From Psammoneis japonica (Eukaryota), in NCBI GenBank assembly GCA_008632985.1, contig QPGO01000101.1, positions 124,001 to 188,000 of the forward strand: DNA of 64,000 nt, given 5' to 3'. A program made the translations under genes and the position numbers. Under the pieces are notes generated by a model. The model was not told where the DNA came from and ran no database searches. It saw nothing but the letters and a program-made list of their open reading frames with translations. Of this stretch, positions 1 through 64,000 are shown in pieces. How positions within the stretch are numbered: the first letter of the stretch is position 1; each line of letters begins with the position of its first letter.

Positions 1-840
1 CCGAGTTGCAAGTTGGTTTTTGAGGTTTTCAAAAAGTTGGAGGGAAGAGACAGCACCACTGTTGCTGAGCTGGCTGAGTTCAAACCTGGTGACTTTGGTG
101 CAAAAGATGCATTTTTGACCTCATCCATGATTTCTCACATGCAGAGTCAGCGCTGGCTGTGCAGCAGCACACAGGCTGAATGCCCATTGCAAAATGGTGC
201 AAACAAGTGTTTTGTCTCAACCTCCAAACAGCAGCTGTGGTGCACAAAATCTTCAAGATTTTGGGCAAAGCCAACCATTGTGCATTGCAACATGTGCTTT
301 TCAGTGAAAAACATTTGAGCCAACACAGATTGTGCCTGGCACAGATTTGAGGGATTGTTTTGATTTTGTGTGGGGGACAAATCCAGCTCAAGACATTCCT
401 TTGGTCAAGATGGACTCACAAGCCCCAGCTTGTTGTCGACCCACTGCTGAAATTGACAAAACCTCCACAGCAGCTGAAGCACATTCTTCTCCCCTAAGCA
501 GTGCTGCAGCGGCTGTGAGTTTGGGTGCCACAGCTGCTCCAGCCCATGACCAGCTTGGCAACAGCCGGTGTGCCCTCAGCACTTCAGACACAAAAACCTT
601 GTTGGTTGACAGAAAAGACTCTGGGTGAGCAGGCGAACAAAACAGCCACCAACAAAAAGCCAACAACCTTGAGATGCACACCACTGGTCAGATGCACAGC
701 ACAAATCAATAAAGTTGTCATTTTTTGCATCACCGGGTGTGCTCAAATGGGCCGCCCGCCAGATCTTGGCTCCATTGAGCAGCCAGTGCCCGTGGCAACA
801 ACCTCCTGCACATCTTAGAAGATTGTGACTTGCTTCTCAT

Positions 841-1162
841 GAAGAGAGAGAGACAGAGAGAGAGACAGAGCATGGTGAGTTGATTTGGAAAACTCACCCA
901 ATCGAGCAAACTCGCATGTCCTCCCCCACCACTCGGATCTTTTTAACACAACAACCTCAACCACGTAAACAACAACAGCCAGCCGCTGATGAAGCCACTG
1001 TCTCACTCCTGACTTCGGCCAGCTTTGTTGTGCCTGCCATTTGTCAAAACAGTTGGACAAACATCCGAACTGGCAGCCCTGCCTTGGCTGCTCTTCATTC
1101 TTTGTTTGTCACATTTGACAGAAAATCGGCTTTGCTGATTTTGTCATTTGTTCAAGAGAGAG
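841..1162 (+). repeat. 5' pLTR-like direct repeat of the PLE, flanked by (GA)n
   Basis: Aligns by eye to 4383-4733 (e.g. tgatttggaaaactca, actcggatctttttaacac, gtgcctgccatttgtc, ttgtttgtcacatttgac). Confidence 0.9.
969..1031 (+). ncRNA. Defective hammerhead copy in the 5' pLTR
   Basis: CTGATGA at 986-992 and stems I/III are present, but the GCGAAA segment is deleted relative to the 3' copy. Confidence 0.65.
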
Positions 1163-1175
1163 TTGAAAGACAACA

Positions 1176-2440
1176 ATGGATGCTGCAACCAAGACCAGCA
1201 TCCCCAAATGTGCGCATTTTGATTCAACCACGGCAAATCCTTCTCAGCGGCCAAGGACACCCCTTGCCACCACCACCCAATGCATCAAGGACCATGTTGT
1301 GTCACTCCAACCTGAAACAGCCACCATCCTTGAGAAGCTTGTGCTCCAACACCTTCAACTGCAAGCCAAGGCCCACAACAAGGCCTTTCATGTCAAGAGG
1401 ATGAGAGTGACGACGAGGAGTTCATCCCCTGCTCAGCCAGAATCAATTTCGAATTTCAAATGTCAAAAGCAGCTGAACAGAGCCAGGAGTTCACAGCTCT
1501 GCAGGAGGAAACAAACAACCTCATTGCCAAAACTCAAAACGCGTTCAAAAAGCAAGCCATTGTTGCCACCAAGATCAACACAAAGTCCTTCAAGAAGAAA
1601 TTTTGGAGTTGCACGCAAAAGCCATTTGACTCGCAACAGAAAGCTTCACAGTGGCCAACAGCATCACCACACCTGTCGATGCCGCAGCAGTCACCCTCCT
1701 CAACCGCCACCATGAAACCCCGCTCAAATGCATCAAAGTCCGTGACCACAAAGCCTTCCTTGAGAAGTGCAAGACCGTGAACAATGTTGCAAACTTGCCT
1801 CAACCAATGATTGCCCCTGCTGGCAGACAACCCAGCACGCAGGAAGACAACAGTGCCAGTGAGTCCTTGTTCATGATGCAGCCACAAGCAGCTCCAACCA
1901 CTCCACAGATCTCTGCAGCCCAACAGAAAGTCAAATCCAAGCTTGACAAAATCTTCCTGAGCATTTGACTGCATCTTTGTTTCCCCATGGAACACTCACC
2001 TTGAAGCAAAGAAAAAACATGATGTCAGCCTCCGACTCAAAAAGATGGACAAGGAACATTTTGAGACAGAAGCAACCAAGCAAGCCAATGTGGAAATTGA
2101 CAACAAGCCTGCAGTTGACCCTGCCACCCTGAGAGAACTCACTCGCAAGGAGACAGAGAAAAACACAAAAAAGCTCACTCAGCAGGTGACCTTGCTCTCG
2201 CAGCACATCAAGTCCATGAAGCAACAGCAGCCATCAAACAAACAAAGGGGCCAAACTGCCACTGCCGGCACCTCATCACAAAAAGAAAAAGGCAGAGGTG
2301 CCTCGTTGGGTTGCTTGAGGAAACAACAACCTCAACGCGACTGCGCAGCCGACGATGCAGACAAAGACACTGCCAGCACCACCAAAAACAATCGCCGCTG
2401 CTCCAAATCAAAACATCAATCAACAAAGAACAAGCACTGA
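1176..2440 (+). pseudogene. PLE ORF1-like coiled-coil/basic protein remnant
   Basis: Frameshifted ORF pieces (1460-1780, 1651-1968, 2045-2440) with heptad-like stretches and a basic C-terminus. Lies between the 5' repeat and the RT, as in EN-deficient PLEs. Confidence 0.5.
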
Positions 2441-4380
2441 AGATGATTGCAACCCGAATCCATCAAATGCATGGGTTCATTGCTGATCCTTCCAAATCAC
2501 TCTCACACAATGCCTTCCTGCACCTCAGCAACATGCCTGCTTGGCGCTGCTTTGGCAGACCTTCACATCTTTCTTTTCATGACTGCACATCTGTGCTCCA
2601 ACCACCCAAGAATCTTAAATCCCTCCTTGGTCTTAGCCTCAAGTTCATCCCAACACCTTGCTTCACCAACAATGGCAACTCACTCAAGTTCCAAGAACAT
2701 GCCCTTGGATGCTTCAAGCCAGACCTGGACATGCGCAACTGCTTTGCAAATGCGCCAATTGACAACAATGATGACTGCAACCCAAGAATGCACCTTCAAT
2801 CCAACTGGACTCCACTCCCTTGGAAAAAAACTAAAATTGTTGAATGTTGACACACGACTTTCAAGAAGAGACTTTTTAAAGCTCTTTGCCAAACGCAGAG
2901 GCAGAGCCAACCTGCTCCCTCACCAATGCCGCGCACTTGCCTGCCTGCACCAACAAGATGACTTTGTTGTCACCCAATGCAAAAACCTGGGCCCCATCAT
3001 CATCAAAAAAACTGTGTGCATCAAGATGGCGTTTTGCAACCTGAGTGCCTTCAAAGCCAACGTGCATGAACGCCGCATCAGAAAACTTCCAGCTGAGTGG
3101 ATCAAAGAACACAAAGCTGATCTAACCCTGATGGAATGCAAGCATCTCAAACATCGCATTGAGACCAACAAAACTCTGTTCCCTGTCTTCTGCCTCACTC
3201 TGAAGGTGCACAAGCCCCCACCACTGAAATCCCGACCCATCGTCTCCACAAGCGGCAGTCTGCTCTGCGGCTTGGGCATCTGGGCAGATGACAAGCCACA
3301 AAAAGTCATGCGCAAGCAACCATCTTACTTTGAAAGCTTGTTGGACCTCAAGAATGAACCAGTCCAAATGGCAGCACCACCAAACTGCCTTCTTTTTGCC
3401 TCTGATGCCGAGTCCTGCTGCTCGAACATCCCAACAAACAAAGCCCTTTGAGCAATTGCGGCCTGCCGATGACAACACACGAGAATGAATTCCAAGATGC
3501 ACCAGTGGAAGCCCTCGTTGAAGCCCTCCGCATCATGATGAAACACAGTGTCTTTGCTTTTGGTGACACCTCATGGCTCCAATGCAATGGGCACACCACC
3601 CGCCCAACCACATGCCACGCTCTTTTGTGATTTACACGAAGCCACTCTCCTGGAGGAGTTTGGCACAAACCTTGTTTTCTGCAAACAATTTGTCAACGAC
3701 GTCTTTGGCATTTGGCAAATCACCAAGTCAACCTCCGATGCTGCTTGCTGGAGTGCATTTGCCTCCAGAATGAATGACTGCGACATCAATTGAAACTTCA
3801 TGGACCTCACCATTGCACTCCAAGGCTCCCACCTGCACACCACTCTCCATGAAAAAGAAATGAATTCGCGCCTGTGCATCCCTCCACATTCAGCTCACCC
3901 ACCTGGAGCACTCACCAGCCCAATCATGGGCATGCTCTTCTGCTTCAAGAATCTTTGCTCAGACTCCACCAACGAAAAACAAAGATGAAACTTCTTTGCC
4001 ATCGACTGCTTGCTCGAGGCCACAAGCCCAGCAAGCTCCAACCTGTCTTCCAAAAGGCACACAACCATTTCTTTGGCAATGAAACAACTGTGGACAAGCC
4101 CCCAACCAACCCTCCCATCTTCCCACATGTCCCATGCCGTCCGAATGACCCGCCATCAAGCGAGTTGCAAAAGACATGGAAAGGAACGATGGCCTCTCCA
4201 CCCTGCTCCCAGCCACTTGCCAACATTCGAAATCACAACCAACAACACATTGGCCCAGACTGCATGATTGTTTGCTGCAATTGGTCACGCAACCTTGGCA
4301 ACCTTCTTTCATGCCGCGTCCTTCGCACCTCCAACGGCCCCCCAGTTTCGTCTCACTGGATTGCAAACAGGGTGGCCACT
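2441..4380 (+). pseudogene. PLE reverse transcriptase remnant
   Basis: Motifs as listed for the element. Several frameshifts and stops; catalytic DD changed to ND (GTC AAC GAC) and Tyr positions changed to Cys/His. Confidence 0.85.
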
Positions 4381-4382
4381 GC

Positions 4383-4383
4383 A

Positions 4384-4423
<40 letters not shown>

Positions 4424-4733
4424 ACAGAGCGTGGTGAATTGATTTGGAAAACTCATTTGATCGAGTCTGTCCTCCCCCGCCACTCGGATCTTTTTAACAC
4501 GACAACCTCAACCACGCAAACAACAACAGCCGGCCGCTGATGAAGCCACCGCGAAAGTCTCACACTCCTGACTTCGGCCAACGTTGTTGTGCCTGCCATT
4601 TGTCGAAATAGTTGGATAAATGTCCGAACTAGTGGCCCTGCCTTAGCTTCTCTTTATTCTTTGTTTGTCACATTTGACGGAAAATCGGCTTCGCCGATTT
4701 CATCGTTCGTTCGTTCGAGAGAGAGAGAGAGAG
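4383..4733 (+). repeat. 3' pLTR-like direct repeat of the PLE, flanked by (GA)n
   Basis: Second copy of 841-1162. Less mutated in its 3' half, where it keeps TA and CG. Confidence 0.9.
4520..4590 (+). ncRNA. Type I hammerhead ribozyme in the 3' pLTR
   Basis: Stem I GGCCG (4532-4536)/CGGCC (4575-4579), extended by acaacaac/gttgttgt; core CTGATGA (4537-4543); short stem II; GAAA (4553-4556); stem III GTC/GAC; NUH = CUU at 4572-4574. Confidence 0.8.
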
Positions 4734-4985
4734 CCCTCACACCCCACAAATCCCAACCGTGACCATACCACAGACATGCAACTCGCGCGAACTCATGACA
4801 TTTTCAATCCGCGAACTGTGATCCGCGATTCTCGCTGTTGTCAATCGTGGATGCGCATCACAACAGCAGTTGTAACATCTTCTGTTTCGATGAAAAAGTA
4901 GTTGGGCCGTCTCTCCATTGTTCATTGATTTTGCATGCACAGCATTCGAGACCATCTTGCTTTGAATCATCACATGGCAGAACCA

Positions 4986-5593
4986 TGCAACAAGCACAAT
5001 CTGAAAGGCCGCTGCGCGACGACGACGAAAGCGAAAGCACCGCCACTGGTGCGTGGGCTTCCTTTCTTCGTTTGCATTCTTCTCGAAATAATGACACCCA
5101 ATCACTTTTAGAGAGCAGTGACGATGACGACGATGAAGAAGAAGCCATGGATGAAGAATCGATTTTAGAAAGTAATGTCGACCAAGAAACATCTGCGATT
5201 AATTCATGCCGTATCATGTCAAGAGCTCCAGTCACTGCAGGGTTCGCTCCTGGCGCCTACAGAGTGCATTCTGGAGGACAAGTTTCAAGAGCAAGAGCCG
5301 AAAATGAAGATGACTTGTCATTTACTTCTGAAGCAACAGACACAGAACGTGACAATGGCATTTCCCAACGCACCATGGCTCAACCAGCCACGAGCGACGA
5401 CAACATGCCTCCACTAGTAGAACCACAAGGCTGGCCTCAAGTTGACGACCTCTTGCTCGTCGAAGCTCGAATCGTTCAAGTTAGTGACAGAAAGAATCTG
5501 TCAGGCAAATTTTGTAAATGGCGAGGGGTTTGGAGAAGACCGTTTTGGAGAATTGGGAGACGAAAGCAACGCGCACGACGGAGCCAAGGATAG
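4986..5593 (+). CDS. Hypothetical acidic low-complexity protein with PGAY and LVEA motifs (diatom-type)
   Basis: Single ORF (track 4838-5593, first plausible ATG at 4986) with normal TA content, a poly-Asp/Glu tract and the motif APGAYRV. Confidence 0.6.
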
Positions 5594-6078
5594 AACGACG
5601 ATCAACCCGGACTCACTTTTAAAATATATTTCACAATAAGCAAACCACCATACGGTACGCTGAGTCGTGTGTTACATTTTATCCCTCTGCCAGATTCTTG
5701 CCCCAAAATTGTATCATTCACGACACGACGTATCAATGTAATATAGTAGCCATTTCCAGTTTGCATAGACGCATTTCCTCTTTCACGAAGAAGATATTTC
5801 ACATACGTATCTCAGATACTGCATGCATTCTCAAAACTGTCTCTGCCCACATGCTCTTGGAGCTAAGGACATGACACATTATGTGGATGCTTTCCGTAAT
5901 GATCAACTCGACATGTGCCGTGCTCGAAGGCCGTAAACATTCGAGAGCAAGGCTTCAACACAACACAATGCGATCCGATTTCGATTTGCACAGCAGAATC
6001 AATCACATTGTGTTGCAAAAGATTCAAGATCAATAACAATCGAAGTGCGGCACTAAACCTTGCTGACTATTATCTATA

Positions 6079-6298
6079 CCGGGGATAAGATGTTTCAAAA
6101 TACACAGTTGCGCAACATGTATCTCTTCTCATAGCCTCGTACTCGAGAACCTATCATAAATATTATATGTATGTAGCTAATTTTGTTTCCTAACGCGTGC
6201 ATTGCACAAGATCAATGACTGCCGGGGTGAAGATCTTTCAAAATACACACTTGCGCAACATGAATCTCTTCTCGAACAGCCTCGTTCCCGAGAACCTA
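6079..6298. repeat. ~75-bp imperfect direct repeat (6079-6153 / 6222-6298) at the 3' end of the PAN gene
   Basis: ccgggg..aagat.tttcaaaatacaca.ttgcgcaacatg.atctcttctc...gcctcgt.c.cgagaaccta occurs twice. Confidence 0.8.
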
Positions 6299-7563
6299 CC
6301 ATTTGACGCCACTAAGTATCCCTGGCGACCGACCAAGGACCTCGCCCGAGGGAAAGCCCGGAGGAATTGTATCCTTTATGCAGCAGCCGAAAACGTTGAA
6401 ATTTGGACTCGCATCTGGGTCGACTGCACTGTATCCAGCACATTCCGACATGGCACTGCACATGTCTTGGCAAACGGGATAGGCATCATCGAGCGATCGA
6501 GCAAACTCAAGAGGAATGCAAGGAAGAAAAAGGTCATTGCCGAGTATATCTGTGGAAGGATATGGATGATAATTACCCTGAGGAGATGGGCAAGAAGATG
6601 ACGCAGAAGTTTTATGCCACTCGTCATTCCTTGTTTAGAAGATTCTGACGGAACATTGTCCTTCAAAAAGCAAAGATTGCGGCTACCATCCAATGTGAAC
6701 GATTGACAATCAGGGTGTGCAGCACAAAGGTCCTTGCATTCTTCAACAGCATCGTCAAAAGCCATGTCCAATGGGATTCCAATGAAATCACCTCCAAACA
6801 AGTCCTTCCCTTCGAGCATTGTGAATCCACAGTGCGACAGACCAGGTGGCGTTGGTTGAGGGGTAGGTCGAGGCGTGGGCGAAGGAGTTGGGCGAGGAGT
6901 GGGAGGAGGTGTAGATTGAGGCGTAGGTCGTGGCGTGGGCTGAGGCGTCGAACCAGGAGTGGGAGGAGGCGTCGGTGGAGGAGTCGAACCAGGGAATGGT
7001 GGAGCAGTGGGTTCAGGAGTCGGGCGAAGTGACGGCTGAGGAGTCAAGCCAGCGTTTAGAGAAGGAGTAGGTTCAGGAGTCTGAAGCACTCCGGGATCAG
7101 TTCCTTCGGGAATAGCGCTGCTCTTGGAACCGTCATTATTCCCAAGAACGAGCACCATTGCGATTGTGATTCCCATGGCCACGAGCACCAACAGAACGGC
7201 TCCACCAATCATGTAGATCCTTCGGATGTCCCTTCTACTTGCCATGTCTTCACTCGGAGAGGCGACTGCTAGCACCGGTTGTTCTCGTGAGTCGACTGCT
7301 CTAGCGCTCAACAGTTCCTTCTCCTCCTTGTAGTCTCTCTCTTTGCGATCCATGGCTTCTTCGCGTTTAAAGGCGCTTTCCTCGGTGGCATTCATCCATG
7401 GGACATGGCTTGGAAAGTCTTCCGCTGCATCATCTTGAGATGTCTTGCATTGCTTCACACCATCGACATCCTCCTCCTTGACTGAATCAGTTTGATGATT
7501 CGACGATGCGTGAGTCGCTGGATCCTCAGCACTGGGCGACTTTGCGTCATTGACAGAAGCCAT
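6296..7563 (-). CDS. Single-pass membrane protein with Pro/Thr stalk and two PAN/Apple-like domains
   Basis: TM segment IYMIGGAVLLVLVAMGITIAMVLV; PTPxPT repeats; PAN-1 (DLFGGD..CKDLCAAHPDCQSFT..CFLK). Adding one A to the A4 run at 6610-6613 gives a second PAN (DILGND..CQDMCSAMSECAGYS..CCIK) ending GVKW-TAG at 6296. Confidence 0.8.
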
Positions 7564-9299
7564 TGCTTTTGCGTCACTTTCTTGTTAGTCAGAGCCGATT
7601 GCTTTAATATCGTCGCTACTCGAGTGTTGTTTTCCATACATTGTGTCTTGCTTCTATTGTGCACGTCTACAGTGCCACCACGACTTAGAAAATGAGACGA
7701 GGCAAGAGACGATCGAGTGCGCAACGCCGCACGATTCTCATTCTCGTCCAATAGCAACCGCAGAAAGAATAGGGTTTTCATGATGGAGCGACACGAGGCT
7801 TCTCATCGTCAAAAATAACATGACTGACCATCGCGTTTTTGGTTTTTGATGCTTGCATTTTCAAGCAGCTATTGCTCACCCGCGTTTGCGCGTTGTTGAC
7901 AAGGCCTGTCAATCGTCCGACGACTCGACCATGTCGACTGGATGCGTGATGCCAGTAAACCTTACCAATAACTTATCTCTCCATCCTTTCTCGTCTCCAT
8001 GCTTTCTCTCGTTTTGGGAGCAGTGTTGCGTGCAGAGATTTGGTCATCGAACCAATATCTAAAGGCAGGCTCTTGTGCGTTTAGAATAAGAACGAATGAA
8101 TCACTTTTTTCAGATTCCAGATTCGACGACAGAAAGAGTCTGCGAAAATCTTTCATCTGTTTTCGTTTTTTTTTCGTTCATGATGCACATCCATTTCCCT
8201 TCACGATCAAAAAAAGGGGCAAACATTTTTGTTTTGGCAGTAATGTATTTCCCATACGTTGCCATGTAGCAGAAATGCCTCCATCAAAGATTGTAGGAGT
8301 TGCTCGTCTCGGAAAAAAATCGTTTCCAAACAACTGAGACTCAATCGCACTTTTTTTGTCTACTCGAGCAGCAATAATTACAAGAAAAAGCTTTTGACCG
8401 TCGGTCGTGCATGTGATGTTTCGTCACGATATTTGCCTCTCGGCCACCGTTGTGCCATACACCAAACCGTCTGCTGCTGCTGCTGCCGCATACGTTGAGA
8501 GATTTGCAGGTTGGCAAAAACTGCTTCATCCTTTTAATTCGTCATGCATGCATGCACACTGCTCTGTCTTGACATTCCAATTGACACCCGTCATGACTGT
8601 CGTGGCAAAAACTCCTCTTTTTGCGCCCGCATGAACCTCATTGCCCTTCTTGTTGAGAATTGAGAATGTACGCACGACACGATAATCTCTCGTCCTCCTC
8701 CTCCTCTATGCTTATATTCCATTTCAACAGTTGCACACATGAAACAACACCAACACATACACATATGTCTGTTGCCCTAACAACAGCATTCATTGTACTG
8801 CACTGTACTGCATGCACAACATCGCAAGGCGTCATCGTCAGCATGATGTTGCGGGTCAGACAGAGAAAATGGAATCCGGAATCACGGCATTTCGCCTTTT
8901 CGTCAATTATCTCTTTGACAACATCAATGAGATGCTCGTCATTTCTTGCTTTCTTGGCAGCAGAAAGTTGCCTGTTTGTTCAGCTGGGAGGCAGGACAGT
9001 TTTGCGCATTTTGCCAATGACAATCCCCCCTGCCTCTTTTCACCGTTGGCTTTGGAGAAGCGGCGCTGCCAAGGCTCTCTCTCCTTGGCTGGGTGGGCTT
9101 GCGCGGAGCACTCTCTCAAAGCAGCAAAAGCCAGTGGCTTCAGTTCCATGCTGCCCTCCTCCAAGGACAAGTGGCAGCTGCATGTTTCACAAAATGAAGC
9201 ATGTGCCCCACAGACTGACATGTGATTTTGTCATTCCCCCCACTTTGCCGCGGAGGTGCTCTTTTGCACCCAACAATGCGCGAGATTGACTCGGCCCGC

Positions 9300-9700
9300 C
9301 CCAGCCCACTCCGGCGGAGATGGGACTCACAACATCACACTCACAAGAAATGTGGATGGAAACAAATTCAGTGGCACCACTCTGGTTGAGTTGGGCAATG
9401 TGGAGCAACTGAGCAAGTGGAAAAAAGAGCGGCGGCGGCACGAAGCTTTGTTGCCGTGAAATCGAAGTTGGGCATGCAGCCAACCCAAAAAAACATTGTG
9501 GTTTCATGCCTTTGAATGAAGCCAATTTGCGTGTCAACAACAACTGTCTCATGGGCCAAGTTCCAGAATTGCCCCGTGAATTGAAGGATTTGGTTTTGTT
9601 GTTTTTGGAAAAAAGCCAAGTTGTCGGACCGCTGAGCCCCTCTGTTGAAAACTTGATTTGGAACAGACTCATCTGCAAGAAAACAAGCTGTCAGGTCCCA
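9300..9700 (+). pseudogene. Degenerate leucine-rich-repeat gene fragment
   Basis: GNKFSGTTLVELGNVEQL and LRVNNNCLMGQVPELPRELKDLVLLFLEKSQVVGPL resemble plant-specific-type LRRs (LxxNxLxGxIP). Broken frames and TA-depleted. Confidence 0.45.
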
Positions 9701-11924
9701 TCTCACCCAAATGGAGCTGACCACACAAGTTCAAGCTTGCTTTTTTGCTCTGAAACAAGTTTCAGGGTGCCATGCCTCCCCCAAGGTCTGCGTCAATGTT
9801 GCATGTGGAACAGTCTTTGAGCACTTGAATGATGCCATTGTGGAGGACCGACCCCACCCAGCCCTTGCAAGTGTTGCACCTTGCAGTGTGGTCTCCCTTT
9901 GGCACCACACCTGGGGTGTGTGTCTGCTGACCAACTGTTTGGGCTCTTGTTGTGACAAGAAGTGAAACATGGGAAGGATGAAAACAGCAGAAGGGGATGT
10001 GATGCATGTGTTTTTTGTCATTGACACACAAGGATGAAAGATGTTCCATGCTGACACAGTTGAGTTTCTTTGCAGTGGCAAGCTTTGCAGCAACCTTGTG
10101 AATGATGGAACACAAAGCAAGCATGACAAGCACCAATGAAGCTCACTTGATGTTGAGTCCTTGAAGAATTGAGGTTGCTGATGGCAAGCCTCACAGTGGA
10201 GAGGAATCCTCCTGCCTGATCACCAGATGACCAACAACCAAAAACACCACAACAAAGTGCACCATCTGGGGTTTTCATGATGGAGGACAATGGCAAAAGT
10301 CCAGCACACAAAACAGGCACAGCAGCACATGTTGCATGTTGGAAAGACATGTGACACACACACAATTCTCACATGCTCCTGTGATGGTCTGGTCATGACA
10401 CACTGCACTGATCTGTTAGAAATAAACATGCAACAAAGTGCAGGATGAGTTGAATTCTTGATGCTGAAGCATTTGAAGTGGCTGCCTTGTTGGTGAAGCA
10501 CTCCCTCACCAAGTTTCATGTGCCTTGGCCACAGCAGCATCTGTTGCAGCCCATCTGCTGCTCAAGTTGGTCCAATCTCATGGCATTGAAGCACTTGTGC
10601 CACTGCTCCCTTGCTGCAACCTTTTGGCAATGAGACCTTCTCACTGCCAGGGCCAGACCAAGAACTTGTGCTGAGCAAGTGCTGCCAGCAGGCTTTGTGC
10701 TTGCATTCTTGCAAGCATGCTTGGCACTTTCCCTGAGCTGCAGTGCAGCCAGCTTCTCAGCAACAAAGGTGGCTGGAGATGGTCAGGATTGACTGCTTGC
10801 AGCAAGAACATGACATGCTGGTGGAGTGCATCAGAGCCATGAAGAGCCTGTCTCTTGAGGTGCTGACACAACCCCAGCAACATCAGAGTGCACGATGTCG
10901 CAACATCTGCACACATGACAAAAATGCATTGCCACATTATAAAATCTGCTTGTCCACACATGATGGTTTTTGTCATTTAGTTGGTCATTGATCTCCTGCT
11001 GTTCTTCATGTTTGAACACAGGTGCTTTTTAATTTTTGTGCTCAGCCTTTTTCACATCTGCTGACGATCTTTAACGACAAGCCAAACATTGCAATTGCAT
11101 GCAATGAAATTTTCATCATGCAAAGTGTGCACCAATTGTTCAATCAATGACTGTGCTCCAATTGGCCTGTTCGTCCGCATCGTCCTCTTCATTCCACATG
11201 TCTTGTCCGCTCTCTTGCAAGAATTTCAAATGCACACGCCGCTGCTGCGTTGGATGTTTCCTCGTCACCGTTCCAAAAAAGCCACACTGCATTTCTTGCA
11301 TTTGGGTGAACATCACGAGAGCAAGAGGTCCCTCGAAATGCAGAATCGCATCGCTGCTCCCCTCTTGACGTCATGTCGTCTGCTTCTTTTTCTCTTTCTT
11401 CATTTTTCCCGTCCTGTTTTTCTCTTCCTTCTTCGTCTTGGCGCCGCCTGTTTTCACCGTCTCCGGCGTCTTTCCATCCAAATCCTTCTTTTTCATTGAT
11501 CCCGTCGCCGTCACCTTCATCGTGTGTCACTTTGTTTTGGATCCATGTTTCTGACTTCTCTCCATGCCATCCCCATTTCCGAATGTTTCTTTGTGATTGT
11601 TCGCGTGCGTCACTTGAAGGCACCCACGTGTTCTTCACGCACCTTGACGTGCATGTAGAAATCCATGTTGTTTTCCAGTGCATGCACCCTTTCTCCTGAT
11701 GCTGTTCCACACAATGTTTTCTTCCATCAATTCTGCACTCCACACTGCCCTTTTCCGGCACAATCTCACGCAGGATTTCTCTGAGAGAAGTTGCGTGCGC
11801 GTCTGGCAGGTTTTTGTGTGTGAAACTCCAAATCCTGCCAGGCGCGCATGCAACTTCTCCCACGCACCACTCTGGCATGTTTCCACAGAAACCAGAATTT
11901 TGTGACTGATGCACAACCAATCTG

Positions 11925-12899
11925 GTGAATGCAATGGCGGACCCACAACCACAACAATCAGAGCATCAGAAGAAAACCATGTCAGATGAACTCCGTCCAT
12001 CCGCTGCTGAGGATTTCCATCGCCGGATGATGGAGACAGTTGATGGTTTTGTTCACGCTGACGCTGCTCGTTGTTTGGAGGAACAGAGAGCAAAGGATGC
12101 AAAGGCTGCTGTGTCAAGATCGGCAGAAGCAATGGCAGAAGCCCGTTGTGCCGTTGTGGCTGCAACGACCGCACTTGACAGTGCTTTGTTAAATCCAGCA
12201 ACAACCACTCGTGAATTTAAGCACATCTGTGTGCAGTTGATTAAGTCATCGATCGAGACACACTGTTCAGACAACGACCACATTGTTGCAGTGGAAAATC
12301 ACAGCAAAGCAGAAATGAGTTTCCAACACTTTCTTCGCGGCAACGCATTTGACACAAAAGAACTGGGGCTCCCAATCTCCGTTGCGGGACATCAAAAATC
12401 AGAATTGAGGCTGGCAAATTCTGACACAGATGCCAACAGAGCAGTGGAGAGGGAGCAATCTGCAATTGACAGCATCAACAAATCCATCCACCGCCGTGCC
12501 GTGCCACTCCTTCGAAGGTGACATCTGTCACAGCCGCTGCGCGTCCTGAAGGCTAAAATCACGTTGCTCCACGGGGCCCTTGACGATTTGAGAAGGAAAG
12601 ACGTTGCCTTGCAGTGACAGTGGCAAGCTTTGTGTGATCTGTGGCCAGGCACAGATCAAATGCGGGGAGGTGCATGGACCGCAATCCGGGCTGTGGACGA
12701 AGAAGCCGTGGCAAGAGAAAATGTCCTGCAGCTGGCATTGAAAATCGAGGCACAATTGGTGGCTGTCAACCAGCCTGACCACAGCACCAACTTTCAGCAG
12801 GCGATTGTGGCTGCCAGGGAACATTTCATGGCGCAGGATGACTGGATGGACCGTGTGAGTGGACACTGCATGGAATCCATGAGGAAGCAATTGCTCTAA
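11925..12899 (+). pseudogene. Probable accessory ORF of the Plavaka-type element (convergent with the transposase)
   Basis: Helical ORF pieces 11925-12521 and 12630-12899, with the same TA-depleted, CG-retaining composition as the adjacent transposase. No family recognised. Confidence 0.35.
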
Positions 12900-13346
12900 A
12901 AATGCACACACTGTGAGTGAATGACAGATTGACACGCGCATCCGATTTTAGAAACAAATCTGACCAACAATTCCTTCTGTCCTGTGTGGCCCAAACAAAT
13001 GGGGCCTTTTCTTGCGCTTCCACTGCTCCTGGACATTCTTCACAAACCAAAACATTGTCCCCAATTGCTTTGACAGGGACAACACACAGCTCAGGTGAGC
13101 ACTGAGTCTTCTCAGGCATTGAAAGCCAGTTGTTTCGTTTGTGATCAAGCTGCCAGCGACTGACCAAGTCTGCATGCTGATGCCGTTGCCTCACAGTTCT
13201 CTGGTCAGCTTGACAAGCAGTTGGATGGACAACTGCAAAAATCGATCCTGTGTCTTCCTGTTCGAAGAAACACAGCAAACGGGAGGGAAACTGTTGACTG
13301 CCCTTTCGTGTGCAAAAGGTCACACAGGCAAAGTCATGCCGTGGTC

Positions 13347-14150
13347 CTTCGCTTTTGGAATCGGGGTGCGCACGGTGTGCATCCCTCCCGCTTGCATTGC
13401 AAAACTCTGTCTTACAAGTCAGGTGTGTGTTTTCACTGTCTTCACCAACACAATCCTCCCACTTTTCTGACATGAAGTTTAGCAACACAGGATGAACTTG
13501 GCAACGAGCATGCTCGCTGTTCCACCCAAACGTCACAGCGCCGATCCCTCGGTTGCAGGTGAGAGTGAACGCACTTCCTCCTAGCGTGTGATTGTCCGTC
13601 CTGACTCTTGATGATTCCTTTTTCCCAGTTGGCAAAATCCAACTGTCAGCTGAAATTGCGGCGTTGAGCCTCATTTGGTCCTCCATGCGCGACACGACCT
13701 GCTTCAGAAAACTGTGAGGTTGCGTTGTTGTGCGGCAGATGACGGCAGCTTCGCTTTTGGAATCGGGGTGCGCACGGTGCGCATCCCTCCCGCTTGCATT
13801 GCAAAACTCTGTCTTACAAGTCAGGTGTGTGTTTTCACTGTCTTCACCAACACAATCCTCCCACTTTTCTGACATGAAGTTTAGCAACACAGGATGAACT
13901 TGGCAACGAGCATGCTCGGTGTTCCACCCAAACGTCACAGCGCCGATCCCTCGGTTGCAGGTGAGAGTGAACGCACTTCCTCCTAGCGTGTGATTGTCCG
14001 TCCTGACTCTTGATGATTCCTTTTTCCCAGTTGGCAAAATCCAACTGTCAGCTGAAATTGCGGCGTTGAGCCTCATTTGGTCCTCCATGCGCGACACGAC
14101 CTGCTTCAGAAAACTGTGAGGTTGCGTTGTTGTGCGGCAGATGACGGCAG
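13347..14150. repeat. 402-bp near-perfect tandem duplication (13347-13748 / 13749-14150)
   Basis: In-frame 134-aa repeat in ORF 12826-14175. CTT microhomology at the junctions; two mismatches seen by eye. Confidence 0.95.
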
Positions 14151-15922
14151 CTTGAAAAAGTCTTTCAAGAGACATTCCCCCAAGCCAGCATCAAAGTTCA
14201 TCGCATGTCTGCAACAACAAAGAAACACTGGGAGATGGAGTGTTTCATGAAGCTTTTGAAGCTTCCACCCGCATCCTTCTGTTCGTGGGACGAATTGCAC
14301 TGTCCGGTCAATGAGGAGACGGATTTTCTTGTTTATTTTCTGAACCGATGAACTGGGAGTTGCGCTTGTGATGGGTGGATCGCCTGGCCTGTGCCATGCG
14401 TGGAAGACAAGAAGGTCCTCGAGCAATTGAATGAATTGCCGGACGCTGCAGCCAAGTCTTTTTCCCTTGCATTTTTTCTTTTTTTGGTTGTCGTCACCAT
14501 CCTCAGCCTCACTCTCCTCTTTCTCATCCTCATTTTTGTCCCAGTCACCCTCTTTGGACTCCTCTGACCTTTCATTGTCAGAGTTGTCCAAGCACTCACT
14601 AGGTTGGTGGTGACTCTCAAAGTTTGCTTTGGGTGTCTTGCGATTCTCTGGAACAATGGGTTCGTCTACATCCTTGTCAAGGAAGCATGACTCACATGCG
14701 TTTCGTCCCTCGCTGGTCAACAGGAGAAGGTAGAAAACAAAAGCCATTCCAGCCCAGTGGTGAGAGTTGAGGAAGGCAAGCGACGTTGCTCCTCCTTTGA
14801 AGTTTGTTCGCAAAAAGGATGCTCTGCAAGTTGACTGGTGATTGCTGAAAATCCTTTCCACTGTGCTGTCCACCTCACTTGCGACCACAGGTGTCATGCT
14901 GTCTACAAATGAATTGATCACCCTTTTCAAGGTGCTGTTTTCAAAGAGATGCATCATGTCGCTTGCTGTTGCAAGGGTGACGCCGCATGGTTGTGCGCCA
15001 AAGTCTGCCTCAAAAAGACAGTTGGCAGGTGCGTTGTGTTGCTTGAGGCAATGCAAGATGCCCAACCAGTGCTTCCTTTCTTGGTCTGATCTGTCATCGT
15101 CGTTGGCCTCAGTTTGCACTTGGTGGAGATCCAGTCCTTGGATGAAATCACATTCAATCCATGGGTCGTCCAGTTTGTTGAAGCCAGCCAGGCAAAAACG
15201 ACAGCAACGTTGATGACAGTTGTGACCTCCGCATCGTGCGACAAGACAGTCGCCGCTTTTTGCGTCTCCTGTGATGAGAACGATCAGTGGGATTGCTTGG
15301 AGGCATCGCATCTCATCCCCTCATCGCACGCATGTTTTCATGCCTCCTTTTCTCATGACTTCCAAAAGTGGCTCCAAAATGACACGCAAGCAAGTGTGGC
15401 AGTCTCTCAACGAGCGTCCCTTCTCCGCCTTGCGATTGTTTGAGAGATTCTTTGCCGCAGATGACGACATCTTTTCCAAATCTGGGAGACAACCAGCTGG
15501 TTTCCAGACACTCTTGTCTGACCATTTGTTGAAGGCAACATGTGCAGAGGTCATGATCACTGGTTCTCCGCAATGTGATCCCATCCCTTGTGTCCTGCCA
15601 GTCTTGTCGAGGCAAATGACATTGCGCTCGAGAAATTGTTTCTCTGGGTCAGTTGTCCGTTCTTCGTAACTACGCCTGTGCCACTCACCCGCCAAAAGGC
15701 ACTTGTCATCCGGTCCCTTCGCTTTGCACTTCCCAAAAGGATTGTCTGGATCGGCCATGTTCTCTCTGCTGCACCACAGGTGAGGATCGAGCAAAAGCTG
15801 TTCCCAAACCTTTGTGAAATCCCATCTTGGCACTGACACTCGTTTTGGCAAACCGGTTTTGAAATTTTTGGTTTCTAGAGTGACAGGAATAGACTCGCTG
15901 GGTGGAAGAGGGAAATGCTTGG

Positions 15923-16312
15923 GACGAGTTCCAGGTCCAGGTGGGACCTCGCACTGCTGAACTGTGACATCGACAGTTTTTTGAATCACGTCGCATGTCG
16001 CGCACGTAGATTTCTACGTGATTTTTTCGACATTTTGTGTCATTTTACGGTGCACTTGTTGAGCGATCCGTCCAACAACTTTTGACATTTTTTGTTACAG
16101 CGCGATTCTACAATGTCTTAAGAATCGCGTGGGGCAGGCGCACTTGCAAAAACGTTGAGTGGCAAGAGGCACAATTGCACCACAAACTTGGCCGTTTGTT
16201 TGATGTTGAAGACAAACACATCCATTGATCAAATTCTCGTAATGCGGAGCTCGCACGCAGAATTCTACGGGCCCAATGTCACACGGAGTCCCACCTGGGA
16301 CTGGAACCCATC
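15923..16312. mobile_element. 390-bp MITE with ~25-bp TIRs and 4-bp TSD (TTGG)
   Basis: Left end GACGAGTTCCAGGTCCAGGTGGGAC; reverse complement of right end GATGGGTTCCAGTCCCAGGTGGGAC; TTGG at 15919-15922 and 16313-16316. Removing it restores the transposase frame (..ALTK-HFPLPP..). Confidence 0.9.
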
Positions 16313-17399
16313 TTGGTTAAGGCACGCATCAACTCTTTTCTCCTTGGCAGAACTGTGCCAAGCTTGATGTTGCTGTTGCCAGCGTGCCTCTCAATGAAAT
16401 CAACAGTGCAATCGTGCAATTCCAGGGGAGCACCACGTGTGTCCATGAGCTTCTTGCACAACTCCACACAAGCTCCGTCAAGATTTGTCAAAGAGGGAGT
16501 AGAAGCCAAGGCCTCTTCTGCAGGAGCGTCATGCCTGATCCCCAAACGTTGATCCTCATCGTTGATGTCCTCTTCCTCCTCCATTGTCACGTCCAACACT
16601 GCAGCAAAGGATTGACCACTGCCAACATCCAAATCGTTCATTGCCAAAAGTTCAACTCCTTGCATGCTGTGGTTTGATGAAATGGAGGACATGTCGTCCA
16701 TTCCGTGCAGCGCGTCATCCGGGGAGGGGAACAAGGGGCTGCTGCTCGGATCACTCGTTGAAGATCTTGGGAATCTGCTGCAAGTTGATCGCCTCGGATG
16801 GGTTTTGTCATCATCAGAGGACGAAGAGGAAGAACTGCCACTTTCTTCGGGTGGCCCCTCTGTTGTGGCAGGAATGTCGCTTTGATCTGGGATTGGATCT
16901 TGGGTTTGCAACTCTTGGGCAACTGAGTGACACGTCGGTGAGCATCTCCAATGGCAGGCTGTTCGAAAAAAACTTTGGCCACAACCGGGACAGAGAAGAG
17001 GGTTTCCGTCCATTGCAAATCAGACAATGTTGACAGGGCCTTCATCAAGACTCATGCTCGTTGTCCTTGTCTTGTGGATGAGAAGGGAAAAAAAGAACAA
17101 CACGCAAAAATGGCGGGAAATTGGCAAACATTGCATTGTCTTCCAGATTGGGATGATTCTTGTGGGTGTGGCGCATCTGCACTTTGATTTTTTATCTGGC
17201 ATCCACAACGAACATTGCACTTTTTATTTGCTGTCAAAATGCAGGATGTTGTCTCCGTTGAAACGCAATTGCAGCCACATCAAAAAGTGAGTTGGGCTGT
17301 TCGTTGTCATGTGCAAATGTGTTTTCAAATTTCAGTGTTGCTGACAACAATTTGTGCAATGTCATGGAGAAAAATGGAGTGCCTGGCTGTCTCAACACG

Positions 17400-18756
17400 A
17401 CCCAAACAATGGCTGCACTGTTGAACAGCACCACTCCTCTCATTGTTGCCGTGAAAGATCAAGATGTCGTCTCCAGCACAACCAGCAAAGAAGAGAAAGA
17501 AAAATGAGACTGTTGAGCCAATGAGCCCGAGACTTCAGGCAGTGTTGAAGAGAACAGGTGTGCAAGCAGCGCATGGTGCATTGAAATCAGAAGCAGAGAA
17601 GGTGGCTAGAAATGATCTCTTTCCACAGGTGAAGTTTCTCAGTCCATCAGAATTGGCAAGCAATGGGAGCGTCTCAATGTTTGTCAAGAAACAGATTGCT
17701 GGTGGCAACATGGACACTTCAAATTGGTCAGGAACTTGGGAGGAATGGGCAAAAAAGGCGGTAAAAAGGCAAATTGACAATCGCAGCAACACGGTGTGTT
17801 CGGCTGTTGGGGCGGAGGCAATGGCCCGTAAGTTGAGTGACCAATGTGTGTGATTCGAGAGTTGCGTGCATCTCACAAGAAGATGACGGTGATGCTTTGT
17901 CTACATGGGCATTGTCACTGAGGAAGAGGGAAAGGAAAAAGAAAAGAAACTCAAGGCGGCAGTCAGGAGGAAAAAGCAAAACAGGAAAAAGTCAAGCCGT
18001 GACAAGAATCAAGAGAATGACATCCTGCTGTTTGTGCTGACATGGGATCTGTTTGGCCTGGACACTGTCGCCGGCGGCAAACGAAGGAACAAGCAGGCAC
18101 ACAAGTGGTTCTGTGATCACATCCCACCTCAAACCAAGCAAAAGCAGGCATGGAGTCGCGCCGTCAAAACTGGGAACGCACAGGTCTAACAGTTGTTTGT
18201 GGCAGGTGATGAAGCTTTGGCGCCATTGGCTGTGGAGAATTGTTGGCAGGTGTGGGCATGCAGGAACAAGGAGGAGGCGGTGGAAGAATTGGGTGAGGAA
18301 ATGGAGCCCGAAGAAACAAGGCCTGCCCCTCGGTGCACGAAGCCAAAGAAACAACGAGTGTCTTGGGGAGACGATGGAATCAATTGGTTCAACGATTTGT
18401 GCAAAGAGGTGACGAAAGACAGAGACTCCAAGGAGGGCAAGGAGTTTGAAAAGTGGCATGCGGAGATCAAGAAAAGCGAGCATGAGAAGTCCGGAGAAGC
18501 AAAAAAGAAGAAAAAGAAAGCACCGACCGGTGATGCGGTTGAGGTGAAGGCAATGAACAGCCCAATGGTGGAGAGCAGCAGGGGTGACAATGGCAACGAC
18601 GATGAGCAGGAGGAAGGCGCAAAAGGCAAAACGGATGACGGAGGAGATGAGTCCGATGATGATCGTCAGCTCAGTTTAAGAGAGTTGCAGCAAGAAAATG
18701 TGTGCACAGTTTGCACGGCACTGGGTCATTGCACTGCAGATGCAACAAGGGATTGA
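17400..18756 (+). pseudogene. Accessory ORF divergent from the Plavaka-type transposase, degenerate
   Basis: Pieces with LFPQVKFL..W, then DEALAPLAVENCW..PRCT..SWGDDGINWFNDLCKEVTKDR..FE and an acidic tail. Resembles transposon-associated ORFs I recall from diatoms (not verified by search). Confidence 0.45.
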
Positions 18757-20864
18757 CCCAACCGGTGAAATGCTTTTCTCGTTTAAAATGATGTTTGTGA
18801 AAATTGACAAACCAGGGATTGTGTGGAAATGCAATCACGCATTGGCACATGGCAACAAGGTGGAGGCAGATGTGGTGATGTGGACACAGTGAAAAATGGC
18901 ATGCATGATTCTCAACAAGTTGTTGCAATGTTGGTGTGGCAAACTTGTGACCAGAGGTTGGCCTTTCATCACATGACAACAATGTTTTGCAACATTTTGA
19001 CAAATTGTCATCATGTAAATCTACACATTTTTAACATTTCGTGCACTCTGATGAAAGCACCTGCACTTTTAATCTTCATGTGGCACACATTTGCAGTTGT
19101 GACCACATCTCAAAAACATGCTTCAATTGCCTCCAACACATTGAAATGATGCAAAGAAACCAAACAAAAACAGCACCAGAATCAAAAATGTGGGCATTTG
19201 CAGCAGCTGCAGCATGTGTGCCCACTCCTCAACCTGGCCACCGCTGTGGTTTTCAATCCCAGCTGCAGCTTCATGTCCAGGTGTTGCCAGAAAAGACATG
19301 TTGTCTTTTGAAAAAGGAGATGCTGCTTGGCATGTCAAAAGATGCCCATGCAGAGTGCCTTCTTTTGCAGCATTCTTTGGCTTCCACACAACCAGCAAAG
19401 TTCTTTTGAAGCACAGAATGCCCCCAGCAGCACACTGCTGAATTGCTTGGATCTCTTTCAACCATTGGTTTTGCTTCTTCATTGCAGTGGAAATTTGACA
19501 AATTGCATCTTGCAAGATTCTCCAGGCAAGACTGTGCTGCTTGCAATGATGCAGCAATCACAGCAAAGCAGAAGCAAGTGTGCAGTCAAAGTCTGGCCAT
19601 CCCTGGCATGTGTTGGTTCAAAGAACCAGGCATCCAGTGCACTTCTGCTGTCACTTCCAAAACCAAATTGATGAACTCTCTTCACACCACCAGAGCAGGT
19701 GCATGTTGCACAAAATTGAAACGGATGCCCTCCCTTTTCCCCTCATGATGCAACATTGCTCCAAAAATTTGCTCCACATTTGTTTGGCTGCAAGTGGCAG
19801 TTTCTCCAAAAAATCTTTCCTTGCTCTTCTCTTGTCTTCAAGTTTTTGTGCCAGGGCACAACAAGCAAAAAAGTGCTGCAGCAGCAAGTGCCTTTCAGCC
19901 AAGCACTCAAGTCTGTGGCCATGCTGGATAGAGAAGTTTTTGCCATGTTAAACTTTGCTTCTCAACCAAGCACCAACATGAACAAATGTTGCATGGCAGG
20001 AGCAAGAAAGCTGTGGTGCTCTGCAGCACTTTTTTGGGTGCTCAACTCCAAAAAATGCAAAACACCATGAAAGCTTTTCAGCACAAATTTTTGGATGTTT
20101 TTGTCCAGAAATGTGGTCAAAGAAAACTGGCATGAACACCAATTGTTTTGTCCATGCCTTTTCATCAACCAGATTGAACCCAGGCCAGTGGAAAACATCA
20201 GTGCAAATGCTCTTGATTGCAATCATGCTGCCAGCAGCACAATGCACCGGGGAGCATGCCTCTGCAGCAAGCAGAGGAAGGAGTGACCAAACACAACACA
20301 ATCACCGTTGGCAGCAGGCTGCTTGCGCTGGAAAGGGAAATGTAACTCGCTGAGTCAAGTTGATGGGACAGGCTGAGAGCAAGCTGCACAAAACAGAAAA
20401 AAATGACTCGTTGATGCAGCAGGAGTCTGAGCCCATTGTGAGTGGCCCAGACTGGTGGATGTCACTTGACAAAACAAGTGGTCCTTGTGTTTGCAATCAC
20501 GAGTGACAGTGGTGTCGGGCAGATTTACATTGTTGTTGAGTGCAGGCGTTTGCAAGATGACATGATCGGATCGGCCCATCATTGTGCAGTGATAAAAAAG
20601 GGGCAAGCGAGGTGGGCACAGCAATCCATCTGTCTGCCATCAAACAAGTCCCATCTATGACGGTGAGGTGTGTACAAAGACACAGCAATTGTGCCGTACA
20701 GTGTGGATGCTTGTTGTGGTGGTTTGCAAAACTCAATTGACATTTTCAATCTCTCTCGCATTCTCTCTATTTTTAAGACTGTGCACAAACAATAGAAGTT
20801 GCTATAACTAAATTAGCAGTTACACCAAAAAGATACGAATGCTGACTCCTCCCCTGTCGTCTTG

Positions 20865-23783
20865 TCACTCGTCCATCCCCACTTCACTCTGCTCATCCCA
20901 TGGAAACTCCGGGAGCTCGGGATGAACATACTCCCCATCTCCTATGTAGAAATCCCACCTTGCCTCAAACAAAGCCTTGGCATAATCGAAAAGCCAAACA
21001 TCCATTGGCATTAATGATTTGAGCCTTTCTGCAATCTCAGGTGGGGGCTTGTTGTGAGCGTTTTGGTTTGAAAATGGAAGCTCGGGCAAATCTTTAAGAC
21101 CAAGCGATAGCTGCAGCATTACCATGCTTCGGGGAATGTGTTCAATAAGCCCAAACCATGCCGTCTTATCAAGATTTTTGGCTGCTTCGAGGCACAATGC
21201 TGTCTTGTTTTGGTTAAGTGCGTGTTTTCTCTCTTGGTTTCGTTCGTCAGTCGTAATCCAAGTGGGACTTTCAAAAGTGCCAGCAAGCCATTTAACTGAT
21301 CCGAATCCATCTTTGAAATCTCTGAACTGATTCATGCTTTCGGCGTCGTCCAAAAACTCCTCAAGGGATTGAGTGCTGAATTTCATGCCTTTTGCAAAGT
21401 CCAGCTTTTGTGAAAAATAGAATTGTGAAACAGCACGAGAAACTGGATCTCGTAAGAAAGACACAATATCCGCATCTGTCCCTGGAGTCTTGCCCTGTCC
21501 CAAAATATGGGACCAATCAAAATGCTCGTACCCATGATATTCCCGACCGCCAGTGAGAGTCGGTATGAGCTGGTCTAGAGATGTCCCACCAGACTTGGGA
21601 ATGTGTAGGAAATAGATTGGCCTAGCATGATTGGTCGTAGCTGCATTCTCTGTCATCACGCCTGTTCGAAGGCGTCGATCAGCATACGTTTCGGGCTGCA
21701 GATTCTCTAGCACACCACCGGTTGTATCATGAGAAGTACTGCCAGTTTGAATGGCAGAAGTGACGGCTTCTTCCACTTCTCCGTCCCCGTCGACAACAAG
21801 CCTTGCACACTTCGTCAGATTCGCATATTCTGACTTTAACACATTTTTACAGCGTTGCTCGATAACCGTCAAGTCACCGTTACCGTCGATAAAGGTCTCC
21901 CAATCATCAATGGCATCCAGCCATTGACGGAAATGTTCGCCCTGTCGGAAATGGTCAAGCACAGCTTTGCCTTGTCTTAAAAACTCTTCTTCACCAACGA
22001 TTTTCCTCGTGTCATCGCCAACAACAACAACTGGAACAATCTCGCAAGCGCGTAAATCCGGGCGAAAGGTCTTCGCAGCAGCACACCACATTGAGTCTAA
22101 TCCCCATTCCGAAGGCTGTTTCACATACCACGGAGTCAGAGTTTGGTCGAAGAACCAATGAGCAAAGTCCGCTTTCATCAGAGCAAACGACTGTTCAACA
22201 TATAATGCTGGAATTGGTGAGACTTGCACAAACTCTGGAATGCCGAGCCTCTTCCACAATTGTGCTTCGTGGAATTGATACCAATTCCGCCTGGGGATCA
22301 CAGCATGTCGTGCAAGAGATTCGTCGACAGCCTCATGAAGAGGACCAGAAACAACCGTGTCCCCTTTGCGCTCCATAAATGTGTTCCAAGGGAAGCCCGT
22401 CAATTGCATATCACTGTCCTTCAAGAGAACGTAGTCGTACTGATTGAATTCTTGAAGTGCTGCCTCTACGAATGAAAACTTGTTGAGCGCCTTCTCGCTG
22501 ACATGGATGTGAATGTTGATTGAAGAAGGCAACGATGAAGCCATTGCTTCCAACTGTCCCTTGATTTGCTCATTCATTAACACTACATTGACAATCCATT
22601 TAGACGTAGGATGCCACCTGGACAAGGATTCGGCATCCATTCTCAGTCTATACATTTCTGAAGCAGCGTGTGTGATGTCTTCTAGTCGATAGGTTGTCAG
22701 AACCAAGACGCGCTCTGATCTTGGCAACACTTTTACCTCAATGTCTTTATTCAGGTATCCAAGATCAATCGAAAAGGTAATATGGCCATCGTCATAGGTG
22801 CTCTCGACGCCCGATGTCCCAATCCAAGCTACAGAGGATGTGTAAGATGTCTCTGCGAGGTAGAATAACAATTCGTCCCCGACGACGACTTCGGGCTCAT
22901 CGGGATGCCAGAATGGCTTTCCGTCAATGTCTTCAGAGAATGTACTCTGTAGAATCTTCTCCATACCACGACGCCGCACCGTGTACCCGGTGGCCGCGTA
23001 GTTGTCCGGCGACCAAGAAAGCCATTGGTCACTGTCATAATTTGAGGCGGCTTCTCTAACCACTTCGTTGTTTGTAGACCACTGTAAGATGTTCCAATCG
23101 GATGGAGCGAGTTCCGCGATGGCCTGCCACTGAGACAGAAATGTCGAGGTTAAGACAGCATCGTCTTCAAGGATCAAGGCGTACTCGTGTCCGGCTTTGT
23201 ATGCAAGCAATATCGCGTTGAGGTGGGACAGAAGGGTAGCAGCTTCAATTTCTGTATACTCTTTCCTGAGGTGCTTCTCCCAGTCGAACGTATCCGGAGA
23301 TACTGGCACTATCTTTACTCCGTTGGGAACGAACCTGTCATTTTTAAGAAGCTGCCTGACTTGTTCCACATCCGTTGCAGGAACTCTCGTCGCTTCTAAG
23401 GCATGTCCCGACGAGATTAGATTCGAGATCATATTCTCCATGTGGGCACGTCGCTCCGTAGACTTGTTCAGGTTTATCCAATAAACCGGTAGCGGTTTTG
23501 ATGGACGAGTCTCCGAATTGGCGCCGGCGGTTTCTGGTGTAGAAGAAGAGGACGACTCGACTTGCCCCTTGTCTAAGATTTCCGGTACGACTTGGTTGTT
23601 TGAAGAAGATTCCTCGTTAAGGTTCTTCCTCAAGCCTGTCTGCATCTTCATAGAGCTCATATTCTCCAAGGATGACACCGACGGCACTTGATCACCCGAC
23701 CCGATAGGCACAGAAGTGTCTGCAAGGCTGCAGCCAGCTGTCCACCCTAGCACAAGACATGCGATCCCGAACGACGCCTTCAT
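20865..23783 (-). CDS. Secreted/Golgi multidomain protein: GT25-like glycosyltransferase + DUF707-like domain + sulfotransferase
   Basis: Signal peptide MKASFGIACLVLGWTAGCSLA; GT25 motifs YWINL..ERR, LSHL, LILEDDA; middle YDYVLLKDSD..VEQ..WGLD; PAPS-binding FLHIPKSGGTS and LRDPVSRAVS. Uninterrupted ORF. Confidence 0.85.
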   Translation of the reverse strand: MKASFGIACLVLGWTAGCSLADTSVPIGSGDQVPSVSSLENMSSMKMQTGLRKNLNEESSSNNQVVPEILDKGQVESSSSSTPETAGANSETRPSKPLPVYWINLNKSTERRAHMENMISNLISSGHALEATRVPATDVEQVRQLLKNDRFVPNGVKIVPVSPDTFDWEKHLRKEYTEIEAATLLSHLNAILLAYKAGHEYALILEDDAVLTSTFLSQWQAIAELAPSDWNILQWSTNNEVVREAASNYDSDQWLSWSPDNYAATGYTVRRRGMEKILQSTFSEDIDGKPFWHPDEPEVVVGDELLFYLAETSYTSSVAWIGTSGVESTYDDGHITFSIDLGYLNKDIEVKVLPRSERVLVLTTYRLEDITHAASEMYRLRMDAESLSRWHPTSKWIVNVVLMNEQIKGQLEAMASSLPSSINIHIHVSEKALNKFSFVEAALQEFNQYDYVLLKDSDMQLTGFPWNTFMERKGDTVVSGPLHEAVDESLARHAVIPRRNWYQFHEAQLWKRLGIPEFVQVSPIPALYVEQSFALMKADFAHWFFDQTLTPWYVKQPSEWGLDSMWCAAAKTFRPDLRACEIVPVVVVGDDTRKIVGEEEFLRQGKAVLDHFRQGEHFRQWLDAIDDWETFIDGNGDLTVIEQRCKNVLKSEYANLTKCARLVVDGDGEVEEAVTSAIQTGSTSHDTTGGVLENLQPETYADRRLRTGVMTENAATTNHARPIYFLHIPKSGGTSLDQLIPTLTGGREYHGYEHFDWSHILGQGKTPGTDADIVSFLRDPVSRAVSQFYFSQKLDFAKGMKFSTQSLEEFLDDAESMNQFRDFKDGFGSVKWLAGTFESPTWITTDERNQERKHALNQNKTALCLEAAKNLDKTAWFGLIEHIPRSMVMLQLSLGLKDLPELPFSNQNAHNKPPPEIAERLKSLMPMDVWLFDYAKALFEARWDFYIGDGEYVHPELPEFPWDEQSEVGMDE

Positions 23784-24214
23784 GGTCACTCCTACTGACT
23801 CTTTTGTTGTTTTATAGTTGTTTTCACTGTGAGTTGTTCTGTGGGTCTTGTTTTTGCTGTGAATCCTTCGAGAGAGGGGTCTTGTTTTTGTTTGAAAATT
23901 TGCAAACGCTCTTCTCAATTTTTCTTAAAAAAAATTGTTCATGTACATAAACTTTTTGTATCAAATAAAGTGATAATGGAAACAGCATAATATATATTGA
24001 GTTTCATATATACATTATTAAATTTTAAAATTTGAAAAATTGTCCTGTTTGCGTTGGATGGACACTACTCCTAGGTACTACGTACTGTACCAGTAGAGAG
24101 AGTAGGGGAGTTTACAGTAACAGCATGATAGTCTATGGCAGGCGGGAAGGGGGAACACTGACGAAACGAAGAGACGATCCTGGTCCAATTAACAGTTCCA
24201 ATCGTTCTTCGACC

Positions 24215-27200
24215 ATGAGTGAAGGAGACAATAATGCAACGGAGAAACAAATACCTCGTTTGTTAGTCGCCAGCAGAGACATTGATTACAGTACCGGTAT
24301 GATGAGGAGGAACTTACAAGACGAGATGATCCAGCCCGCAGATGCAGATTTCGTGAGTGGTTCAGGTGCTATTATCACTCGCCAATGCGGTAGTCTAGCC
24401 TCCCAGCATAGAGAGAACGCGACTGTCACGAATATAGTTGTAACACCGGAAGTGAATCCGTCAGATATATCAAATACAACCAAAAATACAGCGGATCTAA
24501 AAGATATTCCATGGTACCGCAATAAAAAGTGGAAAGTGATTGCACTGATTGCACTGATTGTAGGTACTGCAGCAGCTACTATTGTTGGTCTCACGGTCGG
24601 TGGAGGCGGTAGCGGTGGCAATAATCCTGGCCCTGAGGTTGATCCTGGCGAGCCCGAAGAAGCTGAGATCGGGCCGTTCGTAACTGCCGAAACGTCGTCT
24701 GAAATCATCATCATTCCAAAGCCATCTCAGCCTCCCATGGATCAGTTTAGCACGGGAGGGAATCGGACGAAATGCCCGCACCTTCAATCGGATTTGTTAG
24801 ATTGGCACAGTCCAACAACTTGGATGCCAGTAAGTGTTTGCTTGCCTTAAATGCTCGTCAATGTGCAGCCAATCTTTTATCCCTTACACTTGTTCTGCTT
24901 AGAATAATGTCCCTAGCAGCGGAGATGTGACGTTGCCCTTGAATAGTAAGGTTGTTATAACAGAAAGCATCGTCGGACAACTTGGAGTCGTTACCATTCC
25001 ACAATCTTCAGAGCTCATCATAGCAGAGGATTCAGCTAATGGGATTACTTTGAATATCAATGGAATGGAGGTGCAGGGCGCTCTCATCGCCGGATCGCAA
25101 ACTTGCCGATATGAGACAGAGCTAACCATTACGTTGCATGGCTCTCGTCCTAGTGACATTGATAGCTTTGGCGAGTCTCCAACGGCTACCACAACATACA
25201 AGGGGATATCTATCAACGGTGGTATCCTCAGTCTACACGGCAAGCGATACTTTCCAACTTGGACCAGGTTGGCGCAGACGGCCCCTGCTGGCCAGACCTA
25301 CCTACTCCTTCAAGATGCGGTCAACTGGCAGTCCGGGCATGAAATCGTTGTTACGACGACCGCGATTCACGATTCTCGTCACTGGCACCAGAACGAGGTG
25401 TTGACAATTGAGTCCATAGACATCAATCCTGTCCCCGGTGTAGGAGCCGCCGTATATCTGACAAAACCTCTCAGTCATAAACACATTGCCAACAACGGCT
25501 ATCAGGCTGAGGTTGGTCTGCTCACACGCAATATCCGAGTAGAAGGCGCTGCTGCCGATTCCGAGCCAGTCGACCCGGACCCAGGAACTTGTACGGGATC
25601 ATCGCATTTCGGAGCCAATATGGCTCCTTGTCCAGGGACCGATAAGACTGGATTTGGAGGTCATATTATCGTCCACTCGTCTGGAAAGGGATACGTCGAA
25701 GGTATTGAGCTGTTTCGCATGGGGCAAACCAATGTCCTCGGTCGGTATCCTATGCATTTTCATTTGCTTGGCGACTGTCCTGATTGTTACTTTCAGGATT
25801 CTTCGATTCACAGGAGCTTTTATCGATGCATAGCCATCCACGGAACTCACAATACGACTGTTTCTGAAAACGTCGCATACGACGTGATTGGATATTGCTA
25901 TTACCTAGAAGACGGCGTGGAAGAAGATAACAAGATCACCCATAATCTTGCAAGTCATATTCATCCTGTCAGCAATTACATTGCCAACAGTGGAAATGGA
26001 CAAACGATACCTGTGTTCTCTCAAAGAGCTGACCTAATCAATCCTGCAGACGTGACTGCAAGTGGGTATTATTTGACGAATCTCCACAATGACATAATCG
26101 GAAACGCCGCATCTGGCGGTTGGGCCGGTTTTGCCATGCCTGTTCTCCTCGCCCCGATCGGTCTACACAAGGACGTAAACATACGTCCGGCAAATCGCCT
26201 GACTAAAACCTTCAACGGCAATACAGCTCACAGCACCGGCTGGTGGTGGAGCCACGCTGGAGCCTTCTACTCGGGTGGATCGCTTTACTATTCTGATGGT
26301 GAACGGACACTCTTGGAATACAACGCGGGACGCGACCTGACGAACGGTCAGCGTCATCCATGCCTTGTTGACAAATGCGCAACAGTGAGCAACTGCAATT
26401 CTTACTGTCAAAGTGGTGAAAGGGCGTGGTTCAAGATCAGTAATTCCAAGGTCTTCCTCACTGCAAGCCCCGGTTTAAATAGCTGGAGTGGCCGGATGGA
26501 AGTAACTGACTTTGAAGCACATGATGTGGCGCTAGGCCTCGAGGCACTCGAGCCGGGCATTGGCATCAAGAATTTGCTGGTTAAGTGCAGATCCGGCGAG
26601 ACGTGGGTAATGCCTGGCAACGGTCCCCGCAGCGTACCAGCCAACGGTTTTTCCTGGTATGATACCGGACAAGAGCATATCGTTACGAAAGCTACATTCC
26701 GCAATTGTGGATTCAGGAATGACTTTCAACACAATGATGACTCCGTTACAAGAGGGTGTGACTCCAATCCTCTCAATGGATGTCACGCTGACTCCACTGT
26801 CTGGCGCATACCTAGCCATAGTGATCAGTTTACGCCAGAAATCATGCAGGCTACAGCCAATATTGCCTATGAAGATTGTGGTCGTAGGTTCAAGCTACAC
26901 GATTGGAAGGATAACAATAGCCCTTCAAGTGTGTCTGGTAGAACACAAAATTGGATGGACACTGACGGAACTGCATCGGGTCTTGGAGAACCGGTGATGA
27001 TTGGTTCAGGCCTTGCGGATGCGGGACACTGGTGGAAAGTGGAGCAAGACACAGTTCATGACCCTGATGGTCCTCTGGAATTCATACGAGTCAATAATGG
27101 GCCAGAGCGCGGTCTTGGACACGTTCGCTTCAGATGGAGAGATGATATCACCAATAGCGTCGGAGATACGACGTGTAAACATGGCAGGGGCTGCCCCACA

Positions 27201-27936
27201 ATCGGTCACATTCGCCACATTGGTTCCATGTTTGATGCTAGCAAAGACCCATCAGGTGGGCTTCCCATTACAGCGAACGCCGACGTTGCCGGCCCTGTTG
27301 GCGGGTTCCGGATGGTTGCTATCGCTCAATGATGGACCTCCAAAAAGGCTTCTGTTGAATAAGATTGAAGTAGATTCAAGGACACCACTCATGCTGGCAA
27401 TTCAATATCCGGCGAATACATCATTTTCAATCGTCGCCCGCGCTGCATATTGCTCGCCTACGAACACCCACTCCTGTCAAGAGACATTCAAACGAGTGAA
27501 CTCTATCTCGCATGTTCGCTTCAGCCAAGGTAATACGTATTATTTTGATGCTGCAACAAGCCTCCTTTGGATGCGAGTGATCCAATTCCCACAGACATTC
27601 ACAGGAGATAACGTCAACAGTGAATTTGCGGAGTGGCATCTATGGAATCTTGACACGCCAGATACTCGAAGGTGGAGTCCGAATGTGTACGCTCTTGATA
27701 GATACTCATTTGATGGCATCACGCTCCCAAAGTTAAATTCCCAGAATTACCTGGAGATCATTGCGGACTGTAATGAATCCATCCCTGGACACTGCGTCCA
27801 GCCTCCTGCCTACGTCGAACCTGAAGTGTGCTCCCCTGGACATATTCAGGTGGCCTATGACAAGTGTTGCAATAGCACCACCTCAACCGATTGTGAGGCC
27901 CTAATGCCGCCTCCAGCTTTATCACCAACTCCCTAA
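24215..27936 (+). CDS. G8-domain / parallel beta-helix protein (TMEM2/CEMIP/fibrocystin-L-like), type II membrane-anchored copy
   Basis: Exon 1 24215-24829 with TM segment; intron 24830-24902 (GTAAGT..TTAG); G8 then GRYPMHFH, SIHRSFYRC..HGTH, CYYLEDG. One extra C at ~27309 relative to the paralog shifts the frame. Confidence 0.85.
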
Positions 27937-29150
27937 GTAGTCTTTGCACAGAACTCCGACTGAGTATTCAATCCATGTTTTGAAGACGGTGGAATCCATC
28001 CATGGTACCCATAAGTCATGCACGAAGGCGGCCATCACTACTACGACCTACTATTCAAGGCAACGTCTGCGCTTGTCAGCGATAAATCCTGCAGCCGGAT
28101 GGGAGTGAATCTGTGCATGATTCGACTATTTGATCCCGGGCTTAATTGGACCTTATCAAGCTGCGCATTCCCAAGAATGCAGAGAGCTTGTTATCCCTCT
28201 CACTCTTCTTATTTAGGATGAGAGTGTCAGGCGATATCCAAGAGCATCAATAGCTATCTCAAATTCCGCTCGGTCCATGGTTCAGAATACCTCCCCGTCA
28301 ACTAGGACAAAATCTAGAGTGCAACCGTAGAGAACATAGCGATTCGTGACTCACACGTACTGTAGAGTGCAACCGCATTGATCACAGCGATTAATTACTC
28401 ACAACCGGTCGAGAGCTCTGGCGTTTGAGCCACCCTGCGCAATATTTAAGACGCTTTTAACATCTTAAAATGGCATGTCATCTGACGGAATCTTTTTTTT
28501 GTTGTTGCTTTACAACTTCAGCGTAGATTTGAGACCAGAGACCAAAAGGAGTGAGTGGTCTGTGTCCCCCCCCCCCCCCCCCCACTGGCGATTGTGGAGG
28601 GTTCACTCGCGTTTCTGATGATGCGACGTCTTTGGCCCATTGCAGTGACAGCACGTGAAGCTGCAAGAACCAGCCAGAACGAACCTTGGCAACCTCATTC
28701 TTTCTCTTCATCAATGTCAATTGATGGTTTGAGACTGAGCTTTTGGAGGTGCTGTCATTTTTCTTCCTCTTGTCCCTCTGAGTCAATCTTGTGAAGCTTC
28801 TGCTGTGTTGGTGCTGCTGCCTTGTCAGTGGCTTTGTCCATCCTGTCTGCACCACTGGCTTGACTGCTGGTTTGGCTGCAGCCTTCTGGTGGGTTTTGCT
28901 CCCCTCTCTTTTTTGGTGCAGGTTCCTGGTCATTTCAGGCCAGCCCCATCCCTTCCTGAGCAAGTCCGCTTCTTGCTCTGCACAGCCTGACAGCATTCAT
29001 CAGAGCCTTCTGTCAGACCTTTTGGCCATCTCAGGCAGCCGTGAATCTGCCTCTGAGATTCCCTTTGCCTTGCAGCAGCCTTTGCTCTGTCCGCGCATGC
29101 TGTTCTCAGCTGCTGTGCACTGAAACTGCTTCAGGCGCCAGGGTCACCAT
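24670..29150 (+). repeat. Segmental duplication copy A (paralog ~44567-49030)
   Basis: Near-identical G8 coding sequence, intron and 3' flank, continuing into degenerate DNA. Confidence 0.9.
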
Positions 29151-31120
29151 GAGTGGTGGAACTTTTGAACCAGCCATGGCCCATCCTTTTCCAAGCAATG
29201 CTTTCTCAGTGGAGCCCCATCTTCTTGCACACTGATCACAGAAGTGCCATTGCCTTGTTGATGGAGCAGTCAATTTTCCACCCAAGCAACGATCAGATGG
29301 TGCAAAAGAAGCTCAATTGCTGGCATCTGCAGCTGGCAGATGGCTCAGGTGCAGGTGAGCATCTGAAAAGCAAAAGTGATTGCTCAGGATCTTCCCAGCT
29401 GAGGATCAAAAAACGTGCAAATTCAATGAATTTCTGCTTTTTTTCATTGCAAAGCAGCAAAAAATCAAGTGTTGATTGCTGGCAGAAGCAAACACTGCAC
29501 ACACCACTTTTTTGCATTTAAACATCCAGAAACTGAGGTTGCAGCACCTCATTTCTTTTTGGACAAAGAAGCTGTCCCTTTTTTCAAAAACAAAGTCAGT
29601 TTGTTTGAATTTGTTGCCATGCACAAAATGATTGTTTGGCACAATGTTGCCTGCTGCCAGAAATGCGCTGGCACACCCCATGAATCATCAATCGATTGTT
29701 CCAGCAGCATTGACAATGAGACACCAACCAATCTCACCTCTGATGCGAAAGATGATTTGTCACTTGACTCATCATCAGGCAACTCCGTTTTTCCATGGAA
29801 ACACATGTCAAAAAAGAAAGCAAGTTTGTGTGTCCCCTCTGCTGGGCAATGATGAGATTTGTCTAGATGGCAACCTCTTGACAGCTTGGCCATTGCCGCT
29901 TCCAATGAGAGCCACAGTGGCAGTCTGTCTCTGCACAACAATTTCCATGCATGTTTTGTGTTTTTGCTTCTTGTCCCTGCCACCTCCAGCCCAAACCCCA
30001 CAAACCTGGCTCCAACTGGGCTGAGCTGGAGGTGGTGGGGGTGGACAAAAGTGCAAAACATTTGCAGAAATCACTGCACAGAAAGACTGCCACTTTACTC
30101 TTGTGGCAAGTGGCGACACCCAAGCTGCCCTGACCCAGATCCCAACTGCCACTTTCCTCAGAATCTGGCCTTCTTGGCACAATCAAGCATTTTTCCCTTC
30201 CTTGTGGTTTTCAAGCTAAAGCCAACAAGCTCTGCAACAACAAGCTTCCCGACCAACTGTGCAAACAAGAAATGGACCAGAAACATGTGCCCATTTCCCC
30301 CCAGCAAGTCTGAGTTTGACTTTGCACCCAGCAGCGTGCATCATGCAAAAATGATGCTCAGCACAAAAAGGAAGCACCAAAACCATGCTGGCTTGTTGCC
30401 CCAAAGAAAATTGCCCGCTGAACTTGCCAGCATGCTGCTGGCTCACCTCCAATCAAATCAACTGCTGAACTTGCTGGTGGGCTCCCTCTTCAACATGTGT
30501 GCATCACTTTGGTGTGACAGCAAAAGGCGTGCCACAAGCCAGAGACTTTGCTCACACATTTTTGGCAAAAGAGTGTGGTTGATCTTTCACCCACATCCAA
30601 GCCAGCAGTTGCCTTGACTGGTTGCCTTGACTGGAGGACACCAGAAGCAAAGCATCAGCCCTGCAGAGCAGCTTTTGGTCTGCAGAGCAAAAAAAGCAGT
30701 GCAAGCTCTTCCCCAGCTCAATTTGGGCTGCACTCCAAATGAACTTGGGTGCTCAAAAGTTTGTTGAGAAGGTGAGAAAAAGAGCAGCATTGACTGCATT
30801 GCAAGCACAACAATGGTCCACTTTGTTCTCCCTTGTCAGGTGCAATTTGCTCCAACTTCACCTGGCTTGCCATCAATCTGATTCTGCATGCCAGAAACAG
30901 TTTCTTGCATGATTCCTGTGAGAGTCATTGCAGGAAAGAACATCGAGTCCTGATTGTCATGTTTTCATGTTTTGAAAGTCAGCGGTGTACATTGCAGAGT
31001 TTGTGATTGCCGATTCCGTTCCATTGCATTCAGTGTCATTAGTCATCAAACACATCATGCTGATGTAGCACTTGGGCTCACAATGGCAGAAGAGAAACGA
31101 GAAAGTGGGTGCTTGTGAAA
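28600..31120. other. TpA- and CpG-depleted degenerate (probably TE-derived) DNA
   Basis: Few TA or CG, excess TG/CA, no recognisable protein motif. Confidence 0.6.
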
Positions 31121-31190
31121 ACAAAGACTACTGCTAATGAAAAAATGCATTAAACGCTACTACAGCTACTGGCTTCCCCCGGCATGGAAC

Positions 31191-34013
31191 CTACTCCGCA
31201 TTAATTACACGAGTAAGCTCCTCCATTTCGATTTGCCCATCAACAATCAACTCAGCGCACTTGGTTAGATTGGCTGTTTCTGACTTGCTCAGGTGACAAC
31301 ATCGTTTCTCAATGATTGTGAGGTCAACGTTGCCCTCAATAAACATTTCCCAGCCAATGACGGCATCCAACCACTCGCGAAAACGCTCAGTCTCCCTGAA
31401 ACGCTGGATCACAGATTGGCCTTGTGATACGTAATCTGTTCCTACTTCAATTTGCCTTGTATCATCATGCAAGATAACAAGCGGAACAATCACACAAGCA
31501 CGCAATCCCGGTCGAAATGATTTTGCAGCGCCACACCAGCTCTTGTCGAGACCCCAATCCGTTTGTTGCTCTACAAACCACGGAGTTAACATTTGATCGA
31601 AGTACCAATGAGCAAAGTCTCCTCTCATCAGCACAAAGGACTGTTCGGTGAACATCGTCGGGATCGGTGATATATGCACAAACTCTTGAACTTGTTTCTG
31701 CCTCCACAACTGCGCTTCGTGGTATTGATACCATTGCCTCTTGGGGGTAGATTCATGCCGCATTAAGGACTCGGTGATTGTTTCACGGAGAGGAGAAGCG
31801 ATAATAGTATCCCCTTTGCGCTCCATGAATGTGTTCCAAGGAAAACCCGTTAACCGCATGTCATTGTCCTTGAGAAGAACATAGTCATACAGAATGAATT
31901 CTTCTTTTAACGCATTGTCGATGAGAGAAAATTTGTTAAACGTCTTCTCATTGACATGGATGCGAAGCTTGATTGAAGAAGGCAACTCAGACACCATATT
32001 TAGAAGCGCTTCTTTGAGATCCACCGTCACCACAACTACGTTGACGATCCATCTCGATGTTGGATGCCACTTAGATAAGGACTCGGCATCCGTTTTAAGC
32101 CTTTTCAATTCCGTAGAGATAGAGGCTTCATCTTTAATACGGCAAACCGTCAAGGCTAAGACGCGCTCAGATCGTGTCATCAATTTAGTCGGCGGGAATC
32201 CATCAGAATGATCAACAGTGAGTGCCGGTGCTTTCTTACTTCTATCATGAGCCTTAACCAATTTGCCGGTCCCAATCCACGGGAATGTCGAAGTATATGT
32301 TGGTTTGGCAAGGTAGTAGATGGCTTCGTCTGCAACCACCAATTCACTCTCGTCCACATACCAAAAGGGATTCCCGTGAATATCTTGTGAGAAGGAATGT
32401 CTAAGTATCTCTTCCATTCCTCTACGGCGCACCATGTATCCAGCGCAGCCATAGTAGTCAGGGACCCAAGATACCCATGGATCACCTGCGATGTTCAAGA
32501 ATTCGGCAGCCATAGCCTCGTTGCTTGTGGACCATTGTAGAACGTTCCAGTCCGAAGGAGCTAATTCCATATGGCGCTTCCAATTGGAAAAGAACAATTC
32601 ATTTATAACAATGTCATCTTCAAGAATCAGTGCATACTCATCTCCAGCTTTGTAAGCAGTCAAGATTGCGGTGAGGTGTGACAAAAGGTTTGCAGCTTCA
32701 GTTTCTGTGTACTCTTTTTGTAGGTGCTTCTTCCTGTTCAGCGTATCCGCATTCGGTGGGACAATCTTTACCCCTTTGGCCTTGAACCTTCCAGTGGCTA
32801 GCAGTTGCTGAACCTGTTCCCTATTCACAGCTGGAATGCGCGTTGCGTTGAACTCGTGCCCAAAAGAAGTTAGATTTGAAAAGCGTTCCTCCATCAAGGC
32901 ACGTCGCTCTGTCGATTGGTCCAGGTTGATCCAGTATATAGGAAGAGGAAACGACGTAGCCTCCTCAGATGTGATCATTGGGAGTTTCGCCGACTCAAGC
33001 TTCGTCTCTGAGCTTGTTTGGGCAAGCGTGGAAACTTCGACGGACTTGTCTCCTTCAGCCTTCAACTTCGAGAGATCGACAGTAACCGGCTCTTGTTCAC
33101 CCTTCTCTTGTGAGTTACTTGCTTCTAACTCATATTGAAGATCAAGCTCCGTGTCTGTGTTTCTGTTGGGAATCATGGAAACTTCGACGGACTTGTCTCC
33201 AACATACTCTTGTCCAACGTTCTCTTGTGAGTTGTTTGCTTCTAACTCAGATTCAAGATCAAGCTTTGTCTCTGAGCTCGTTTCGGGAGGAGTGGAAACG
33301 TCGATGGACTTGTCTCCTTCAGCTCTCAGTTTCGGGAGCTCAGAATTAACGGACTCGTGTTCAACCTTCTCTTGGGAATTCTTTGCTTCAAAGTCAGATC
33401 CAAGATCAATAACGACCTTTGGCTTGAAAGCAAGCTCTCGAACCTTTCCTCTTTCCTTTCTTCGATTGGACTGTCTGGTAACATCTCGATTGGGAACAGA
33501 CCTGCTTTTGCTCTTTCCGCTTTCACCACTGCCTTTGCTCCGCTTGCCGCGCCTTCCTCCTTCGCTCCTCTTGCCGCGCCTTCCTTTACGCTTTCCTTTG
33601 CGCTTTCCTTTGCGCTTTCCTCCTCTACCTCCTCGTCCCTTCTTTCCTCTTTTTCCTTTGGAGCCTCTCTTATTGTAAATGCTTGGTAGGATGGGATGGA
33701 GTTTCTTCTTAGGGGAAGGAGTCGGCGATGAGGTGGGCGGTCCTGAGATCTGGTTAAGATGTCCACGCCAAAACATGTCGGCCTCGATTTGAGCCCTTCG
33801 GTGCTCCTGATCTGAATCTTCAATTATTTCATTTGATTGAAAGTCAGTAATGGCTTTGCCTCGAAGACTTGATTTGGCTTTGGTTTCTTCTGCTGAAATC
33901 ACGGTGTCCGCACCGGACACCGGGGATGCTACTGCCTCGTCTACGCCATCGGCGAGAACATAGCCTGCCATCCACCCTGTCAGGATGCAGACGGCACCGA
34001 ATGATACCTTCAT
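31191..34013 (-). CDS. GT25-like + DUF707-like glycosyltransferase paralog with a Lys/Arg/Gly-rich tract and three ~40-aa acidic repeats; no sulfotransferase domain
   Basis: Signal peptide MKVSFGAVCILTGWMAGYVLA; YWINL..ERR, LSHL, LILEDD, YDYVLLKDND, WGLD. Collinear with 20865-23783 up to LTKCA.LIVDG, then stops. Confidence 0.85.
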   Translation of the reverse strand: MKVSFGAVCILTGWMAGYVLADGVDEAVASPVSGADTVISAEETKAKSSLRGKAITDFQSNEIIEDSDQEHRRAQIEADMFWRGHLNQISGPPTSSPTPSPKKKLHPILPSIYNKRGSKGKRGKKGRGGRGGKRKGKRKGKRKGRRGKRSEGGRRGKRSKGSGESGKSKSRSVPNRDVTRQSNRRKERGKVRELAFKPKVVIDLGSDFEAKNSQEKVEHESVNSELPKLRAEGDKSIDVSTPPETSSETKLDLESELEANNSQENVGQEYVGDKSVEVSMIPNRNTDTELDLQYELEASNSQEKGEQEPVTVDLSKLKAEGDKSVEVSTLAQTSSETKLESAKLPMITSEEATSFPLPIYWINLDQSTERRALMEERFSNLTSFGHEFNATRIPAVNREQVQQLLATGRFKAKGVKIVPPNADTLNRKKHLQKEYTETEAANLLSHLTAILTAYKAGDEYALILEDDIVINELFFSNWKRHMELAPSDWNVLQWSTSNEAMAAEFLNIAGDPWVSWVPDYYGCAGYMVRRRGMEEILRHSFSQDIHGNPFWYVDESELVVADEAIYYLAKPTYTSTFPWIGTGKLVKAHDRSKKAPALTVDHSDGFPPTKLMTRSERVLALTVCRIKDEASISTELKRLKTDAESLSKWHPTSRWIVNVVVVTVDLKEALLNMVSELPSSIKLRIHVNEKTFNKFSLIDNALKEEFILYDYVLLKDNDMRLTGFPWNTFMERKGDTIIASPLRETITESLMRHESTPKRQWYQYHEAQLWRQKQVQEFVHISPIPTMFTEQSFVLMRGDFAHWYFDQMLTPWFVEQQTDWGLDKSWCGAAKSFRPGLRACVIVPLVILHDDTRQIEVGTDYVSQGQSVIQRFRETERFREWLDAVIGWEMFIEGNVDLTIIEKRCCHLSKSETANLTKCAELIVDGQIEMEELTRVINAE

Positions 34014-34539
34014 CGTCACACCTGTTGTTCGCTTTGTGGTGTTTTCGCGTTGTGTGTGGTTTGGTTTCGAATTTTGTGAGAGTGAGAGGAGTCTTGTGGT
34101 GATCGTGTTTTTGAATTTTGAAAAAAGTGCATTGAGCCCAATAAAATTATCCATCTCTATCATGATTATTGTTAATTTGCTTAAATGAATTCGCATACAA
34201 GATATATGAAAATTAATAATATCACATTCTAAGTACTTTGTGAGTGGAATCAAAAGCATATAGCCATGTATACATGCAGGGCACAATTAGGAATTTTGCG
34301 AGTACAAAATTTTATCGACTAATCATACCTATAAACATATTTTATCTTCAATCGGAAGCGCTCCACAAAAAATCTTGAGCATGCGCGCACGCACGGAGAC
34401 CCATACAGTAAACGGAAGACGGCTAGACTCACTCCCGGCTTGGGAGGTCTGTAATTGGTGCGGGAAGAAGAGGAAGAGAAAGACCTCCCACGGATCGTTA
34501 CATTTTTCAGCACTGAGCTAATCTGGCCAGTTAGCAAAA

Positions 34540-37041
34540 ATCAAAAAGCGGAGAACGACTTACAGACCAATTTTTTGTGCCAGCCTCTACACATTTTTCT
34601 CGTAGACACCATGGCGCTGTTGCGTCGTTTGTGCCGTCGTCGTCGCGTCTTTTTGTGGGGTGAGTCATGCACAAGATTCATGTTCTTTGTCCATGTCATG
34701 TGCAAGCGTTGGCCCAGTCTCGACAAGTGCCGTGCGTGTTGCAAAATGTGTCGTCAACTGAAGTGGTGTGATGATTCGTTTTTTTTGTCATCCTTCAACT
34801 TTGTTTCTTTTGTTTTACCTTCTTTTTTGGTTTGTGCTCCAATGTGCAGCATTTTGTTGTCACAACATAAGCATGAGTAATGGGTGACCGAGCATGAGTC
34901 GAGTTGTCACCCTGGCAACATGCGTTTGTGGTCGTCACATTGTCTGGTGGCATGTCCGTTCTTTGTTTTGTGACTCGTCGTTCCTTTGACTTCTTTCGCT
35001 CTTGTGGTGTCAGCTCTTGCCCCTCATTTTGCCTTGTCTTTCGATGTGTCAACAATGTTGGACAGAGGATTGAAATTGAAGTCTTTCAAGTTGATGCAAC
35101 ACTCCTCTTTGTTGCATCTGGATTTGGAATGCCTGGAAACGACGCTTGACCAACCCGAGCGCGCTGAGACTCGGGCTCGTTCTGGATTGATGGATGAGAT
35201 GCTCCTTCATGTTCTTTTCCCACGTCCTGCCAAAGGTGTCAACAGCATGTGCATCCATTCCAAGGGATGCCAGACCAACTAAATCATTGCCTGCAGGATG
35301 TTCTTGCACCGAGTTCTTTAAAGGCAGTGTGCAAAAGGTTCTTTTCGGTGTGGAGCTGGTTGTTGGAAGGGAAGTGCAACATGCTTTTGGATGAATTTCA
35401 TTTGCACTTGTGTCTGCTTTTGGTGAATGCCTTCTGGAAGCTTTTCCAAGAAGCATCTGATTTCTGATTGGCACTTGGGTGATCCGTTCTTGTTGGCTCT
35501 CCAAGAACACTCAACCATTTGTCTTGTCTGCTTCATTTTGGATTCCCAGCCTTTTGAAAACAATTGTCTGGGAGCCTTGGGCGATTGCATGATTGTGGAA
35601 TCATGTCATTTCAACAAGAATGGCAAAATGTGCCTGGCAGCCTGCTCCATTGCCGTGCTCAATGAAGACGGAAAGGTGGGGATCCGCGTGCAGCAAATTT
35701 GATGGCCGCTGCTTCTGCAAAGTCAGCTCAGAAGCAGTTTTGACACTTGAAGATTCTCTCCCTTGGCAGTTACATTTTGCTCCTGTGATTTGTCGCTTTC
35801 ACATGAACCCTGTTGCATGGAAGTTGACCAAATCCTGTTCAGTGCTGCACAACAAACGACAATGCATCGGTGCCATGGTGAGCATCGGGGAGCGACACAT
35901 CGTGAGGTGCTTTGTACGAGTGCCAAGGCTGCGTAGAATTTAACGTGGCACACAGAAATTGCGTAGAAAAATTTGCTGGCCAGACTGAAAAGTGCAACGC
36001 TCCATGGGAGTGGGCTGGACTCTCAGTGCACTGCACATTTTCCAAGTAGAAAAATGTCCGGGTTCGTGTCCACTGTCGGGGTGGAATTCTGAGTCACGAA
36101 CAGCAATTCGTGGGCAAAAACGGTCTGAAATCTGTCCCTTTTACGACGAAACAACACGGTGAAGTACGAAGCACCATGGCGCTCTTTGGACGCCATTGTC
36201 TCAAAATCTAATGGGGGGGGGGGGGGCAATTTAGCACCAAGGTCCATGTCTTTTCCTTCGTTGTGCAAATTGTTTCCCAATTGTTGAATGGCACAGGAAT
36301 CTCATCAAGAAAGCAGTGGCAGCAGGTGAGGGTCCAAAGTCAAGAGCGTCGACATTTTTCTTGATTCATCCAGTGCACTTTGTGATGCAACTCACATGTT
36401 TGTGAAACCATTGAATCACAAGCGCCCAATTGCATGGATGGAAAACATTTGGCATTCACACCACATGACTTCATTTGCGTGAAAAACATTTTGCTTTGTT
36501 CTGTGTCAGAGACGTGCTCCAGCCGCACGTGAACCAAATCGTGCACAAAAACATTTGCACGATTTTTGCACGGTCCCCAACTAAAAGCACAGTTCAGTGC
36601 AAATGCAAATGTTTTGCAACACTGACAAGACTCGTGTGAGTGTTGCAATGTCATTGTTGTTGTGCCATCTGTGTTTTTCATTGCGTTAAAAGAGTCGCAA
36701 CACAACGGATGATTTTCGGCGAAAATGTTGCCGTTGTTTGGATGTCACCCAAATGCATCTTTCTACGATGCCACTTGGCAGGTTTTCTGCCTGCAAAGAA
36801 ATCTCAGCACAAATCTGCTGACGTGCAATCAGCATTGAGTCTGCAGAGGAAGTTTGTGACACATGTCCCATGAGGACTTGAGTGCCCCACAAAAAACTGT
36901 TTGAATGTTCACACTCTAGACGCCTGTGAAAGTCAATCCCTCTAAGTGTTTTACATGAAAATGCCACACACGCTAAAAGATGCATGAATCACACTCAAAA
37001 TCGATTGTCGTTTTGTGCGTCACCTGGGACTGGAACATGTC
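34540..37041. mobile_element. Degenerate DNA-transposon derivative related to the 15923-16312 MITE
   Basis: Right end cacctgggactggaacatgtc (37021-37041) matches the MITE TIR, and it shares CGTAGA/TCTACG motifs (34601, 35932, 35962, 36762). Left TIR not found. Confidence 0.45.
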
Positions 37042-37719
37042 GTCATCAGCGCATTGATGCCAACATGAGTTGCTCAAAGAAAAGTTGAGCTCTCATCTTG
37101 CGGCACCATTTGACAACAACAAACCTGGCACACACACAAGGCCTTTCTGCATGTTTTCACATCTCAATGTTTTCATGTCTCTGCTTTTTTGTGGTTGAAA
37201 ATTGTGCTGCAAGTTTGGGCCATGCATTTTGTGCAAAACATGGGCATTTTTTGTGCGTGTGTGCACCTGAGTCTGGCACAAGTTAAGTCAACCAAGTTCT
37301 GCACATTCCTTCAAAAAGGGAGCACAGGGTGAAACCCTCAGGCAAATGCTTTTGCGCCCACTTGCTGCATGCCATTGAGCCGCCATTGACAAAATTGCAC
37401 AACACCCCTGTTGTGTGATTGCCCTGATGCGGGTTTGTTTGCAGCCATCACTGCAGCGCAACAGCAAGTGACTTGTGAAGCTTGGCACACTCTGAAGGCA
37501 GCACCAATGGGCAAGAAGAGTGAGACAATGACAAACGCATGTGCAGCTGCAAGCAATGAGTTCATGACACAGCCCAGCGCCACCACAGAGAGGATGGCTT
37601 GCCAGAGAATCCAGAAAGAGGATGAGAAGATGAAGAAGACAGCACCAGCAATGATGAGTCAACATGTTTTGAGCATGGAAACAGGTGTGGAATGAATCAG
37701 TCAAATGATGAAAGCATGT

Positions 37720-39500
37720 TCAAGATGCAAAGCTGCCGTCAAAGTTGGAGAGCACAAGAGAACAAACAAGCAATGCAAAGGTTGGTGACATCATTGAAGA
37801 CTGGGGCAAGGAGAAAGTGATGAGCTCATGTGTCAACTGAAGAGTGGCAAAGACTTGCCACCATGACTTCTTGGATGTTGTTCTTGTCACCCTCTTGATC
37901 TCAAAGCCAGCACAAAACTCTTGGAGCAAGAGATGGTTGGTCGTGGTGTCACTGACTTTGTGACAACATGCTGAGTGTGTTGCAAAAACTTGCAGAGCAA
38001 GTGGCGCAAGTGTGAGAACTGTCAGCAGATGAGTTGTTGCTTGATGTGGAGGATCTGTCATGACAAACAAGCTCTGGCATGCTTGTGTTGCTTGATCCAT
38101 CAGTCTGCATCTCAGGGTCCTCTGGGGGTCTTTGTTGCAATTCAAAGTCCTCTGGCATCTGGCATCATCACGCAGAAGTTCTCTTCATCACAAGTGTCAT
38201 GGTTGCTGCTGTCTGATTCATGCAAACAGCCTGTTGCATCATCTGGCATCCCATGGGCATCCACTTCTTTACAAATTTCAGGTTCAATGTTGTCCTGCAT
38301 GCCAAGTCTCTCCAGCTGCAACATCCTTGGTGTTCATTGTTGTTGTTGTTTTGCACTGGGCCTCTTGCCTCCATGTCCACATGCAGTTTGGCAGTTGTCA
38401 GTGGTGCACATCTTTGGAGTTGCAGGTTGAAGTGAAAACCTTTTCTCTTGGACAGCTCTTTTCTTCTGCTGGAAGGATTCTGTTGTGGGGCAATGCATCT
38501 CCAGCTCTGCCACACCACAATTGTCACAGCATCCTGCTGACAGCTGGAATCTCTCATGCCAATCATCCAGCACGGCATGCTCTGCAACTCAAGCAAGCTC
38601 TTGGTCAGCAAGGGGGGGGGGGGGGGGGCATGTCTTCAGCTGCTGAGCCTCTCACACACAGTGTGAGGTCATTGATCTCTGCTGCTCTTGAGGCATGTTC
38701 AATGAACAGAGTGTCTCTGGGCTGGTGCATGGAGTGCAAGTGCTGCTTCTGCACCACTGCTGAATCATGTGGAAGCAGTCCTGCAGTGACTGTGTCCACT
38801 GTGGCATTAAACTGTTGGGCGGCAAGATCATTGTGGTCTTCCATCAAAGCTGTGACAGCTCTTTGGTGTCAATTTTTGACAGTGCCTTTTGTCAGGCACA
38901 GCATTTGACAATGAAGGACTGGGCCGTCAGCCCAGTGATTCAGCTCTCTGGGCTCTTGAAACATTTCAAAATGACCAGGTGCTTCTCCTCAATGTCAGCA
39001 TTGCACTGATGTGCATGGAATGCTGCAGTGTCTTTTGGCTCATCCAGACCAGATGCAACCTTGTGCTTGGTGTGGCTCTCAATGTCATCCACTTCTTTGG
39101 TGTGTGACTCATGTGACTTCACCATTGCTTGGTTGGTCATGCTGGCCTTGGTGTGTGTCTTGAGGTGATGCTCTAAAAGTGCTGCAGCATTCTGCAGTGC
39201 TGTTGCACTGGGGGGCTGTGCACGCAGGCTTTCCTTGCCTTGGGTGGGAAGCACTCAGTCTTGTTGCTGAGAGGTCATGGTGCAAAAACATTGACAAGCC
39301 GCTTTTTGATCAAAGCGTCACATGGCACAGGCCCACTGTGTGCAATTGTGGTGATTTAAGAGTCTCATTCATGAAAAGTGAGACCACAAATGTGAGAAAC
39401 TCTGGAGTGAATTTCTTGATTGGCAGACAGTGGAGTGATCTTTTTTCAGAAAATTCTGTTCTTGTTGTGCAGGGACATTCCTGGGTTCTTCTTTCAAGTG
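37720..39500 (-). mobile_element. Probable Ty3/Gypsy gag remnant
   Basis: FNATVDTVTAGLLPHDSAVVQKQHLHSMHQPRD..HASRAAEINDL resembles the diatom Gypsy gag pattern (FP..A...QK.Y....KP....R..EIN). Heavily degraded; no RT or integrase recognised. Confidence 0.4.
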
Positions 39501-39528
39501 TGGCATCCGATGGTGTCACATGGGAAAA

Positions 39529-39530
<2 letters not shown>

Positions 39531-39592
<62 letters not shown>
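39531..39592. repeat. (GA)n microsatellite
   Basis: About 31 perfect AG units. Confidence 0.95.
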
Positions 39593-39594
<2 letters not shown>

Positions 39595-40259
39595 GCCAAT
39601 GGAGACCTGCACCAAAATCAACAAAATTCCAACAAAAGAAAAAACAACCATCAGAGCAAGAGCACATGGCAGAGAAATGCATTTGCATGTTGATGCCAGC
39701 TGGCATTCTTTGAAATTTGGCAATCTCATCAGCAGAGGATCTGCACAGTCAGGAAGAGGCAACAGTGAAAGTGGCAACCATGTGTTTTGTTGCACACCAG
39801 CATTTGCAGGCTTTGCAGGTCTGCACTTGAATGGCTGACACTTGAACTTGTCTCTTTTTCCACAGCAGCATTGCTGTGTTGTCCTGTGCATGCAGCAGGC
39901 TTTGTCAACAACTTGCATGTTGCCATGGGTCAACAGAACACACATTTCTAAAGATTCTTTCTTGCTGCAAAAAAGATGCAATGGGTGTTGATCTGCTCCA
40001 TCACAGGGGCCATGTCAATGACAGTCAACTTTTGTTGGTGTCAATTGGCTCTGCACCTTCCTGAGTCCAAACGTGCACAGATCAGGGGTTGGTGCCACCC
40101 ACCATGGTGAAGCTGTCTTTTTGTGCAGATTTGCCACAATTGCACTGTGATGCTCAACAAGTCAGGATCCAATGCCAACTTGTGAGATGTCAGCTTGATG
40201 CGACTCCTCCTGTTCACAGCCAGCTGCATGGAAATGACTTGGTTTTGTTGTCAAGGTGG

Positions 40260-40800
40260 TTGGAGCCTGTGTGCTGCTGGCAACTGAGGCAGCCAGAGCC
40301 TTTTTGTCTGGTGGTGGTGGTGGTTGCCCCTCTGCTTGCTGCTGGCACTTGTGGTTTTTGCAGCTTTTTTGCTTGCCAGCAGTGGTGGCAGTGTGAGCCC
40401 ATGCACTGCTGGCAGTGGCGGCAGCAGGACCCTGTGCACAACAGCTGTTCAAGCTTTTTGTCTCTGGTGCTGGTGGAAGCAGATGCCTGTTCACTGCTGC
40501 TGTGGGAGCCTGCGCATGCTGCTGGCAATGGTGGAGGTTGGAGCATGTGTGCTGCCAGCTGTCAAAGTGGTTGGATCCTTTTTAACTGGCGGCGGCACTC
40601 ACCCCTGCATGCTGCTGGCACTGGCACTTTTGCCTTTTTTGCTGCCAGCATTGGTGGCAGTGGGGGGCTTGTTGCCACCAGTGGCTGGTGGTGGTGGGAG
40701 CCTGTGCATGGCTGCTGGCACTGGTCAAAGTGTGTGGAACTTTTTTGTCTGGTGGCAGCACCTGCCCCTGCACGCTGCTGGCACTGCTGACACTGGCAAC
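40260..40800. repeat. Degenerate minisatellite (core gagcctgtgcatgctgctggca)
   Basis: Related cores at ~40262, 40396, 40504, 40602, 40696 and 40765. Confidence 0.6.
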
Positions 40801-42988
40801 AATCAGAGCCTCTTTGTGCTGCAATGCCAGGCTTGGTGTTGATGAGAGAGAGCTGACAATGACACGCCACAACGCAACACCCAAAAAATTGTGCCAATGG
40901 GGCCATTGGCTGCTGGCAGCTTTGCATTGGAAGAATCACCAACAACAAGTCAGAACATGGATGTCTGTCATGTGCTTTGGCTGATGGTGACAGGACCTGA
41001 ATCTTCTGCTTCCATTGTGGCCAAGGGACTGGGAATGACTCTTGTTTCTGCTGCATCCCACACATGTCAAAATGTCTTGGCAATCAACCAGCTGGTCCCC
41101 AAGCCAAGACAAAAGCAGCAACACTTGAACAAGTCTTCTTGGTTGGCACAGAGCCATCCTTGAGGCCACATCTCTGGTGTGATGCTCAGGATTGTCACAG
41201 CTGCAGACTTGAAAGCTGTGCCCCATTTGTTCTTGTTTTTGAACTCAGCCACAGTTCTGAGATGGTTCTGGATTTGTGGGTGGCTTGCTCCTGGTCCAAG
41301 TGCAATGTTTGACAGGAACACTTTGTTGAGAGGGTGATGGTGGTCACTGCTGAGAAGCACGCAGTGGCAGCTGTTGTCCTTTTCACATCCCAACTCTGGC
41401 AAATGAACAAAACCTTGAGCAGCGTGTTGGTCAGCAAACATTGCTTGGGTGCCTTTGCTCCAACACAGCTCAATGTCAACAGTGGAGAGAAGCATCCATT
41501 GGCAGCACTTGTGGGCTTCTTCCGCGCAAATGCTGGAAACGATGGAGCACCAAATCCGTTGCACTTCTGGATTTTTTGTGCCAACCCATCTTGCACAACC
41601 CAGTGCAATGCCTGCACCCACCCACAAAACGTGCCTGTTTGGCATCACTTTAGCAGGCCTTCATGCTTTGCCTTCCACAACTGCACTGCAATGCTGAAAC
41701 CACCAAACAACCTCTGACAACTGCTTGGCTTTGGTGTTTGGCATTTGCTCCAATGTCACAAGATGCACTTGGACAGTCCAAACAAGACCTCAACAAATGC
41801 AATTGTTTTGCCAACACACCAATGGACAACAATGACAGAGACTGCCCCGCCCCAGAACATGCCTTGCAAACACTCAATCCTCGGTGGAAAGCTTGGCAGC
41901 CTTTTGCTTGAATGTGTCCTTGCTGTTCTGTCAGCCTTGTTCAGCTGCTTGCGGCAAACCTCCTGTGATTGCATCTCTTCCTCCAAGCCAGCAGCAACCC
42001 AGTTCATGCATTGCATGAACTTGTTTTGCTTCTTGAGCTCATCTTGTGCCATGATTTCTGCTCCATGCCAACCAAGCCAGAGTCGGGCAGAAATGCTCGC
42101 GCCATTTCTTGCTTTCTGGCCATGCTGCAACAAGCCTCTGGTGCATCTTTGGCCTGCTCCAGCTCCAGGTGATGTGCAATCCATCACACAAAAGGGCGCA
42201 GTTTGGCACATCAAGCTTTTTCAAATTTGATTTTTTCAAAAATCGAAAGGCACAAGCCCCAAGTGCACGCACGAAAACACACGAGTTTTGTGTGCACTCA
42301 CCCTTCAATTTGGGAAAAAAATTGATTTTGAGCAAGTTTGTTGTGCCAAACACACAGATGGCCAGTGATGGGAATCAAATCTCTGTGCATTGCCTGGAGC
42401 TGAAACAGGCCCTTTAGTGTGTCACGTTTTGTCATTGTGGTGCAAACAAAAGTGTGGATGCACTCTGCACCATTGTCACATTTTGTGGCACATTCACGCA
42501 AGCCTTTGTTAGTTGACAAGGGGAGAGTCTGTGGCTGGCACCAGAGGCAGTGGTGGCAGCATCTCGCGGGCAATGGAAACAATGATGTGGAGCATTTGAC
42601 GAAAAAAGACGTGGTGAGCATTTGGCGGGCGGGGTGCAACTGACGTCAAAAAGCATGCTCACCTAACTTGCACATGATGAAGCGGACATTGCTGGCACTA
42701 TGACTGACTGTACAGCACAGGCATCGCGTATGTAGAGGGCTGTTGTATCCAAAGAAACCTATTATGTAATGCCGAAACTTTACATAAGCCCTGGCTTCTT
42801 GGCTGCCGTGCCGGTAATAGGTCTACAATACCGTATTTATGTCTCCACAAAATCTTCTGCAAAAACGCGAGTTCTCGTCTCTTATCATACACTACACGAT
42901 TCACATCCCAGGTACAAATGCCACAGGCTCAAGCCTGTTTGAGCAGGCCATTGATGTTCTTGTGCATGAGCGCAAACAGCTGGTGACA

Positions 42989-45900
42989 ATGGCGTCAAAA
43001 CGTGCTGTCAGAGGCATAAGAACGCCTGTCATAGTCACACTTGCTTTTTGTTTAACTCTGGCGTCGAGAAACGCGGAAGCAATCCAAAAGGACCGTTCAT
43101 TGCTGCGCGGTGGTGAACCTGCTTTACTACGGCCAAATGGAGTGTGTGAGCACGACACCGGCATTGTTTGTCACACAGAAAACAATGGAAACGACTGTAG
43201 GATTGGCAATTGCAACAACGGAGAGAAACAAGTCTGCTACAACGATTCCATGTGTCCCAAAGAAGTCAAATGTGGAAACTATGAGGCAGGTAAATGCCAG
43301 TCCAGCATGGCGGATGTATTGAGGGAAGCGATGGATACGTCGACCGTGGCCTCGAACGTAATTATTACAGAGCTCATGCCAAACCCCAAAAAACCGGTCA
43401 GAGATGCAGATGGGGAGTACATCAAACGTGAGTGGAACGGCTTGTGGACTCACTCGTATCTCATATCAAGCATGCATTGATAATTACGCTCGTCTTACTT
43501 TCGTTCTGCTTTATAATGGCATGTTTCAGTATTTAATCCCACTGGCGCATCTATTGATTTATCTTCCTACAAGGTCTGCAATACAAAGAAAGATGGTACT
43601 CCTCGATGCACAAAGCTTGAGTCAAATCTCGCGAGCGGGTCATTCTACGTGCTCTGCCGAAACAAAGGGACGGGTCCACACGGCGACAAATGTGATATCG
43701 ATACCAACATTGCTCTGCGTAATCAGGGTGATGAGATTTGGATTGAGGATATCAGCAGTGGGGTAAAGGTAGACAAAGCTACCATTCCAAACTCGAATGG
43801 CAGAAACGCAGGAAATGTCTATATCCGAGGTTCAACATACGACGCTTTTCATGCAATATGGAGATTTGTGGCAATGGATACGGCGACTGTGGCCACGAAT
43901 GTCATATTTGCGGAACTCATGCCAAACCCGAAGAAGCCAGTCAAAGATGTAGACGGGGAATTCATTAAACGTAAGTGGAGCGGCTTGCTGCATGGGTGTT
44001 CAATCTTATTAACCACGCACGTCTTCGACGATGCTCATCAGTGATTCTGTTTTATTGCATAATGACATGCTCTAGTATTCAATCCCACTGCATCATCCAT
44101 TGATTTATCTGCCTACAAGGTCTGCAAGAAAAAGTCAGGTGGCAAGGTTCGGTGCACGAAACTTTCGTCAAATCTCACGAGCGGGTCATTCCACATATTG
44201 TGCCGAAACAAAGCAACATTTGCATACCGGTACGGCGACAATTGCGATGTCGCTACCAACATTGGCTTGCGAAATCAGGGAGACGAGATATGGATTAAGG
44301 AGATCAGCAGTGGAGTAAAGGTAGACAAAGTGACCATTCCAAACTCGAATGGTAGCAACACTGGGAAAGTCTATGTGAGAGATTCGACGAATGATAAGGC
44401 CTTCCATGCAAAGTGGAGGTTTGCGTCAATAGTGTCTCACGCAGGCAATGCGTATCCAATCAGACCTCCTTCTTCATATTCGGAAAACATTCCTTCTTCA
44501 ACAACAAGAACGTCTGTCCCGGTGAATAGAGCTCCGACTGCAGGCCCTCCATCGTCGCAATTTACTGGGCCGTTCGTAACTCCCGCAACATCGTCCGAAA
44601 TTGTCAGCATTCCCAAACCACCTCATCCGCCAATGGAGCAGTTTAGCTCTGGAGGGAATAGGAAGAAATGTCCTCACCTCCAATCAGACTTGCTAGATTG
44701 GCACAGTCCAACAACGTGGATGCAGGTAAGTGTTTGATGGCCTTAAATGCTCGTCAATGTGCAGCCAATGTCTAATCCCTCACACTTGTTCTGTTTAGAA
44801 AAAAGTACCTAGCAGCGGAGATGTGACGTTGCCCTTGAATAGTAAGGTTGTTATATCAGAAAGCATCGTTGGACAACTTGGAGTCGTTACCATTCCACGA
44901 TCTTCAGAGCTCATCATAGCTGAGAATTCAGCTAATGGGATTACCTTGAATGTCAATGGAATGGAGGTGCAGGGCGCTCTCACCGCCGGATCGCAAACTT
45001 GCCGATACGAGACGGACCTAACCATTACTTTGCATGGCTCTCGTCCTAGTGACATTGATAGATTCGGAAAGTCTCCAACGGCTACCACGACATATAAGGG
45101 GATATCTATCAATGGCGGTATCCTCAGTCTACACGGCAAACGATACTTTCCAACTTGGACCAGGTTGGCGCAGACAGCTCGGTTGGCCAGACCTACCTAC
45201 TCCTTCAAGATGCGGTCAACTGGCAGTCCGGGCATGAAATTGTCGTTACGACGACCGCGATTCACGATTCAAGTCACTGGCACCAGAACGAGGTGTTGAA
45301 AATTGAGTCCATAGACATCAATCCTGTCCCAAATGTAGGAGCCGCCGTATATCTGACAAAACCTCTCAGTCATAAACACATTGCCAACAACGGCTATCAG
45401 GCTGAGGTTGGTCTGCTCACACGCAATATCCGAGTAGAAGGCGCTGCTGCCGATTCCGAGCCAATCGACCCGGACCCAGGAACTTGTACGGGATTATCGC
45501 ATTTCGGAACCAATATGGCTCCTTGTCCAGGGACCGACAAGACTGGATTTGGAGGTCATATCATCGTCCACTCGTCTGGAAAGGGATACGTTGAAGGTAT
45601 TGAGCTGTTTCGCATGGGGCAAACCAATGTCCTCGGTCGGTATCCTATGCATTTTCATTTGCTTGGCGACTGTCCTGATTGTTACTTTCAGGATTCTTCG
45701 ATTCACAGGAGCTTTTATCGATGCATATCCATCCACGGAACTCACAATACGACTGTTTCTGAAAACGTCGCATACGACGTGATTGGCTATTGCTATTACC
45801 TAGAAGATGGCGTGGAAGAAGATAACAGGATCACCCATAACCTTGCAAGTCATATTCATCCTGTCAGCAATTACATTGCCAACAGTGAAAGTGGACAAAC

Positions 45901-47830
45901 GATACCTGTGTTCTCTCAAAGAGCTGACCTAATCAATCCTGCAGACGTGACTGCAAGCGGATATTATTTGACAAATCTCCACAACGACATAATCGGAAAC
46001 GCCGCATCTGGCGGTTGGGCCGGTTTTGCCATGCCAATTCTCCTAGCCCCGATCGGTCCACACAAGGACGTAAACATACGTCCGGCAAATCGCCTGACTA
46101 AAACCTTCAACGGCAATACAGCTCACAGCACCGGCTGGTGGTGGAGCCACGCTGGGGCCTTCTACTCGGGTGGATCGCTTTACTATTCTGATAGTGAACG
46201 GACACTCTTGGAATACAACGCGGGACGCGACCTGACGAACGGCCAGCGTCATCCATGCCTTGTTGACAAATGCGCAACTGTGAGCAACTGTAATTCTTAC
46301 TGTCAAAGTGGTGAAAGGGCGTGGTTCAAGATCAGTAATTCCAAGGTCTTCCTCACTGCAAGCCCCGGTTTAAATAGCTGGAGTGGCCGGATGGAAGTAA
46401 CCGACTTTGAAGCACATGATGTGGCACTAGGACTTGAGGCCCTCGAACCGGGCATTGGCATCAAGAATTTGCTTGTTGAGTGCAGATCCGGCGAGACATG
46501 GGTAATGCCTGGCAACGGCCCCCGCAGCGTACCAGCCAACGGTTTTTCATGGTATGACACCGGACAAGAGCATATCGTTACAAAAGCTACATTCCGCAAT
46601 TGTGGATTCCGGAATGACTTTCAACACAATGATGACTCCGTTACAAGAGGGTGTGACTCCAATCCTCTCAATGGATGTCACGCTGACTCCACTGTCTGGC
46701 GCATACCTAGCCATAGTGATCAGTTTACGCCAGAAATCATGCAGGCTACTGCCAATATTGCCTATGAAGATTGTGGTCGTAGGTTCAAGCTACACGATTG
46801 GAAGGATAACAATAGCCCTTCAAGTGTGTCTGGTAGAACACAAAATTGGATGGACACTGACGGAACTGCATCGGGTCTTGGAGAACCGGTGATGATTGGT
46901 TCAGGCCTTGCGGATGCGGGACACTGGTGGAAAGTGGAGCAAGACACAGTTCATGACCCTGATGGTCCTCTGGAATTCATACGAGTCAATAATGGGCCAG
47001 AGCGCGGTCTTGGACACGTTCGCTTCAGATGGAGAGATGATATCACCAATAGTGTCGGAGTTACGAGGTGCAAACATGGCAGGGGCTGCCCCACAATCGG
47101 CCACATTCGCCACATTGGTTCCATGTTTGATGCTAGCAAAGACCCGTCAGGTGGGCTTCCCATTACAGCGAACGCCGACGTTGCCGGCCCTGTTGGCGGG
47201 TTCGGATGGTTGCTATCGCTCAATGACGGACCTCCAAAACGGCTTCTGTTGAACAAGATTGAAGTGGATTCAAGGACACCACTCATGTTGGCAATTCAAT
47301 ATCCGGCGAATACATCATTTTCAATCGTCGCCCACGCTGCATTTTGCTCGCCTACGAACACCCACTCCTGTCAAGAAACATTTAAACGAGTGGACTCTAT
47401 CTCGCATGTTCGTTATAGCCAAGGTAATACGTATTATTTTGATGCAGCAACAAACCTCCTTTGGATACGAGTGATCCAATTCCCACAGACATTCACAGGA
47501 GATAACGTCAACAGTGAATTTGCGGAGTGGCATCTATGGAATCTTGACACGCCAGATACTCGAAGGTGGAGTCCGAATGTGTACGCTCTTGATAGATACT
47601 CATTCGATGGCATCACGCTCCCAAAGTTAAATTCCCAGAATTACCTGGAGATCATTGCGGACTGTAATGAATCCATCCCTGGACACTGCGTCCGGCCTCC
47701 TGCCTACGTCGAACCTAAAGTGTGCTCCCCTGGATATTTTCAGGTGGCCTATGACAAATGCTGCAAGAGCACCACCTCAACCGATTGTGAGGCCTTGAAG
47801 CCGCCTCCAGCTTTATCACCAACTTTCTAA
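42989..47830 (+). CDS. G8/beta-helix protein, secreted copy with a Cys-rich module and two lamin-tail-like (LTD) domains
   Basis: Signal peptide; introns 43428-43529, 43971-44075 and 44726-44798 all join in frame; two VIITELMPNP..GEYIKLFNPT..IDLSxY..LRNQGDEIWI..G.KVD repeats; G8 region as in the paralog. One base missing at ~45180. Confidence 0.85.
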
Positions 47831-49030
47831 CTAGCCTTTTTTGCACAGATTTCAGACTGAGTATCCAATCCATGTTTTGAAGACGATGGAATCCATCCAT
47901 GCTACCCACACGTCATCCACGAAGGCAACCATCATTTCTACGGCCTACCATTGGAGGCAAGGTCTGCACTTGTCAGCGATAAATCCCCTAGCCGGATGGG
48001 AGTGAATCTGTGTATGATTCGGGTACTTGATCCTTTTCTTAATTGGATCTTATCAAGCTGGGCATTCTCAAGAATGCAGAGAGCTTGTTGTTCTCCCTCA
48101 CTCTTCTTATTTTGGATGAGAGTGTCAGGCGATATCCAAGAGATTCAACAACTATCTCAAATTCCGGATGGTCCATGGTTCAGAATACCACTTACCGTAT
48201 CGGTGACTGGGACGCGTTCGAATCTATTGCTCTTTGCTGAGGGACCGCCCGCTGGTGTCCCCGTCAACTCTAGAGTAGGACATACTCTAGATTACAACCG
48301 TAGAGAACATGGCGATTCTTTACTCACACTACGTACTGTAGAGTGCAACCGTAGTGAACACAGCGATTCATTACTCACAACCTGTCGAGAGCTCTAGAGC
48401 GTTGGAGCCACCCTGCGCATAACTCTCCAAGCAATAAGGACACTTGTAACATCTTGAAATAGCATAGCATCTTACGGATTTGGAGGGTTCACTCGTGTTT
48501 TGTCGATGCGACGTCTTTGGCCCATCGCAGTAACAGCAAGTGAAGCTACGAGAACCAGAACGAGCCTTGGCAGCCTCATTCTTTCTCTTCATCAACGTTA
48601 ATTGATGATTTAAGACAGTGTTTTTGGCGGTCCTTTCATTTTTTCCCTTGTTCCTCCAAGCTTTTGCCATGTCAATCTCATGAAGCTCCTGCCATGCTGC
48701 TGCTGCCTCATCAGTGGCTTCTTCGTCCACCCTGTCTGCACCATTGGTGTGACCACTGGTTTGACTGAGGCCTTCTGGTGGGTTTTGCCCCCCTCCCATT
48801 TTTGCTGCAGGTTTCTGGTTGGCTCAGGCCAGCCCCATCTGTTCCTGAGCAAGCGCGCTTGCTGTGCAGCATGGCAGCATTCATCAGGGCCTTTTGTCAC
48901 ACCCTCTCCAGCCACCTCAGCTAGCCCTGCATCTGCCTCTGAGCTTCTTGCCTCCCAACAGCAATTGCTCTGACCATTTCTGCCAGCCATGTGTTGCTGC
49001 TGCTTCAGCCCGCCCCCAGGGTCACCACCT
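44567..49030 (+). repeat. Segmental duplication copy B (paralog ~24670-29150)
   Basis: See copy A. Confidence 0.9.
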
Positions 49031-52000
49031 GGCACATCAAGCATTTTCACTGTGCTCTTTGCACAGAATGACACACCCCACACAATCACTCTTCACTTGT
49101 TTGGCAACCACTCACTCACCAAAATTTCCAGCGGGATTGTGGGAAGACACATGCATGAGTGTGTTGCTGTGATCCTGCCACAAACAGCAGGCAGGTGTGA
49201 CCATTTTTTTCTGAGCAGACAGATGCAGCGCTGTGGACAACGTTGCAAAATGTGCACAACAGCCATCATGTTTTTTCTGGTCATCCCACTTGGTTTTTGA
49301 AAATGCACGTGTGCCCTGTTGTTGTTGAACACCAACTCAGCAGCAGTGCCAGACATCTGTGCAGGATGTGTGCAATGGCCGCAAATACCTTGCTTTCATT
49401 GTTGTGTGTTTTGTGCCAAAACCCACAAAATGTGACCTGCAGTGAGGATGCTTGTCAGCACAGATCAGAGGCCAATGAGAGACAGTGGTCTGTGCCCTCC
49501 CCCCCCTGTGCAAGTGAGGGGCATGGAAGAGGTGCCAGGGGATCCAAGCACAATCTCTGTGCGCTGCAAGAAGGGTGGTTGGCATCATGTGACAGTCAGT
49601 GAGAGCACCCACAAGCATGGATGAAAGATGACAGCCATGAGTTGAAGGGGGCTGCTGGTGCCAGCTCAACAAAGCAAGGCTGTGCAGAGTGGGGGAACAC
49701 ACGGGGCAGAAAACAACCACAGACACAGCAACAGGGGGCAAAACTGTGGCAGAGGAAACTCTGTTGTGGGGCATTGAACAAGACCTGCATGGAGCACTGC
49801 CGCCCTGAAACCACACACCAGCATCAAAAGTCATCAAGCTCATGCCCAGCCACTGGACACTCCAAATGCTTGCACACAAACCTTCCCTCATCTGAACTTG
49901 ACAGAGGAGGACATGGTGTTAGAGCAGCACATCTCTTTTGCAGCACGCCTGCACTGCAACTGGCAGTCATCAGTGTGGAAATGATGCGAGAGTGTTTGGT
50001 GCAGAATGGTGCAAGCCCCACTCTGTGACATGACCATGACCACATCTTCTGCATCATCTTTCAAGCTGACAGCAGACCAGCTCTTGTGTGGCAGAAGAAA
50101 TGAGTGAACGTGGTGCCACCAAAAACAAGGACAAGGATGAGAGCGGTGATGCAGATGAGGAAGCACAAAAGTTGGAGATTGACGAGTGTGATCCACTTGG
50201 TTGGGGTCTGTGGAGGATTTGCGATTTTGTCAGTTGTTGAAAAAAAAAACCAGCGCACATTCTTGTTGGACCATTCAATGTTGCACCAATGTTTTCCACC
50301 CATGAACAAGACACAGTTGACATCAAACATCCCACAAATCATGGGAAAATGATGCATTGCCAATGATGACACAGTGCTCCATCGCACAAATTGTCTCAAT
50401 GTGTGCTCAGGTGATTCTCTTTTGCTTGACAATCGCCAACAGTGCTCAATCATTCAGGACATTTGGGACAACACTGTTTGTCTTGGCATTTCTCAAGCAC
50501 TCATTGTCAAAGAACTTGCAATTGGTGTGCATCATTTTGTGTCTTGTGTTCAATTGCTGCAAGATTGTTGCAAGCAACAGAGAGTGCAAATGTGTTGGGG
50601 CAGCCAGCAGTGGAGAGGAAACTTCATTTTGGTGTGAATGCCAAGAGTGCCAGAGCAGAGCACCCACACATGAACCATGCCACACATACTCAGCACTTGA
50701 TCATTTTTGTCTTGGTTTGGTTGTTGCATGTTCGCCGCACATTGTCATGTGTGCTTGAATGAGGCAGCACACAAAATTTTCTCTTTTGACTCAGCATGGC
50801 TCAACAATCAACAGAAGTTGAAGGGGCATTTTTTTGGCTGAACAACATCAACAGAATCATTGTCAAATTTGGAGATGTCAACCTTGCATCATGAAGCCAA
50901 TGAAAGCATCACTTGTGATGCATGCTGGCAAAAATGAGGCTTTTTGGCAGTGAGCTTCTGAGTCAATCGAACAAAGCCATTGGCTCAATGCATGCTCCAC
51001 CACAATCAACATGGCAAGGAACCTTGTCAGGAGTCATTGATGCGTGCACACACCATTGTTTTTTCCATCAAAATTTTGTTGCTGGCACTCTTGTGATCTT
51101 CCATCCTTGACTTCAACTTGCCTTGAATTTTGTGCTTTGAAAATGTCCTGCAAGAGAACCTCCAGGACAGCACAGTGCACAAAGCCTGGCAAGGTGTTTC
51201 TTTGGTCTTCCAAGTGCACCATGTGGGTGCATGGTGCGTGTCAGATGGCAGATGTCAAATCTAAAAAAGACAGCTGCTGACAGCAGGGCAAGGGGCTGCA
51301 CGCCACCATGAGAAAAAACTGTGGCTTTGCACTTCAAAAGCACAGCATGCACACAGAGCCCCAAGGTGGAGCACTCAGAAGGTCTTCAGCAATCTTGAGC
51401 GCACTTCAACAGCAAGGATGCTTGGGGCATCTTGCTTTCTTGCATCTGATGACAAATCTGACAAAATCAACACCCCTTGGTTTTTGTGCAAAACTTCTTC
51501 CTGACAACAGTGCAAGAGCCTCCCTGCTTGCATGTGTGCAAGTTTTTGAGCACAAAAAGGCCACCCACATTGGCACCCCTCAACAAAAACACGACACAAA
51601 ATGATGGCACAATCTTTTCTTGCCAATCTTTCTAAAAAATGACGATGCACATTCTGGTGCCAGACACACTGACCACACACACAAAATGCACAGCAGCAAG
51701 CATGGCACACCAACAAGAGTGCAGTGCTGGCAAAAAAAACCTTTGTCACAGACTTGAGGTGTTTTCACCATGAAGTGGTGAGGTGCAGCCAGGTTTGTGT
51801 GTGCAACAAAAAAAAAACATGGTGCAAAAAACACTGGGCTCTGGCGGCAATTTTTGGCCGAGTTTGAGCCACAAAAAAAGCAGAGACCAACCACCCAAAA
51901 GAGAAAAAAAGCACTCAAGAGTAAAAAACAAGTCAAAACAAGAAAAGAGTGGTGTCAGCACAAACTCTGTGTGTGGCTCTTGGGGGTGACATCATGATTC
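48620..52000. other. TpA- and CpG-depleted degenerate (probably TE-derived) DNA
   Basis: Near absence of TA and CG; no recognisable family. Confidence 0.6.
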
Positions 52001-52205
52001 GCGTGGTCCATCCAGGAGAACACGGAATCCGGAATCCTTTTGATGCGTTGATTCCGTCGCAATGACGTTGCCACGCGCACCGTCAGCCCACCGTTCGTTC
52101 TGCGCCCATCCACACCAAACATCACACAAAATCTTTGTCGTTGTTGTTGTGCATTGTAGTGCAGTATTCACAATCACACCTTGTTTGGAATATTGACACA
52201 CAACC

Positions 52206-52745
52206 ATGTTTCGTACGCTGGTAAGTCATTGTTGTTGCTGTAGAGCTTTTTGAAAATGTGGAGAAAAAGATGAGCGTATTGCAACGATACGCAAATCGAA
52301 ACACTCATGGATTCCCATCGCGCACCGCCTGCATAAACATTCCTGGTACAATCTTGCGTAGATTCTACGTGAGAATCCTTCCAAGAAATTCGATTTTTTT
52401 TCCAACTCACACATACTTTTGTTTCATCTTGTTTTATAGAAAACGGCAAGCCGCACATTGGCACCTCTTGGAGATCGCATTTTGGTCCAACGTGCCGCCA
52501 AGGAATCCACCACAGCGGGTGGAATCATTTTGCCATCCGACACGACCAAGGACCCCAATGAAGGAACCGTGATTGCGGTTGGGCCCGGCGAACGTGATGT
52601 TTCTGGAACACTCCATGCTCCTACCCTCCAACCCGGTGATACTGTACTGCTTCCTGAGTATGGTGGTTCGAAAATTAAACTCGGAAATGAAGAAGAAGAA
52701 TTGTTTTTGTTTCGAGAGAGTGATATTTTGGGTAAATTTGAATAA
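52206..52745 (+). CDS. HSP10: Chaperonin 10 (Hsp10/GroES family), probably mitochondrial
   Basis: Exon 1 MFRTL (52206-52220), intron 52221-52439 (GTAAGT..ATAG), exon 2 KTASRTLAPLGDRILV..TAGGIILP..GTVIAVGPG..GDTVLLPEYGG..RESDILG. Confidence 0.95.
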
Positions 52746-53323
52746 AACAACAAAAACGAAAAACAAACGAGGATTAGGTAGTGATGTGTGTGTAAAACAT
52801 AATTTAGAACAAACATCTGAAGCAATTGCAATAGCAAGACTTGGTCTCCTTATCGAGTTGTCTTTGGTGCCGACACTAGAGCTATAGAGCCTCACGCTTG
52901 TGTGCTGCACAATCCGTAGCTAAAAAACGTACATTGACTCTACTCTAGTAGAGAGTATAGAGACGAGAGGTGTTTCGAGAGTAGTAGTATCTATCTTTTT
53001 GCAAATCGTTTTGGGCCGTACAGTGTTCCCGCATGCGCACATGAGCAATAAAAGTCTCAAATTTAAAAAAAATACAGCGTTCTCTCCTTATCGCCGGTTG
53101 TAAAAGGAATTCCTTTGATCTCTTCCTCTCGACGCATCAAAGCAGGTAAAAAGCGTGATGGATCCCACCGCAGAGTAATGACATTCATCTTGAACATACC
53201 ATCTTTTTCAAGTCGACGATGACCTGGTGTAAACATTGGCACTAAACATGAAAATTATGCCATTATGCATGTCGCTTCTATATATAGCTACCTCTACTAG
53301 AGCTAGCTCTCTACTACTAGCTA

Positions 53324-54236
53324 CTACGCATCCGGTCCATCATACGGTTCCTCTCCGGGACCACGATAGAAATGCAATGGACTACGGACACAATCACTGC
53401 CATATAACGACCCGTTGGATATTTCAAGGATCGTCGGAAAGCAACAACCACACGGGACAAACGGCACCCTTGGAGGGTGGATTGGTCGCTCCCATGCCTG
53501 CCGTGAGATCGGTCAAAATGTATCCCGGAGAACAGAATTAATTACCAGATCCGGTTCGGCCTTGGCGTGTAAGGCGGTATAGGCATTCAACAAGGCCTTG
53601 CTGACGCCGTAGGCGTCATTGTCGTAATCTTCTTTTTCAAAATACGATTTGGCCAAGTCATCCAATTCGGCAATGCCTTGACAAATTGATTGGGAGTGGT
53701 GAGTTTTTGTTTGAGTTGTTCATCCGTACATCGACTCAAAAAGTTGGGACCCGACGCACTCGCCACATTGACGATACGACCACCCGGTTTTTGCAATAAA
53801 CTGGAAAAGGCATCATTGACACGACGTGGACCAAAATAGTTTGTATCAATTGTTTCTTGAAACCACGGCCAAATCCAATTCCCGCATTATTGACAATTCC
53901 AAAGAGCTTTTGCCCGTCAAGTTTGGCAGCCGCCGCCTGGACGGATTCGTCGCTGGTGGTGTCCATTTCAATCATTTGCAATCGCTCTGGATTGCAATCT
54001 GGAATTTCCTCGAGTAATTCTTGTACGGCCGCTTGTCCTCGTGCCACATTGCGTGATGCCAACCACACTTTTACTTCTGGATATTGTTCCAAAATGGCCT
54101 TGCAAATGGCACGACCAATACCCTTGTTGGCACCCGTCACCAAGACTTGTTTTTTTGGTAAAGTACTTGACATGGCAGAAGCAATGGAAACGTTCAACAG
54201 TACAAACAACAACAACGGTAACAACAACAAGTTCAT
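53324..54236 (-). CDS. Short-chain dehydrogenase/reductase (carbonyl reductase-like) with N-terminal targeting peptide
   Basis: TGANKGIG, NNAG, IVNVAS and YGVSK (YxxxK). Needs several single-base frame corrections (~53860, ~53680 and further 3'). Confidence 0.85.
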
Positions 54237-54507
54237 GGCTGCAACAGTTTTTTGGGGGTTATTGTACTAACGCGTACGCAAACCCGTGTGTTGGATGGAG
54301 TTTTGCGACGGCCAGACTGTATGAGATCTACGCAAACTCTGCATAGAGACAAAATTTCAAAAAATGGTAACGCACGCGAAAGTAACGGCGGGCGAGCATC
54401 GCTCGGTACCCATGCTACAATACGCACTACTCATAGTCAACCCCCACCGTGACCTAATATCTTGGCATTTGCAACTACAAAACCAAACCAAAGCAACAAC
54501 AAACATT

Positions 54508-55718
54508 ATGAATAAACGCGTCACTACCAACAAGACTTTTTTCTTGTTGACGTTTCTATTGTTGCTGTCGTTGGTAGTTTGGCAACTCCTTTTGCTCTTG
54601 CATGTTACGGAAACAACGAGCAACAGCAACAACAACAACAACGACATGCTGTCTGCTGCTGCTCATAATTTCAAGACGTTACAAACCTTTACGGTCCATA
54701 ATGACTCAACAGCACTACTACTCAACAACAACAACTCTTCATTAGAATCACCACCCCCAACCTTTGACATGTACAAGTCACGCAACATTTCCTTGATTCA
54801 CGTTGGAAAAGCCGGTGGTGAAACGATTCGTACACGATTGGGTTTGTCACGTTGTCGTCTCGATGGCAACATGACGAGTAGTTTGTCAAATAATACTTTG
54901 GCCCATTCGATTCAATCGTGTCGTCATCACATTTGGCATGAAATTTCACAACGAGACAAATTACACGTCACGTCGTTTTTATTTTCCATTCGTGAACCCA
55001 TTGCACGCCTTGTTTCCGCCTTTAATTATGGTCATTATGGCAACAATCCTCATCACAATGCCTACCAAACCAAATTGCGACACCAATATGGCAATGTCTT
55101 TTATGCCTTTTATCATTATTGTTTTCCAACTATTGAGGAATTGGCAAATGCCGTTTCTCCAACAACAAATACAAACTATCGAGTCTTGGACAATCCCGAC
55201 CATTTTACGACCGCACAATGTCAACAATTGGGCAAGACGGCATTGAGTGGAAAGGGTTACAAAATTGTCGATCACATCACGAGAAATTATCAATATTATG
55301 CCCACCACACAATTTACAATCACGAATTTCAAAACAAAACAATATGGAAATCTTGGTGATTCGTACCGAACATTTAGATTATGATTTGTTACGATTACAT
55401 CGTTGGATGGGTGGTTCTGGTAGCAATCTTTGCAATGTCAAACCAACGACACATGGAAGTGAACATTTTCAAGTCAAGGGTGGTCTTTCTCCACGTGGTG
55501 CCATGTCGATTTGTTGTGCCATTTACAAGGATTTACAAGTCTATCAGGAACTTGTCAATGGAGCCACCAATTTATATGATGAGGAAAAAGATGAAACCAT
55601 GGCGGCATCCTATCAAGTGTGTGGTGTCAACAAGAGTATCAATAGGACATCCTTTTCGTGGTTGGCATGGTACAAGGAAACGTGTGGCTTGGACAGCTAT
55701 ATAATTGACATTGTGTGA
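54508..55718 (+). CDS. Type II membrane sulfotransferase-like protein
   Basis: N-terminal TM; IHVGKAGGETI (5'-PSB-like) and IREPIARLVSAFNY (3'-PB-like). One frameshift at ~55340 joins to ILVIRTEHL. Confidence 0.7.
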
Positions 55719-56127
55719 ATCTCTATCACGTGGGCGGTATTTGGGGGTTAGCCAACGGTGCTATGCACGATACTCGAGGTCAAGCTCGTCATTAGATTTG
55801 GAGGGCAGTGCCAATAGGACGTCTATTTCGTGGTTGATGTGGTTCAAGGGAGCGTGTGCTGTTGATTGATGGCTTGTTTTGTTGTGATGAAATCTCTCAA
55901 GTCGTCGGTATGGTTTTTTTTTTGTCAAGAGCTCGTCGTCAACTACTGTACTACTCTATAGGAGCGTCGTCGCGGCAGAGTGTCTCGTACAACCAATGAC
56001 GGCACAATACTATTATTAATGGATTGCAGGTTCCGACAAATCGCTATAATGCTCGTTTCGGTTTGGTTGCCGCAAACTCACGGCTGACCCCGACGAGAGT
56101 GGAACTATCAGAATAAACTCTAGAGTA

Positions 56128-56690
56128 GAACGACCCAAAAACCAACATTTGCCATACGACGGTAACAGCTTGCAAGCTATATAATGCTATAATTACACCC
56201 ACAATAATCCTCTCTGCATAGCGAGATATTTTCTATGCCTTTGCCAAGATGCGCGAGCAAAATGGCGTCATTACCTTTTGCCTGTGTAGAATTCGTCTTG
56301 GGGTGTGTGTTCCCTTGGCCTTATATTTGACATGTGTAGTGATGGCTCAAGCCAGTGGTATGAGGATTTGTCAATGGTACGAGTACTATGCACGTGACTC
56401 TCGCTATCAAGCTCGTCGTGCTGACAAATCGCTAATTGAATATATTTGCAGCAAACACACGGCTGAAAGCGATGACATCTATCAGAAAATACTCTCTACT
56501 GAACGACCCAAAAACCAACATTTGCCATACGACGGTAACAGCTTGAAAGCTAAATAATACAATCATGACAACTACACAATACTCCTCTCCACAAACAACG
56601 ATACGACATTATTTCTAAGCCTTTGCCAAGATGCGAGCAAAAATGGCATCACCTTCCGCCTGTAATTCGTTTGCGGATGCACCCTTGGCC
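56128..56690. repeat. Diverged duplication of the 3' end and UTR of the 56615-57489 gene (56128-56320 vs 56501-56690)
   Basis: gaacgacccaaaaaccaacatttgccatacgacggtaacagcttg, ttcta.gcctttgccaagatgcg and cccttggcctt each occur twice. Confidence 0.8.
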
Positions 56691-57489
56691 TTGAGTTGAA
56701 GATAAAGAGCAGAGGCTTCCTTTTCAATGCATTTCGCCTTGAGATCTGCCATTGTCTTTTCGATCGATTTGAATTCGGCCGCATCCTTTTCCAATGGCTT
56801 GAGATCCTCCTTGAGTTGTTCGAGACGAGACGTGGCAATTTCCTTTTCGCCCTTGATGCTGGCCACTTGTTCTGTTTTCTGGTTCTTGTCCTTGGTGAGA
56901 CGATCAATCACGCCCTGGTCTTGGGCTACAATGCCCTTTCCAAACAAGGTTTTGCCACGGAGTTTGGGTTTTTTGGCTTGCGAGTCCAATCCCGCATCCA
57001 ATTCGGCAATCGCCTTGGTGAGGGTCTGAATGTCTTGATCTTCCTTGTGAATTTGACTAGTGAGCTTTTTAATTTCCGCCTCACACGCACTCGCCTTGGC
57101 GGTGCCGACTTTAGTGCTTCCAGTTCAGGTTGCATTTGCTTGTACTGACGAGCACGTGCCAGCGACGATTCTTGGGGATGTTCGGGATCGGGAACCAACA
57201 ACACCATCTCGTCCGATTTGTGCTCGACGCAAAACTGAGGATACGAGCCTTCATCCTTGAATCCATATTCGGACGGCTTGTCACAACGAGGATATTCGCA
57301 TTCGTACGAAATTTCCGGTTTTTCGGGTTCCTTTGTTTTTGCTTCTTCTTGCTTCTTAGCAGCTGCTGCTTGTTCTTCTTGTTGCTTCTTTTGAGCCGCT
57401 TGAGCTTGTTGAGCGTGATGGGCACGAGCCACACGTGCAGCAGGAGGTCCACGGCCACGACCACGTCCAGGTCCACGTCCAGGAGGCAT
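56615..57489 (-). CDS. Coiled-coil protein with RG-rich N-terminus and EsV-1-7-like Cys motif
   Basis: MPPGRGPGRGRGRG; CEYPRCDKPSEYG..PQFCVEHK..MV; C-terminal coiled coil. Frameshifts between ~57020 and ~57110. Confidence 0.65.
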
Positions 57490-57993
57490 AGCTACGATGA
57501 GGAGGATACCTTGCAGAGAGAGGAGAAGCACACGAATTGTGTGAAGTAGGAAGTATGAAGTATGTTTGATGTGCGGATTGTTCCATGTTGGAGGTTGGAT
57601 GGAGAGAATGCAAAGAATCGAAAAGATCTCATGTCAAAATGAGATCCTTCGTATGACAACGGTCGTAGAAATGATGTAGAAAAGACAAATCTTTTCGCGC
57701 GATTAACAACATACAAATTTATTTATGTATGAAGGGTAACAAACAACGTCATCTATTAAAATAATTAAAAATTATATATACATATAAACGTCGATCGCTT
57801 CACAAAATGAAACGGCAAAACGAGTCGATTGAAGCAAAACCCAAAACGCCAAAGAGGCAAGGTCATCATCTGTGCTTGTCAAGCAACTTATAAAGAATGA
57901 AGCGGTAAGAGTAATGATAAAAGAGATGAGCAGGAGCAGCGTGTTTCGTTTCGTGTCATTGCATCTGCTTTCTCACGCGACAGTGCTTTTTGT

Positions 57994-60900
57994 TTGCACG
58001 TTTTCGACGAAATCATTCTTCACAAAAGAAACGCATGGCTTGTTGTCATTGCAACGGCGCTGCTCTTTGTCACAAATGTCAATCATGATCCCACCACAGT
58101 CGAGTGCTGCATGGCAAGTCCCTTTCCCTTTCAAATGAGACAACCCAACAGAACCAAGACACCCAAACTGTGGCTTCGCGGCGGACCACAATTTCATTGC
58201 CTCGAGGATGAGCACGGGTGTGCCTGCATGAGAAACAGTCAAGGCGAGGTTGTTCATGCCATGCAAAGTGACAATGTGTCATCTGATGGTTGCGTGTTGG
58301 GTCCGAGTGCCATGAAATTGGGAGACAGTGACGATCTAACCACGTTGGGAATTCGCAAAGGCCTCTTTCAGGAAGAAATGCAAAAAAAGTGCGGACGCAT
58401 GTGCAAACATTACGACAACGAAGGTCATCCAACAACGAGGCATTGATTGACAAACAAGCATGTTGCAAAGCCTCTCTCACTTCAAAAGAATTTGGTCATT
58501 TTGATTCGGTTTTCCAGCCACAAAGGGCGGAGGCTGCCGACGGCCGACGATGCAAATGCACTGTTCAACAAGCGAGGGGGGGACCCAATGTTGGCACCCA
58601 CGGGAAGCATCCGAGATGTCTGTAATCAGACTTCTTGTGGAAATTTAACGTTGGAAAGCATTGTCCATGGATGGGTGTGATGCTTGACAAGGTCAGTCGA
58701 CTTGAGCGCGTAGTGAATCCAATTTTCGTCGCAACGAGTTACTGTGTGCTCACCATATCATTTTCTCTTTTCCACATTTTTTAGACGGAACAATACTACG
58801 CCGACAAAAGCAGTGGCCTTTCCATTGTGTTTGTGCAAGCACTACACGATGCACTGGACATTGTCGACAGGGATGTCAACTTTTCGTTTCGTAGTGTCGA
58901 CTCGGACGGCGACGGAACGGTCGACGCCGTCACTCTACTTCATTCTGGATATGGAGCCGAGTGGGGAGGCGAGGATGCTGATGGTCATGATTCAACGGAA
59001 CGGATATGGTCTCATAAATGGTCCATGCCTTCTTCTCTCCATTGGTATAGTAGCCGTGAGCGTATACGAGTTAACAAGTACAATGTCAACCCGTCCCTGT
59101 GGGGACTACGCGGTGGAGAAATTGGTCACATTGGAGTCATTTCACACGAGCTAGGCCATGCAATCCTATCTCTTCCTGACTTGTACGATGGAGTCGGAAA
59201 CGGAGGTACAAGTGGACATGGCATTGGGTCGTACGGTCTCATGAGCAACAGCTGGGGTTTCGATGGGACGCAGTACTATCCTCCAATCATGTCGCCATGG
59301 AGCAAGATTCAAATGGGATGGCTCAAGCCCAAGTTGATCACAACCGAGGGTACATTTACAATTGAAGCGTCAGCCTTTACACCCGACGTTTACCGGATCA
59401 ATCTCAAAAATGACCCTCAATCCTCCGAGTACCTTCTCATTGAGAATCGACAAGCTGCAAGTTTTGACGCCAAGCTGCCACAAGGAGGACTTGCAATCTG
59501 GCACATTGACGAAGAAGCTGGGCATTACAGAAATGGCTTTCCGTCACAAAGCGGATGGCCTCAAAACGGAAATCATTATCGTGTAGCATTGCTGCAGGCG
59601 GATGGGAGGTACGACTTGGAACGAGGCCGCAATCGCGGAGATGAAAATGACTTGTATCATGCCGGCGGGATCACATACATTGGCCCATCGGACGCAATCG
59701 GACCATTTCCAAACACCGACTCGTATCAAGATGGAATTGTTACAAAGTCTGGCATTATGATCCATAGCATCAGTCGTGCCAGCAACGTCATGAGATTCGC
59801 CGTCTCGTTTGTGGACAATAAGAGCGCACCACTCATGCTTTATACCGAGGAACCAACCACCCGACCCACGCCTATTCCAACTTCGAAACCAACCCGTATC
59901 CCGACTACGCCGTTCCCAACTATCGGGCATGCTGTAAGTAAAGAGCTTGCCACGTCCTTTCAAGGAGACAAGGGTGCCTCGGGCTGCATGTTTGACGTCC
60001 GACCGCTCAACAGCTTGTATCTTGATGGAATGGACATTCATACCGACTCGACTGGGTACCTTTTGATTGAGATTTGGACCAAGCCGGGAACGTATAAGGG
60101 ATTCGAGACAAATAACAGTGAATGGAGTTTGGTCAACAAAGAGGTGATGCGGGGCAAGGGATTGGGAAATCCGAGTCCAGTACCTTCCTTTCCGTCCATG
60201 AAAGTGGCGGCCAACCAATCCTTCTACGTGGCTATTCGGACAGGCGGACAAGTCTATTCCACCGCTCATGGGCAGCCAAGTAGTAGTGGCAACGATAAGG
60301 TGTATGCCTCGAATCAAGACATTCAAGTTCTGGAGGGTATCGGAAAGAAGGGTTACTTTGGCCGAAGCAACCGCAACCGACAGTGGAATGGCGTTCTGCA
60401 CTATACGGTGGGTGCTGGCAATGACCGCGACTCTACGCCGGCTCCAACCACTGCAAACCCAACGCCACGTCCCACACCAGCTACCAAACCATCAACTTGG
60501 AGACCATCGTCACGTCCCACACCGTTACCGCCAACAACATCACGTCCAACAACAATACAAGGAGAAACAACCTTGCCTCCATCTACTGCATCATCAATGA
60601 AAAAGATTTTAACAACCTTTCAAGGTAGAGATGAACAAGCCGGAATCATGTTTGATATGGTTGCCTTTCACCACGTCACCATTACGGGTATCAACGTTCT
60701 GATGACCACGTCGACGTCGTCGTCCGCCAGCATCGACTTTTTGGAAGTTTGGACTAAAATGGGCAGTTACAAGGGTTTTGAAACCGAATGTGTAGCATGG
60801 AGACAAGTGGGAGTCACCACCATTCGTGTTGTTGCTGCTACGACTAGTAGTAGCACCCAAAGCAGTAGGTCTCGTCGTCGACGACGTATCGTTTCGAGCA

Positions 60901-61718
60901 TTACCCTGCAGCAGCCGGTTCCCATTTTGCAATACCGTGTACAGGCCTTTTATGTCACCATCAAGACTGCTACAGATGATAAGGGAATCATAATGCTCAA
61001 CTGTAGTCCGGGTACGGGACGAAACAAGGTTGCAGCTCACGACGAGAATCTTGCAATTTTGGAAGGAATCGGAATATCCTATCCTTGCAGCGGCAACAAT
61101 GCCGTTACTACTGAGAGCCGAATAATCTTGAATGGCATGATTCAGTATTTGCCCTTGATTGATGACGAAGTAACGCCCTTGCTGCCCACGCCTCCACCGA
61201 CTCGTACGCCAACCAGCAGCACCCATAAAGAACTCATGACCACCTTTTTTGGAGGCAAGACGGGTGAGGGGTGTATGTTTCACGTGATTGCCAAACAATA
61301 CAGAATTTCCATTACTGGATTTCGACTTCATCTGGATACCCTAAAGGAGGTCCCGTATGAGATTTGGATGAAACGTGGAACCTACGTTGGGTTTGAAATC
61401 AACCGCAAAGCTTGGACGCGAGTCGCTTGGGGAACCGTCCAAGGACGAGGTCGTGGCCGGCAATCATCGCCGCTTCTTTTGCATAGTGATGGATTATTAG
61501 TGGTAGAACCAGGCACCATGATTGCATTTTACATCACTTTAACAGAAAGCAAGATGCGTTATACCAATGCCAATAAAATGAAACAGCATGCTGGTTCCAA
61601 CTCGGATTTGATCATTACCAAGGGTGTTGGGAAATCCTATCCCTTTGCTATTACGTACCGTGACCGTGTCTGGAACGGAGTATTGATGTACAACACAAAT
61701 GATAGTATTGCTCCGTAA
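57994..61718 (+). pseudogene. M6-family (InhA-like) metalloprotease with three C-terminal repeat domains; exon 1 hypermutated
   Basis: Exon 2 (58785-61718) is intact: HELGH..LPDLYD, GLMS, YLLIENRQ. Exon 1 (to 58691) has the M6 pro-region (QP..TP, NLVILIRFS.H, GSIRD) but a TGA at 58444 and Cys/His at expected Tyr sites. Intron 58692-58784. Confidence 0.8.
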
Positions 61719-62709
61719 AAAGAATAGACATTTTTCCTTTGACATTTACGTCGTGAAATAGGGGAGATTTGAATCGTTATTTTGTGTTGTTGTTTCCAGT
61801 CTTGCTCGGCTTATTGAGATACCGATACGTGTTAACAAAAAAAGTAAAGTAGCAAAACCTGAATGAACTGCAGTTGATAACACACACAAGCCACAATTCC
61901 AATCCAATTTTTGTTTCTTCTTCTTTATACGTGTCAACTCGAACGTTTGGCTCTCGGTATCGCTCTCATGTTCAAAGTGTTGAGAGACTTGCTCCGTTTG
62001 CTGCTTCTGTGTGTGTGTGTTGTGGCACTGAAAAAATCCATCATCACGTTGTGTTTTTGCAGCAATGTCCCACAACATGAGCTCACGGTTGAATAATATC
62101 AACACAACCTGAATGACGAATGACGAGCGCACGCATGATCATGGCCGGCTCCAATCACCACCACATGATGTGTGTTTTCAACTGCAAATTGTCCAGCGTT
62201 GCATGATGCGCATTTACAGCATAATGTGCTGCAGAAAAAGAACAAAAGCACAAGCGTCTCACAATGAGCGACGGCGCCACGCACCTCCCGCTGCCATCAT
62301 GCTACCGGCGGACTCAACCGGTCCCGCTGCCTCAACCGGTCCCGCCGGCTGACTGACGGACGCTCGCTAGAATTAGCACGCACGTAGCCCTACGCACAAG
62401 CCGCCGCGATGGATGAGTTTGAGAGTGCCGCCACAACGCAATGATAACGCAAAGCGACTTCTTCTCGAAGGACATGCGATACAATCCTACCCTTGAAGAA
62501 AGCTAGAATACTAGAAGCTATACAATCATGTCTCTAAAGAACAACAAAATGCCACAAGTCTGTGAGTCATTTCAATGGATTGCTTGTCGTCGTCAACGGA
62601 CAACGCCGAAGATGCCGCGATGAGTCGAAAATCACAAAAAAATTGATCTCTTACCTTTTGCGCCAAGTTCTACTCTAGAGTGGCACTGTAGCACTCTAGA
62701 GAGTAGTGG

Positions 62710-64000
62710 CCCTAAACAGAGAGGCCATCCGCACGCACACCCACACCAACTGACTCTGCCAGCGAGAAGAAACAGCACGTTCGCCCCAACTCCATCTGTG
62801 CCCTGGTCCAAATTTCATCCATTGCACTTGCACCTCTCTACACCCGACTAGGAACTGAGTGCTCCAGGATCTGATTTCCCCATGTGAGCAAAGAGTGTCA
62901 AAAGACATCTGTCATGTAGAACATGGGCCTGGAAATGCCACTGCAAGCTTCAACGGTCAACGACAGTCACACTGGAAAATGACAGGCAAAATGAAAATGT
63001 GAGTGGAACAACGTGCACAATGATGATCCATTGGGGTTACATGTCACAGCATGCTCACTGGGGCACCTTTTAAATGTAGAGCTGAGTCGCCTTGCTGATT
63101 TTTATGCCCCCAAGCAACATCAGCGGTTCGTGGCATCCGCGCATTCAAGAGGAGGCGATGAACCCGCCAACACAAGCCTCAACCTTCCCATTTTACCCAT
63201 TGCAAAGCCTAGAGTCGTAGTTGCACCACAAAGATCTCCCAAAATAACGTGGACAACATTGTGTCTTGGATGATGATGACAACGCGGTTGAAGGGTGGGT
63301 GGAAAGGGTCAAAAAGGACCAGACACCTGTGCGCATGATCGAGACGCACCAAAAAAGGCTCGTGAGTCATGCAAGTTTCGTCAAAACGAGTCCAAAACTC
63401 AATCAATCACAACATGCTCACAGGGTCACCTTCTTTGGACCATGGAAAGGCTGTCTGACAAATGCCAATGTCGTGAGCATCCCCGAGACTCCATCGCATC
63501 GTTTTGTTCCCACGGCATGCACTTTCAAGAAATTGTTGTCGCCGAAAAACGACATGCTGTGATTGCGAGCCGACCAAGACCTTCAAAAACACATCAAGCT
63601 TGTCACAAGTCCAAATGAATGGCAAAAATAGATGCACCAAAAGATGTGGAGTGGGATGAAGCACAAGGCTCCCAAACGGATGTGCTTTTGTGATGACGAC
63701 GACGTGAAAAAGATGCCAACATTGCAGATGCAACAATCGACCGTACGAGACGATGTGTCCTCCTGTGAAGCTGCAACAAAGCACAAACAACATCTTTGGT
63801 GAGTGGACAAACGGCACAAAATGAGAAAACACAGAAAGAACTTGCCACGGCAACGTTGTCGACCATTCAGATGTCACCCGCACCGCGCAGCAATCGAGTC
63901 ACAAGTCGAGGCACGCAACCGTTTGTGCCGTGTGTCGCCATCAAAGCCCCCAGGAAACCAAACCAATGCATCAACCTCTTTGTGACAACAACAGAAAAAG
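62710..64000. other. TpA-depleted degenerate DNA running off the window end
   Basis: Few TA, CpG partly retained; no family recognised. Confidence 0.5.

Follow-up and report, generated by a model that had tools for sequence, protein, structure and literature searches.

Why is the dinucleotide TA almost absent from some parts of this diatom locus and frequent in the DNA immediately adjoining them? We analyzed the whole 64,000-bp stretch of Psammoneis japonica DNA (hereafter, the window), the best named protein relatives of which also place the host among the diatoms. TA-poor blocks were defined by TA-free gaps of at least 200 bp, which yielded the following seven unstranded blocks (31,212 of 64,000 bp; o/e, observed/expected ratio).

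1-4495: block 1, 12 TA (o/e 0.043), CpG o/e 0.38
8909-20343: block 2, 54 TA (o/e 0.072), CpG o/e 0.52
28525-30988: block 3, 4 TA (o/e 0.025), CpG o/e 0.18, low-copy in reads
34604-42415: block 4, 30 TA (o/e 0.058), CpG o/e 0.30 (0.04-0.16 in 38-41 kb)
48612-52157: block 5, 7 TA (o/e 0.030), CpG o/e 0.23
57919-58623: block 6, 2 TA (o/e 0.044), CpG o/e 0.87, taking in the sequence upstream of an M6 gene and most of its first exon
63246-64000: block 7, truncated where the window stops, 2 TA (o/e 0.043), CpG o/e 0.91

The blocks, which occupy 49% of the window, contained 111 TA compared with approximately 2,050 expected (o/e 0.05; 3.6 per kb), whereas the remaining 32,788 bp contained 1,355 (o/e 0.59; 41.3 per kb). 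The initial annotation had listed the same blocks with boundaries that agree with ours within ~500 bp, and its estimate of about a dozen TA in positions 1-4380 corresponds to a count of exactly 12. The longest TA-free run was 1,650 bp, the probability of which is ~e^-68 at the TA density outside the blocks (our own arithmetic); a chance origin of the TA-free runs is excluded. AA, TT and AT were still frequent within the blocks (o/e 1.30, 1.28 and 0.80, respectively), as expected from the earlier claim that GC content had not shifted, and TG and CA were raised (o/e 1.75 and 1.67). The TA deficit (1,939) together with the CG deficit (1,111) approximately balanced the excess of TG plus CA (2,770). 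The block edges were steps less than 200 bp wide, with a TA o/e of 0.00-0.06 inside compared with 0.51 over the 200 bp immediately beyond, in agreement with the proposal of mutation limited to sharp-edged domains. The borders are thus shown to be sharp, and coincidence with element ends is not required.

CpG was likewise depleted in the five large blocks (o/e 0.18-0.52) but not in the two smallest (0.87 and 0.91), an observation that does not appear in the initial annotation. CpG decay of the type produced by deamination of 5-methylcytosine, which also yields TG and CA, is present in these five blocks. However, such deamination cannot remove TA; the loss of TA was more complete than that of CpG, and in the two smallest blocks TA was lost while CpG was not.

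The direction of change can be read from three coding remnants within the blocks, with exon 2 of the M6 gene as an internal control.

2447-3448, plus strand: RT-like ORF remnant with three database homologues (Tyr 0.30%, Cys 5.1%, His 4.5%; DUF8422 lead)
14109-16013, minus strand: remnant of a KDZ/Plavaka-like DNA transposase, containing a single in-frame TGA (Pfam Plavaka, E = 0.003)
58099-58677, plus strand: first exon of an M6 metallopeptidase gene of the host, with one in-frame TGA (tblastn with 7 homologues)
58785-61715, plus strand: second exon of that M6 gene, normal in TA

The identity of the first remnant as a putative RT rests on the three database homologues, one of which (P0281) has RT-type motifs; Pfam detected no RT domain at E <= 0.01. 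The transposase remnant, which extends out of frame into 12829-14190, had 1,051 homologues at E <= 1e-3, and its Tyr content was 0.31% compared with a median of 2.88%. None of its six conserved Tyr was kept (Cys 3, His 2, Arg 1), while other conserved residues were intact (Asp 11/11, Trp 5/5, His 6/6). In M6 exon 1, all five conserved Tyr were replaced with Cys (3) or His (2), although other conserved residues were kept at similar frequencies in exon 1 (58/73) and exon 2 (309/426). The RT-like ORF carried TGC (Cys) in three of four conserved-Tyr columns and TAC in the other. Taken together, the 15 conserved-Tyr columns (M6 exon 1, five; transposase, six; RT-like ORF, four) contained Tyr 1, Cys (TGY) 9, His (CAY) 4 and Arg 1, and the retention of 1/15 Tyr differed from that of 23/28 in exon 2 (Fisher p = 1.9e-6). 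The replacement of Tyr by Cys or His, previously noticed in the same three remnants, therefore holds apart from the one Arg and the one retained Tyr. Judged from these codons, the direction of change is shown to be TA to TG/CA, equivalent to A to G on either strand. The process is shown to work on both strands and to be far faster than background divergence.

The initial annotation had considered that the real genome might contain TA and that its absence arose from sequencing, basecalling or polishing of modified DNA. We compared the window with contigs at a 31-mer depth of ~60 from a public run, X1. These contigs reproduced three TA-free stretches with two differences in 4,347 positions (28569-32915) or none (37012-38628 and 38612-39521), and no minor alleles were listed over them. 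The library type of X1 is not recorded, and the run is possibly from the sample behind the window's assembly. It rules out an error of consensus or basecalling only on condition that its reads are accurate; the clean depth-60 contigs imply this without proof, since high-error reads could not repeat the stretches so closely. Further, three unrelated metagenome-derived homologues were also Tyr-free, with Cys or His at conserved-Tyr columns. We consider an artefact very improbable.

If the blocks were natively TA-free, being either of foreign origin or made up of elements that had evolved TA-free, no mutation need be invoked, and part of the TA-free DNA indeed has no detectable relatives. However, conserved Tyr was replaced specifically by the two one-step products of TA loss, M6 exon 1 was affected and exon 2 spared, and all 19 of 19 metagenome loci of related transposons had normal TA (o/e 0.50-0.66). 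Repeated sequences that lie across block edges provide a further comparison.

843-1162, plus strand: direct repeat copy wholly within block 1; it may be the 5' LTR of the element that carries the RT (self-BLAST, alignment)
4402-4725, plus strand: second copy of this direct repeat; the edge of block 1 at ~4495 runs through it, and its outer part retains TA and CG (self-BLAST, alignment)
28593-29089, plus strand: flank of a duplicated G8/CEMIP gene, inside block 3; paralogue at 48479-48972 (alignment)
24671-28291, plus strand: G8/CEMIP gene copy; second copy at 44567-48189 (94.7% identity), both normal in TA

Where the inside copy of the direct repeat had TG or CA, the outside partner had CG at 11 positions (0 reversed) and TA at five (1 reversed). 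Similarly, the paralogous flank retained TA and CG up to 48612 where the copy inside block 3 had TG or CA (TA 5:0, CG 5:1). In contrast, the TA-normal G8/CEMIP duplicate, which served as a control, was symmetric (14:11 and 18:15). These pairs show that TA was lost in place, after insertion or duplication. A natively TA-free origin is incompatible with what is seen in all three coding remnants and both repeat pairs, and is the least probable of the explanations considered here.

The same comparisons bear on hyperediting of RNA, in which an ADAR-like activity would convert A to I in transposon transcripts and the edited copies would then be reverse-transcribed and inserted. ADARs prefer a 5' U (10.64898/2026.01.13.699255, Discussion), and the three changed Tyr of the RT-like ORF all became Cys, the product of A to G on the sense strand. 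However, the cut-and-paste KDZ-type remnant and the host exon were equally affected, with changes on both strands in either case (three Cys and two His each), repeat copies differed according to the side of the block edge, and the blocks included non-coding flanks. This explanation is already contradicted and, like an artefact, has very little probability.

The initial annotation had likened the process to a reverse form of fungal RIP acting on transposon DNA. As in RIP, a dinucleotide-specific transition hypermutation wrecks mobile DNA in place and leaves neighboring genes intact, and in both cases the mutations can extend into adjacent single-copy DNA. The direction is opposite, however; RIP makes TpA from CpA and creates stop codons, whereas the process described here destroys TpA and eliminates TAA and TAG, with no new stops. 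The analogy also fails on the trigger, because the 3.6-kb G8/CEMIP gene duplication was untouched at 94.7% identity, so that duplication alone is no trigger, and some of the affected DNA was low-copy in reads. Transposon identity was established for part of the blocks only, namely the transposase remnant, the RT-like remnant and one high-copy repeat, block 4 up to 37342 (summed contig depth 785-11,181 compared with ~60 elsewhere). However, block 6 covers the region of host M6 exon 1, and a large share of the TA-free DNA was unannotated and low-copy in reads. Since a host exon was affected, the target is not strictly foreign DNA. The process is shown to be indifferent to the type of DNA, whether cut-and-paste transposon, RT element, unannotated low-copy DNA or host exon.

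Residual TA was not distributed evenly among sequence contexts. With the ancestral spectrum of TA contexts approximated by the non-block DNA of the window, survival of NTAN in the blocks ranged from 0/116 (ATAT) to 23/70 (TTAA). Uniform survival across contexts was rejected (chi2 150 on 9 df), and an additive four-parameter model fitted the data (chi2 2.4 on 6 df). Thus, the TA-loss process is shown to have an extended sequence preference. A recent duplication inside block 2 also contains residual sites.

13347-14153, unstranded: recent tandem duplication, 2 x 402 bp with 2 differences (self-BLAST)

Three residual TA sites were retained in both 402-bp copies (six sites, all intact).

The TA step reads the same on both strands, so the sequence by itself does not reveal which of its two bases, A or T, was attacked, and the context model equally well expresses a preference for the nucleotide preceding T (A>G>C>T). 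Thymine, once oxidised, mispairs with G. A dioxygenase of the TET/JBP type that acts on the T of TpA in silenced DNA, with 5hmU or 5fU as the product, would therefore produce T to C, and A to G on the other strand. In dinoflagellates, 5hmU is reported to be enriched over repeats (PMC11071213) and linked to TE silencing (PMC11572971). However, the base-resolution map reported for Breviolum minutum gave no sequence motif for 5hmU (PMC11071213), and our literature search found no evidence of 5hmU in diatoms. We regard an attack on thymine as unlikely, although it is the strongest of the alternatives.

The initial annotation had also proposed a modified-adenine pathway or error-prone repair, with Pol eta as an example. 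In such a mechanism, heterochromatic TpA would carry 6mA or be repeatedly nicked, and resynthesis would misinsert C opposite T or G opposite the partner on the A side. Domain restriction and specificity for a palindromic site would suit a maintenance-type modification at TA. Nothing in the present analysis supports this mechanism, however, and a near-complete and exclusive change of TA to TG/CA that spares AA, AT and TT is, to our knowledge, narrower than known polymerase signatures. It appears about half as probable as an attack on thymine.

A closely similar process was recently described in the chlorarachniophyte Bigelowiella natans, in which integrated viral DNA undergoes A to G and T to C hypermutation at TpA only (Mettrop et al., bioRxiv 10.64898/2026.01.13.699255, 2026). 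According to the main text of this preprint, 230/231 mutations in two viral inserts of mutation-accumulation lines were A to G or T to C, all at TpA, and an ADAT2-like candidate enzyme was proposed. Other parts of that genome also contain clusters depleted in TpA and enriched in CpA plus TpG, and RT and DDE domains are over-represented among its low-TpA CDS (10.64898/2026.01.13.699255). As reported there, the two cases share the conversion of TpA to TpG/CpA, restriction to regions with normal adjoining DNA and the possibility of a single-copy target. They differ in lineage, as the chlorarachniophyte belongs to another supergroup than the diatom, and in extent, the present blocks being near saturation whereas the B. 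natans NCLDV insert has a Rho of 0.45 (10.64898/2026.01.13.699255). Further, the targets here were transposon remnants, unannotated DNA and a host exon, with no viral genes found in the window, and CpG decay shares the blocks. A term search of the main text of the preprint returned no mention of CpG, sequence context or diatoms. The earlier statement that no such process was known in diatoms agrees with our literature search, which found no description of TpA hypermutation in diatoms, but the TpA-only process itself had already been reported for B. natans, the only earlier case that we found. The diatom case therefore joins a class that was recognised only very recently, and is not its first description.

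In animals, APOBEC3/AID and ADAR likewise produce enzyme-driven, context-specific clusters of transitions against viruses and retroelements, and strand-coordinated runs are hinted at by a pair of environmental homologues, of which one shows only His and the other only Cys. However, APOBEC/AID enzymes act on C, whereas the change here is A:T to G:C at TA, and ADAR acts on dsRNA, whereas the substrate here must be chromosomal DNA.

Thus, the direction of mutation, the sharp domains, the lack of a GC shift and the reality of the sequence stand as initially interpreted, action on transposon DNA is supported in part (a host exon is also hit), and a RIP-like trigger fails (intact duplicate). We are highly confident of the phenomenon as described. 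Its best explanation, to which we assign a probability of roughly 0.55, is that diatom nuclear domains exist in which almost every TpA was converted to TpG or CpA by a process acting on DNA. An A:T to G:C transition would occur on one or the other strand of TA, a palindromic step, and the agent may be an enzyme recruited to silenced chromatin. The likeliest enzyme would be a TA-preferring DNA adenine deaminase (A to inosine, read as G), as proposed for B. natans and, in the form of a TadA-like enzyme, in the initial annotation; adenine deamination as the chemistry is tentative, at somewhat less than even odds. The domains are probably silenced repeat islands marked with 5mC, which would account for the co-located, slower CpG decay; we infer this link from a correlation over five blocks, and it is not a rule, as the two smallest blocks lack CpG decay. 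The outcome would be that mobile DNA is permanently disabled, without the creation of stop codons, by missense changes (chiefly the loss of Tyr) and by the loss of TA-containing signals.

Across the window, TA occurred at 0.34 of its expected frequency and CG at 0.66, and TG and CA were in excess (observed/expected ratio, o/e, 1.48 and 1.45, respectively). A listing of TA-free gaps of at least 200 bp delimited seven blocks.

TA-free blocks of the window, defined by TA-free gaps
1-4495, block 1
8909-20343, block 2
28525-30988, block 3
34604-42415, block 4
48612-52157, block 5
57919-58623, block 6
63246-64000, block 7

The seven blocks combined (31,212 bp) contained 111 TA compared with 2,050 expected (o/e 0.05; 3.6 per kb), and the remaining 32,788 bp contained 1,355 (o/e 0.59; 41.3 per kb). 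The longest run free of TA was 1,650 bp, which by our own arithmetic has a probability of ~e^-68 at the TA density outside the blocks. Within the blocks AA (o/e 1.30), TT (1.28) and AT (0.80) were still frequent, and the GC content was nearly equal to that of the rest (0.487 vs. 0.470). Averaged over 12 edges, the TA o/e was 0.00-0.06 within the final 600 bp of a block, 0.51 in the first 200 bp outside and 0.52-0.60 beyond, the two bins flanking each edge being partly set by the edge definition itself. The block edges are steps less than 200 bp wide, and the adjacent DNA is TA-normal. The initial annotation had claimed that mutation of TpA to TpG or CpA was restricted to domains; the seven step-edged blocks bear out this restriction, and the block coordinates proposed there agree with ours to ~500 bp.

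The five large blocks were also depleted of CpG (o/e 0.18-0.52), a point absent from the initial annotation, and CpG was normal in the two smallest (0.87 and 0.91). Summed over the blocks, the deficits of TA (1,939) and CG (1,111) approximately matched the surplus of TG plus CA (2,770). The loss of CpG and the gain of TpG and CpA in the five large blocks match decay of the 5mC type, which would account for the CpG share only.

Errors of sequencing or base calling might have produced the blocks, in which case the real genome would carry TA there. We therefore compared the window with X1, a public run of 2019 (Logan contigs; library type unrecorded) that contains 93% of the sampled words of 26500-33000. 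X1 possibly derives from the same sample as the assembly and tests the accuracy of the reads, not an independent strain; its contigs were placed on 20001-40000 at a likeness threshold of only 80%. One contig differed from 28569-32915 at 2 of 4,347 bases, and those covering 37012-38628 and 38612-39521 showed 0 differences each, all at a 31-mer depth of ~60. Near-identity at this depth rules out high-error reads as the source, and an unrepaired modified base that is read differently on each strand would be expected to give mixed calls. An artefact is thus very improbable, and we put the probability that the TA-erasing hypermutation domains are real at roughly 0.9.

A run of 18 C (28567-28584) and a run of 17 G (38612-38628) lie ~10 kb apart in inverted orientation, both in TA-free DNA. 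The Logan contigs of X1 start or stop at these runs, and X3, a tiny public run, matches the window solely at these two places. The runs may be the termini of an element or mere breaks in the assembly graph.

Block 1 contained an RT-like remnant lying between two direct repeats, block 2 a remnant of a KDZ-type DNA transposase and block 6 the first exon of a host M6 metallopeptidase gene. The summed contig depth of a repeat at 34.0-37.3 kb was 785-11,181 compared with ~60 elsewhere, and block DNA at 28.5-31.0 kb and 37.3-39.3 kb had a depth of 58-132, that is, it was low-copy at a likeness of at least 80% in X1. The process had been described as acting on transposon DNA, which holds for the two remnants and the high-copy repeat; a host exon and low-copy DNA were hit as well. 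Pfam was searched with 74 ORFs of at least 150 aa, 39 of which were rerun at relaxed settings, and with 116 block ORFs of 90-149 aa. In TA-free DNA these searches detected no RT, integrase or viral domain, and the sole hit was a weak match of the transposase remnant to Plavaka (E=0.003). The 116 shorter ORFs, lying in or at most 100 bp from six of the seven blocks, were spurious; a further 39 of at least 150 aa were picked in the blocks, and long ORFs occurred in all six frames. Such false ORFs arise because TAA and TAG are gone and TGA is the only remaining stop. The TA-normal DNA between the blocks carried long genes, mostly without interruptions.

Genes and gene parts (Pfam, except M6 exon 1, which was placed by homologues)
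TA-normal DNA, PAN-domain protein gene
20868-23924 and 31194-34286, minus strand, GT25-sulfotransferase fusion paralogues, TA-normal
24671-28291 (plus strand) and 44567-48189, G8/CEMIP gene copies, TA-normal
TA-normal DNA, short-chain dehydrogenase gene
56929-57633, minus strand, ORF with EsV-1-7 cysteine-rich motif (E=9.7e-7), TA-normal, adjoining block 6
58099-58677 and 58785-61715, M6 metallopeptidase exon 1 and exon 2

The best named relatives of the G8/CEMIP genes were all diatoms (Thalassiosira exigua, 64%; Ditylum, 56%; Stephanopyxis, 54%), followed by Fragilaria, Seminavis, Nitzschia and Mayamaea, with haptophytes at only ~40%. The named relatives of the M6 protein were likewise diatoms. 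None of the hits came close to identity, and the host is not Bigelowiella natans. An Atlas search with the GT25-sulfotransferase gene returned mixed taxa (Chlorophyta, Haptophyta), and this gene was left out of the taxonomy. The two GT25-sulfotransferase and the two G8/CEMIP paralogues form a cluster of surface or glycan genes, the pairs of which are split by TA-free islands; the arrangement resembles a gene cassette that has been duplicated and has taken in repeats.

The direction of change was read from columns of conserved Tyr in three coding remnants in TA-free DNA. Seven homologues placed the N-terminal part of the M6 protein within block 6, with a short intron between it and the long ORF. 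In an alignment of 18 homologues selected for 99% query coverage (ranks 2-19 and 24, minus rank 7), all five exon 1 columns in which 60% or more of the homologues carry Tyr were now Cys (TGC, TGT, TGT) or His (CAT, CAT). In the intact, TA-normal exon 2 (977 codons), 23 of 28 conserved Tyr were kept. Conserved residues other than Tyr were kept at 58 of 73 positions in exon 1 and 309 of 426 in exon 2; the damage to exon 1 thus concerns Tyr specifically and is recent on the scale of ordinary divergence. Exon 1 contained one in-frame TGA, and the host gene would be either freshly disabled or still functional with a changed N-terminus.

The transposase ORFs (minus strand, 14109-16013) formed a single frame with one TGA, and an exhaustive HMMER search yielded 1,051 homologues at E<=1e-3. 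Tyr made up 0.31% of the copy in the window, whereas the 150 best homologues had a median of 2.88%. Against the first 50 homologues, none of six conserved Tyr was kept (Cys, 3; His, 2; Arg, 1), and other residues were kept as follows: Asp, 11/11; His, 6/6; Trp, 5/5; Cys, 4/4; Leu, 17/21; Gly, 17/21. The RT-like ORF (2447-3448) had three homologues, the longest of which carries motifs of the reverse-transcriptase type; of the four aligned columns in which two or more homologues had Tyr, three had become TGC and one was still TAC. Pooled, the remnants kept 1 of 15 conserved Tyr and the control exon 23 of 28 (Fisher p = 1.9e-6). The codon was now TGY or CAY in 13 of the 15 columns (Cys, 9; His, 4), and the presence of both products indicates that both strands were hit.

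Repeated sequences that cross block edges recorded the change in place. Direct repeats at 843-1162 and 4402-4725, which may be LTRs, flank the RT-like ORF; the first lies in block 1 and the second is cut by the edge at ~4495. Between them, CA or TG inside faced CG in the outer part at 11 sites (0 reversed) and TA at 5 sites (1 reversed). The G8/CEMIP duplicates were 94.7% identical over 3.6 kb, with normal TA in both, and the genes themselves were symmetric (TA, 14 vs. 11; CG, 18 vs. 15). The flank common to these duplicates was TA-free from 28525 in one and only from 48612 in the other, and in our own reading of the alignment the partner retained four TA before 48612. Over the whole flank pair, TG or CA in the block 3 copy faced TA in the partner at 5 sites (0 reversed) and CG at 5 (1 reversed). 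Combining both edge-crossing pairs, TA outside faced TG or CA inside at 10 sites, and the opposite occurred at 1. Because the copies differ by the side of the edge on which they lie, the process postdates these duplications, and the borders of the blocks are not those of insertions. The change of TA to TG or CA proposed in the initial annotation therefore agrees with the Tyr columns, the edge-crossing copies and the mass balance. The TA-free flank pair was 84.3% identical compared with 94.7% for the genes, and the differences include 28 transversions, so that the lower identity is not by itself evidence of acceleration. A self-comparison of the window in purine/pyrimidine code, which finds repeats blurred by transitions, revealed none beyond the BLAST pairs.

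At 34632-34633 the window has TG, and each of the 17 contigs of the high-copy repeat that overlap this position has CA; such a double difference is expected where an ancestral TA or CG was changed on one strand in some copies and on the other strand in others.

Survival of TA depended on the flanking bases. Grouped by tetranucleotide with the two strands collapsed, the 111 TA left in blocks were compared with the 1,355 outside, which serve only as a proxy for the ancestral spectrum. Survival was low in ATAT (0/116), ATAC (2/210), ATAG (3/166), GTAC (3/78) and ATAA (8/190), and higher in CTAC (16/206), GTAA (21/181), CTAG (8/51), CTAA (27/87) and TTAA (23/70). All ten classes were fitted (chi2 = 2.4, 6 df) by a model in which the loss term of each strand depends solely on the nucleotide on the 3' side of the target A (T, 2.89; C, 1.65; G, 0.82; A, 0.47), and uniform survival was rejected (chi2 = 150, 9 df). 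Because the site is palindromic, the loss terms can equally be assigned to position -2 relative to the A, with the order A>G>C>T, and the two models are identical. Neither reading, +1 or -2, was favoured by the base that precedes the Tyr codon at the 13 changed sites. The TG/CA ratio was more over-dispersed in the blocks (chi2/df 2.1-3.1) than outside (1.4-1.7), a comparison confounded by native strand composition. A 402-bp tandem duplication with two differences lies inside the transposase remnant (13347-14153); three residual TA in slow contexts (TTAC, TTAG, CTAG) are intact in both of its copies.

The closest known case is that of the chlorarachniophyte Bigelowiella natans. The preprint describing it reports that 230 of the 231 mutations that arose in an NCLDV and a virophage insert of mutation-accumulation lines were A->G/T->C, all of these at TpA, and that the genome holds 124 clusters depleted of TpA and enriched in CpA and TpG (Mettrop et al., bioRxiv 10.64898/2026.01.13.699255). 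The de novo rate given for some lines is ~1e-7 to 1e-6 per site per generation (10.64898/2026.01.13.699255). The window shares with B. natans the transitions from TpA to TpG or CpA and their regional confinement. The targets are viral inserts in B. natans and, here, transposase and RT remnants, a high-copy repeat and a host exon, of which only part would be of foreign origin. Neither diatoms nor CpG nor sequence context came up in a term search of the main text of the preprint, and in the literature searched we found no report of TpA hypermutation in diatoms. The window is thus a further case of a very recently described process. What is new here is that the host is a stramenopile, that half of a 64-kb window is nearly saturated, that transposons and a host exon are among the targets, that CpG decay is co-located but separable, that the flanking-base preference is quantified and that environmental sequences hold hints of the process.

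The initial annotation had likened the process to a reversed fungal RIP. The likeness in outcome stands, but RIP changes C to T at CpA and gains TpA and stops, whereas the window has lost TA (o/e 0.05) and its ORFs are inflated without the creation of stops. Further, RIP is triggered by duplication, whereas the 3.6-kb duplicates of 94.7% identity are TA-normal and two block stretches are low-copy. Duplication by itself is thus not what triggers the process, provided that the G8/CEMIP duplication does not postdate the activity.

The facts require a process that acts on chromosomal DNA and on both strands, is specific to TpA with a flanking preference and makes transitions only; it must also be sharply bordered, indifferent to the origin of the DNA and far faster than background change. 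Diatom transposons are CpG-methylated. The CpG decay in the five large blocks, a mark of long-term cytosine methylation, suggests that the blocks are silenced chromatin to which an enzyme would be recruited. RNA editing of the ADAR type followed by retrotransposition was ruled out as the source of the changes in the DNA transposon, the host exon and the repeats that straddle edges; such hyperediting needs an RNA intermediate, with edits of the transcribed strand, whereas here both strands were changed and borders run through repeats.

The simplest chemistry is deamination of adenine to inosine, which is read as G; we give it slightly less than an even chance, and any enzyme is a candidate only. 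The TpA signature places a T 5' of the target A, as an ADAT2/TadA-like deaminase would require. This requirement parallels U33-A34 in tRNA. The authors of the B. natans preprint likewise propose adenine deamination and point to an ADAT2-like protein (10.64898/2026.01.13.699255). Oxidation of thymine to 5hmU or 5fU, which would mispair with G, accounts for the sequence data as well as deamination does, and 5hmU is reported on repeats in dinoflagellates, but in Breviolum it is described as lacking a sequence motif (PMC11071213); we regard this route as unlikely. Routes through repair or 6mA appear less probable still.

From the 231 mutations, 3,132 generations and 6,169 + 2,300 TpA sites of the B. 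natans preprint, our own arithmetic, extrapolated across species, gives a rate of ~9e-6 per TpA per generation and a half-life of ~80,000 generations. Such a fast rate would explain saturation in otherwise well-preserved DNA. We propose tentatively, and with less confidence than in deamination itself, that diatoms and possibly many SAR lineages have a chromatin-guided DNA editor that quickly turns all TpA in silenced or invading DNA into TpG or CpA. It would prefer TA-T > TA-C > TA-G > TA-A, or the mirror reading, and would at times act processively on one strand only. The system would constitute a heritable genome defence that inactivates genes without stop codons, and its enzyme, a novel one that either deaminates adenine in DNA or modifies thymine, would be a naturally occurring base editor (A:T->G:C) specific to TA.

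Relatives of the transposase were examined in environmental sequences. In a metagenome scan with a five-sequence alignment as the query, all 19 loci of the family had a TA o/e of 0.50-0.66. Among the best 150 protein homologues, however, three (P0185, P0231 and P0217, from ENA and JGI metagenome assemblies) were nearly free of Tyr, with one each in 1,290, 1,200 and 1,127 residues. At 10 Tyr columns defined by 88 reference homologues (ranks 1-100, >600 aa, Tyr >1.2%), these three had His at 7, Cys at 7, and His at 4 and Cys at 2, respectively. These sequences suggest that the TA-erasing process is active also in other environmental eukaryotes. Two of the copies were apparently changed on one strand only, which suggests strand-coordinated action. 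A metagenome scan with P0217 as the query detected no relative.

To our knowledge, mutation of one dinucleotide in one direction within bounded domains, as a genome defence, is known in detail from fungal RIP alone. The opposite-direction version at TpA has so far been supported by a single preprint on a rhizarian alga. Its saturation in a diatom suggests that the system is widespread in marine algae, brings the question to a group with tractable genetics and shows that host exons can be targets; the flanking-base preference and the independence from CpG decay add constraints on the enzyme. TA-free DNA, which lacks TAA and TAG, causes gene callers to predict long false proteins and distorts composition-based screens for foreign DNA. 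Once found, the enzyme would be a naturally occurring editor (A:T->G:C) that works on double-stranded DNA in chromosomes.

What the first reader, a model, noticed from the sequence alone, without database searches (positions are those of the whole stretch)
1041..4720. Internal control 1: the two pLTR copies record the mutation direction
All five TAs at 4609, 4617, 4630, 4644 and 4655 in the gene-proximal copy correspond to CA (1050), CA (1058), TG (1071), TG (1085) and CA (1096) in the interior copy. CGs likewise become CA or TG (tgtcga/tgtcaa, ttcgccg/tttgctg). Reciprocal TG-vs-CA mismatches (aatgtcc/aacatcc) imply independent hits on an ancestral TA or CG. One TA survives only in the left copy (966 vs CA at 4517). 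Intensity fades across the right repeat towards the gene.
Basis: seen in the sequence. Interest (0 to 1): 0.8.

Follow-up and report, generated by a model that had tools for sequence, protein, structure and literature searches.

The report
Terminal repeats record TA-erasing mutation
The two end-repeats of a dead retrotransposon differ mostly where one copy has TA or CG and the other CA or TG. Comparison with related copies and proteins shows that TA and CG were the original letters, so this DNA is being mutated in the opposite direction to the fungal RIP defence.

Summary
The repeats at 843-1153 and 4402-4712 are 84% identical. In 275 gap-free columns there are 34 mismatches, and 25 of the mismatched bases fall in TA/CG versus CA/TG classes:
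- Right TA versus left CA/TG: 5.
- Left TA versus right CA: 1.
- Right CG versus left CA/TG: 11, and 0 the other way.
- Reciprocal CA versus TG: 4.

Only 19 of 20,000 random placements reached this total.

A pair of copies cannot give direction by itself.
- At 12 conserved-Tyr columns of the element's reverse transcriptase, 8 are now Cys (TGC) or His (CAT) and 1 is still Tyr.
- In the 40 best-supported differences from other genomic copies, the family has TA where the window has CA/TG at 9 sites, against 1 the other way. One of the 9 is 4517.

Only 2 of the 5 named sites were seen in another copy.

The claimed fade towards the gene is not supported. TA loss and CG loss also look like two separate processes.

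The TpA-to-TpG/CpA signature matches a 2026 preprint on Bigelowiella natans. This scan had already noted the same process on other DNA of this genome.

The parts
841..4733 (+). Whole dead retroelement: repeat, ORF1 remnant, reverse-transcriptase remnant, repeat, all bracketed by (GA)n-like runs.
   Evidence: Many other genomic copies exist: 538 contigs of run X1 were laid at 80% likeness or more.
843..1163 (+). Left terminal repeat (pLTR), inside the TA-poor island. It has 2 TAs (944, 966) and 8 CGs.
1176..2440 (+). ORF1 remnant starting at ATG 1176. No known domain.
   Evidence: No Pfam match.
2447..4380 (+). Reverse-transcriptase remnant, broken into at least 4 frame pieces, with in-frame TGA at 3449, 3791, 3986 and 4265. 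It holds 8 TAs in 1.9 kb.
   Evidence: (881 relatives at E<=0.001).
4402..4733 (+). Right terminal repeat (pLTR) at the island edge. It has 6 TAs (4495, 4609, 4617, 4630, 4644, 4655) and 20 CGs in 4430-4712.
4609..4656 (.). TA-rich patch of the right repeat holding the five TAs named in the finding. One further genomic copy has TA at 4630, 4633, 4639, 4644 and 4648.
   Evidence: and table 7 (X2 loose end before 4653, compared by eye).
1050..1097 (.). The matching patch of the left repeat. All five positions are CA or TG.
4741..5088 (.). Flank beyond the right repeat. It has 3 TAs where 13.5-14.8 are expected, and CG is normal (o/e 1.22).

Best explanation
The two repeats are the ends of one old, dead, TERT-like (Penelope-like, endonuclease-less) retroelement. 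After insertion, the DNA of the element was changed in place by two processes that both end in CA/TG:
1. A region-targeted transition process that turns TpA into TpG or CpA (A:T to G:C) on both strands.
2. Ordinary decay of CpG to TpG/CpA.

The left repeat lies inside the affected island and has lost most of its TAs and CGs. The right repeat lies at the island edge and has lost fewer. It therefore still shows older letters at 5 TA and 11-12 CG sites.

Shown here: the mismatch spectrum, the direction in the coding interior, and the direction at 4517.

Inferred:
- That the same direction holds at all five named sites.
- That the two repeats were identical at insertion.
- The chemistry. My first choice is deamination of adenine in 5'-TA on DNA. 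The second is oxidised thymine at TpA that mispairs.
For: Mismatch spectrum and asymmetry are given.

Composition:
- The interior has 12 TAs in 4,400 bases.
- Islands have TA o/e 0.07, against 0.60 in the rest of the window.

Protein outgroup, using 39 relatives:
- There are 12 distinct columns with Tyr in at least 60% of relatives.
- The element has TGC Cys at 6, CAT His at 2, Phe at 2, Thr at 1 and Tyr at 1.
- By contrast, 129 of 194 other conserved columns keep their residue (Fisher p = 9e-5).
- Conserved Leu and Val columns read CCA or GCA, as expected from CTA or GTA.

Family outgroup:
- I used the 40 best-supported differences between the window and other genomic copies, setting aside two adjacent pairs.
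- The family has TA where the window has CA/TG at 9 sites, and the reverse at 1.
- 3297, 3360 and 3848 agree with the protein outgroup.
- At 4517, 8 contigs read T, as the left copy does at 966.

One further copy (table 7) has TA at 4630 and 4644, like the right copy. It also has TA at 4633-34, where the right copy has TG and the left has CA.

Both TA-to-TG and TA-to-CA occur in the same copy, intermixed. The changes are therefore at the DNA level and on both strands.

The right copy is not TA-rich: it has 6 TAs where 12.3 are expected at the background rate.

A mutation-accumulation experiment in Bigelowiella natans saw exactly this change. There, 230 of 231 mutations in two viral regions were A-to-G or T-to-C, and all the GC-biased ones were on TpA (bioRxiv 10.64898/2026.01.13.699255; Results read).
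Against: - The TA asymmetry in the pair is only 5:1 (p = 0.22 against 50:50).
- None of the five named sites is among the 40 rows shown, and 888 rows were not shown. Only 2 of the 5 sites were seen in another copy, in a single 30-letter consensus.
- Contigs are laid on whichever repeat fits best. This blurs any 'family majority' at exactly the sites where the two repeats differ.
- 'Majority means ancestral' is not safe everywhere. At 10 listed sites the window keeps CG while most contigs have CA/TG, and at 1 site it keeps TA.
- The repeats also differ by two 8-base indels and by 9 substitutions outside the TA/CG classes. They may not have been identical at birth.
- No enzyme, base modification or chromatin mark could be tested.
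Confidence: 0.8

Rival explanations
1. RIP-like C-to-T mutation created the TAs in the right copy (CpA to TpA), while the left copy merely lost CpGs.
For: Taken alone, the five right-TA / left-CA|TG sites fit either direction. A pure C-to-T regime can also reach TA from CG in two steps.
Against: - The right copy has fewer TAs than background DNA: 6 against 12.3 expected.
- The interior has almost no TA, and its conserved Tyr codons read TGC or CAT.
- Other genomic copies have TA where this copy has CA/TG at 9 sites against 1. One of these is 4517, where the right copy is the one that lost TA.
- Islands have TA o/e 0.07, the opposite of a RIP product.
- The 3.6-kb gene duplicates at 94.5% identity are not affected.
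Confidence: 0.05
2. The two repeats were never identical. They come from different family members, through recombination, template switching or two adjacent insertions. The mismatches would then reflect mutation that happened elsewhere, before this locus formed.
For: - Two 8-base indels and 9 substitutions outside the TA/CG classes.
- The 8-base stretch present only in the right copy is also present in other family contigs (tables 4 and 5c).
- Overall identity is only 84%.
Against: - 25 of 34 mismatched bases are in the TA/CG classes.
- The heavier loss is in the copy that lies inside the TA-poor island, which is contiguous with an equally depleted interior.
- This rival changes where the mutation happened, not its direction.
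Confidence: 0.1
3. The A-to-G changes were made on RNA (ADAR-like editing of the transcript) and fixed by reverse transcription, not on DNA.
For: A preference for a 5' U/T before the edited A is the known ADAR preference. This is cited in the Discussion of the preprint.
Against: - Only sense-strand A-to-G (TA to TG) could be inherited this way. The same copy carries TA-to-CA and TA-to-TG intermixed.
- The two repeats of one insertion differ from each other.
- A flank outside the element is also TA-poor.
Confidence: 0.03

Closest known systems
TpA hypermutation of integrated giant-virus and virophage DNA in Bigelowiella natans (Mettrop et al., bioRxiv 10.64898/2026.01.13.699255; abstract, Results and Discussion read; supplements closed)
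   Same: - TpA to TpG/CpA on both strands.
- Confined to regions of foreign or repeat DNA, with ordinary DNA alongside.
- Low-TpA coding sequences there are enriched in reverse-transcriptase and DDE domains.
   Different: - Here the change is inferred from comparison, not watched in mutation-accumulation lines.
- Erasure is close to complete (TA o/e 0.07; half of the 64-kb window) instead of partial (Rho 0.45 in their viral region).
- The targets are retroelements, not viral insertions.
- CpG loss accompanies it here.
- The genes in this window are long uninterrupted ORFs. Earlier notes of this scan call the genome a diatom. I did not verify the taxon.
Repeat-induced point mutation (RIP) of Neurospora and other ascomycetes (features recalled; mentioned in PMC9998398 passages)
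   Same: Transition mutagenesis that kills repeated or mobile DNA, acts regionally and can leak into flanks.
   Different: - The direction is opposite: TA is destroyed, not made.
- GC is not lowered: 48.7% in islands against 47.0% outside.
- A 3.6-kb duplicate gene pair at 94.5% identity is spared, so duplication as such is not the trigger.
CpG decay of methylated transposons (diatom transposons are CpG-methylated; DNMT5a; PMC9998398 abstract and passages; PMC2806351 passages)
   Same: CG to TG/CA, 11-12 sites to 0 in the pair. CG o/e is 0.41 in islands and 0.93 outside.
   Different: It explains only the CG half of the pattern. It varies between islands independently of TA loss.
5-hydroxymethyluracil at TA/TC and its role in transposon silencing in dinoflagellates (PMC11572971, passages)
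   Same: An enzyme-made change of T, preferentially in TA, tied to transposon silencing in a related eukaryotic supergroup. It is a possible chemical route to T-to-C changes.
   Different: No mutation signature is reported in the passages I saw. That oxidised thymine mispairs with G is recalled, not checked. No such base was tested here.
Penelope-like elements lacking the endonuclease (Athena/Coprina type; PMC8557442 passages)
   Same: - Pseudo-LTRs and a reverse transcriptase only.
- The fold is closest to telomerase.
- Microsatellite at the junctions.
   Different: - No hammerhead ribozyme was found.
- The element is not at a chromosome end in this window.
- No phylogeny was made.

Membership tests
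TpA-to-TpG/CpA hypermutation (B. natans type) | Changes fall on TpA and give TpG or CpA | tested here: met
   6 single and up to 4 reciprocal TA-class sites in the pair. TA o/e is 0.07 with CA 1.67 and TG 1.75 in islands.
TpA-to-TpG/CpA hypermutation (B. natans type) | Direction is A:T to G:C, shown against an ancestor | tested here: met
   Interior: 8 of 12 conserved-Tyr columns are TGC or CAT, and the family count is 9 to 1. Repeat: site 4517 by 8 contigs. Only 2 of the 5 named sites, by one copy.
TpA-to-TpG/CpA hypermutation (B. natans type) | Confined to foreign or repeat regions, with neighbouring genes spared | tested here: met
   8 islands totalling 32.6 kb against background TA o/e 0.60. 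Caveat: the flank 4741-5088 is also TA-poor.
TpA-to-TpG/CpA hypermutation (B. natans type) | New mutations seen in real time at a raised rate | not testable with these tools
   Needs mutation-accumulation lines or resequencing.
RIP | C-to-T at CpA, leaving TpA excess and lower GC | tested here: not met
   TA o/e 0.07. GC is 48.7% in islands and 47.0% outside.
RIP | Triggered by sequence duplication | tested here: not met
   3.6-kb duplicates at 94.5% identity keep TA o/e 0.6-0.76. Their TA and CG differences are symmetric: 14:11 and 18:15.
CpG decay by cytosine methylation | CG to TG/CA in the repeat, CG normal in genes | tested here: met
   11:0 in the pair. CG o/e is 0.41 against 0.93.
CpG decay by cytosine methylation | The DNA is methylated | not testable with these tools
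   No methylation data. Known for diatom transposons (PMC9998398).
Penelope-like elements | Reverse transcriptase of the telomerase-related clade | tested here: inconclusive
   The model of relative P0013 (pLDDT 89.4) hits telomerase in 9 of the top 10 PDB chains, but TM is only 0.36-0.42. No Pfam hit except weak RVT_1, E = 0.004 in 1 of 8 relatives. No PDB hit by sequence. No tree was made.
Penelope-like elements | Pseudo-LTRs (direct terminal repeats) | tested here: met
Penelope-like elements | Hammerhead ribozyme in the repeat | tested here: not met
   Rfam scan of 700-5000 at E<=5 gave only one chance-level unrelated match. Mutation could have destroyed a ribozyme.
Penelope-like elements | GIY-YIG endonuclease (EN+ clades) | tested here: not met
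   No such domain in the window ORFs or in 8 full-length relatives. This fits an EN-less form.

The most novel reading that the evidence does not exclude
TA-erasing hypermutation is a shared genome defence of several SAR lineages (here a stramenopile-like alga, and Bigelowiella in Rhizaria). One chromatin-guided deaminase system attacks both palindromic pyrimidine-purine steps: A in TpA and C in CpG. Its targeting boundary is sharp enough to fall within or next to a single 300-base repeat, so pairs like this one could map the targeting signal.
Probability: 0.15. Interest if true: 0.85.

Novelty: new member of a known kind. Interest (0 to 1): 0.6.

Why it matters
Targeted A:T-to-G:C mutation at TpA has so far been reported once, in a 2026 preprint on a chlorarachniophyte. 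Here the same signature appears in another genome, on retrotransposons, and carried almost to completion.

The repeat pair, together with outgroups, fixes the direction of change without an experiment. It also shows three further things:
- The process acts after integration.
- It acts on both strands.
- It acts unevenly over a few hundred bases.

This gives a concrete locus (about 4,400-5,100) at which to look for the chromatin or sequence signal that sets the boundary. It also separates the process from CpG decay and from RIP.

Tried and rejected
- Whole genome: none is held for this window, so no full family alignment was possible.
- Metagenome scan with a 16-base stretch of the repeat: 117 loci, all chance matches of 19-23 bases.
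- Earlier notes by sequence, by place (near) and by seven words: nothing.
'Diatom' is taken from earlier notes and was not verified.
- Pfam on the element's ORFs and read-through pieces: no hit even at E<=10.
- PDB by sequence profile: only a chance-level hit.
- Rfam: no hammerhead.
- The 405-base tandem at 13347-14153 has only 2 mismatches and says nothing about TA.
- Fade across the right repeat: rejected.
- Literature: 5 full-text searches found the Bigelowiella preprint. None of their listings contains a paper on TpA loss in diatom or other stramenopile repeats.
- Run X3 laid nothing, and X2 laid one contig.
Full report
**What is there.** Positions 841-4733 hold one dead retroelement. It consists of:
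- a 320-base direct repeat (843-1163);
- an ORF1 remnant starting at ATG 1176;
- a reverse-transcriptase remnant (2447-4380), broken into several frames;
- a second copy of the repeat (4402-4733).

All junctions carry (GA)n-like runs. The two repeats are the only members of this family in the window (84.0% identity over 319 columns). The family is abundant in the genome: 538 contigs of a DNA run of the same organism could be laid on 780-4800 at 80% likeness or more.

**The element's class.**
- Neither the element's ORFs nor eight full-length relatives match a Pfam family. The one exception is a weak RVT_1 hit (E = 0.004) in one relative.
- An exhaustive phmmer search with a read-through piece found 881 relatives at E<=0.001, with full lengths of about 600-700 residues. 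The ten I looked up lie on contigs of at most 4.5 kb and carry no informative names.
- A confident model of one relative (pLDDT 89.4) finds telomerase catalytic subunits in 9 of the top 10 PDB chains. TM-scores are low, at 0.36-0.42.
- No hammerhead ribozyme and no endonuclease domain was found.

I therefore call it Penelope-like and endonuclease-less. This is a likeness, not a proven membership.

**Checking the observation.** Every coordinate and letter in the finding is correct. In the core 871-1153 there are 275 gap-free columns and 34 mismatches, of which 30 are transitions. By dinucleotide class:
- Right TA versus left CA/TG: 5.
- Left TA versus right CA: 1.
- Right CG versus left CA/TG: 11, with a twelfth at 1154/4713.
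- Left CG versus right CA/TG: 0.
- Reciprocal CA versus TG: 4.

These classes account for 25 of the 34 mismatched bases. Random placement of the same numbers of transitions and transversions gives expectations of 1.14, 3.75, 3.65, 3.74 and 0.45. It reached the observed class total in 19 of 20,000 trials. As a control, I used the 3.6-kb gene duplicates at 24671-28291 and 44567-48189. They show 192 mismatches, with symmetric TA-class (14:11) and CG-class (18:15) differences and one reciprocal pair.

**Direction of change.** Two copies alone cannot say which state is older, so I used three outgroups.

1. *Proteins.* I aligned the reverse-transcriptase pieces to 39 relatives. There are 12 distinct columns where at least 60% of relatives have Tyr. 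(One search lists 13 rows; one column is counted twice through an overlapping tail.) In the element, these columns read TGC Cys at 6, CAT His at 2, Phe at 2, Thr at 1 and Tyr at 1. By contrast, 129 of 194 other conserved columns keep their residue (Fisher p = 9e-5). Conserved Leu columns read CCA and a conserved Val column reads GCA, as expected from CTA and GTA. Conserved Arg columns read TGC and CAA, the CpG counterpart.

2. *Other genomic copies.* I classified the 40 best-supported places where laid contigs differ from the window (928 in all, 888 not shown), setting aside two adjacent pairs.
   - The family reads TA where the window reads CA/TG at 9 places (3202, 3297, 3332, 3360, 3398, 3848, 4256, 4517, 4563), and the reverse at 1 place (2832).
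   - Three of the nine (3297, 3360, 3848) coincide with protein-outgroup sites.
   - Site 4517 lies in the right repeat. Eight contigs read T there, as the left copy does at 966, so the right copy lost that TA.
   - At 1136-37 the left copy has TG and the right has CG. Eleven contigs read C at 1136 and seven read A at 1137. This fits an ancestral CG that decayed independently in different copies.

3. *One further copy.* This is the consensus of a loose end before 4653, from run X2 (table 7), which I compared by eye.
   - It carries TA at 4630 and 4644, as the right copy does.
   - It carries TA at 4633-34, where the right copy has TG and the left has CA.
   - It carries TA at 4639-40, where both window copies have TG.
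   - It carries TA at 4648-49, where the right copy has TT and the left has TG.
   - This supports the reading of reciprocal mismatches as independent hits on an ancestral TA. It also shows that the right copy is itself partly mutated.

**Limits.**
- None of the five named sites appears in the 40 listed rows. Only two were seen in another copy, and only once.
- Contigs are laid on whichever repeat fits best. This hides family states at exactly the discriminating sites.
- At ten listed sites the window keeps CG while most contigs have CA/TG, so the majority state is not always the ancestral one.
- The repeats also differ by two 8-base indels and nine other substitutions. Identity at birth is therefore an assumption.

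**The ordinary-RIP alternative.** The finding named ordinary RIP-like C-to-T as its own refuter. That reading fails.
- The right repeat has 6 TAs where 12.3 are expected at the background rate.
- The interior has 12 TAs in 4,400 bases.
- Islands have TA o/e 0.07 against 0.60 outside, and slightly higher rather than lower GC.

**RNA editing before integration.** This also fails. TA-to-TG and TA-to-CA are intermixed within one copy, and the two repeats of one insertion differ from each other.

**What is not supported.**
- A fade across the right repeat. In the right copy, lost sites (4517, 4634, 4640, and probably 4459, 4622 and 4701-02) and kept sites (4495, 4609-4655) are interleaved. CGs survive from 4430 onwards.
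- The 348 bases beyond the repeat (4741-5088) have only 3 TAs where 13.5-14.8 are expected, with normal CG.
- The real contrast is between the two copies. The left lost 5 of 7 TAs and 11 of 18 CGs. The right lost 1 of 7 and 0 of 18.
- TA loss and CG loss are better seen as two processes. All eight islands have TA o/e 0.05-0.15, but CG o/e runs from 0.20 to 0.88. The TA-poor flank has normal CG.

**Mechanism.**
- *Shown:* a post-integration, DNA-level, two-strand, regionally confined conversion of TpA to TpG/CpA, together with CpG decay.
- *Flanking-base context:* surviving TAs are mostly in YTAR context. CTAA/TTAG and TTAA keep about 0.39-0.40 of the background count, while ATAT keeps 0.009 and ATAC/GTAT 0.014. 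This fits a preference for 5'-TAY on the strand that is hit.
- *Inferred:* the chemistry. My first choice, at about even odds, is adenine deamination in 5'-TA on DNA, as proposed for Bigelowiella. The second is enzymatic oxidation of thymine at TpA. 5-hydroxymethyluracil prefers TA/TC and is tied to transposon silencing in dinoflagellates (PMC11572971 passage). That such bases mispair with G is recalled, not checked.
- The trigger is not duplication as such, because the 94.5%-identical gene pair is spared.

**Comparison and novelty.** The closest known case is the 2026 preprint on Bigelowiella natans.
- In mutation-accumulation lines, 231 of 302 nuclear mutations fell in two integrated viral regions.
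- Of those 231, 230 were A-to-G or T-to-C, and all the GC-biased ones were on TpA.
- I read the abstract, Results and Discussion. The supplements were closed.

Five full-text searches turned up no paper on this signature in diatoms or other stramenopiles. Earlier notes of this scan report the same process on many other pieces of this genome. One of them pointed me to the preprint.

I file the finding as a new member of a known kind. It is the same signature in another genome, on retroelements, nearly complete and accompanied by CpG decay. The host taxon ('diatom' in earlier notes) was not verified here.

Noticed in passing
window 4741-5088: The unique-looking flank beyond the right repeat has 3 TAs where 13.5-14.8 are expected, with normal CG (o/e 1.22). 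TA loss seems to spill about 350 bases past the repeat towards or into ORF 4799-5593, while CpG decay does not.
   Followed up: partly
window islands 1-4700, 8801-16000, 16101-20600, 28501-31100, 34601-42700, 48501-52200, 57801-58700, 63101-64000: Half of the window (32.6 kb) is TA-poor (o/e 0.05-0.15). CG o/e varies independently from 0.20 to 0.88. Two short islands (57.8-58.7 kb and 63.1-64 kb) have near-normal CG.
   Followed up: partly
all islands of the window: Surviving TAs are mostly YTAR: CTAA/TTAG 32 against 83 in the background, TTAA 27 against 68. RTAY is almost gone: ATAT 1 against 115, ATAC/GTAT 3 against 209. This suggests a 5'-TAY preference on the strand that is hit.
   Followed up: partly
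window 24671-29092 and 44567-48975: Segmental duplication carrying CEMIP-like G8/beta-helix genes. It is 94.5% identical over 3.6 kb, with symmetric differences. Identity falls to 78.8% on entering the TA-poor islands, with 6 reciprocal CA/TG pairs in 74 mismatches.
   Followed up: partly
window 13347-14153: A 405-base tandem duplication, 99.5% identical, inside a TA-poor island. The 2 mismatches are one TG/CG and one C/G, so the duplication is younger than the TA loss there.
   Followed up: yes
window 20865-23924 (-) and 31191-34286 (-): Two paralogous long ORFs with a glycosyltransferase family 25 domain. One also has a sulfotransferase domain. DNA identity is 66% over 1.7 kb. They lie between TA-poor islands and are not depleted.
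   Followed up: no
window 12826-16013 (-): Long TGA-only-interrupted ORFs inside an island, with a weak Plavaka transposase hit (E = 0.003) at 15321-16013. Because TAA and TAG are erased, dead elements show misleadingly long open frames.
   Followed up: no
window 43328-44430: Diverged tandem repeat, 43328-43875 against 43871-44430, 74% identical, just upstream of the second CEMIP-like gene.
   Followed up: no

Follow-up and report, generated by a model that had tools for sequence, protein, structure and literature searches.

Composition of the window

The 64,000 nucleotides of Psammoneis japonica DNA analyzed here (the window) contain blocks with almost no TA dinucleotides, some of which keep many CG dinucleotides whereas others lack both, which raises the question of whether TA and CG are lost independently or along one path. 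The preliminary description of this DNA favored the former, with two tiers of decay and a TA:CG ratio that could date insertions. The blocks are listed below, with strand where assigned, observed/expected ratios (o/e) and losses relative to related copies.

1..4400: intermediate block; TA o/e 0.04, CG o/e 0.36
10881..19053, minus strand: Plavaka-type terminal-inverted-repeat DNA transposon, middle stage; TA lost 262/297, CG 99/363, other 82/6044
29000..31000: block lacking both; TA 5 (o/e 0.037), CG 18 (o/e 0.16); matched elsewhere just by short fragments of 68-85%
34600..36013: another repeat that keeps CG; TA lost 62/73, CG 17/68, other 10/1132; sisters at 89-94%
37300..42200: block lacking both; TA 7 (o/e 0.023), CG 40 (o/e 0.13); against the relative of 38000-39400, TA lost 48/49, CG 32/33, other 190/891
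49000..51900: block lacking both; TA 5 (o/e 0.025), CG 29 (o/e 0.18); TA lost 42/43, CG 46/49, other about 10%, counted against a TA- and CG-rich 77% relative
57990..58700, plus strand: exon 1 of a low-copy gene for an M6-family peptidase, compared with a second copy; TA 4 (o/e 0.085), CG 34 (o/e 0.81)
62340..64000: young repeat, 1.7 kb or longer, that extends beyond the window end; left end approximate

Relative to the gene regions of the window (TA o/e about 0.6, CG o/e 0.85-1.0), the TA deficits of the blocks had Poisson P values from 1e-8 to 1e-77. Blocks that lack TA and retain CG are real, as described earlier: 41 TA (o/e 0.083) and 316 CG (o/e 0.67) were counted in 11040-18760, and 14 TA (o/e 0.167) and 57 CG (o/e 0.73) in 62710-64000. 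The CG-containing motifs named previously were also located, GCGCGC at 11842 and GTCGCCGTC at 11504. Many CG are thus kept in these blocks, but they are not CG-intact, since 27% of the CG sites in the ancestor of the Plavaka-type element are gone from it. Depletion of both dinucleotides was likewise confirmed in four blocks (TA o/e 0.02-0.06, CG o/e 0.10-0.18), the fourth being 18800-20400 with 7 TA (o/e 0.058) and 8 CG (o/e 0.10); the first 250 bp of the latter belong to the end of the transposon, because the element spans 10881-19053.

The Plavaka-type transposon and its surroundings

The transposon is embedded in older DNA and itself carries a younger insertion:

9800..10880: left flank of the insertion, older than it; TA o/e 0.03, CG o/e 0.015
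13347..14153: tandem duplication of 405 bp with 2 differences, unique to this transposon copy
14106..16013, minus strand: broken transposase reading frames, assigned by homologues and by a Pfam Plavaka match with E=0.003, below the cut-off
15922..16312: youngest layer, a small element with inverted repeats that sits inside the transposon and is missing from sister copies
19054..20300: right flank of the insertion, likewise older; TA o/e 0.03, CG o/e 0.05; a public-run contig agrees with it except for 2 differences

Inverted termini of 15 bp and a 2-bp target duplication were found in 9 of 10 full-length copies, and 33 other matches of about 1.8 kb with 88-95% identity were present among 40 scored candidates. 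Terminal inverted repeats combined with a short target duplication are a trait of CMC-like transposons, and the window element has both. Its transposase frame scored 17.3 bits against the Pfam Plavaka model, for which the cut-off is 26.3; among four homologues with 36-42% identity (P0121-P0124), P0121 scored above the cut-off with 28.4 bits and the other three had no match. All 34 transposase loci recovered from metagenomes had a TA o/e of 0.40-0.67, which does not show that TA loss is absent elsewhere because the search requires intact motifs.

The polarity of changes was taken from intact sisters, LTR pairs and protein homologues. At 29 TG/CA-polymorphic sites of the transposase, the homologues matched the TA reading 42 times, as compared to 16 for TG, 9 for CA and 4 for CG, and the TA reading thus fits best.

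That the left flank is older than the insertion follows from the target duplication on either side of the transposon; the right flank has no other DNA match in the genome. Compared with four other copies, the nested element has lost 18/25 TA and 1/27 CG. The nesting order from old to young is outer block, transposon, nested element, and CG loss grows with depth.

It is very improbable that the CG-retaining blocks simply descend from CG-richer ancestors, the case that the preliminary description had named as refuting. This does hold for the ends of the element, which were CG-poor from the start (4 and 7 ancestral CG in 219 and 293 columns, with 27 TA sites against the 7 CG sites in the longer one, the end that reaches into 18800-20400), but the inferred ancestor of the element has an ordinary CG o/e of 0.90. 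In addition, the two of the four old blocks that are testable have lost 46/49 and 32/33 of the CG of intact-like relatives; the latter, 38000-39400, is related at 69-72% to the 5' portion of a young family of Gypsy type.

Two classes of sites

Across 30 copies, 73 TA-class sites contained 933 TG, 931 CA, 263 TA and 6 CG, and 110 CG-class sites contained 2362 CG, 462 TG, 384 CA and 33 other changes with letters. TG or CA accounted for 1864 of the 1927 changed or gapped TA-class cells. There are thus two separate site classes, both strands are equally affected, and a site is static after its first change; as had been proposed, both routes of loss end in TG/CA. Each copy has mutated independently, with two copies agreeing in the choice of TG or CA at 49-59% of jointly mutated sites. 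Differences between paired LTRs at TA, CG and other sites numbered 8/0/1, 19/2/1, 15/1/0, 16/3/2 and 0/0/1.

Transitions from A:T to G:C were nearly exclusive to TpA (A>G elsewhere, 111/22963), and non-CpG G>A changes numbered 53/18362 in the Plavaka core; the corresponding Gypsy figure was left out, being contaminated by residual TA sites. TA loss strongly prefers a T-A-pyrimidine context: the per-strand loss was 0.35-0.51 for TAY, 0.21-0.34 for TAG- and 0.09 for TAAA. Off-target A>G changes were also restricted to a 3' pyrimidine (AAC 0.017, CAC 0.016, AAT 0.014; about 0.002 for purines). A test of same-strand runs gave no clear sign of processivity; the same-strand fraction was 0.55 against a null of 0.52 in Gypsy (P 0.05-0.1) and 0.48 against 0.49 in Plavaka; many rounds of mutation could blur such runs.

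A symmetric TpA modification that is misread on each strand in long reads could yield random TG or CA as well. That the changes are base-calling errors at modified bases is nevertheless scarcely credible, since contigs from public runs (one sample, possibly the assembly's own, library type not recorded) differed little from the assembly across TA-free DNA: no differences over 419 and 414 bp of M6 exon 1, and in the TA-free flanks 1 difference over 1109 bp and 2 over 1575 bp. The two 405-bp tandem duplicates, moreover, carry identical TG/CA choices.

TA is lost before CG

In unsaturated sets of copies, the TA:CG hazard ratio was 32.8, 33.7, 29.3 and 19.1, decreasing to 6.7 near saturation and to about 1 in old blocks. 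The TA hazard was 1.05 in targeted DNA versus 0.003 in the background, and CG loss was 18.5 times that of other sites. With high confidence, TA changes to TG/CA at about 20-35 times the rate at which CG disappears from the same transposon stretches, which, together with the nesting order, bears out the earlier suggestion that TA decays faster or earlier. The TA-only blocks can therefore be read as younger stages of the blocks lacking both. The CG-retaining repeats have sisters at 89-96%, and the blocks lacking both have either no long matches or long matches of at most 78%; CG loss climbs with divergence at other sites (1% vs 10-21%). The entire path was seen within one small family (25 TA and 26-27 CG sites), the copies of which have lost 3/2, 18/1, 19/3, 19/7 and 20/14 TA/CG. 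TA is lost first and CG later, along a single path.

The two tiers did not hold up: intermediates are continuous, with a pile-up at the floor. Among 768 sampled 1-kb windows of the genome, 258, about a third, were near-saturated, and 142 had a CG o/e below 0.3, of which only 2 had a TA o/e above 0.3. The CG o/e of TA-poor windows was best fitted by a two-component mixture (means 0.16 and 0.55). A constant-ratio model with 4-mer context rates predicted 2.6% TA survival in the Plavaka family, as compared to 12% observed, so site effects or a slowing of the process are missing from the model. The per-copy correlation of TA and CG loss within this family (rho 0.23, P 0.23) is uninformative because TA is saturated.

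TA and CG losses occur in the same places

Single Gypsy copies were half-affected, with 51-78% of TA lost in one part and 3-29% in the other, the spared part being the 5' one. CG was lost at 61/1136 sites in TA-hit sub-regions versus 2/666 in TA-spared sub-regions (Fisher P 1e-10). The same was seen between copies of the repeat at 62340-64000: the window copy has lost 62/91 TA, 5/84 CG and 1/1363 other sites, and 11 close sisters have lost 27/947 TA and 3/835 CG. The claim that TA loss is uncoupled from CG loss was thus mostly contradicted, in that the same copies and sub-regions are affected. Copy number was rejected as the cause of the half-affected Gypsy copies: the hit part had 14 matches and the spared part 9 long matches, including the window's distant copy, and these numbers are similar.

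A truly uncoupled process, in which TA loss has targeting of its own and the tiers reflect unmethylated versus methylated rather than young versus old DNA, could account for the two-component CG fit, for one region with 44/150 TA and 0/134 CG lost, and for a weak tendency of the TA and CG that survive in bulk repeat DNA to lie in anti-phase, at about 172 bp (z -3.5), which was not seen in alignments. Transposase relatives in other organisms have lost CG without TA (for example, CG 0.02 and TA 0.50), so the two chemistries are separable. We nevertheless consider it unlikely, given that CG loss in the CG-retaining repeats is already 18-23 times background, that it tracks TA loss by sub-region and copy, and that it grows with divergence and nesting depth, with one small family spanning the whole path. 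The losses in five Gypsy copies showed a period near 155-165 bp (P 0.017), but a site-level analysis of 30 Plavaka copies did not reproduce it, and nucleosome phasing is therefore not claimed.

Co-targeting would also follow directly if a Pol eta-type polymerase, recruited to repair T:G mismatches from 5mC deamination, wrote A>G at TA. In Gypsy copies, TA sites less than 50 bp from a CG lost in that copy were lost slightly more often (P 0.001), but a local-residual test gave P 0.32, no such effect was present in Plavaka, and distance to CG and CG density were flat as predictors of TA loss. The signature of Pol eta is WA, with AA a substantial target; here, off-target changes at AA and CA are equal, far below those at TA, and need a 3' pyrimidine. 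With no clear same-strand runs either, this polymerase is a less probable cause than separate targeting.

A low-copy host exon and the dating of insertions

Exon 1 of the M6 gene carries TG/CA at 24 of the 29 TA sites of its second copy, and for CG the count is 14/42 (6 in the reverse direction). The exon contains in-frame stops. The second exon is barely affected (TA 8/61). A second version of exon 1 was present at equal depth in run X1 (54.3 and 53.7).

As to dating, the TA:CG ratio gives a rough order, but not the insertion dates previously proposed: copies of the 62340-64000 family with 0-6 other differences per about 1360 sites have lost anywhere from 0 to 68% of TA. Because one insertion can be half-hit, the ratio reflects the time and strength of targeting and not the time since insertion. 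Measured by divergence at other sites, saturation would be reached at about 0.5-1% for the TA clock and about 10% for the CG clock, and the two together would give the order of silencing rather than an insertion date. Divergence-based repeat ages are inflated in such genomes because most differences of young copies lie at TA sites.

A proposed mechanism

The best overall explanation, to which we assign a probability of roughly 0.6, is a two-speed decay under a shared mark. One silencing mark would recruit both a fast adenine-deaminating enzyme and slow deamination of 5-methylcytosine, the shared trigger being silenced, CG-methylated chromatin whose onset would differ between copies and between parts of copies. 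The TA change would represent A-to-inosine conversion on DNA, then fixed by replication; the odds that an adenine deaminase is responsible are about even. From the 18- to 23-fold excess over background, we infer that CG loss would represent deamination of 5mC. The TpA mutator does not merely follow from CpG decay, since it is 20-35 times faster, and because both losses start in the same places, this A:T-to-G:C mutator would be linked to the machinery of methylation and silencing.

Protein-family searches recovered ordinary deaminases and many methyltransferases, and no decisive candidate enzyme. The deaminases include a TadA-like protein, an ADAT2-like protein, as in most eukaryotes, a dCMP deaminase, a deaminase-oxygenase fusion and two A_deamin genes, the second of which had no usable Atlas match. 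Several intact C5-methyltransferase frames were identified, none of them assigned to DNMT5, and one C5-methyltransferase locus has a weak chromodomain match upstream.

Because TpA is self-reverse-complementary, A>G in TAY equals T>C in RTA in these data, and a modified thymine in R-T-A that mispairs with G would produce the same two-speed, co-targeted kinetics. That no special adenine deaminase was found is consistent with such a lesion, but we know of no enzyme that makes it at TpA, and A-to-inosine gives a clean transition, as seen. TadA-type enzymes also share the 5'-U and 3'-C preference on RNA (UACG; PMC13170351). The thymine lesion is improbable, though the least so of the alternatives considered.

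More tentatively, the adenine deaminase of the shared-mark explanation may be a chromatin-guided genome defence that reads silenced, CG-methylated chromatin and not duplication, removes TpA at a rate several hundred times that of the background, can disable one allele of a host gene, leaves with CpG deamination a two-speed record of silencing, and is the same system as acts on viruses in a distant rhizarian alga. Tying a TpA mutator to methylation and silencing machinery points to where to look, and the half-hit young retrotransposons and the hit and spared sisters are ready test pairs for mapping methylation and inosine.

Comparison with known systems

In ascomycete fungi, repeat-induced point mutation (RIP) consists of C:G to T:A transitions, mainly CpA to TpA; it is triggered by duplication, occurs premeiotically in strand-coordinated runs and goes with cytosine methylation. 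As in RIP, dinucleotide-specific transitions cripple the repeats copy by copy after insertion. Unlike RIP, which makes TpA from CpA, the process described here destroys TpA and shows no clear strand runs, and it has left 11 near-identical sisters almost untouched but has acted on an exon with two copies. RIP has been linked to DNMT4/RID, and diatom transposable elements carry DNMT5-dependent CG methylation (PMC9998398). CpG decay in methylated transposable elements resembles the CG loss seen here in its symmetric change to TG/CA, its rate of about 20 times background and the presence of C5-methyltransferases, but of the two clocks seen here it is the slower one, and 5mC is predicted.

TadA acts on RNA at a four-base stem-loop motif, UACG (PMC13170351); passages of PMC10661471 give no TadA context. 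TadA/ADAT editing and our data share a preference for a 5' T(U) and a 3' pyrimidine, whereas here both DNA strands are hit, TAT does as well as TAC, and other contexts outrank TACG.

A literature search, with most subscription journals beyond its reach, returned no diatom report of TpA loss. TpA-restricted hypermutation itself is already known from Bigelowiella natans, in which A>G/T>C changes occur only at TpA, giving TpG/CpA (bioRxiv 10.64898/2026.01.13.699255). There it affects foreign or silent DNA at the order of 1000 times background, is not always on, was measured de novo in two regions of integrated viral DNA whose TpA depletion is only about twofold, and has been attributed to a proposed, unproven adenosine deaminase (10.64898/2026.01.13.699255). 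Both systems show transitions near-exclusive to TpA on both strands (933 TG and 931 CA here), at hundreds to 1000 times background (62/91 TA versus 1/1363 here). Foreign or silent DNA is the only target in Bigelowiella; here, repeats are hit and genes spared, yet one low-copy host exon is hit, and DNA transposons, retrotransposons, small repeats and this exon are near saturation. Neither CpG nor diatom occurs in the main text of the preprint, which therefore lacks the rate ratio and the co-targeting, and the TAY context is not in that text (10.64898/2026.01.13.699255). What is new here is the TA:CG rate ratio, the co-targeting of the two losses, the TAY context and the effect on a low-copy host exon.

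Composition of the blocks

The TA/CG pattern in the window, taken from a 91-Mb eukaryotic assembly, is real, and the composition given in the preliminary description holds for all seven blocks (7/7). The observed/expected ratios (o/e) of TA and CG were 0.08-0.17 and 0.67-0.81 in the three CG-retaining blocks (11040-18760, 57990-58700 and 62710-64000), and 0.02-0.06 and 0.10-0.18 in four other blocks (18800-20400, 29000-31000, 37300-42200 and 49000-51900), as compared to about 0.6 and 0.9 in genes. An intermediate block was also identified, of which the segment 843-1153 is repeated at 4402-4712 with 84% identity:

1-4400, intermediate block, TA o/e 0.04, CG o/e 0.36

The TA-free letters were reproduced by contigs from two public runs of one sample, with 0-2 differences per 0.4-1.6 kb. 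This agreement argues against a base-calling artefact, which we count as unlikely; the sample may be the assembly's own. Depth in the public run X1 was about 60 over 9800-10880 and 19054-20600, similar to one version of the M6-family peptidase gene, and these old blocks may therefore be hemizygous. At both differences listed for the right-hand contig (19054-20600 side), the contig reads CG and the assembly CA or TG.

Order and rate of TA and CG loss

One of the CG-retaining blocks corresponds to a transposon:

10881-19053, Plavaka-type element, 15-bp inverted ends and a 2-bp target duplication in 9/10 full-length copies

The window copy alone carries a 405-bp duplication, and a 390-bp element is nested in this copy. 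Four intact proteins share 36-42% identity with its transposase; one of the four passes the Pfam Plavaka cut-off, and the window frame falls below it. We aligned the window copy to 29 sister copies; these were the best of the 40 that were scored out of 1322 candidates, and the set is therefore biased toward close copies. The variable sites of the 30 copies split cleanly into a TA class (73 sites: TG 933, CA 931, TA 263, CG 6) and a CG class (110 sites: CG 2362, TG 462, CA 384), with about 0.9% difference at the remaining sites. Both routes end in TG/CA, as had been proposed. At the TA-class sites, the homologous proteins match the TA reading best (42, vs 16, 9 and 4 for the other readings). 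From end to end, the window copy has lost 262/297 TA, 99/363 CG and 82/6044 other sites.

The direction of change can be read directly from intact sister copies. In the right-end repeat, the window copy has lost 62/91 TA, 5/84 CG and 1/1363 other sites, and its 11 close sisters, a set that excludes eight more distant subfamily copies, 27/947 TA and 3/835 CG. Likewise, the LTR pairs of five young Gypsy-type elements, kin of the block at 37300-42200, differ almost solely at TA. The TA:CG hazard ratio was 19-34 in the four sets short of saturation, 6.7 in the Plavaka copy, which is near saturation, and about 1 in the old blocks; the pooled, barely hit sisters, among them one diverged subfamily copy, gave 3.4. 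With polarity given by intact sisters, these values bear out the suggestion that TA loss is faster or earlier than CG loss. CG decays at 18-23 times the background rate, and a constant-ratio model predicts less TA survival than observed.

Age explains the two tiers. Sisters of the CG-retaining repeats are found at 89-96% identity; for the blocks lacking both, long matches reach <=78% where any match exists. Divergence outside TA and CG is 10% and 21% in the two measurable old blocks, and does not exceed about 1% in the CG-retaining repeats. The alternative, that CG-retaining blocks simply had CG-richer ancestors, fails for the two old blocks with usable relatives: these have lost 46/49 and 32/33 of the CG sites found in intact-like relatives, and their ancestors were thus CG-rich. 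Nesting provides an independent order, with CG o/e of 0.02-0.05 in the flanks, 27% of CG lost in the enclosed transposon and 1/27 in the innermost element, most TA being gone from all three alike. In a genome sample of 768 1-kb windows (77 stretches at round coordinates), TA o/e was <0.15 in 258 and CG o/e <0.3 in 142, of which just 2 had TA o/e >0.3. Among TA-poor windows, CG o/e took values without a gap between 0 and 0.9. On the raw CG scale the best fit was a two-component mixture, but the spread on the hazard scale was broad with one mode, as expected for decay to a floor.

Shared targets of the two losses

The preliminary description had considered the two losses uncoupled and their ratio a possible means of dating insertions; neither holds as stated. 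Across five Gypsy copies, the 4.1 kb at the 3' end, which includes the integrase, has lost 700/1075 TA and 61/1136 CG, as compared to 70/745 and 2/666 in the 5' part (Fisher P 1e-10 for CG), so that CG loss tracks TA loss by sub-region. The choice of TG or CA is independent among copies (49-59% agreement). The LTRs of one copy differ at a single site, yet its 3' part has lost 55% of TA. Both losses thus have common targets, with exposure that differs by over tenfold between parts of one insertion and among equally old copies. Against full coupling, one 5' region has lost 44/150 TA and 0/134 CG, TA loss showed no dependence on distance to CG, and transposase relatives in other organisms have lost CG without TA loss. 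We conclude that two separate chemistries probably have a common trigger in the P. japonica genome: the losses are co-targeted, proceed at two speeds and would record silencing.

Gypsy-type elements on five contigs of the assembly (G000 C13, C59, C71, C120 and C295; stretches L051-L060) all change abruptly about 2.5 kb in from the 5' end. TA is retained in the 5' LTR and in the first long frame, and the remainder is hit independently per copy, which suggests protection defined by sequence or promoter.

M6 exon 1 (57990-58700) is not a high-copy repeat. It has one other copy, at equal depth in run X1, which is therefore probably a second allele or else a single paralogue. Of the 29 TA sites of that copy, 24 are TG/CA in the window, and CG is lost at 14/42 sites in the window and at 6 in the reverse direction; exon 2 is barely hit. 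As this exon is low-copy yet hit, duplication alone is a poor predictor of targeting. Stops are confined to exon 1 in the hypermutated version and the second version retains TA, possibly reflecting allele-specific silencing. A duplicated G8/CEMIP gene pair (24671-28291 and 44567-48189, 94.5% identical) is normal in TA and CG; close duplication alone is thus probably not the trigger.

In TA-poor DNA of the window and of stretches L071-L108 and L221-L259, the CG steps that survive recur about every 170-175 bp (two independent sets: amplitude 0.060, z 9, and amplitude 0.077, z 7), a spacing that looks like a nucleosome-scale footprint. The amplitude was 0.10 in half-decayed and 0.009 in normal DNA, with nearly flat GC and AT controls. 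The period is already present in one young Gypsy copy and absent from the Plavaka site losses.

Sequence context and candidate enzymes

Per strand, TA loss follows the preference TAY > TAG > TAA, with TAAA most resistant. Off-target A>G is restricted to sites before a pyrimidine, with A and C equal as the 5' base. This context would fit a deaminase with a 5'-T and 3'-pyrimidine preference better than Pol eta, whose mutation signature served as the comparison. Such a preference is described for TadA on RNA (PMC13170351). The lesion may instead lie on the thymine of TpA, since the symmetry of the step makes adenine and thymine lesions indistinguishable; no clear strand runs of mutation were seen.

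The genome encodes several intact C5-methyltransferase frames, and the deaminases recovered by family searches are all ordinary-looking. Diatom transposable elements are described as CG-methylated by DNMT5, and diatom DNMT4 as a relative of RID (PMC9998398). Several C5-methyltransferase copies are located in DNA depleted of TA and have been hit as well (L156-L158, L162 and L165; G000 C301, C297 and C28); these are likely transposon-borne. In L159 (G000 C34; 2348-3508 and 1231-2046), a C5-methyltransferase frame lies downstream of a frame that matches the chromodomain weakly, an arrangement that resembles the diatom chromodomain DNMT4 type (PMC9998398). A zinc deaminase domain fused to a 2OG-Fe(II) oxygenase (L149, 319-1791; G000 C79) probably belongs to nucleobase metabolism. 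Of two A_deamin-domain genes (L280 and L281; G000 C40 and C79), in neither of which an RNA-binding domain was noticed, one is likely ADAT1.

Comparison with known systems

Our literature search, in a library with few subscription journals, found no report of TpA loss in diatoms. In Bigelowiella natans, TpA-only A>G/T>C hypermutation is described on integrated viruses, at about 1000 times background and in some lines only; the main text of that preprint mentions neither CpG nor diatoms (10.64898/2026.01.13.699255). The pattern in P. japonica is a variant of this recently described kind of hypermutation, with the faster or earlier loss of TA now quantified.

Follow-up and report, generated by a model that had tools for sequence, protein, structure and literature searches.

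Can a mutational process that strips TA dinucleotides from repeat blocks also act, in place, on a single-copy host gene? The question is raised by a short patch within the window (the whole 64-kb stretch of DNA that we analysed), six large blocks of which carry the same TA-loss signature. The first-pass annotation had described this patch as isolated, with almost no TA and plentiful CG, and the counts bear out that description. In particular, the 761 nt from 57930 to 58690 contain 4 TA (observed/expected ratio, o/e, 0.08), against the 33.2 that would be expected at the TA density of the second exon of the gene concerned (Poisson P(<=4) = 2e-10), and the lowest TA count among 506 control windows of 761 nt taken from normal-TA segments of the 64 kb was 11 (mean 32). 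The longest TA-free gap was 419 nt in the patch versus 224 nt in the normal-TA controls. CA (77, o/e 1.61) and TG (71, o/e 1.51) are elevated and CG (38, o/e 0.84) is near normal; for comparison, the o/e values in exon 2 are 0.68 for TA and 0.98 for CG.

An M6 metalloprotease gene with a TA-depleted 5' end

The features of the locus are as follows.

57919..58710, no strand assigned: TpA-depleted (hypermutated) tract of ~790 bp, delimited by TA positions, 100-nt counts, segment o/e values and null windows.
57919..58034, + strand: 5' non-coding portion of the tract, likely 5' UTR/core promoter, from segment TA counts.
58035..58691, + strand: exon 1 of the M6 metalloprotease gene, from tblastn of 30 homologs, alignments and the sequence.
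58692..58784, + strand: intron of 93 nt, GT..AG, from the sequence; the homolog alignment restarts at 58785.
58785..61718, + strand: exon 2, an intact 977-codon frame with TA o/e 0.68, from the ORF, a profile match and homologs.
56926..57633, − strand: neighbouring gene in divergent orientation with an EsV-1-7 cysteine-rich motif, from a profile match.

The depletion is sharply local. The left edge of the tract is abrupt and follows TA-rich promoter-like DNA, the last TA before it lying at 57918; inside, TA is present only at 58337, 58411, 58623 and 58646; and the next TA, at 58711, belongs to the intron, the right edge falling between 58667 and 58710, at most 25 nt from the exon 1/intron junction. 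TA content is normal in the upstream DNA (57500–57918, 419 nt, 27 TA, o/e 0.69), in the intron (4 TA, o/e 0.56) and in exon 2, and the TA-rich intergenic DNA between the EsV-1-7 gene and the patch is unmutated. The 116 nt of 57919–58034 contain no TA at all, although composition alone would predict 9 (with the usual o/e applied, P(0|6) = 0.0025). The same tract is mildly short of CpG and includes a few CpG>CpA/TpG changes.

Exon 1 covers the signal peptide, the N-terminal region and the beginning of the catalytic domain, and was matched in frame 1 over 58099–58677 by the 30 homologs used for tblastn (E down to 3e-36). Exon 2 (2934 nt) completes the M6 domain, including the HELGH zinc site, and adds three repeats at the C-terminus; it exceeded the family cutoffs of both TIGR03296 (118.4 bits; cutoff 110.8) and PF05547 (34 bits; cutoff 22). 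The N-terminal M6 domain is not readable, positions 1–60 of TIGR03296 and 1–152 of PF05547 falling in exon 1, which when translated through its stop gave no family match in the profile search. On these matches the gene, which is homologous to diatom and bacterial genes, is judged to be a host gene of peptidase family M6, immune-inhibitor-A-like. This agrees with the initial description of a struck M6 host gene. Only the 5' non-coding stretch and exon 1 are affected; the DNA past the intron, which had been called pristine for 2.9 kb, is indeed open over 977 codons.

Direction and context of the exon 1 changes

We polarised the residues of the predicted protein against 58 homologs, taking as Tyr-majority those columns in which most homologs have Tyr. 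All six Tyr-majority columns of exon 1 read Cys or His, as the first-pass annotation had claimed, versus none of the 14 in exon 2 (12 Tyr, 2 Phe; Fisher P 2.6e-5). That claim would fall if homologs themselves carried Cys or His at these positions; only 0–2% of the 58 do so in the six columns, and the claim stands.

58198 (TGC), 58219 (TGT), 58255 (CAT), 58621 (TGT), 58636 (TGT) and 58666 (CAT), + strand: Tyr>Cys/His codons, from homolog columns.
58198..58668, + strand: span of the six Tyr losses, one Thr>Ala (58222) and two Val>Ala (58553, 58559); TA>TG or TA>CA accounts for each of them.

We also reverted TpG or CpA to TpA at non-synonymous sites, counting as a success any site at which the restored residue was at least 0.3 more frequent among the 58 homologs. 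Reversion to the homolog-majority residue was obtained at 9 of 54 sites in exon 1, versus 0/89 in exon 2 and, when A>G changes after A, C or G were reverted in exon 1, 0/114 (P of 1e-4 and 2e-5 for the exon 2 and other-context comparisons, respectively); in the AA context of exon 1 the count was 0/30. Both strands are affected, the inferred replacements comprising 5 of the TG type and 4 of the CA type alongside the overall 77 CA versus 71 TG. On the strength of these sequence comparisons we regard it as established that the changes run from TA to TG or CA, as an A:T>G:C process confined to TpA and acting on two strands. Reversions of the transversion type were equally rare in the two exons (13/887 in exon 1 and 25/1659 in exon 2, 1.5% in both), which argues that the patch is not an old pseudogene.

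Two mutational processes were considered and rejected on these counts: pol-eta-like WA mutagenesis, given the 0/30 in the AA context, and R-loop or transcription-strand-specific deamination as the sole cause, given that neither the CA/TG counts nor the 5 versus 4 replacements show strand bias.

Exon 1 also carries lesions that are not of the TpA type.

58444..58446, + strand: in-frame TGA in a poorly conserved linker, from the ORF list and alignment.
58678..58679, + strand: two extra bases, TG within GTGTG, shifting the frame, from the sequence and alignment; identical in read contigs.

Both had been noticed in the first pass, as a TGA at 58444 and as a frame 2 nt off near 58677. The TGA is in frame, and splicing does not rescue it: all 47 in-frame GT/GC..AG introns that would remove it delete conserved flanking blocks. 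Because Arg-Arg-Leu stands at this site in roughly half of the 20 homologs aligned, the stop likely arose by CGA>TGA, a CpG>TpG change not of the TpA type; an origin through the TpA process was rejected, since the precursor would already have been a stop codon. As for the frame shift, frame 1 ends at the GTG of 58675–77, whereas the last codons before the GT donor at 58692, ATG CTT GAC AAG (58680–91), are in the exon 2 frame, which, together with the match to the five residues that homologs have between Trp and Thr-Glu, identifies 58678–79 as extra. An alternative GT donor at 58675 would give an in-frame splice but is weaker and loses five residues of conserved length. The ATG at 58035 is offset by one base from the signal-peptide-like frame 1 (58036–58677), and this shifted start is probably a third lesion of exon 1. 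The patch contains all of these lesions and exon 2, at 2934 nt, contains none, a confinement that under uniform rates has a chance of 0.006 for three lesions or 0.03 for two, and that suggests either that the process has side effects or that the tract has another history.

Contigs from two runs of the same sample, which may be the assembly's own data, show 0 differences from the window over 57776–58735. The exon 1 lesions are therefore not consensus errors, and the mis-assembly that the annotation had named as a possible undoing of its claim is answered by read contigs that reproduce the patch. These contigs also bear on the simplest account of the tract, in which no mutator acted and the loss of TA reflects chance, codon or amino-acid usage or assembly error. 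Coding bias alone can indeed make a gene TA-poor, as in the EsV-1-7 neighbour (11 TA in 787 nt, o/e 0.25), which we rejected as hypermutated because its low TA comes without CA/TG excess. In the patch, however, the probability of the TA count is ~2e-10, with 4 TA against a control minimum of 11 (n=506), Tyr is replaced by Cys or His at conserved sites, the excess is context-specific and the contigs of the two runs are identical; chance, usage and assembly error are effectively refuted.

Copy number, surroundings and the origin of the tract

We consider it probable that 57919–58710 of a single-copy M6 gene underwent TpA>TpG/CpA hypermutation in place, by the same process as the repeat blocks, and that this disabled the copy. 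The read depth of the window version is 58–66 over the patch and 48–73 over the flanks, which is the single-copy level and, as far as depth can tell, answers the earlier query as to whether exon 1 is multi-copy. At 85% likeness or more, the contigs comprise the window version and one other only, and the 64-kb window contains neither a second copy of the patch nor a paralog.

The target is neither foreign nor mobile, the patch being the 5' exon of the protease gene. We found no TE domain, LTR or TIR within about 4–6 kb of the patch and no target-site duplication around it, in line with the initial statement that no TE is visible there, and the nearest mutated block lies 4–6 kb away. A gene duplicate in the same window (3.6 kb, 94.5% identical) has kept 160 and 154 TA, with 26 of 192 differences being of the TA type; because this duplicate is unmutated and the patch is single-copy, duplication is not the trigger. 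A 16-nt inverted repeat that brackets the patch (57870–85 and 58681–96) was examined as the TIRs of a captured element and rejected: its arms match no better than expected by chance, and the right one is native coding sequence shared with homologs.

Weighing against mutation in place is that the target is neither repeat nor foreign DNA, the only class reported so far, and that no trigger was found.

The second version of the locus in the same-sample contigs is 5.5–10% divergent from the window and may be an allele or a paralog; contigs do not cover it over 58191–58433, a gap that proves nothing. Judging from its covered parts, it apparently retains T/A at places where C/G stands in the window. 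Over 58487–58621 there are 13 differences (window>other: 7 C>T, 4 G>A, 1 A>G and 1 G>T), a tally whose types and positions were obtained by subtraction from totals, so that up to 3 may lie elsewhere; C>T and G>A together make up 11/13 of these differences versus 9/34 in exon 2 (P 6e-4). Such differences could also come from CpG decay in the second version. In exon 2 the two versions differ at 31 codons, 22 of them synonymous, and have TA counts of 29 and 31, taken as equal; by this comparison purifying selection has shaped exon 2. No candidate emerged when short protein fragments of the second version were sought with the C-terminal part of exon 1.

The alignment of the second version breaks at 57846>58021 and at 58621>58706/58766, near the patch's two edges, as would suit gene conversion or ectopic recombination in which ~0.8 kb was copied from a hypermutated, decayed paralogous pseudogene in a distant repeat block. 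Conversion tracts are typically of about this length, and one step would explain the TA loss, the stop and the frame shifts of the patch next to a pristine exon 2. The copy number just described speaks against it, with no patch copy in the window, two versions among contigs at least 85% alike and single-copy depth. Moreover, substitutions outside TpA are not raised in exon 1 (the transversion class stands at 1.5% in both exons), unlike in an old pseudogene donor, and neither the patch nor the start of exon 2 has a look-alike in a partial index of other windows. We regard a converted origin as unlikely.

The 5' edge shows further structural change, in that the second version lacks or differs in 57847–58020 (174 nt) and is fully divergent upstream of 57784. 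This might reflect a TE formerly at the 5' end of the gene, since excised or deleted, or present in another haplotype, from which mutation spilled over to leave the patch as its flank. Yet the first 72 nt of the 174-nt segment hold 5 TA, so that the supposed centre of the element would be unmutated; the DNA of 57500–57918 retains its 27 TA; TE domains, LTRs, TIRs and target-site duplications are absent around the patch; and the gene edges adjoining the large TA-poor blocks of the window are mostly clean. Spill-over from a lost element thus appears quite improbable to us.

A proposed mechanism and its relation to known systems

If the gene was mutated in place, an A:T>G:C, TpA-restricted, two-strand process like that of the window's repeat blocks would have acted on promoter-proximal DNA and exon 1, rewriting ~29 of ~33 TA. 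Six conserved Tyr and at least three other conserved residues would thereby have been replaced, which, with the stop, the 2-nt insertion and the probable shifted start, would disable the gene copy, in an event so recent that the 2.9-kb exon 2 is still intact. The chemistry may be adenine deamination in TpA on either DNA strand, inosine being read as G, as proposed for Bigelowiella natans; targeting may follow the local chromatin or small-RNA state and not repeat sequence as such; and the indels may be by-products of repair in a densely damaged tract. According to the B. natans preprint (Mettrop et al., bioRxiv 10.64898/2026.01.13.699255), a single-copy silent region in mutation-accumulation lines changes at TpA only, ~1000x faster than the base rate. 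At a TpA rate as high as this, a tract can saturate while the adjoining DNA stays unchanged.

The patch allele may be, or may once have been, epigenetically silenced, as was first supposed, the mild CpG deficit and the few CpG>CpA/TpG changes being hints in this direction; the further suggestion that the process drives gene-family turnover is speculation. We raise, tentatively and with more doubt than belief, the idea that the mutator is aimed at the chromatin or small-RNA state of a nucleosome-scale (~0.8 kb) promoter-proximal segment of a single-copy gene, possibly on one allele, and so converts reversible silencing into permanent gene death. If true, epimutation could by this route lead to mutation, and diatoms would have a means of losing genes fast and in an allele-specific manner.

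What would be new here is a single-copy host gene struck at a distance of 4–6 kb from all mutated blocks. Neither repeat sequence nor duplication nor foreign origin would be required, and the unit of action could be as small as ~0.8 kb at a gene's 5' end. The tract constrains the targeting rule: its edges are defined to the base pair, exon 2 serves as internal control, and the same cells carry a divergent second version. It also points to what such a defence costs, a protease gene that is secreted and conserved being disabled in place, and the locus lends itself to assays of methylation, histone marks, small RNAs and allele-specific mutation.

RIP, the repeat-induced point mutation found in Neurospora and other ascomycetes, changes C to T at CpA, making TpA, and is triggered by duplication. 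Like the process proposed here, it makes irreversible transitions at a specific dinucleotide, domain by domain; coding capacity is destroyed, and leakage can reach host genes that are neighbouring or duplicated. Whereas RIP makes TpA from CpA, however, the tract loses TpA and gains CpA/TpG, as polarised by homologs, and the patch is single-copy while the 3.6-kb, 94.5% identical duplicate is untouched. AID deaminates C in WRC, and the A:T phase of its action (pol eta) targets WA, including AA. Somatic hypermutation of immunoglobulin genes by AID resembles the present case in its ~1-kb zone near the transcription start, its single-copy target and its action on both strands, but here only TA is changed (AA 0/30), the tract has sharp edges and is saturated, and silent repeat blocks are covered by the same process. 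ADAR/ADAT enzymes, which the B. natans preprint also discusses, change A to G with a 5' U/T preference, and ADAT2-type enzymes have been reported to edit DNA; the preference for A>G after 5' U/T is shared, but theirs is RNA editing, and here the change is fixed in the genomic DNA of a non-retroelement sequence.

The closest comparison is with B. natans. In the literature we found a TpA process only in the B. natans preprint of 2026 and none for diatoms; the supplements of that preprint may list host genes in TpA-depleted clusters. It describes how integrated DNA of giant viruses and virophages undergoes local hypermutation restricted to TpA (10.64898/2026.01.13.699255). There, as here, only A:T>G:C changes at TpA are seen, giving TpG or CpA by strand; the domains are sharply local in an otherwise normal genome and include single-copy DNA; and the long-term footprint is TpA depletion with CpA/TpG enrichment. 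The B. natans domains are those of a chlorarachniophyte, extend over 25–186 kb and consist of foreign DNA, the NCLDV region having a Rho of 0.45, whereas the tract described here, known from its footprint in the sequence, lies in a diatom-like organism, spans 0.8 kb, is nearly saturated (TA o/e 0.08) and sits at an ordinary host gene's 5' end, where neither foreign nor repeat DNA lies within 4–6 kb.

Structure of the M6 gene and extent of the TA-poor tract

The window is eukaryotic and diatom-like, and its M6 metalloprotease has its best relatives among Thalassiosirales diatoms and in marine metagenomes. Exon 2 of this gene is an uninterrupted frame of 977 codons that contains an HELGH motif and scores 118.4 bits against TIGR03296 (curated cutoff 110.8) and 34 bits against PF05547 (curated cutoff 22). 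Because exon 2 matches only positions 61–286 and 153–293 of these profiles, respectively, the N-terminal part of the M6 domain must sit upstream; tblastn with 30 homologs (E down to 3e-36) placed it in frame 1 at 58099–58677, with the match picking up again at 58785.

58035–58691, + strand, exon 1 of the M6 gene
58692–58784, + strand, intron (GT..AG)
58785–61718, + strand, exon 2 of the M6 gene

The C-terminal two thirds of the protein (59830–61715) comprise three ~200-aa repeats, which are separated by Pro/Thr-rich linkers and all contain an E-I/V-W-x-K-x-G-x-Y-x-G-F-E stretch; no Pfam family matched these repeats.

After a TA at 57918, the only TA dinucleotides before 58711 are those at 58337, 58411, 58623 and 58646. 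The interval 57930–58690 contains 4 TA (observed/expected ratio, o/e, 0.08), 38 CG (0.84), 77 CA (1.61) and 71 TG (1.51), against 33 TA expected at the density of exon 2 (Poisson P = 2e-10) and a minimum of 11 among 506 control windows of equal length. The first-pass annotation, which had described a TA-poor patch on exon 1 followed by a pristine exon 2, was borne out in all its details. TA is absent from the 116 nt that precede the ATG (57919–58034), the 419 nt before those hold 27 and the 93-nt intron holds 4, which sets the length of the tract at ~790 bp. The tract begins abruptly on the left and, on the right, ends about 25 nt or less from the boundary between exon 1 and the intron. A 16-nt inverted repeat (57870–57885/58681–58696, 88% complementary) flanks the patch almost exactly, its left arm being itself a 13-nt palindrome; because native coding sequence makes up the right arm, this arrangement is probably due to chance. 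The nearest TA-free blocks are about 6 kb upstream and about 4.3 kb downstream.

Direction of change and associated lesions

In an alignment of the window with 58 homologs, all six exon-1 columns in which at least half of the homologs have Tyr now encode Cys (TGC, TGT, TGT, TGT) or His (CAT, CAT), whereas the 14 such columns of exon 2 hold 12 Tyr and 2 Phe (P = 2.6e-5), in agreement with the Cys/His replacements reported earlier. When each coding CA or TG was set back singly to TA and scored on the homolog columns, 11 reversions in exon 1 were better and 27 worse, as against 7 and 76 over the initial 380 codons of exon 2. Residue frequency rose by at least 0.3 for nine exon-1 reversions (six to Tyr, one to Thr and two to Val) and for none in exon 2. 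A second scan took in every possible single-base ancestor, and here only A>G changes preceded by T, counting both strands, were in excess (9/54 in exon 1). With A, C or G as the preceding base the exon-1 figure was 0/114, and in exon 2 the TpA class gave 0/89. Transversion-type reversions were similarly rare in both exons (13/887 and 25/1659). The patch therefore suffered a context-specific burst rather than general decay. TG-type and CA-type events in exon 1 are even (5:4) and tend toward short same-strand runs, in numbers too small for a test.

Exon 1 also carries the in-frame TGA at 58444 and the 2-nt frame offset noted previously. The TGA lies in a variable linker, and none of 47 candidate in-frame introns would remove it without deleting conserved blocks. 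It was likely derived from CGA, because about half of 20 aligned homologs have Arg-Arg-Leu at this position. The offset consists of two surplus bases (58678–79) between frame 1 and the last four codons of exon 1, which share the frame of exon 2 and agree in length with the homologs; splicing from a weaker alternative donor at 58675 would preserve the frame at the cost of five residues. The sole ATG (58035) before a signal-peptide-like stretch is one base off the register of that stretch, probably a third lesion. All of these lesions fall within exon 1 (657 nt), and exon 2, at 2934 nt, has none (P = 0.006 if three lesions are counted, 0.03 if two).

The CpG deficit of the patch is mild (o/e 0.69–0.75 vs 0.96 in exon 2), and conserved residues changed through CpG>CpA/TpG at 4 of 74 testable sites, compared with 2 of 94 in exon 2, a difference that is not significant.

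58147, in patch, CpG>CpA/TpG change of a conserved residue
58150, in patch, as above
58171, in patch, as above
58609, in patch, as above
58444, TGA, probably from CGA

Together with the mildly lowered CG, these changes hint that cytosines of the tract may have been methylated.

We consider it fairly probable, and the most likely explanation, that the 5' end of the M6 gene underwent TpA>TpG/CpA hypermutation in place, over about 0.8 kb, and that this recently disabled the present copy. The flank of a transposon since lost is an improbable alternative. Gene conversion from a hypermutated pseudogene is likewise unlikely; a search within the window found no further exon-1-like or exon-2-like sequence.

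Read contigs and a second version of the locus

A single search for sequencing runs containing the stretch listed two DNA runs of one sample and no RNA run. Over 57776–58735, the window shows no differences from contigs of these two runs, which may be the same data as the assembly. The TGA and the frame shift are therefore not consensus errors, and the earlier concern about mis-assembly was not realized. Chance or artefact is a very improbable account of the patch.

The same contigs contain a second version, 5.5–10% divergent, at about equal depth (48–60 vs 48–66 for the window version), which may represent a recent paralog or else a highly divergent haplotype. Upstream of 57784 it does not resemble the window, and its alignment breaks from 57846 to 58021 and from 58621 to 58706 (or to 58766, with 41 other letters); its contigs cover sequence on either side of 58191–58433. 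The 34 listed differences in exon 2 affect 31 codons, 22 of which are synonymous, and TA counts are near-equal (29 and 31), so that exon 2 has been under purifying selection and is unmutated in both versions; its dN/dS between versions is well below 1. For one of the two sequencing runs (X2), subtracting the listed rows from the totals by kind of change leaves 13 differences (7 C>T, 4 G>A, 1 A>G and 1 G>T, from window to second version), the same number as reported for its contig across 58487–58621. They were assigned to this interval by subtraction rather than by position, and up to three may fall outside it. Eleven of the 13 run in the direction that TA loss from the window since the divergence of the two versions would produce, vs 9 of the 34 exon-2 differences (P = 6e-4). 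An epigenetically silenced allele, as suggested earlier, would fit both with the mild decay of CpG and with the apparent contrast between alleles.

TA loss across the window and comparison with known systems

TA o/e is 0.34 over the whole 64 kb because of six blocks in which TA is near zero and CA/TG is enriched about twofold.

about 1–5000, near-zero-TA block
about 8750–20700, near-zero-TA block
about 28500–31000, near-zero-TA block
about 34500–42500, near-zero-TA block
about 48500–52000, near-zero-TA block
about 63000–64000, near-zero-TA block

In the genes that separate the blocks, TA o/e is 0.5–0.9. Among the 92 of 132 ORFs scanned, none of the block ORFs of at least 120 aa matched Pfam, and host genes with matches in normal-TA stretches were GT25/sulfotransferase, G8/CEMIP-like, SDR and PAN. 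CG is lost in some blocks and kept in others, so TA loss is separable from CG loss; CG o/e is about 0.6–1.0 in 11000–18700 and below 0.25 in 9500–10800, 19000–20300, 28700–31000, 37500–42000 and 48700–51800. One TA-free block holds a tandem pair of 405 nt (13347–13751 and 13749–14153, 99.5% identical).

The gene neighbouring the M6 gene (56703–57489) is divergently oriented and Gln/Ala/Lys-rich, with an EsV-1-7 cysteine-rich motif; its 11 TA (o/e 0.25), without CA/TG excess, look like coding bias rather than hypermutation. A contig of depth about 936 overlaps 57300–57551, which suggests that the low-complexity coding repeat of this gene is partly multi-copy.

Duplication alone is not the trigger, since the G8/CEMIP-like duplicates (24671–28291/44567–48189; 3.6 kb, 94.5% identical) have normal TA in both copies (160 and 154), and 26 of their 192 differences are of the TA<->TG/CA type and symmetric. 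In this the process differs from RIP, which is triggered by duplication. The sole published parallel that we found is a preprint by Mettrop et al. (bioRxiv 10.64898/2026.01.13.699255). In mutation-accumulation lines of Bigelowiella natans, two integrated viral regions are reported to mutate ~1000 times faster than the remaining genome, all but one of 231 mutations there being A>G or T>C and every such transition occurring at TpA; the larger region is single-copy and transcriptionally silent, and a DNA adenine deaminase resembling ADAT2 is what the authors propose. With mutation on that order, a tract can become saturated beside an exon that stays pristine. The M6 locus adds to this a small, isolated tract on a single-copy gene.
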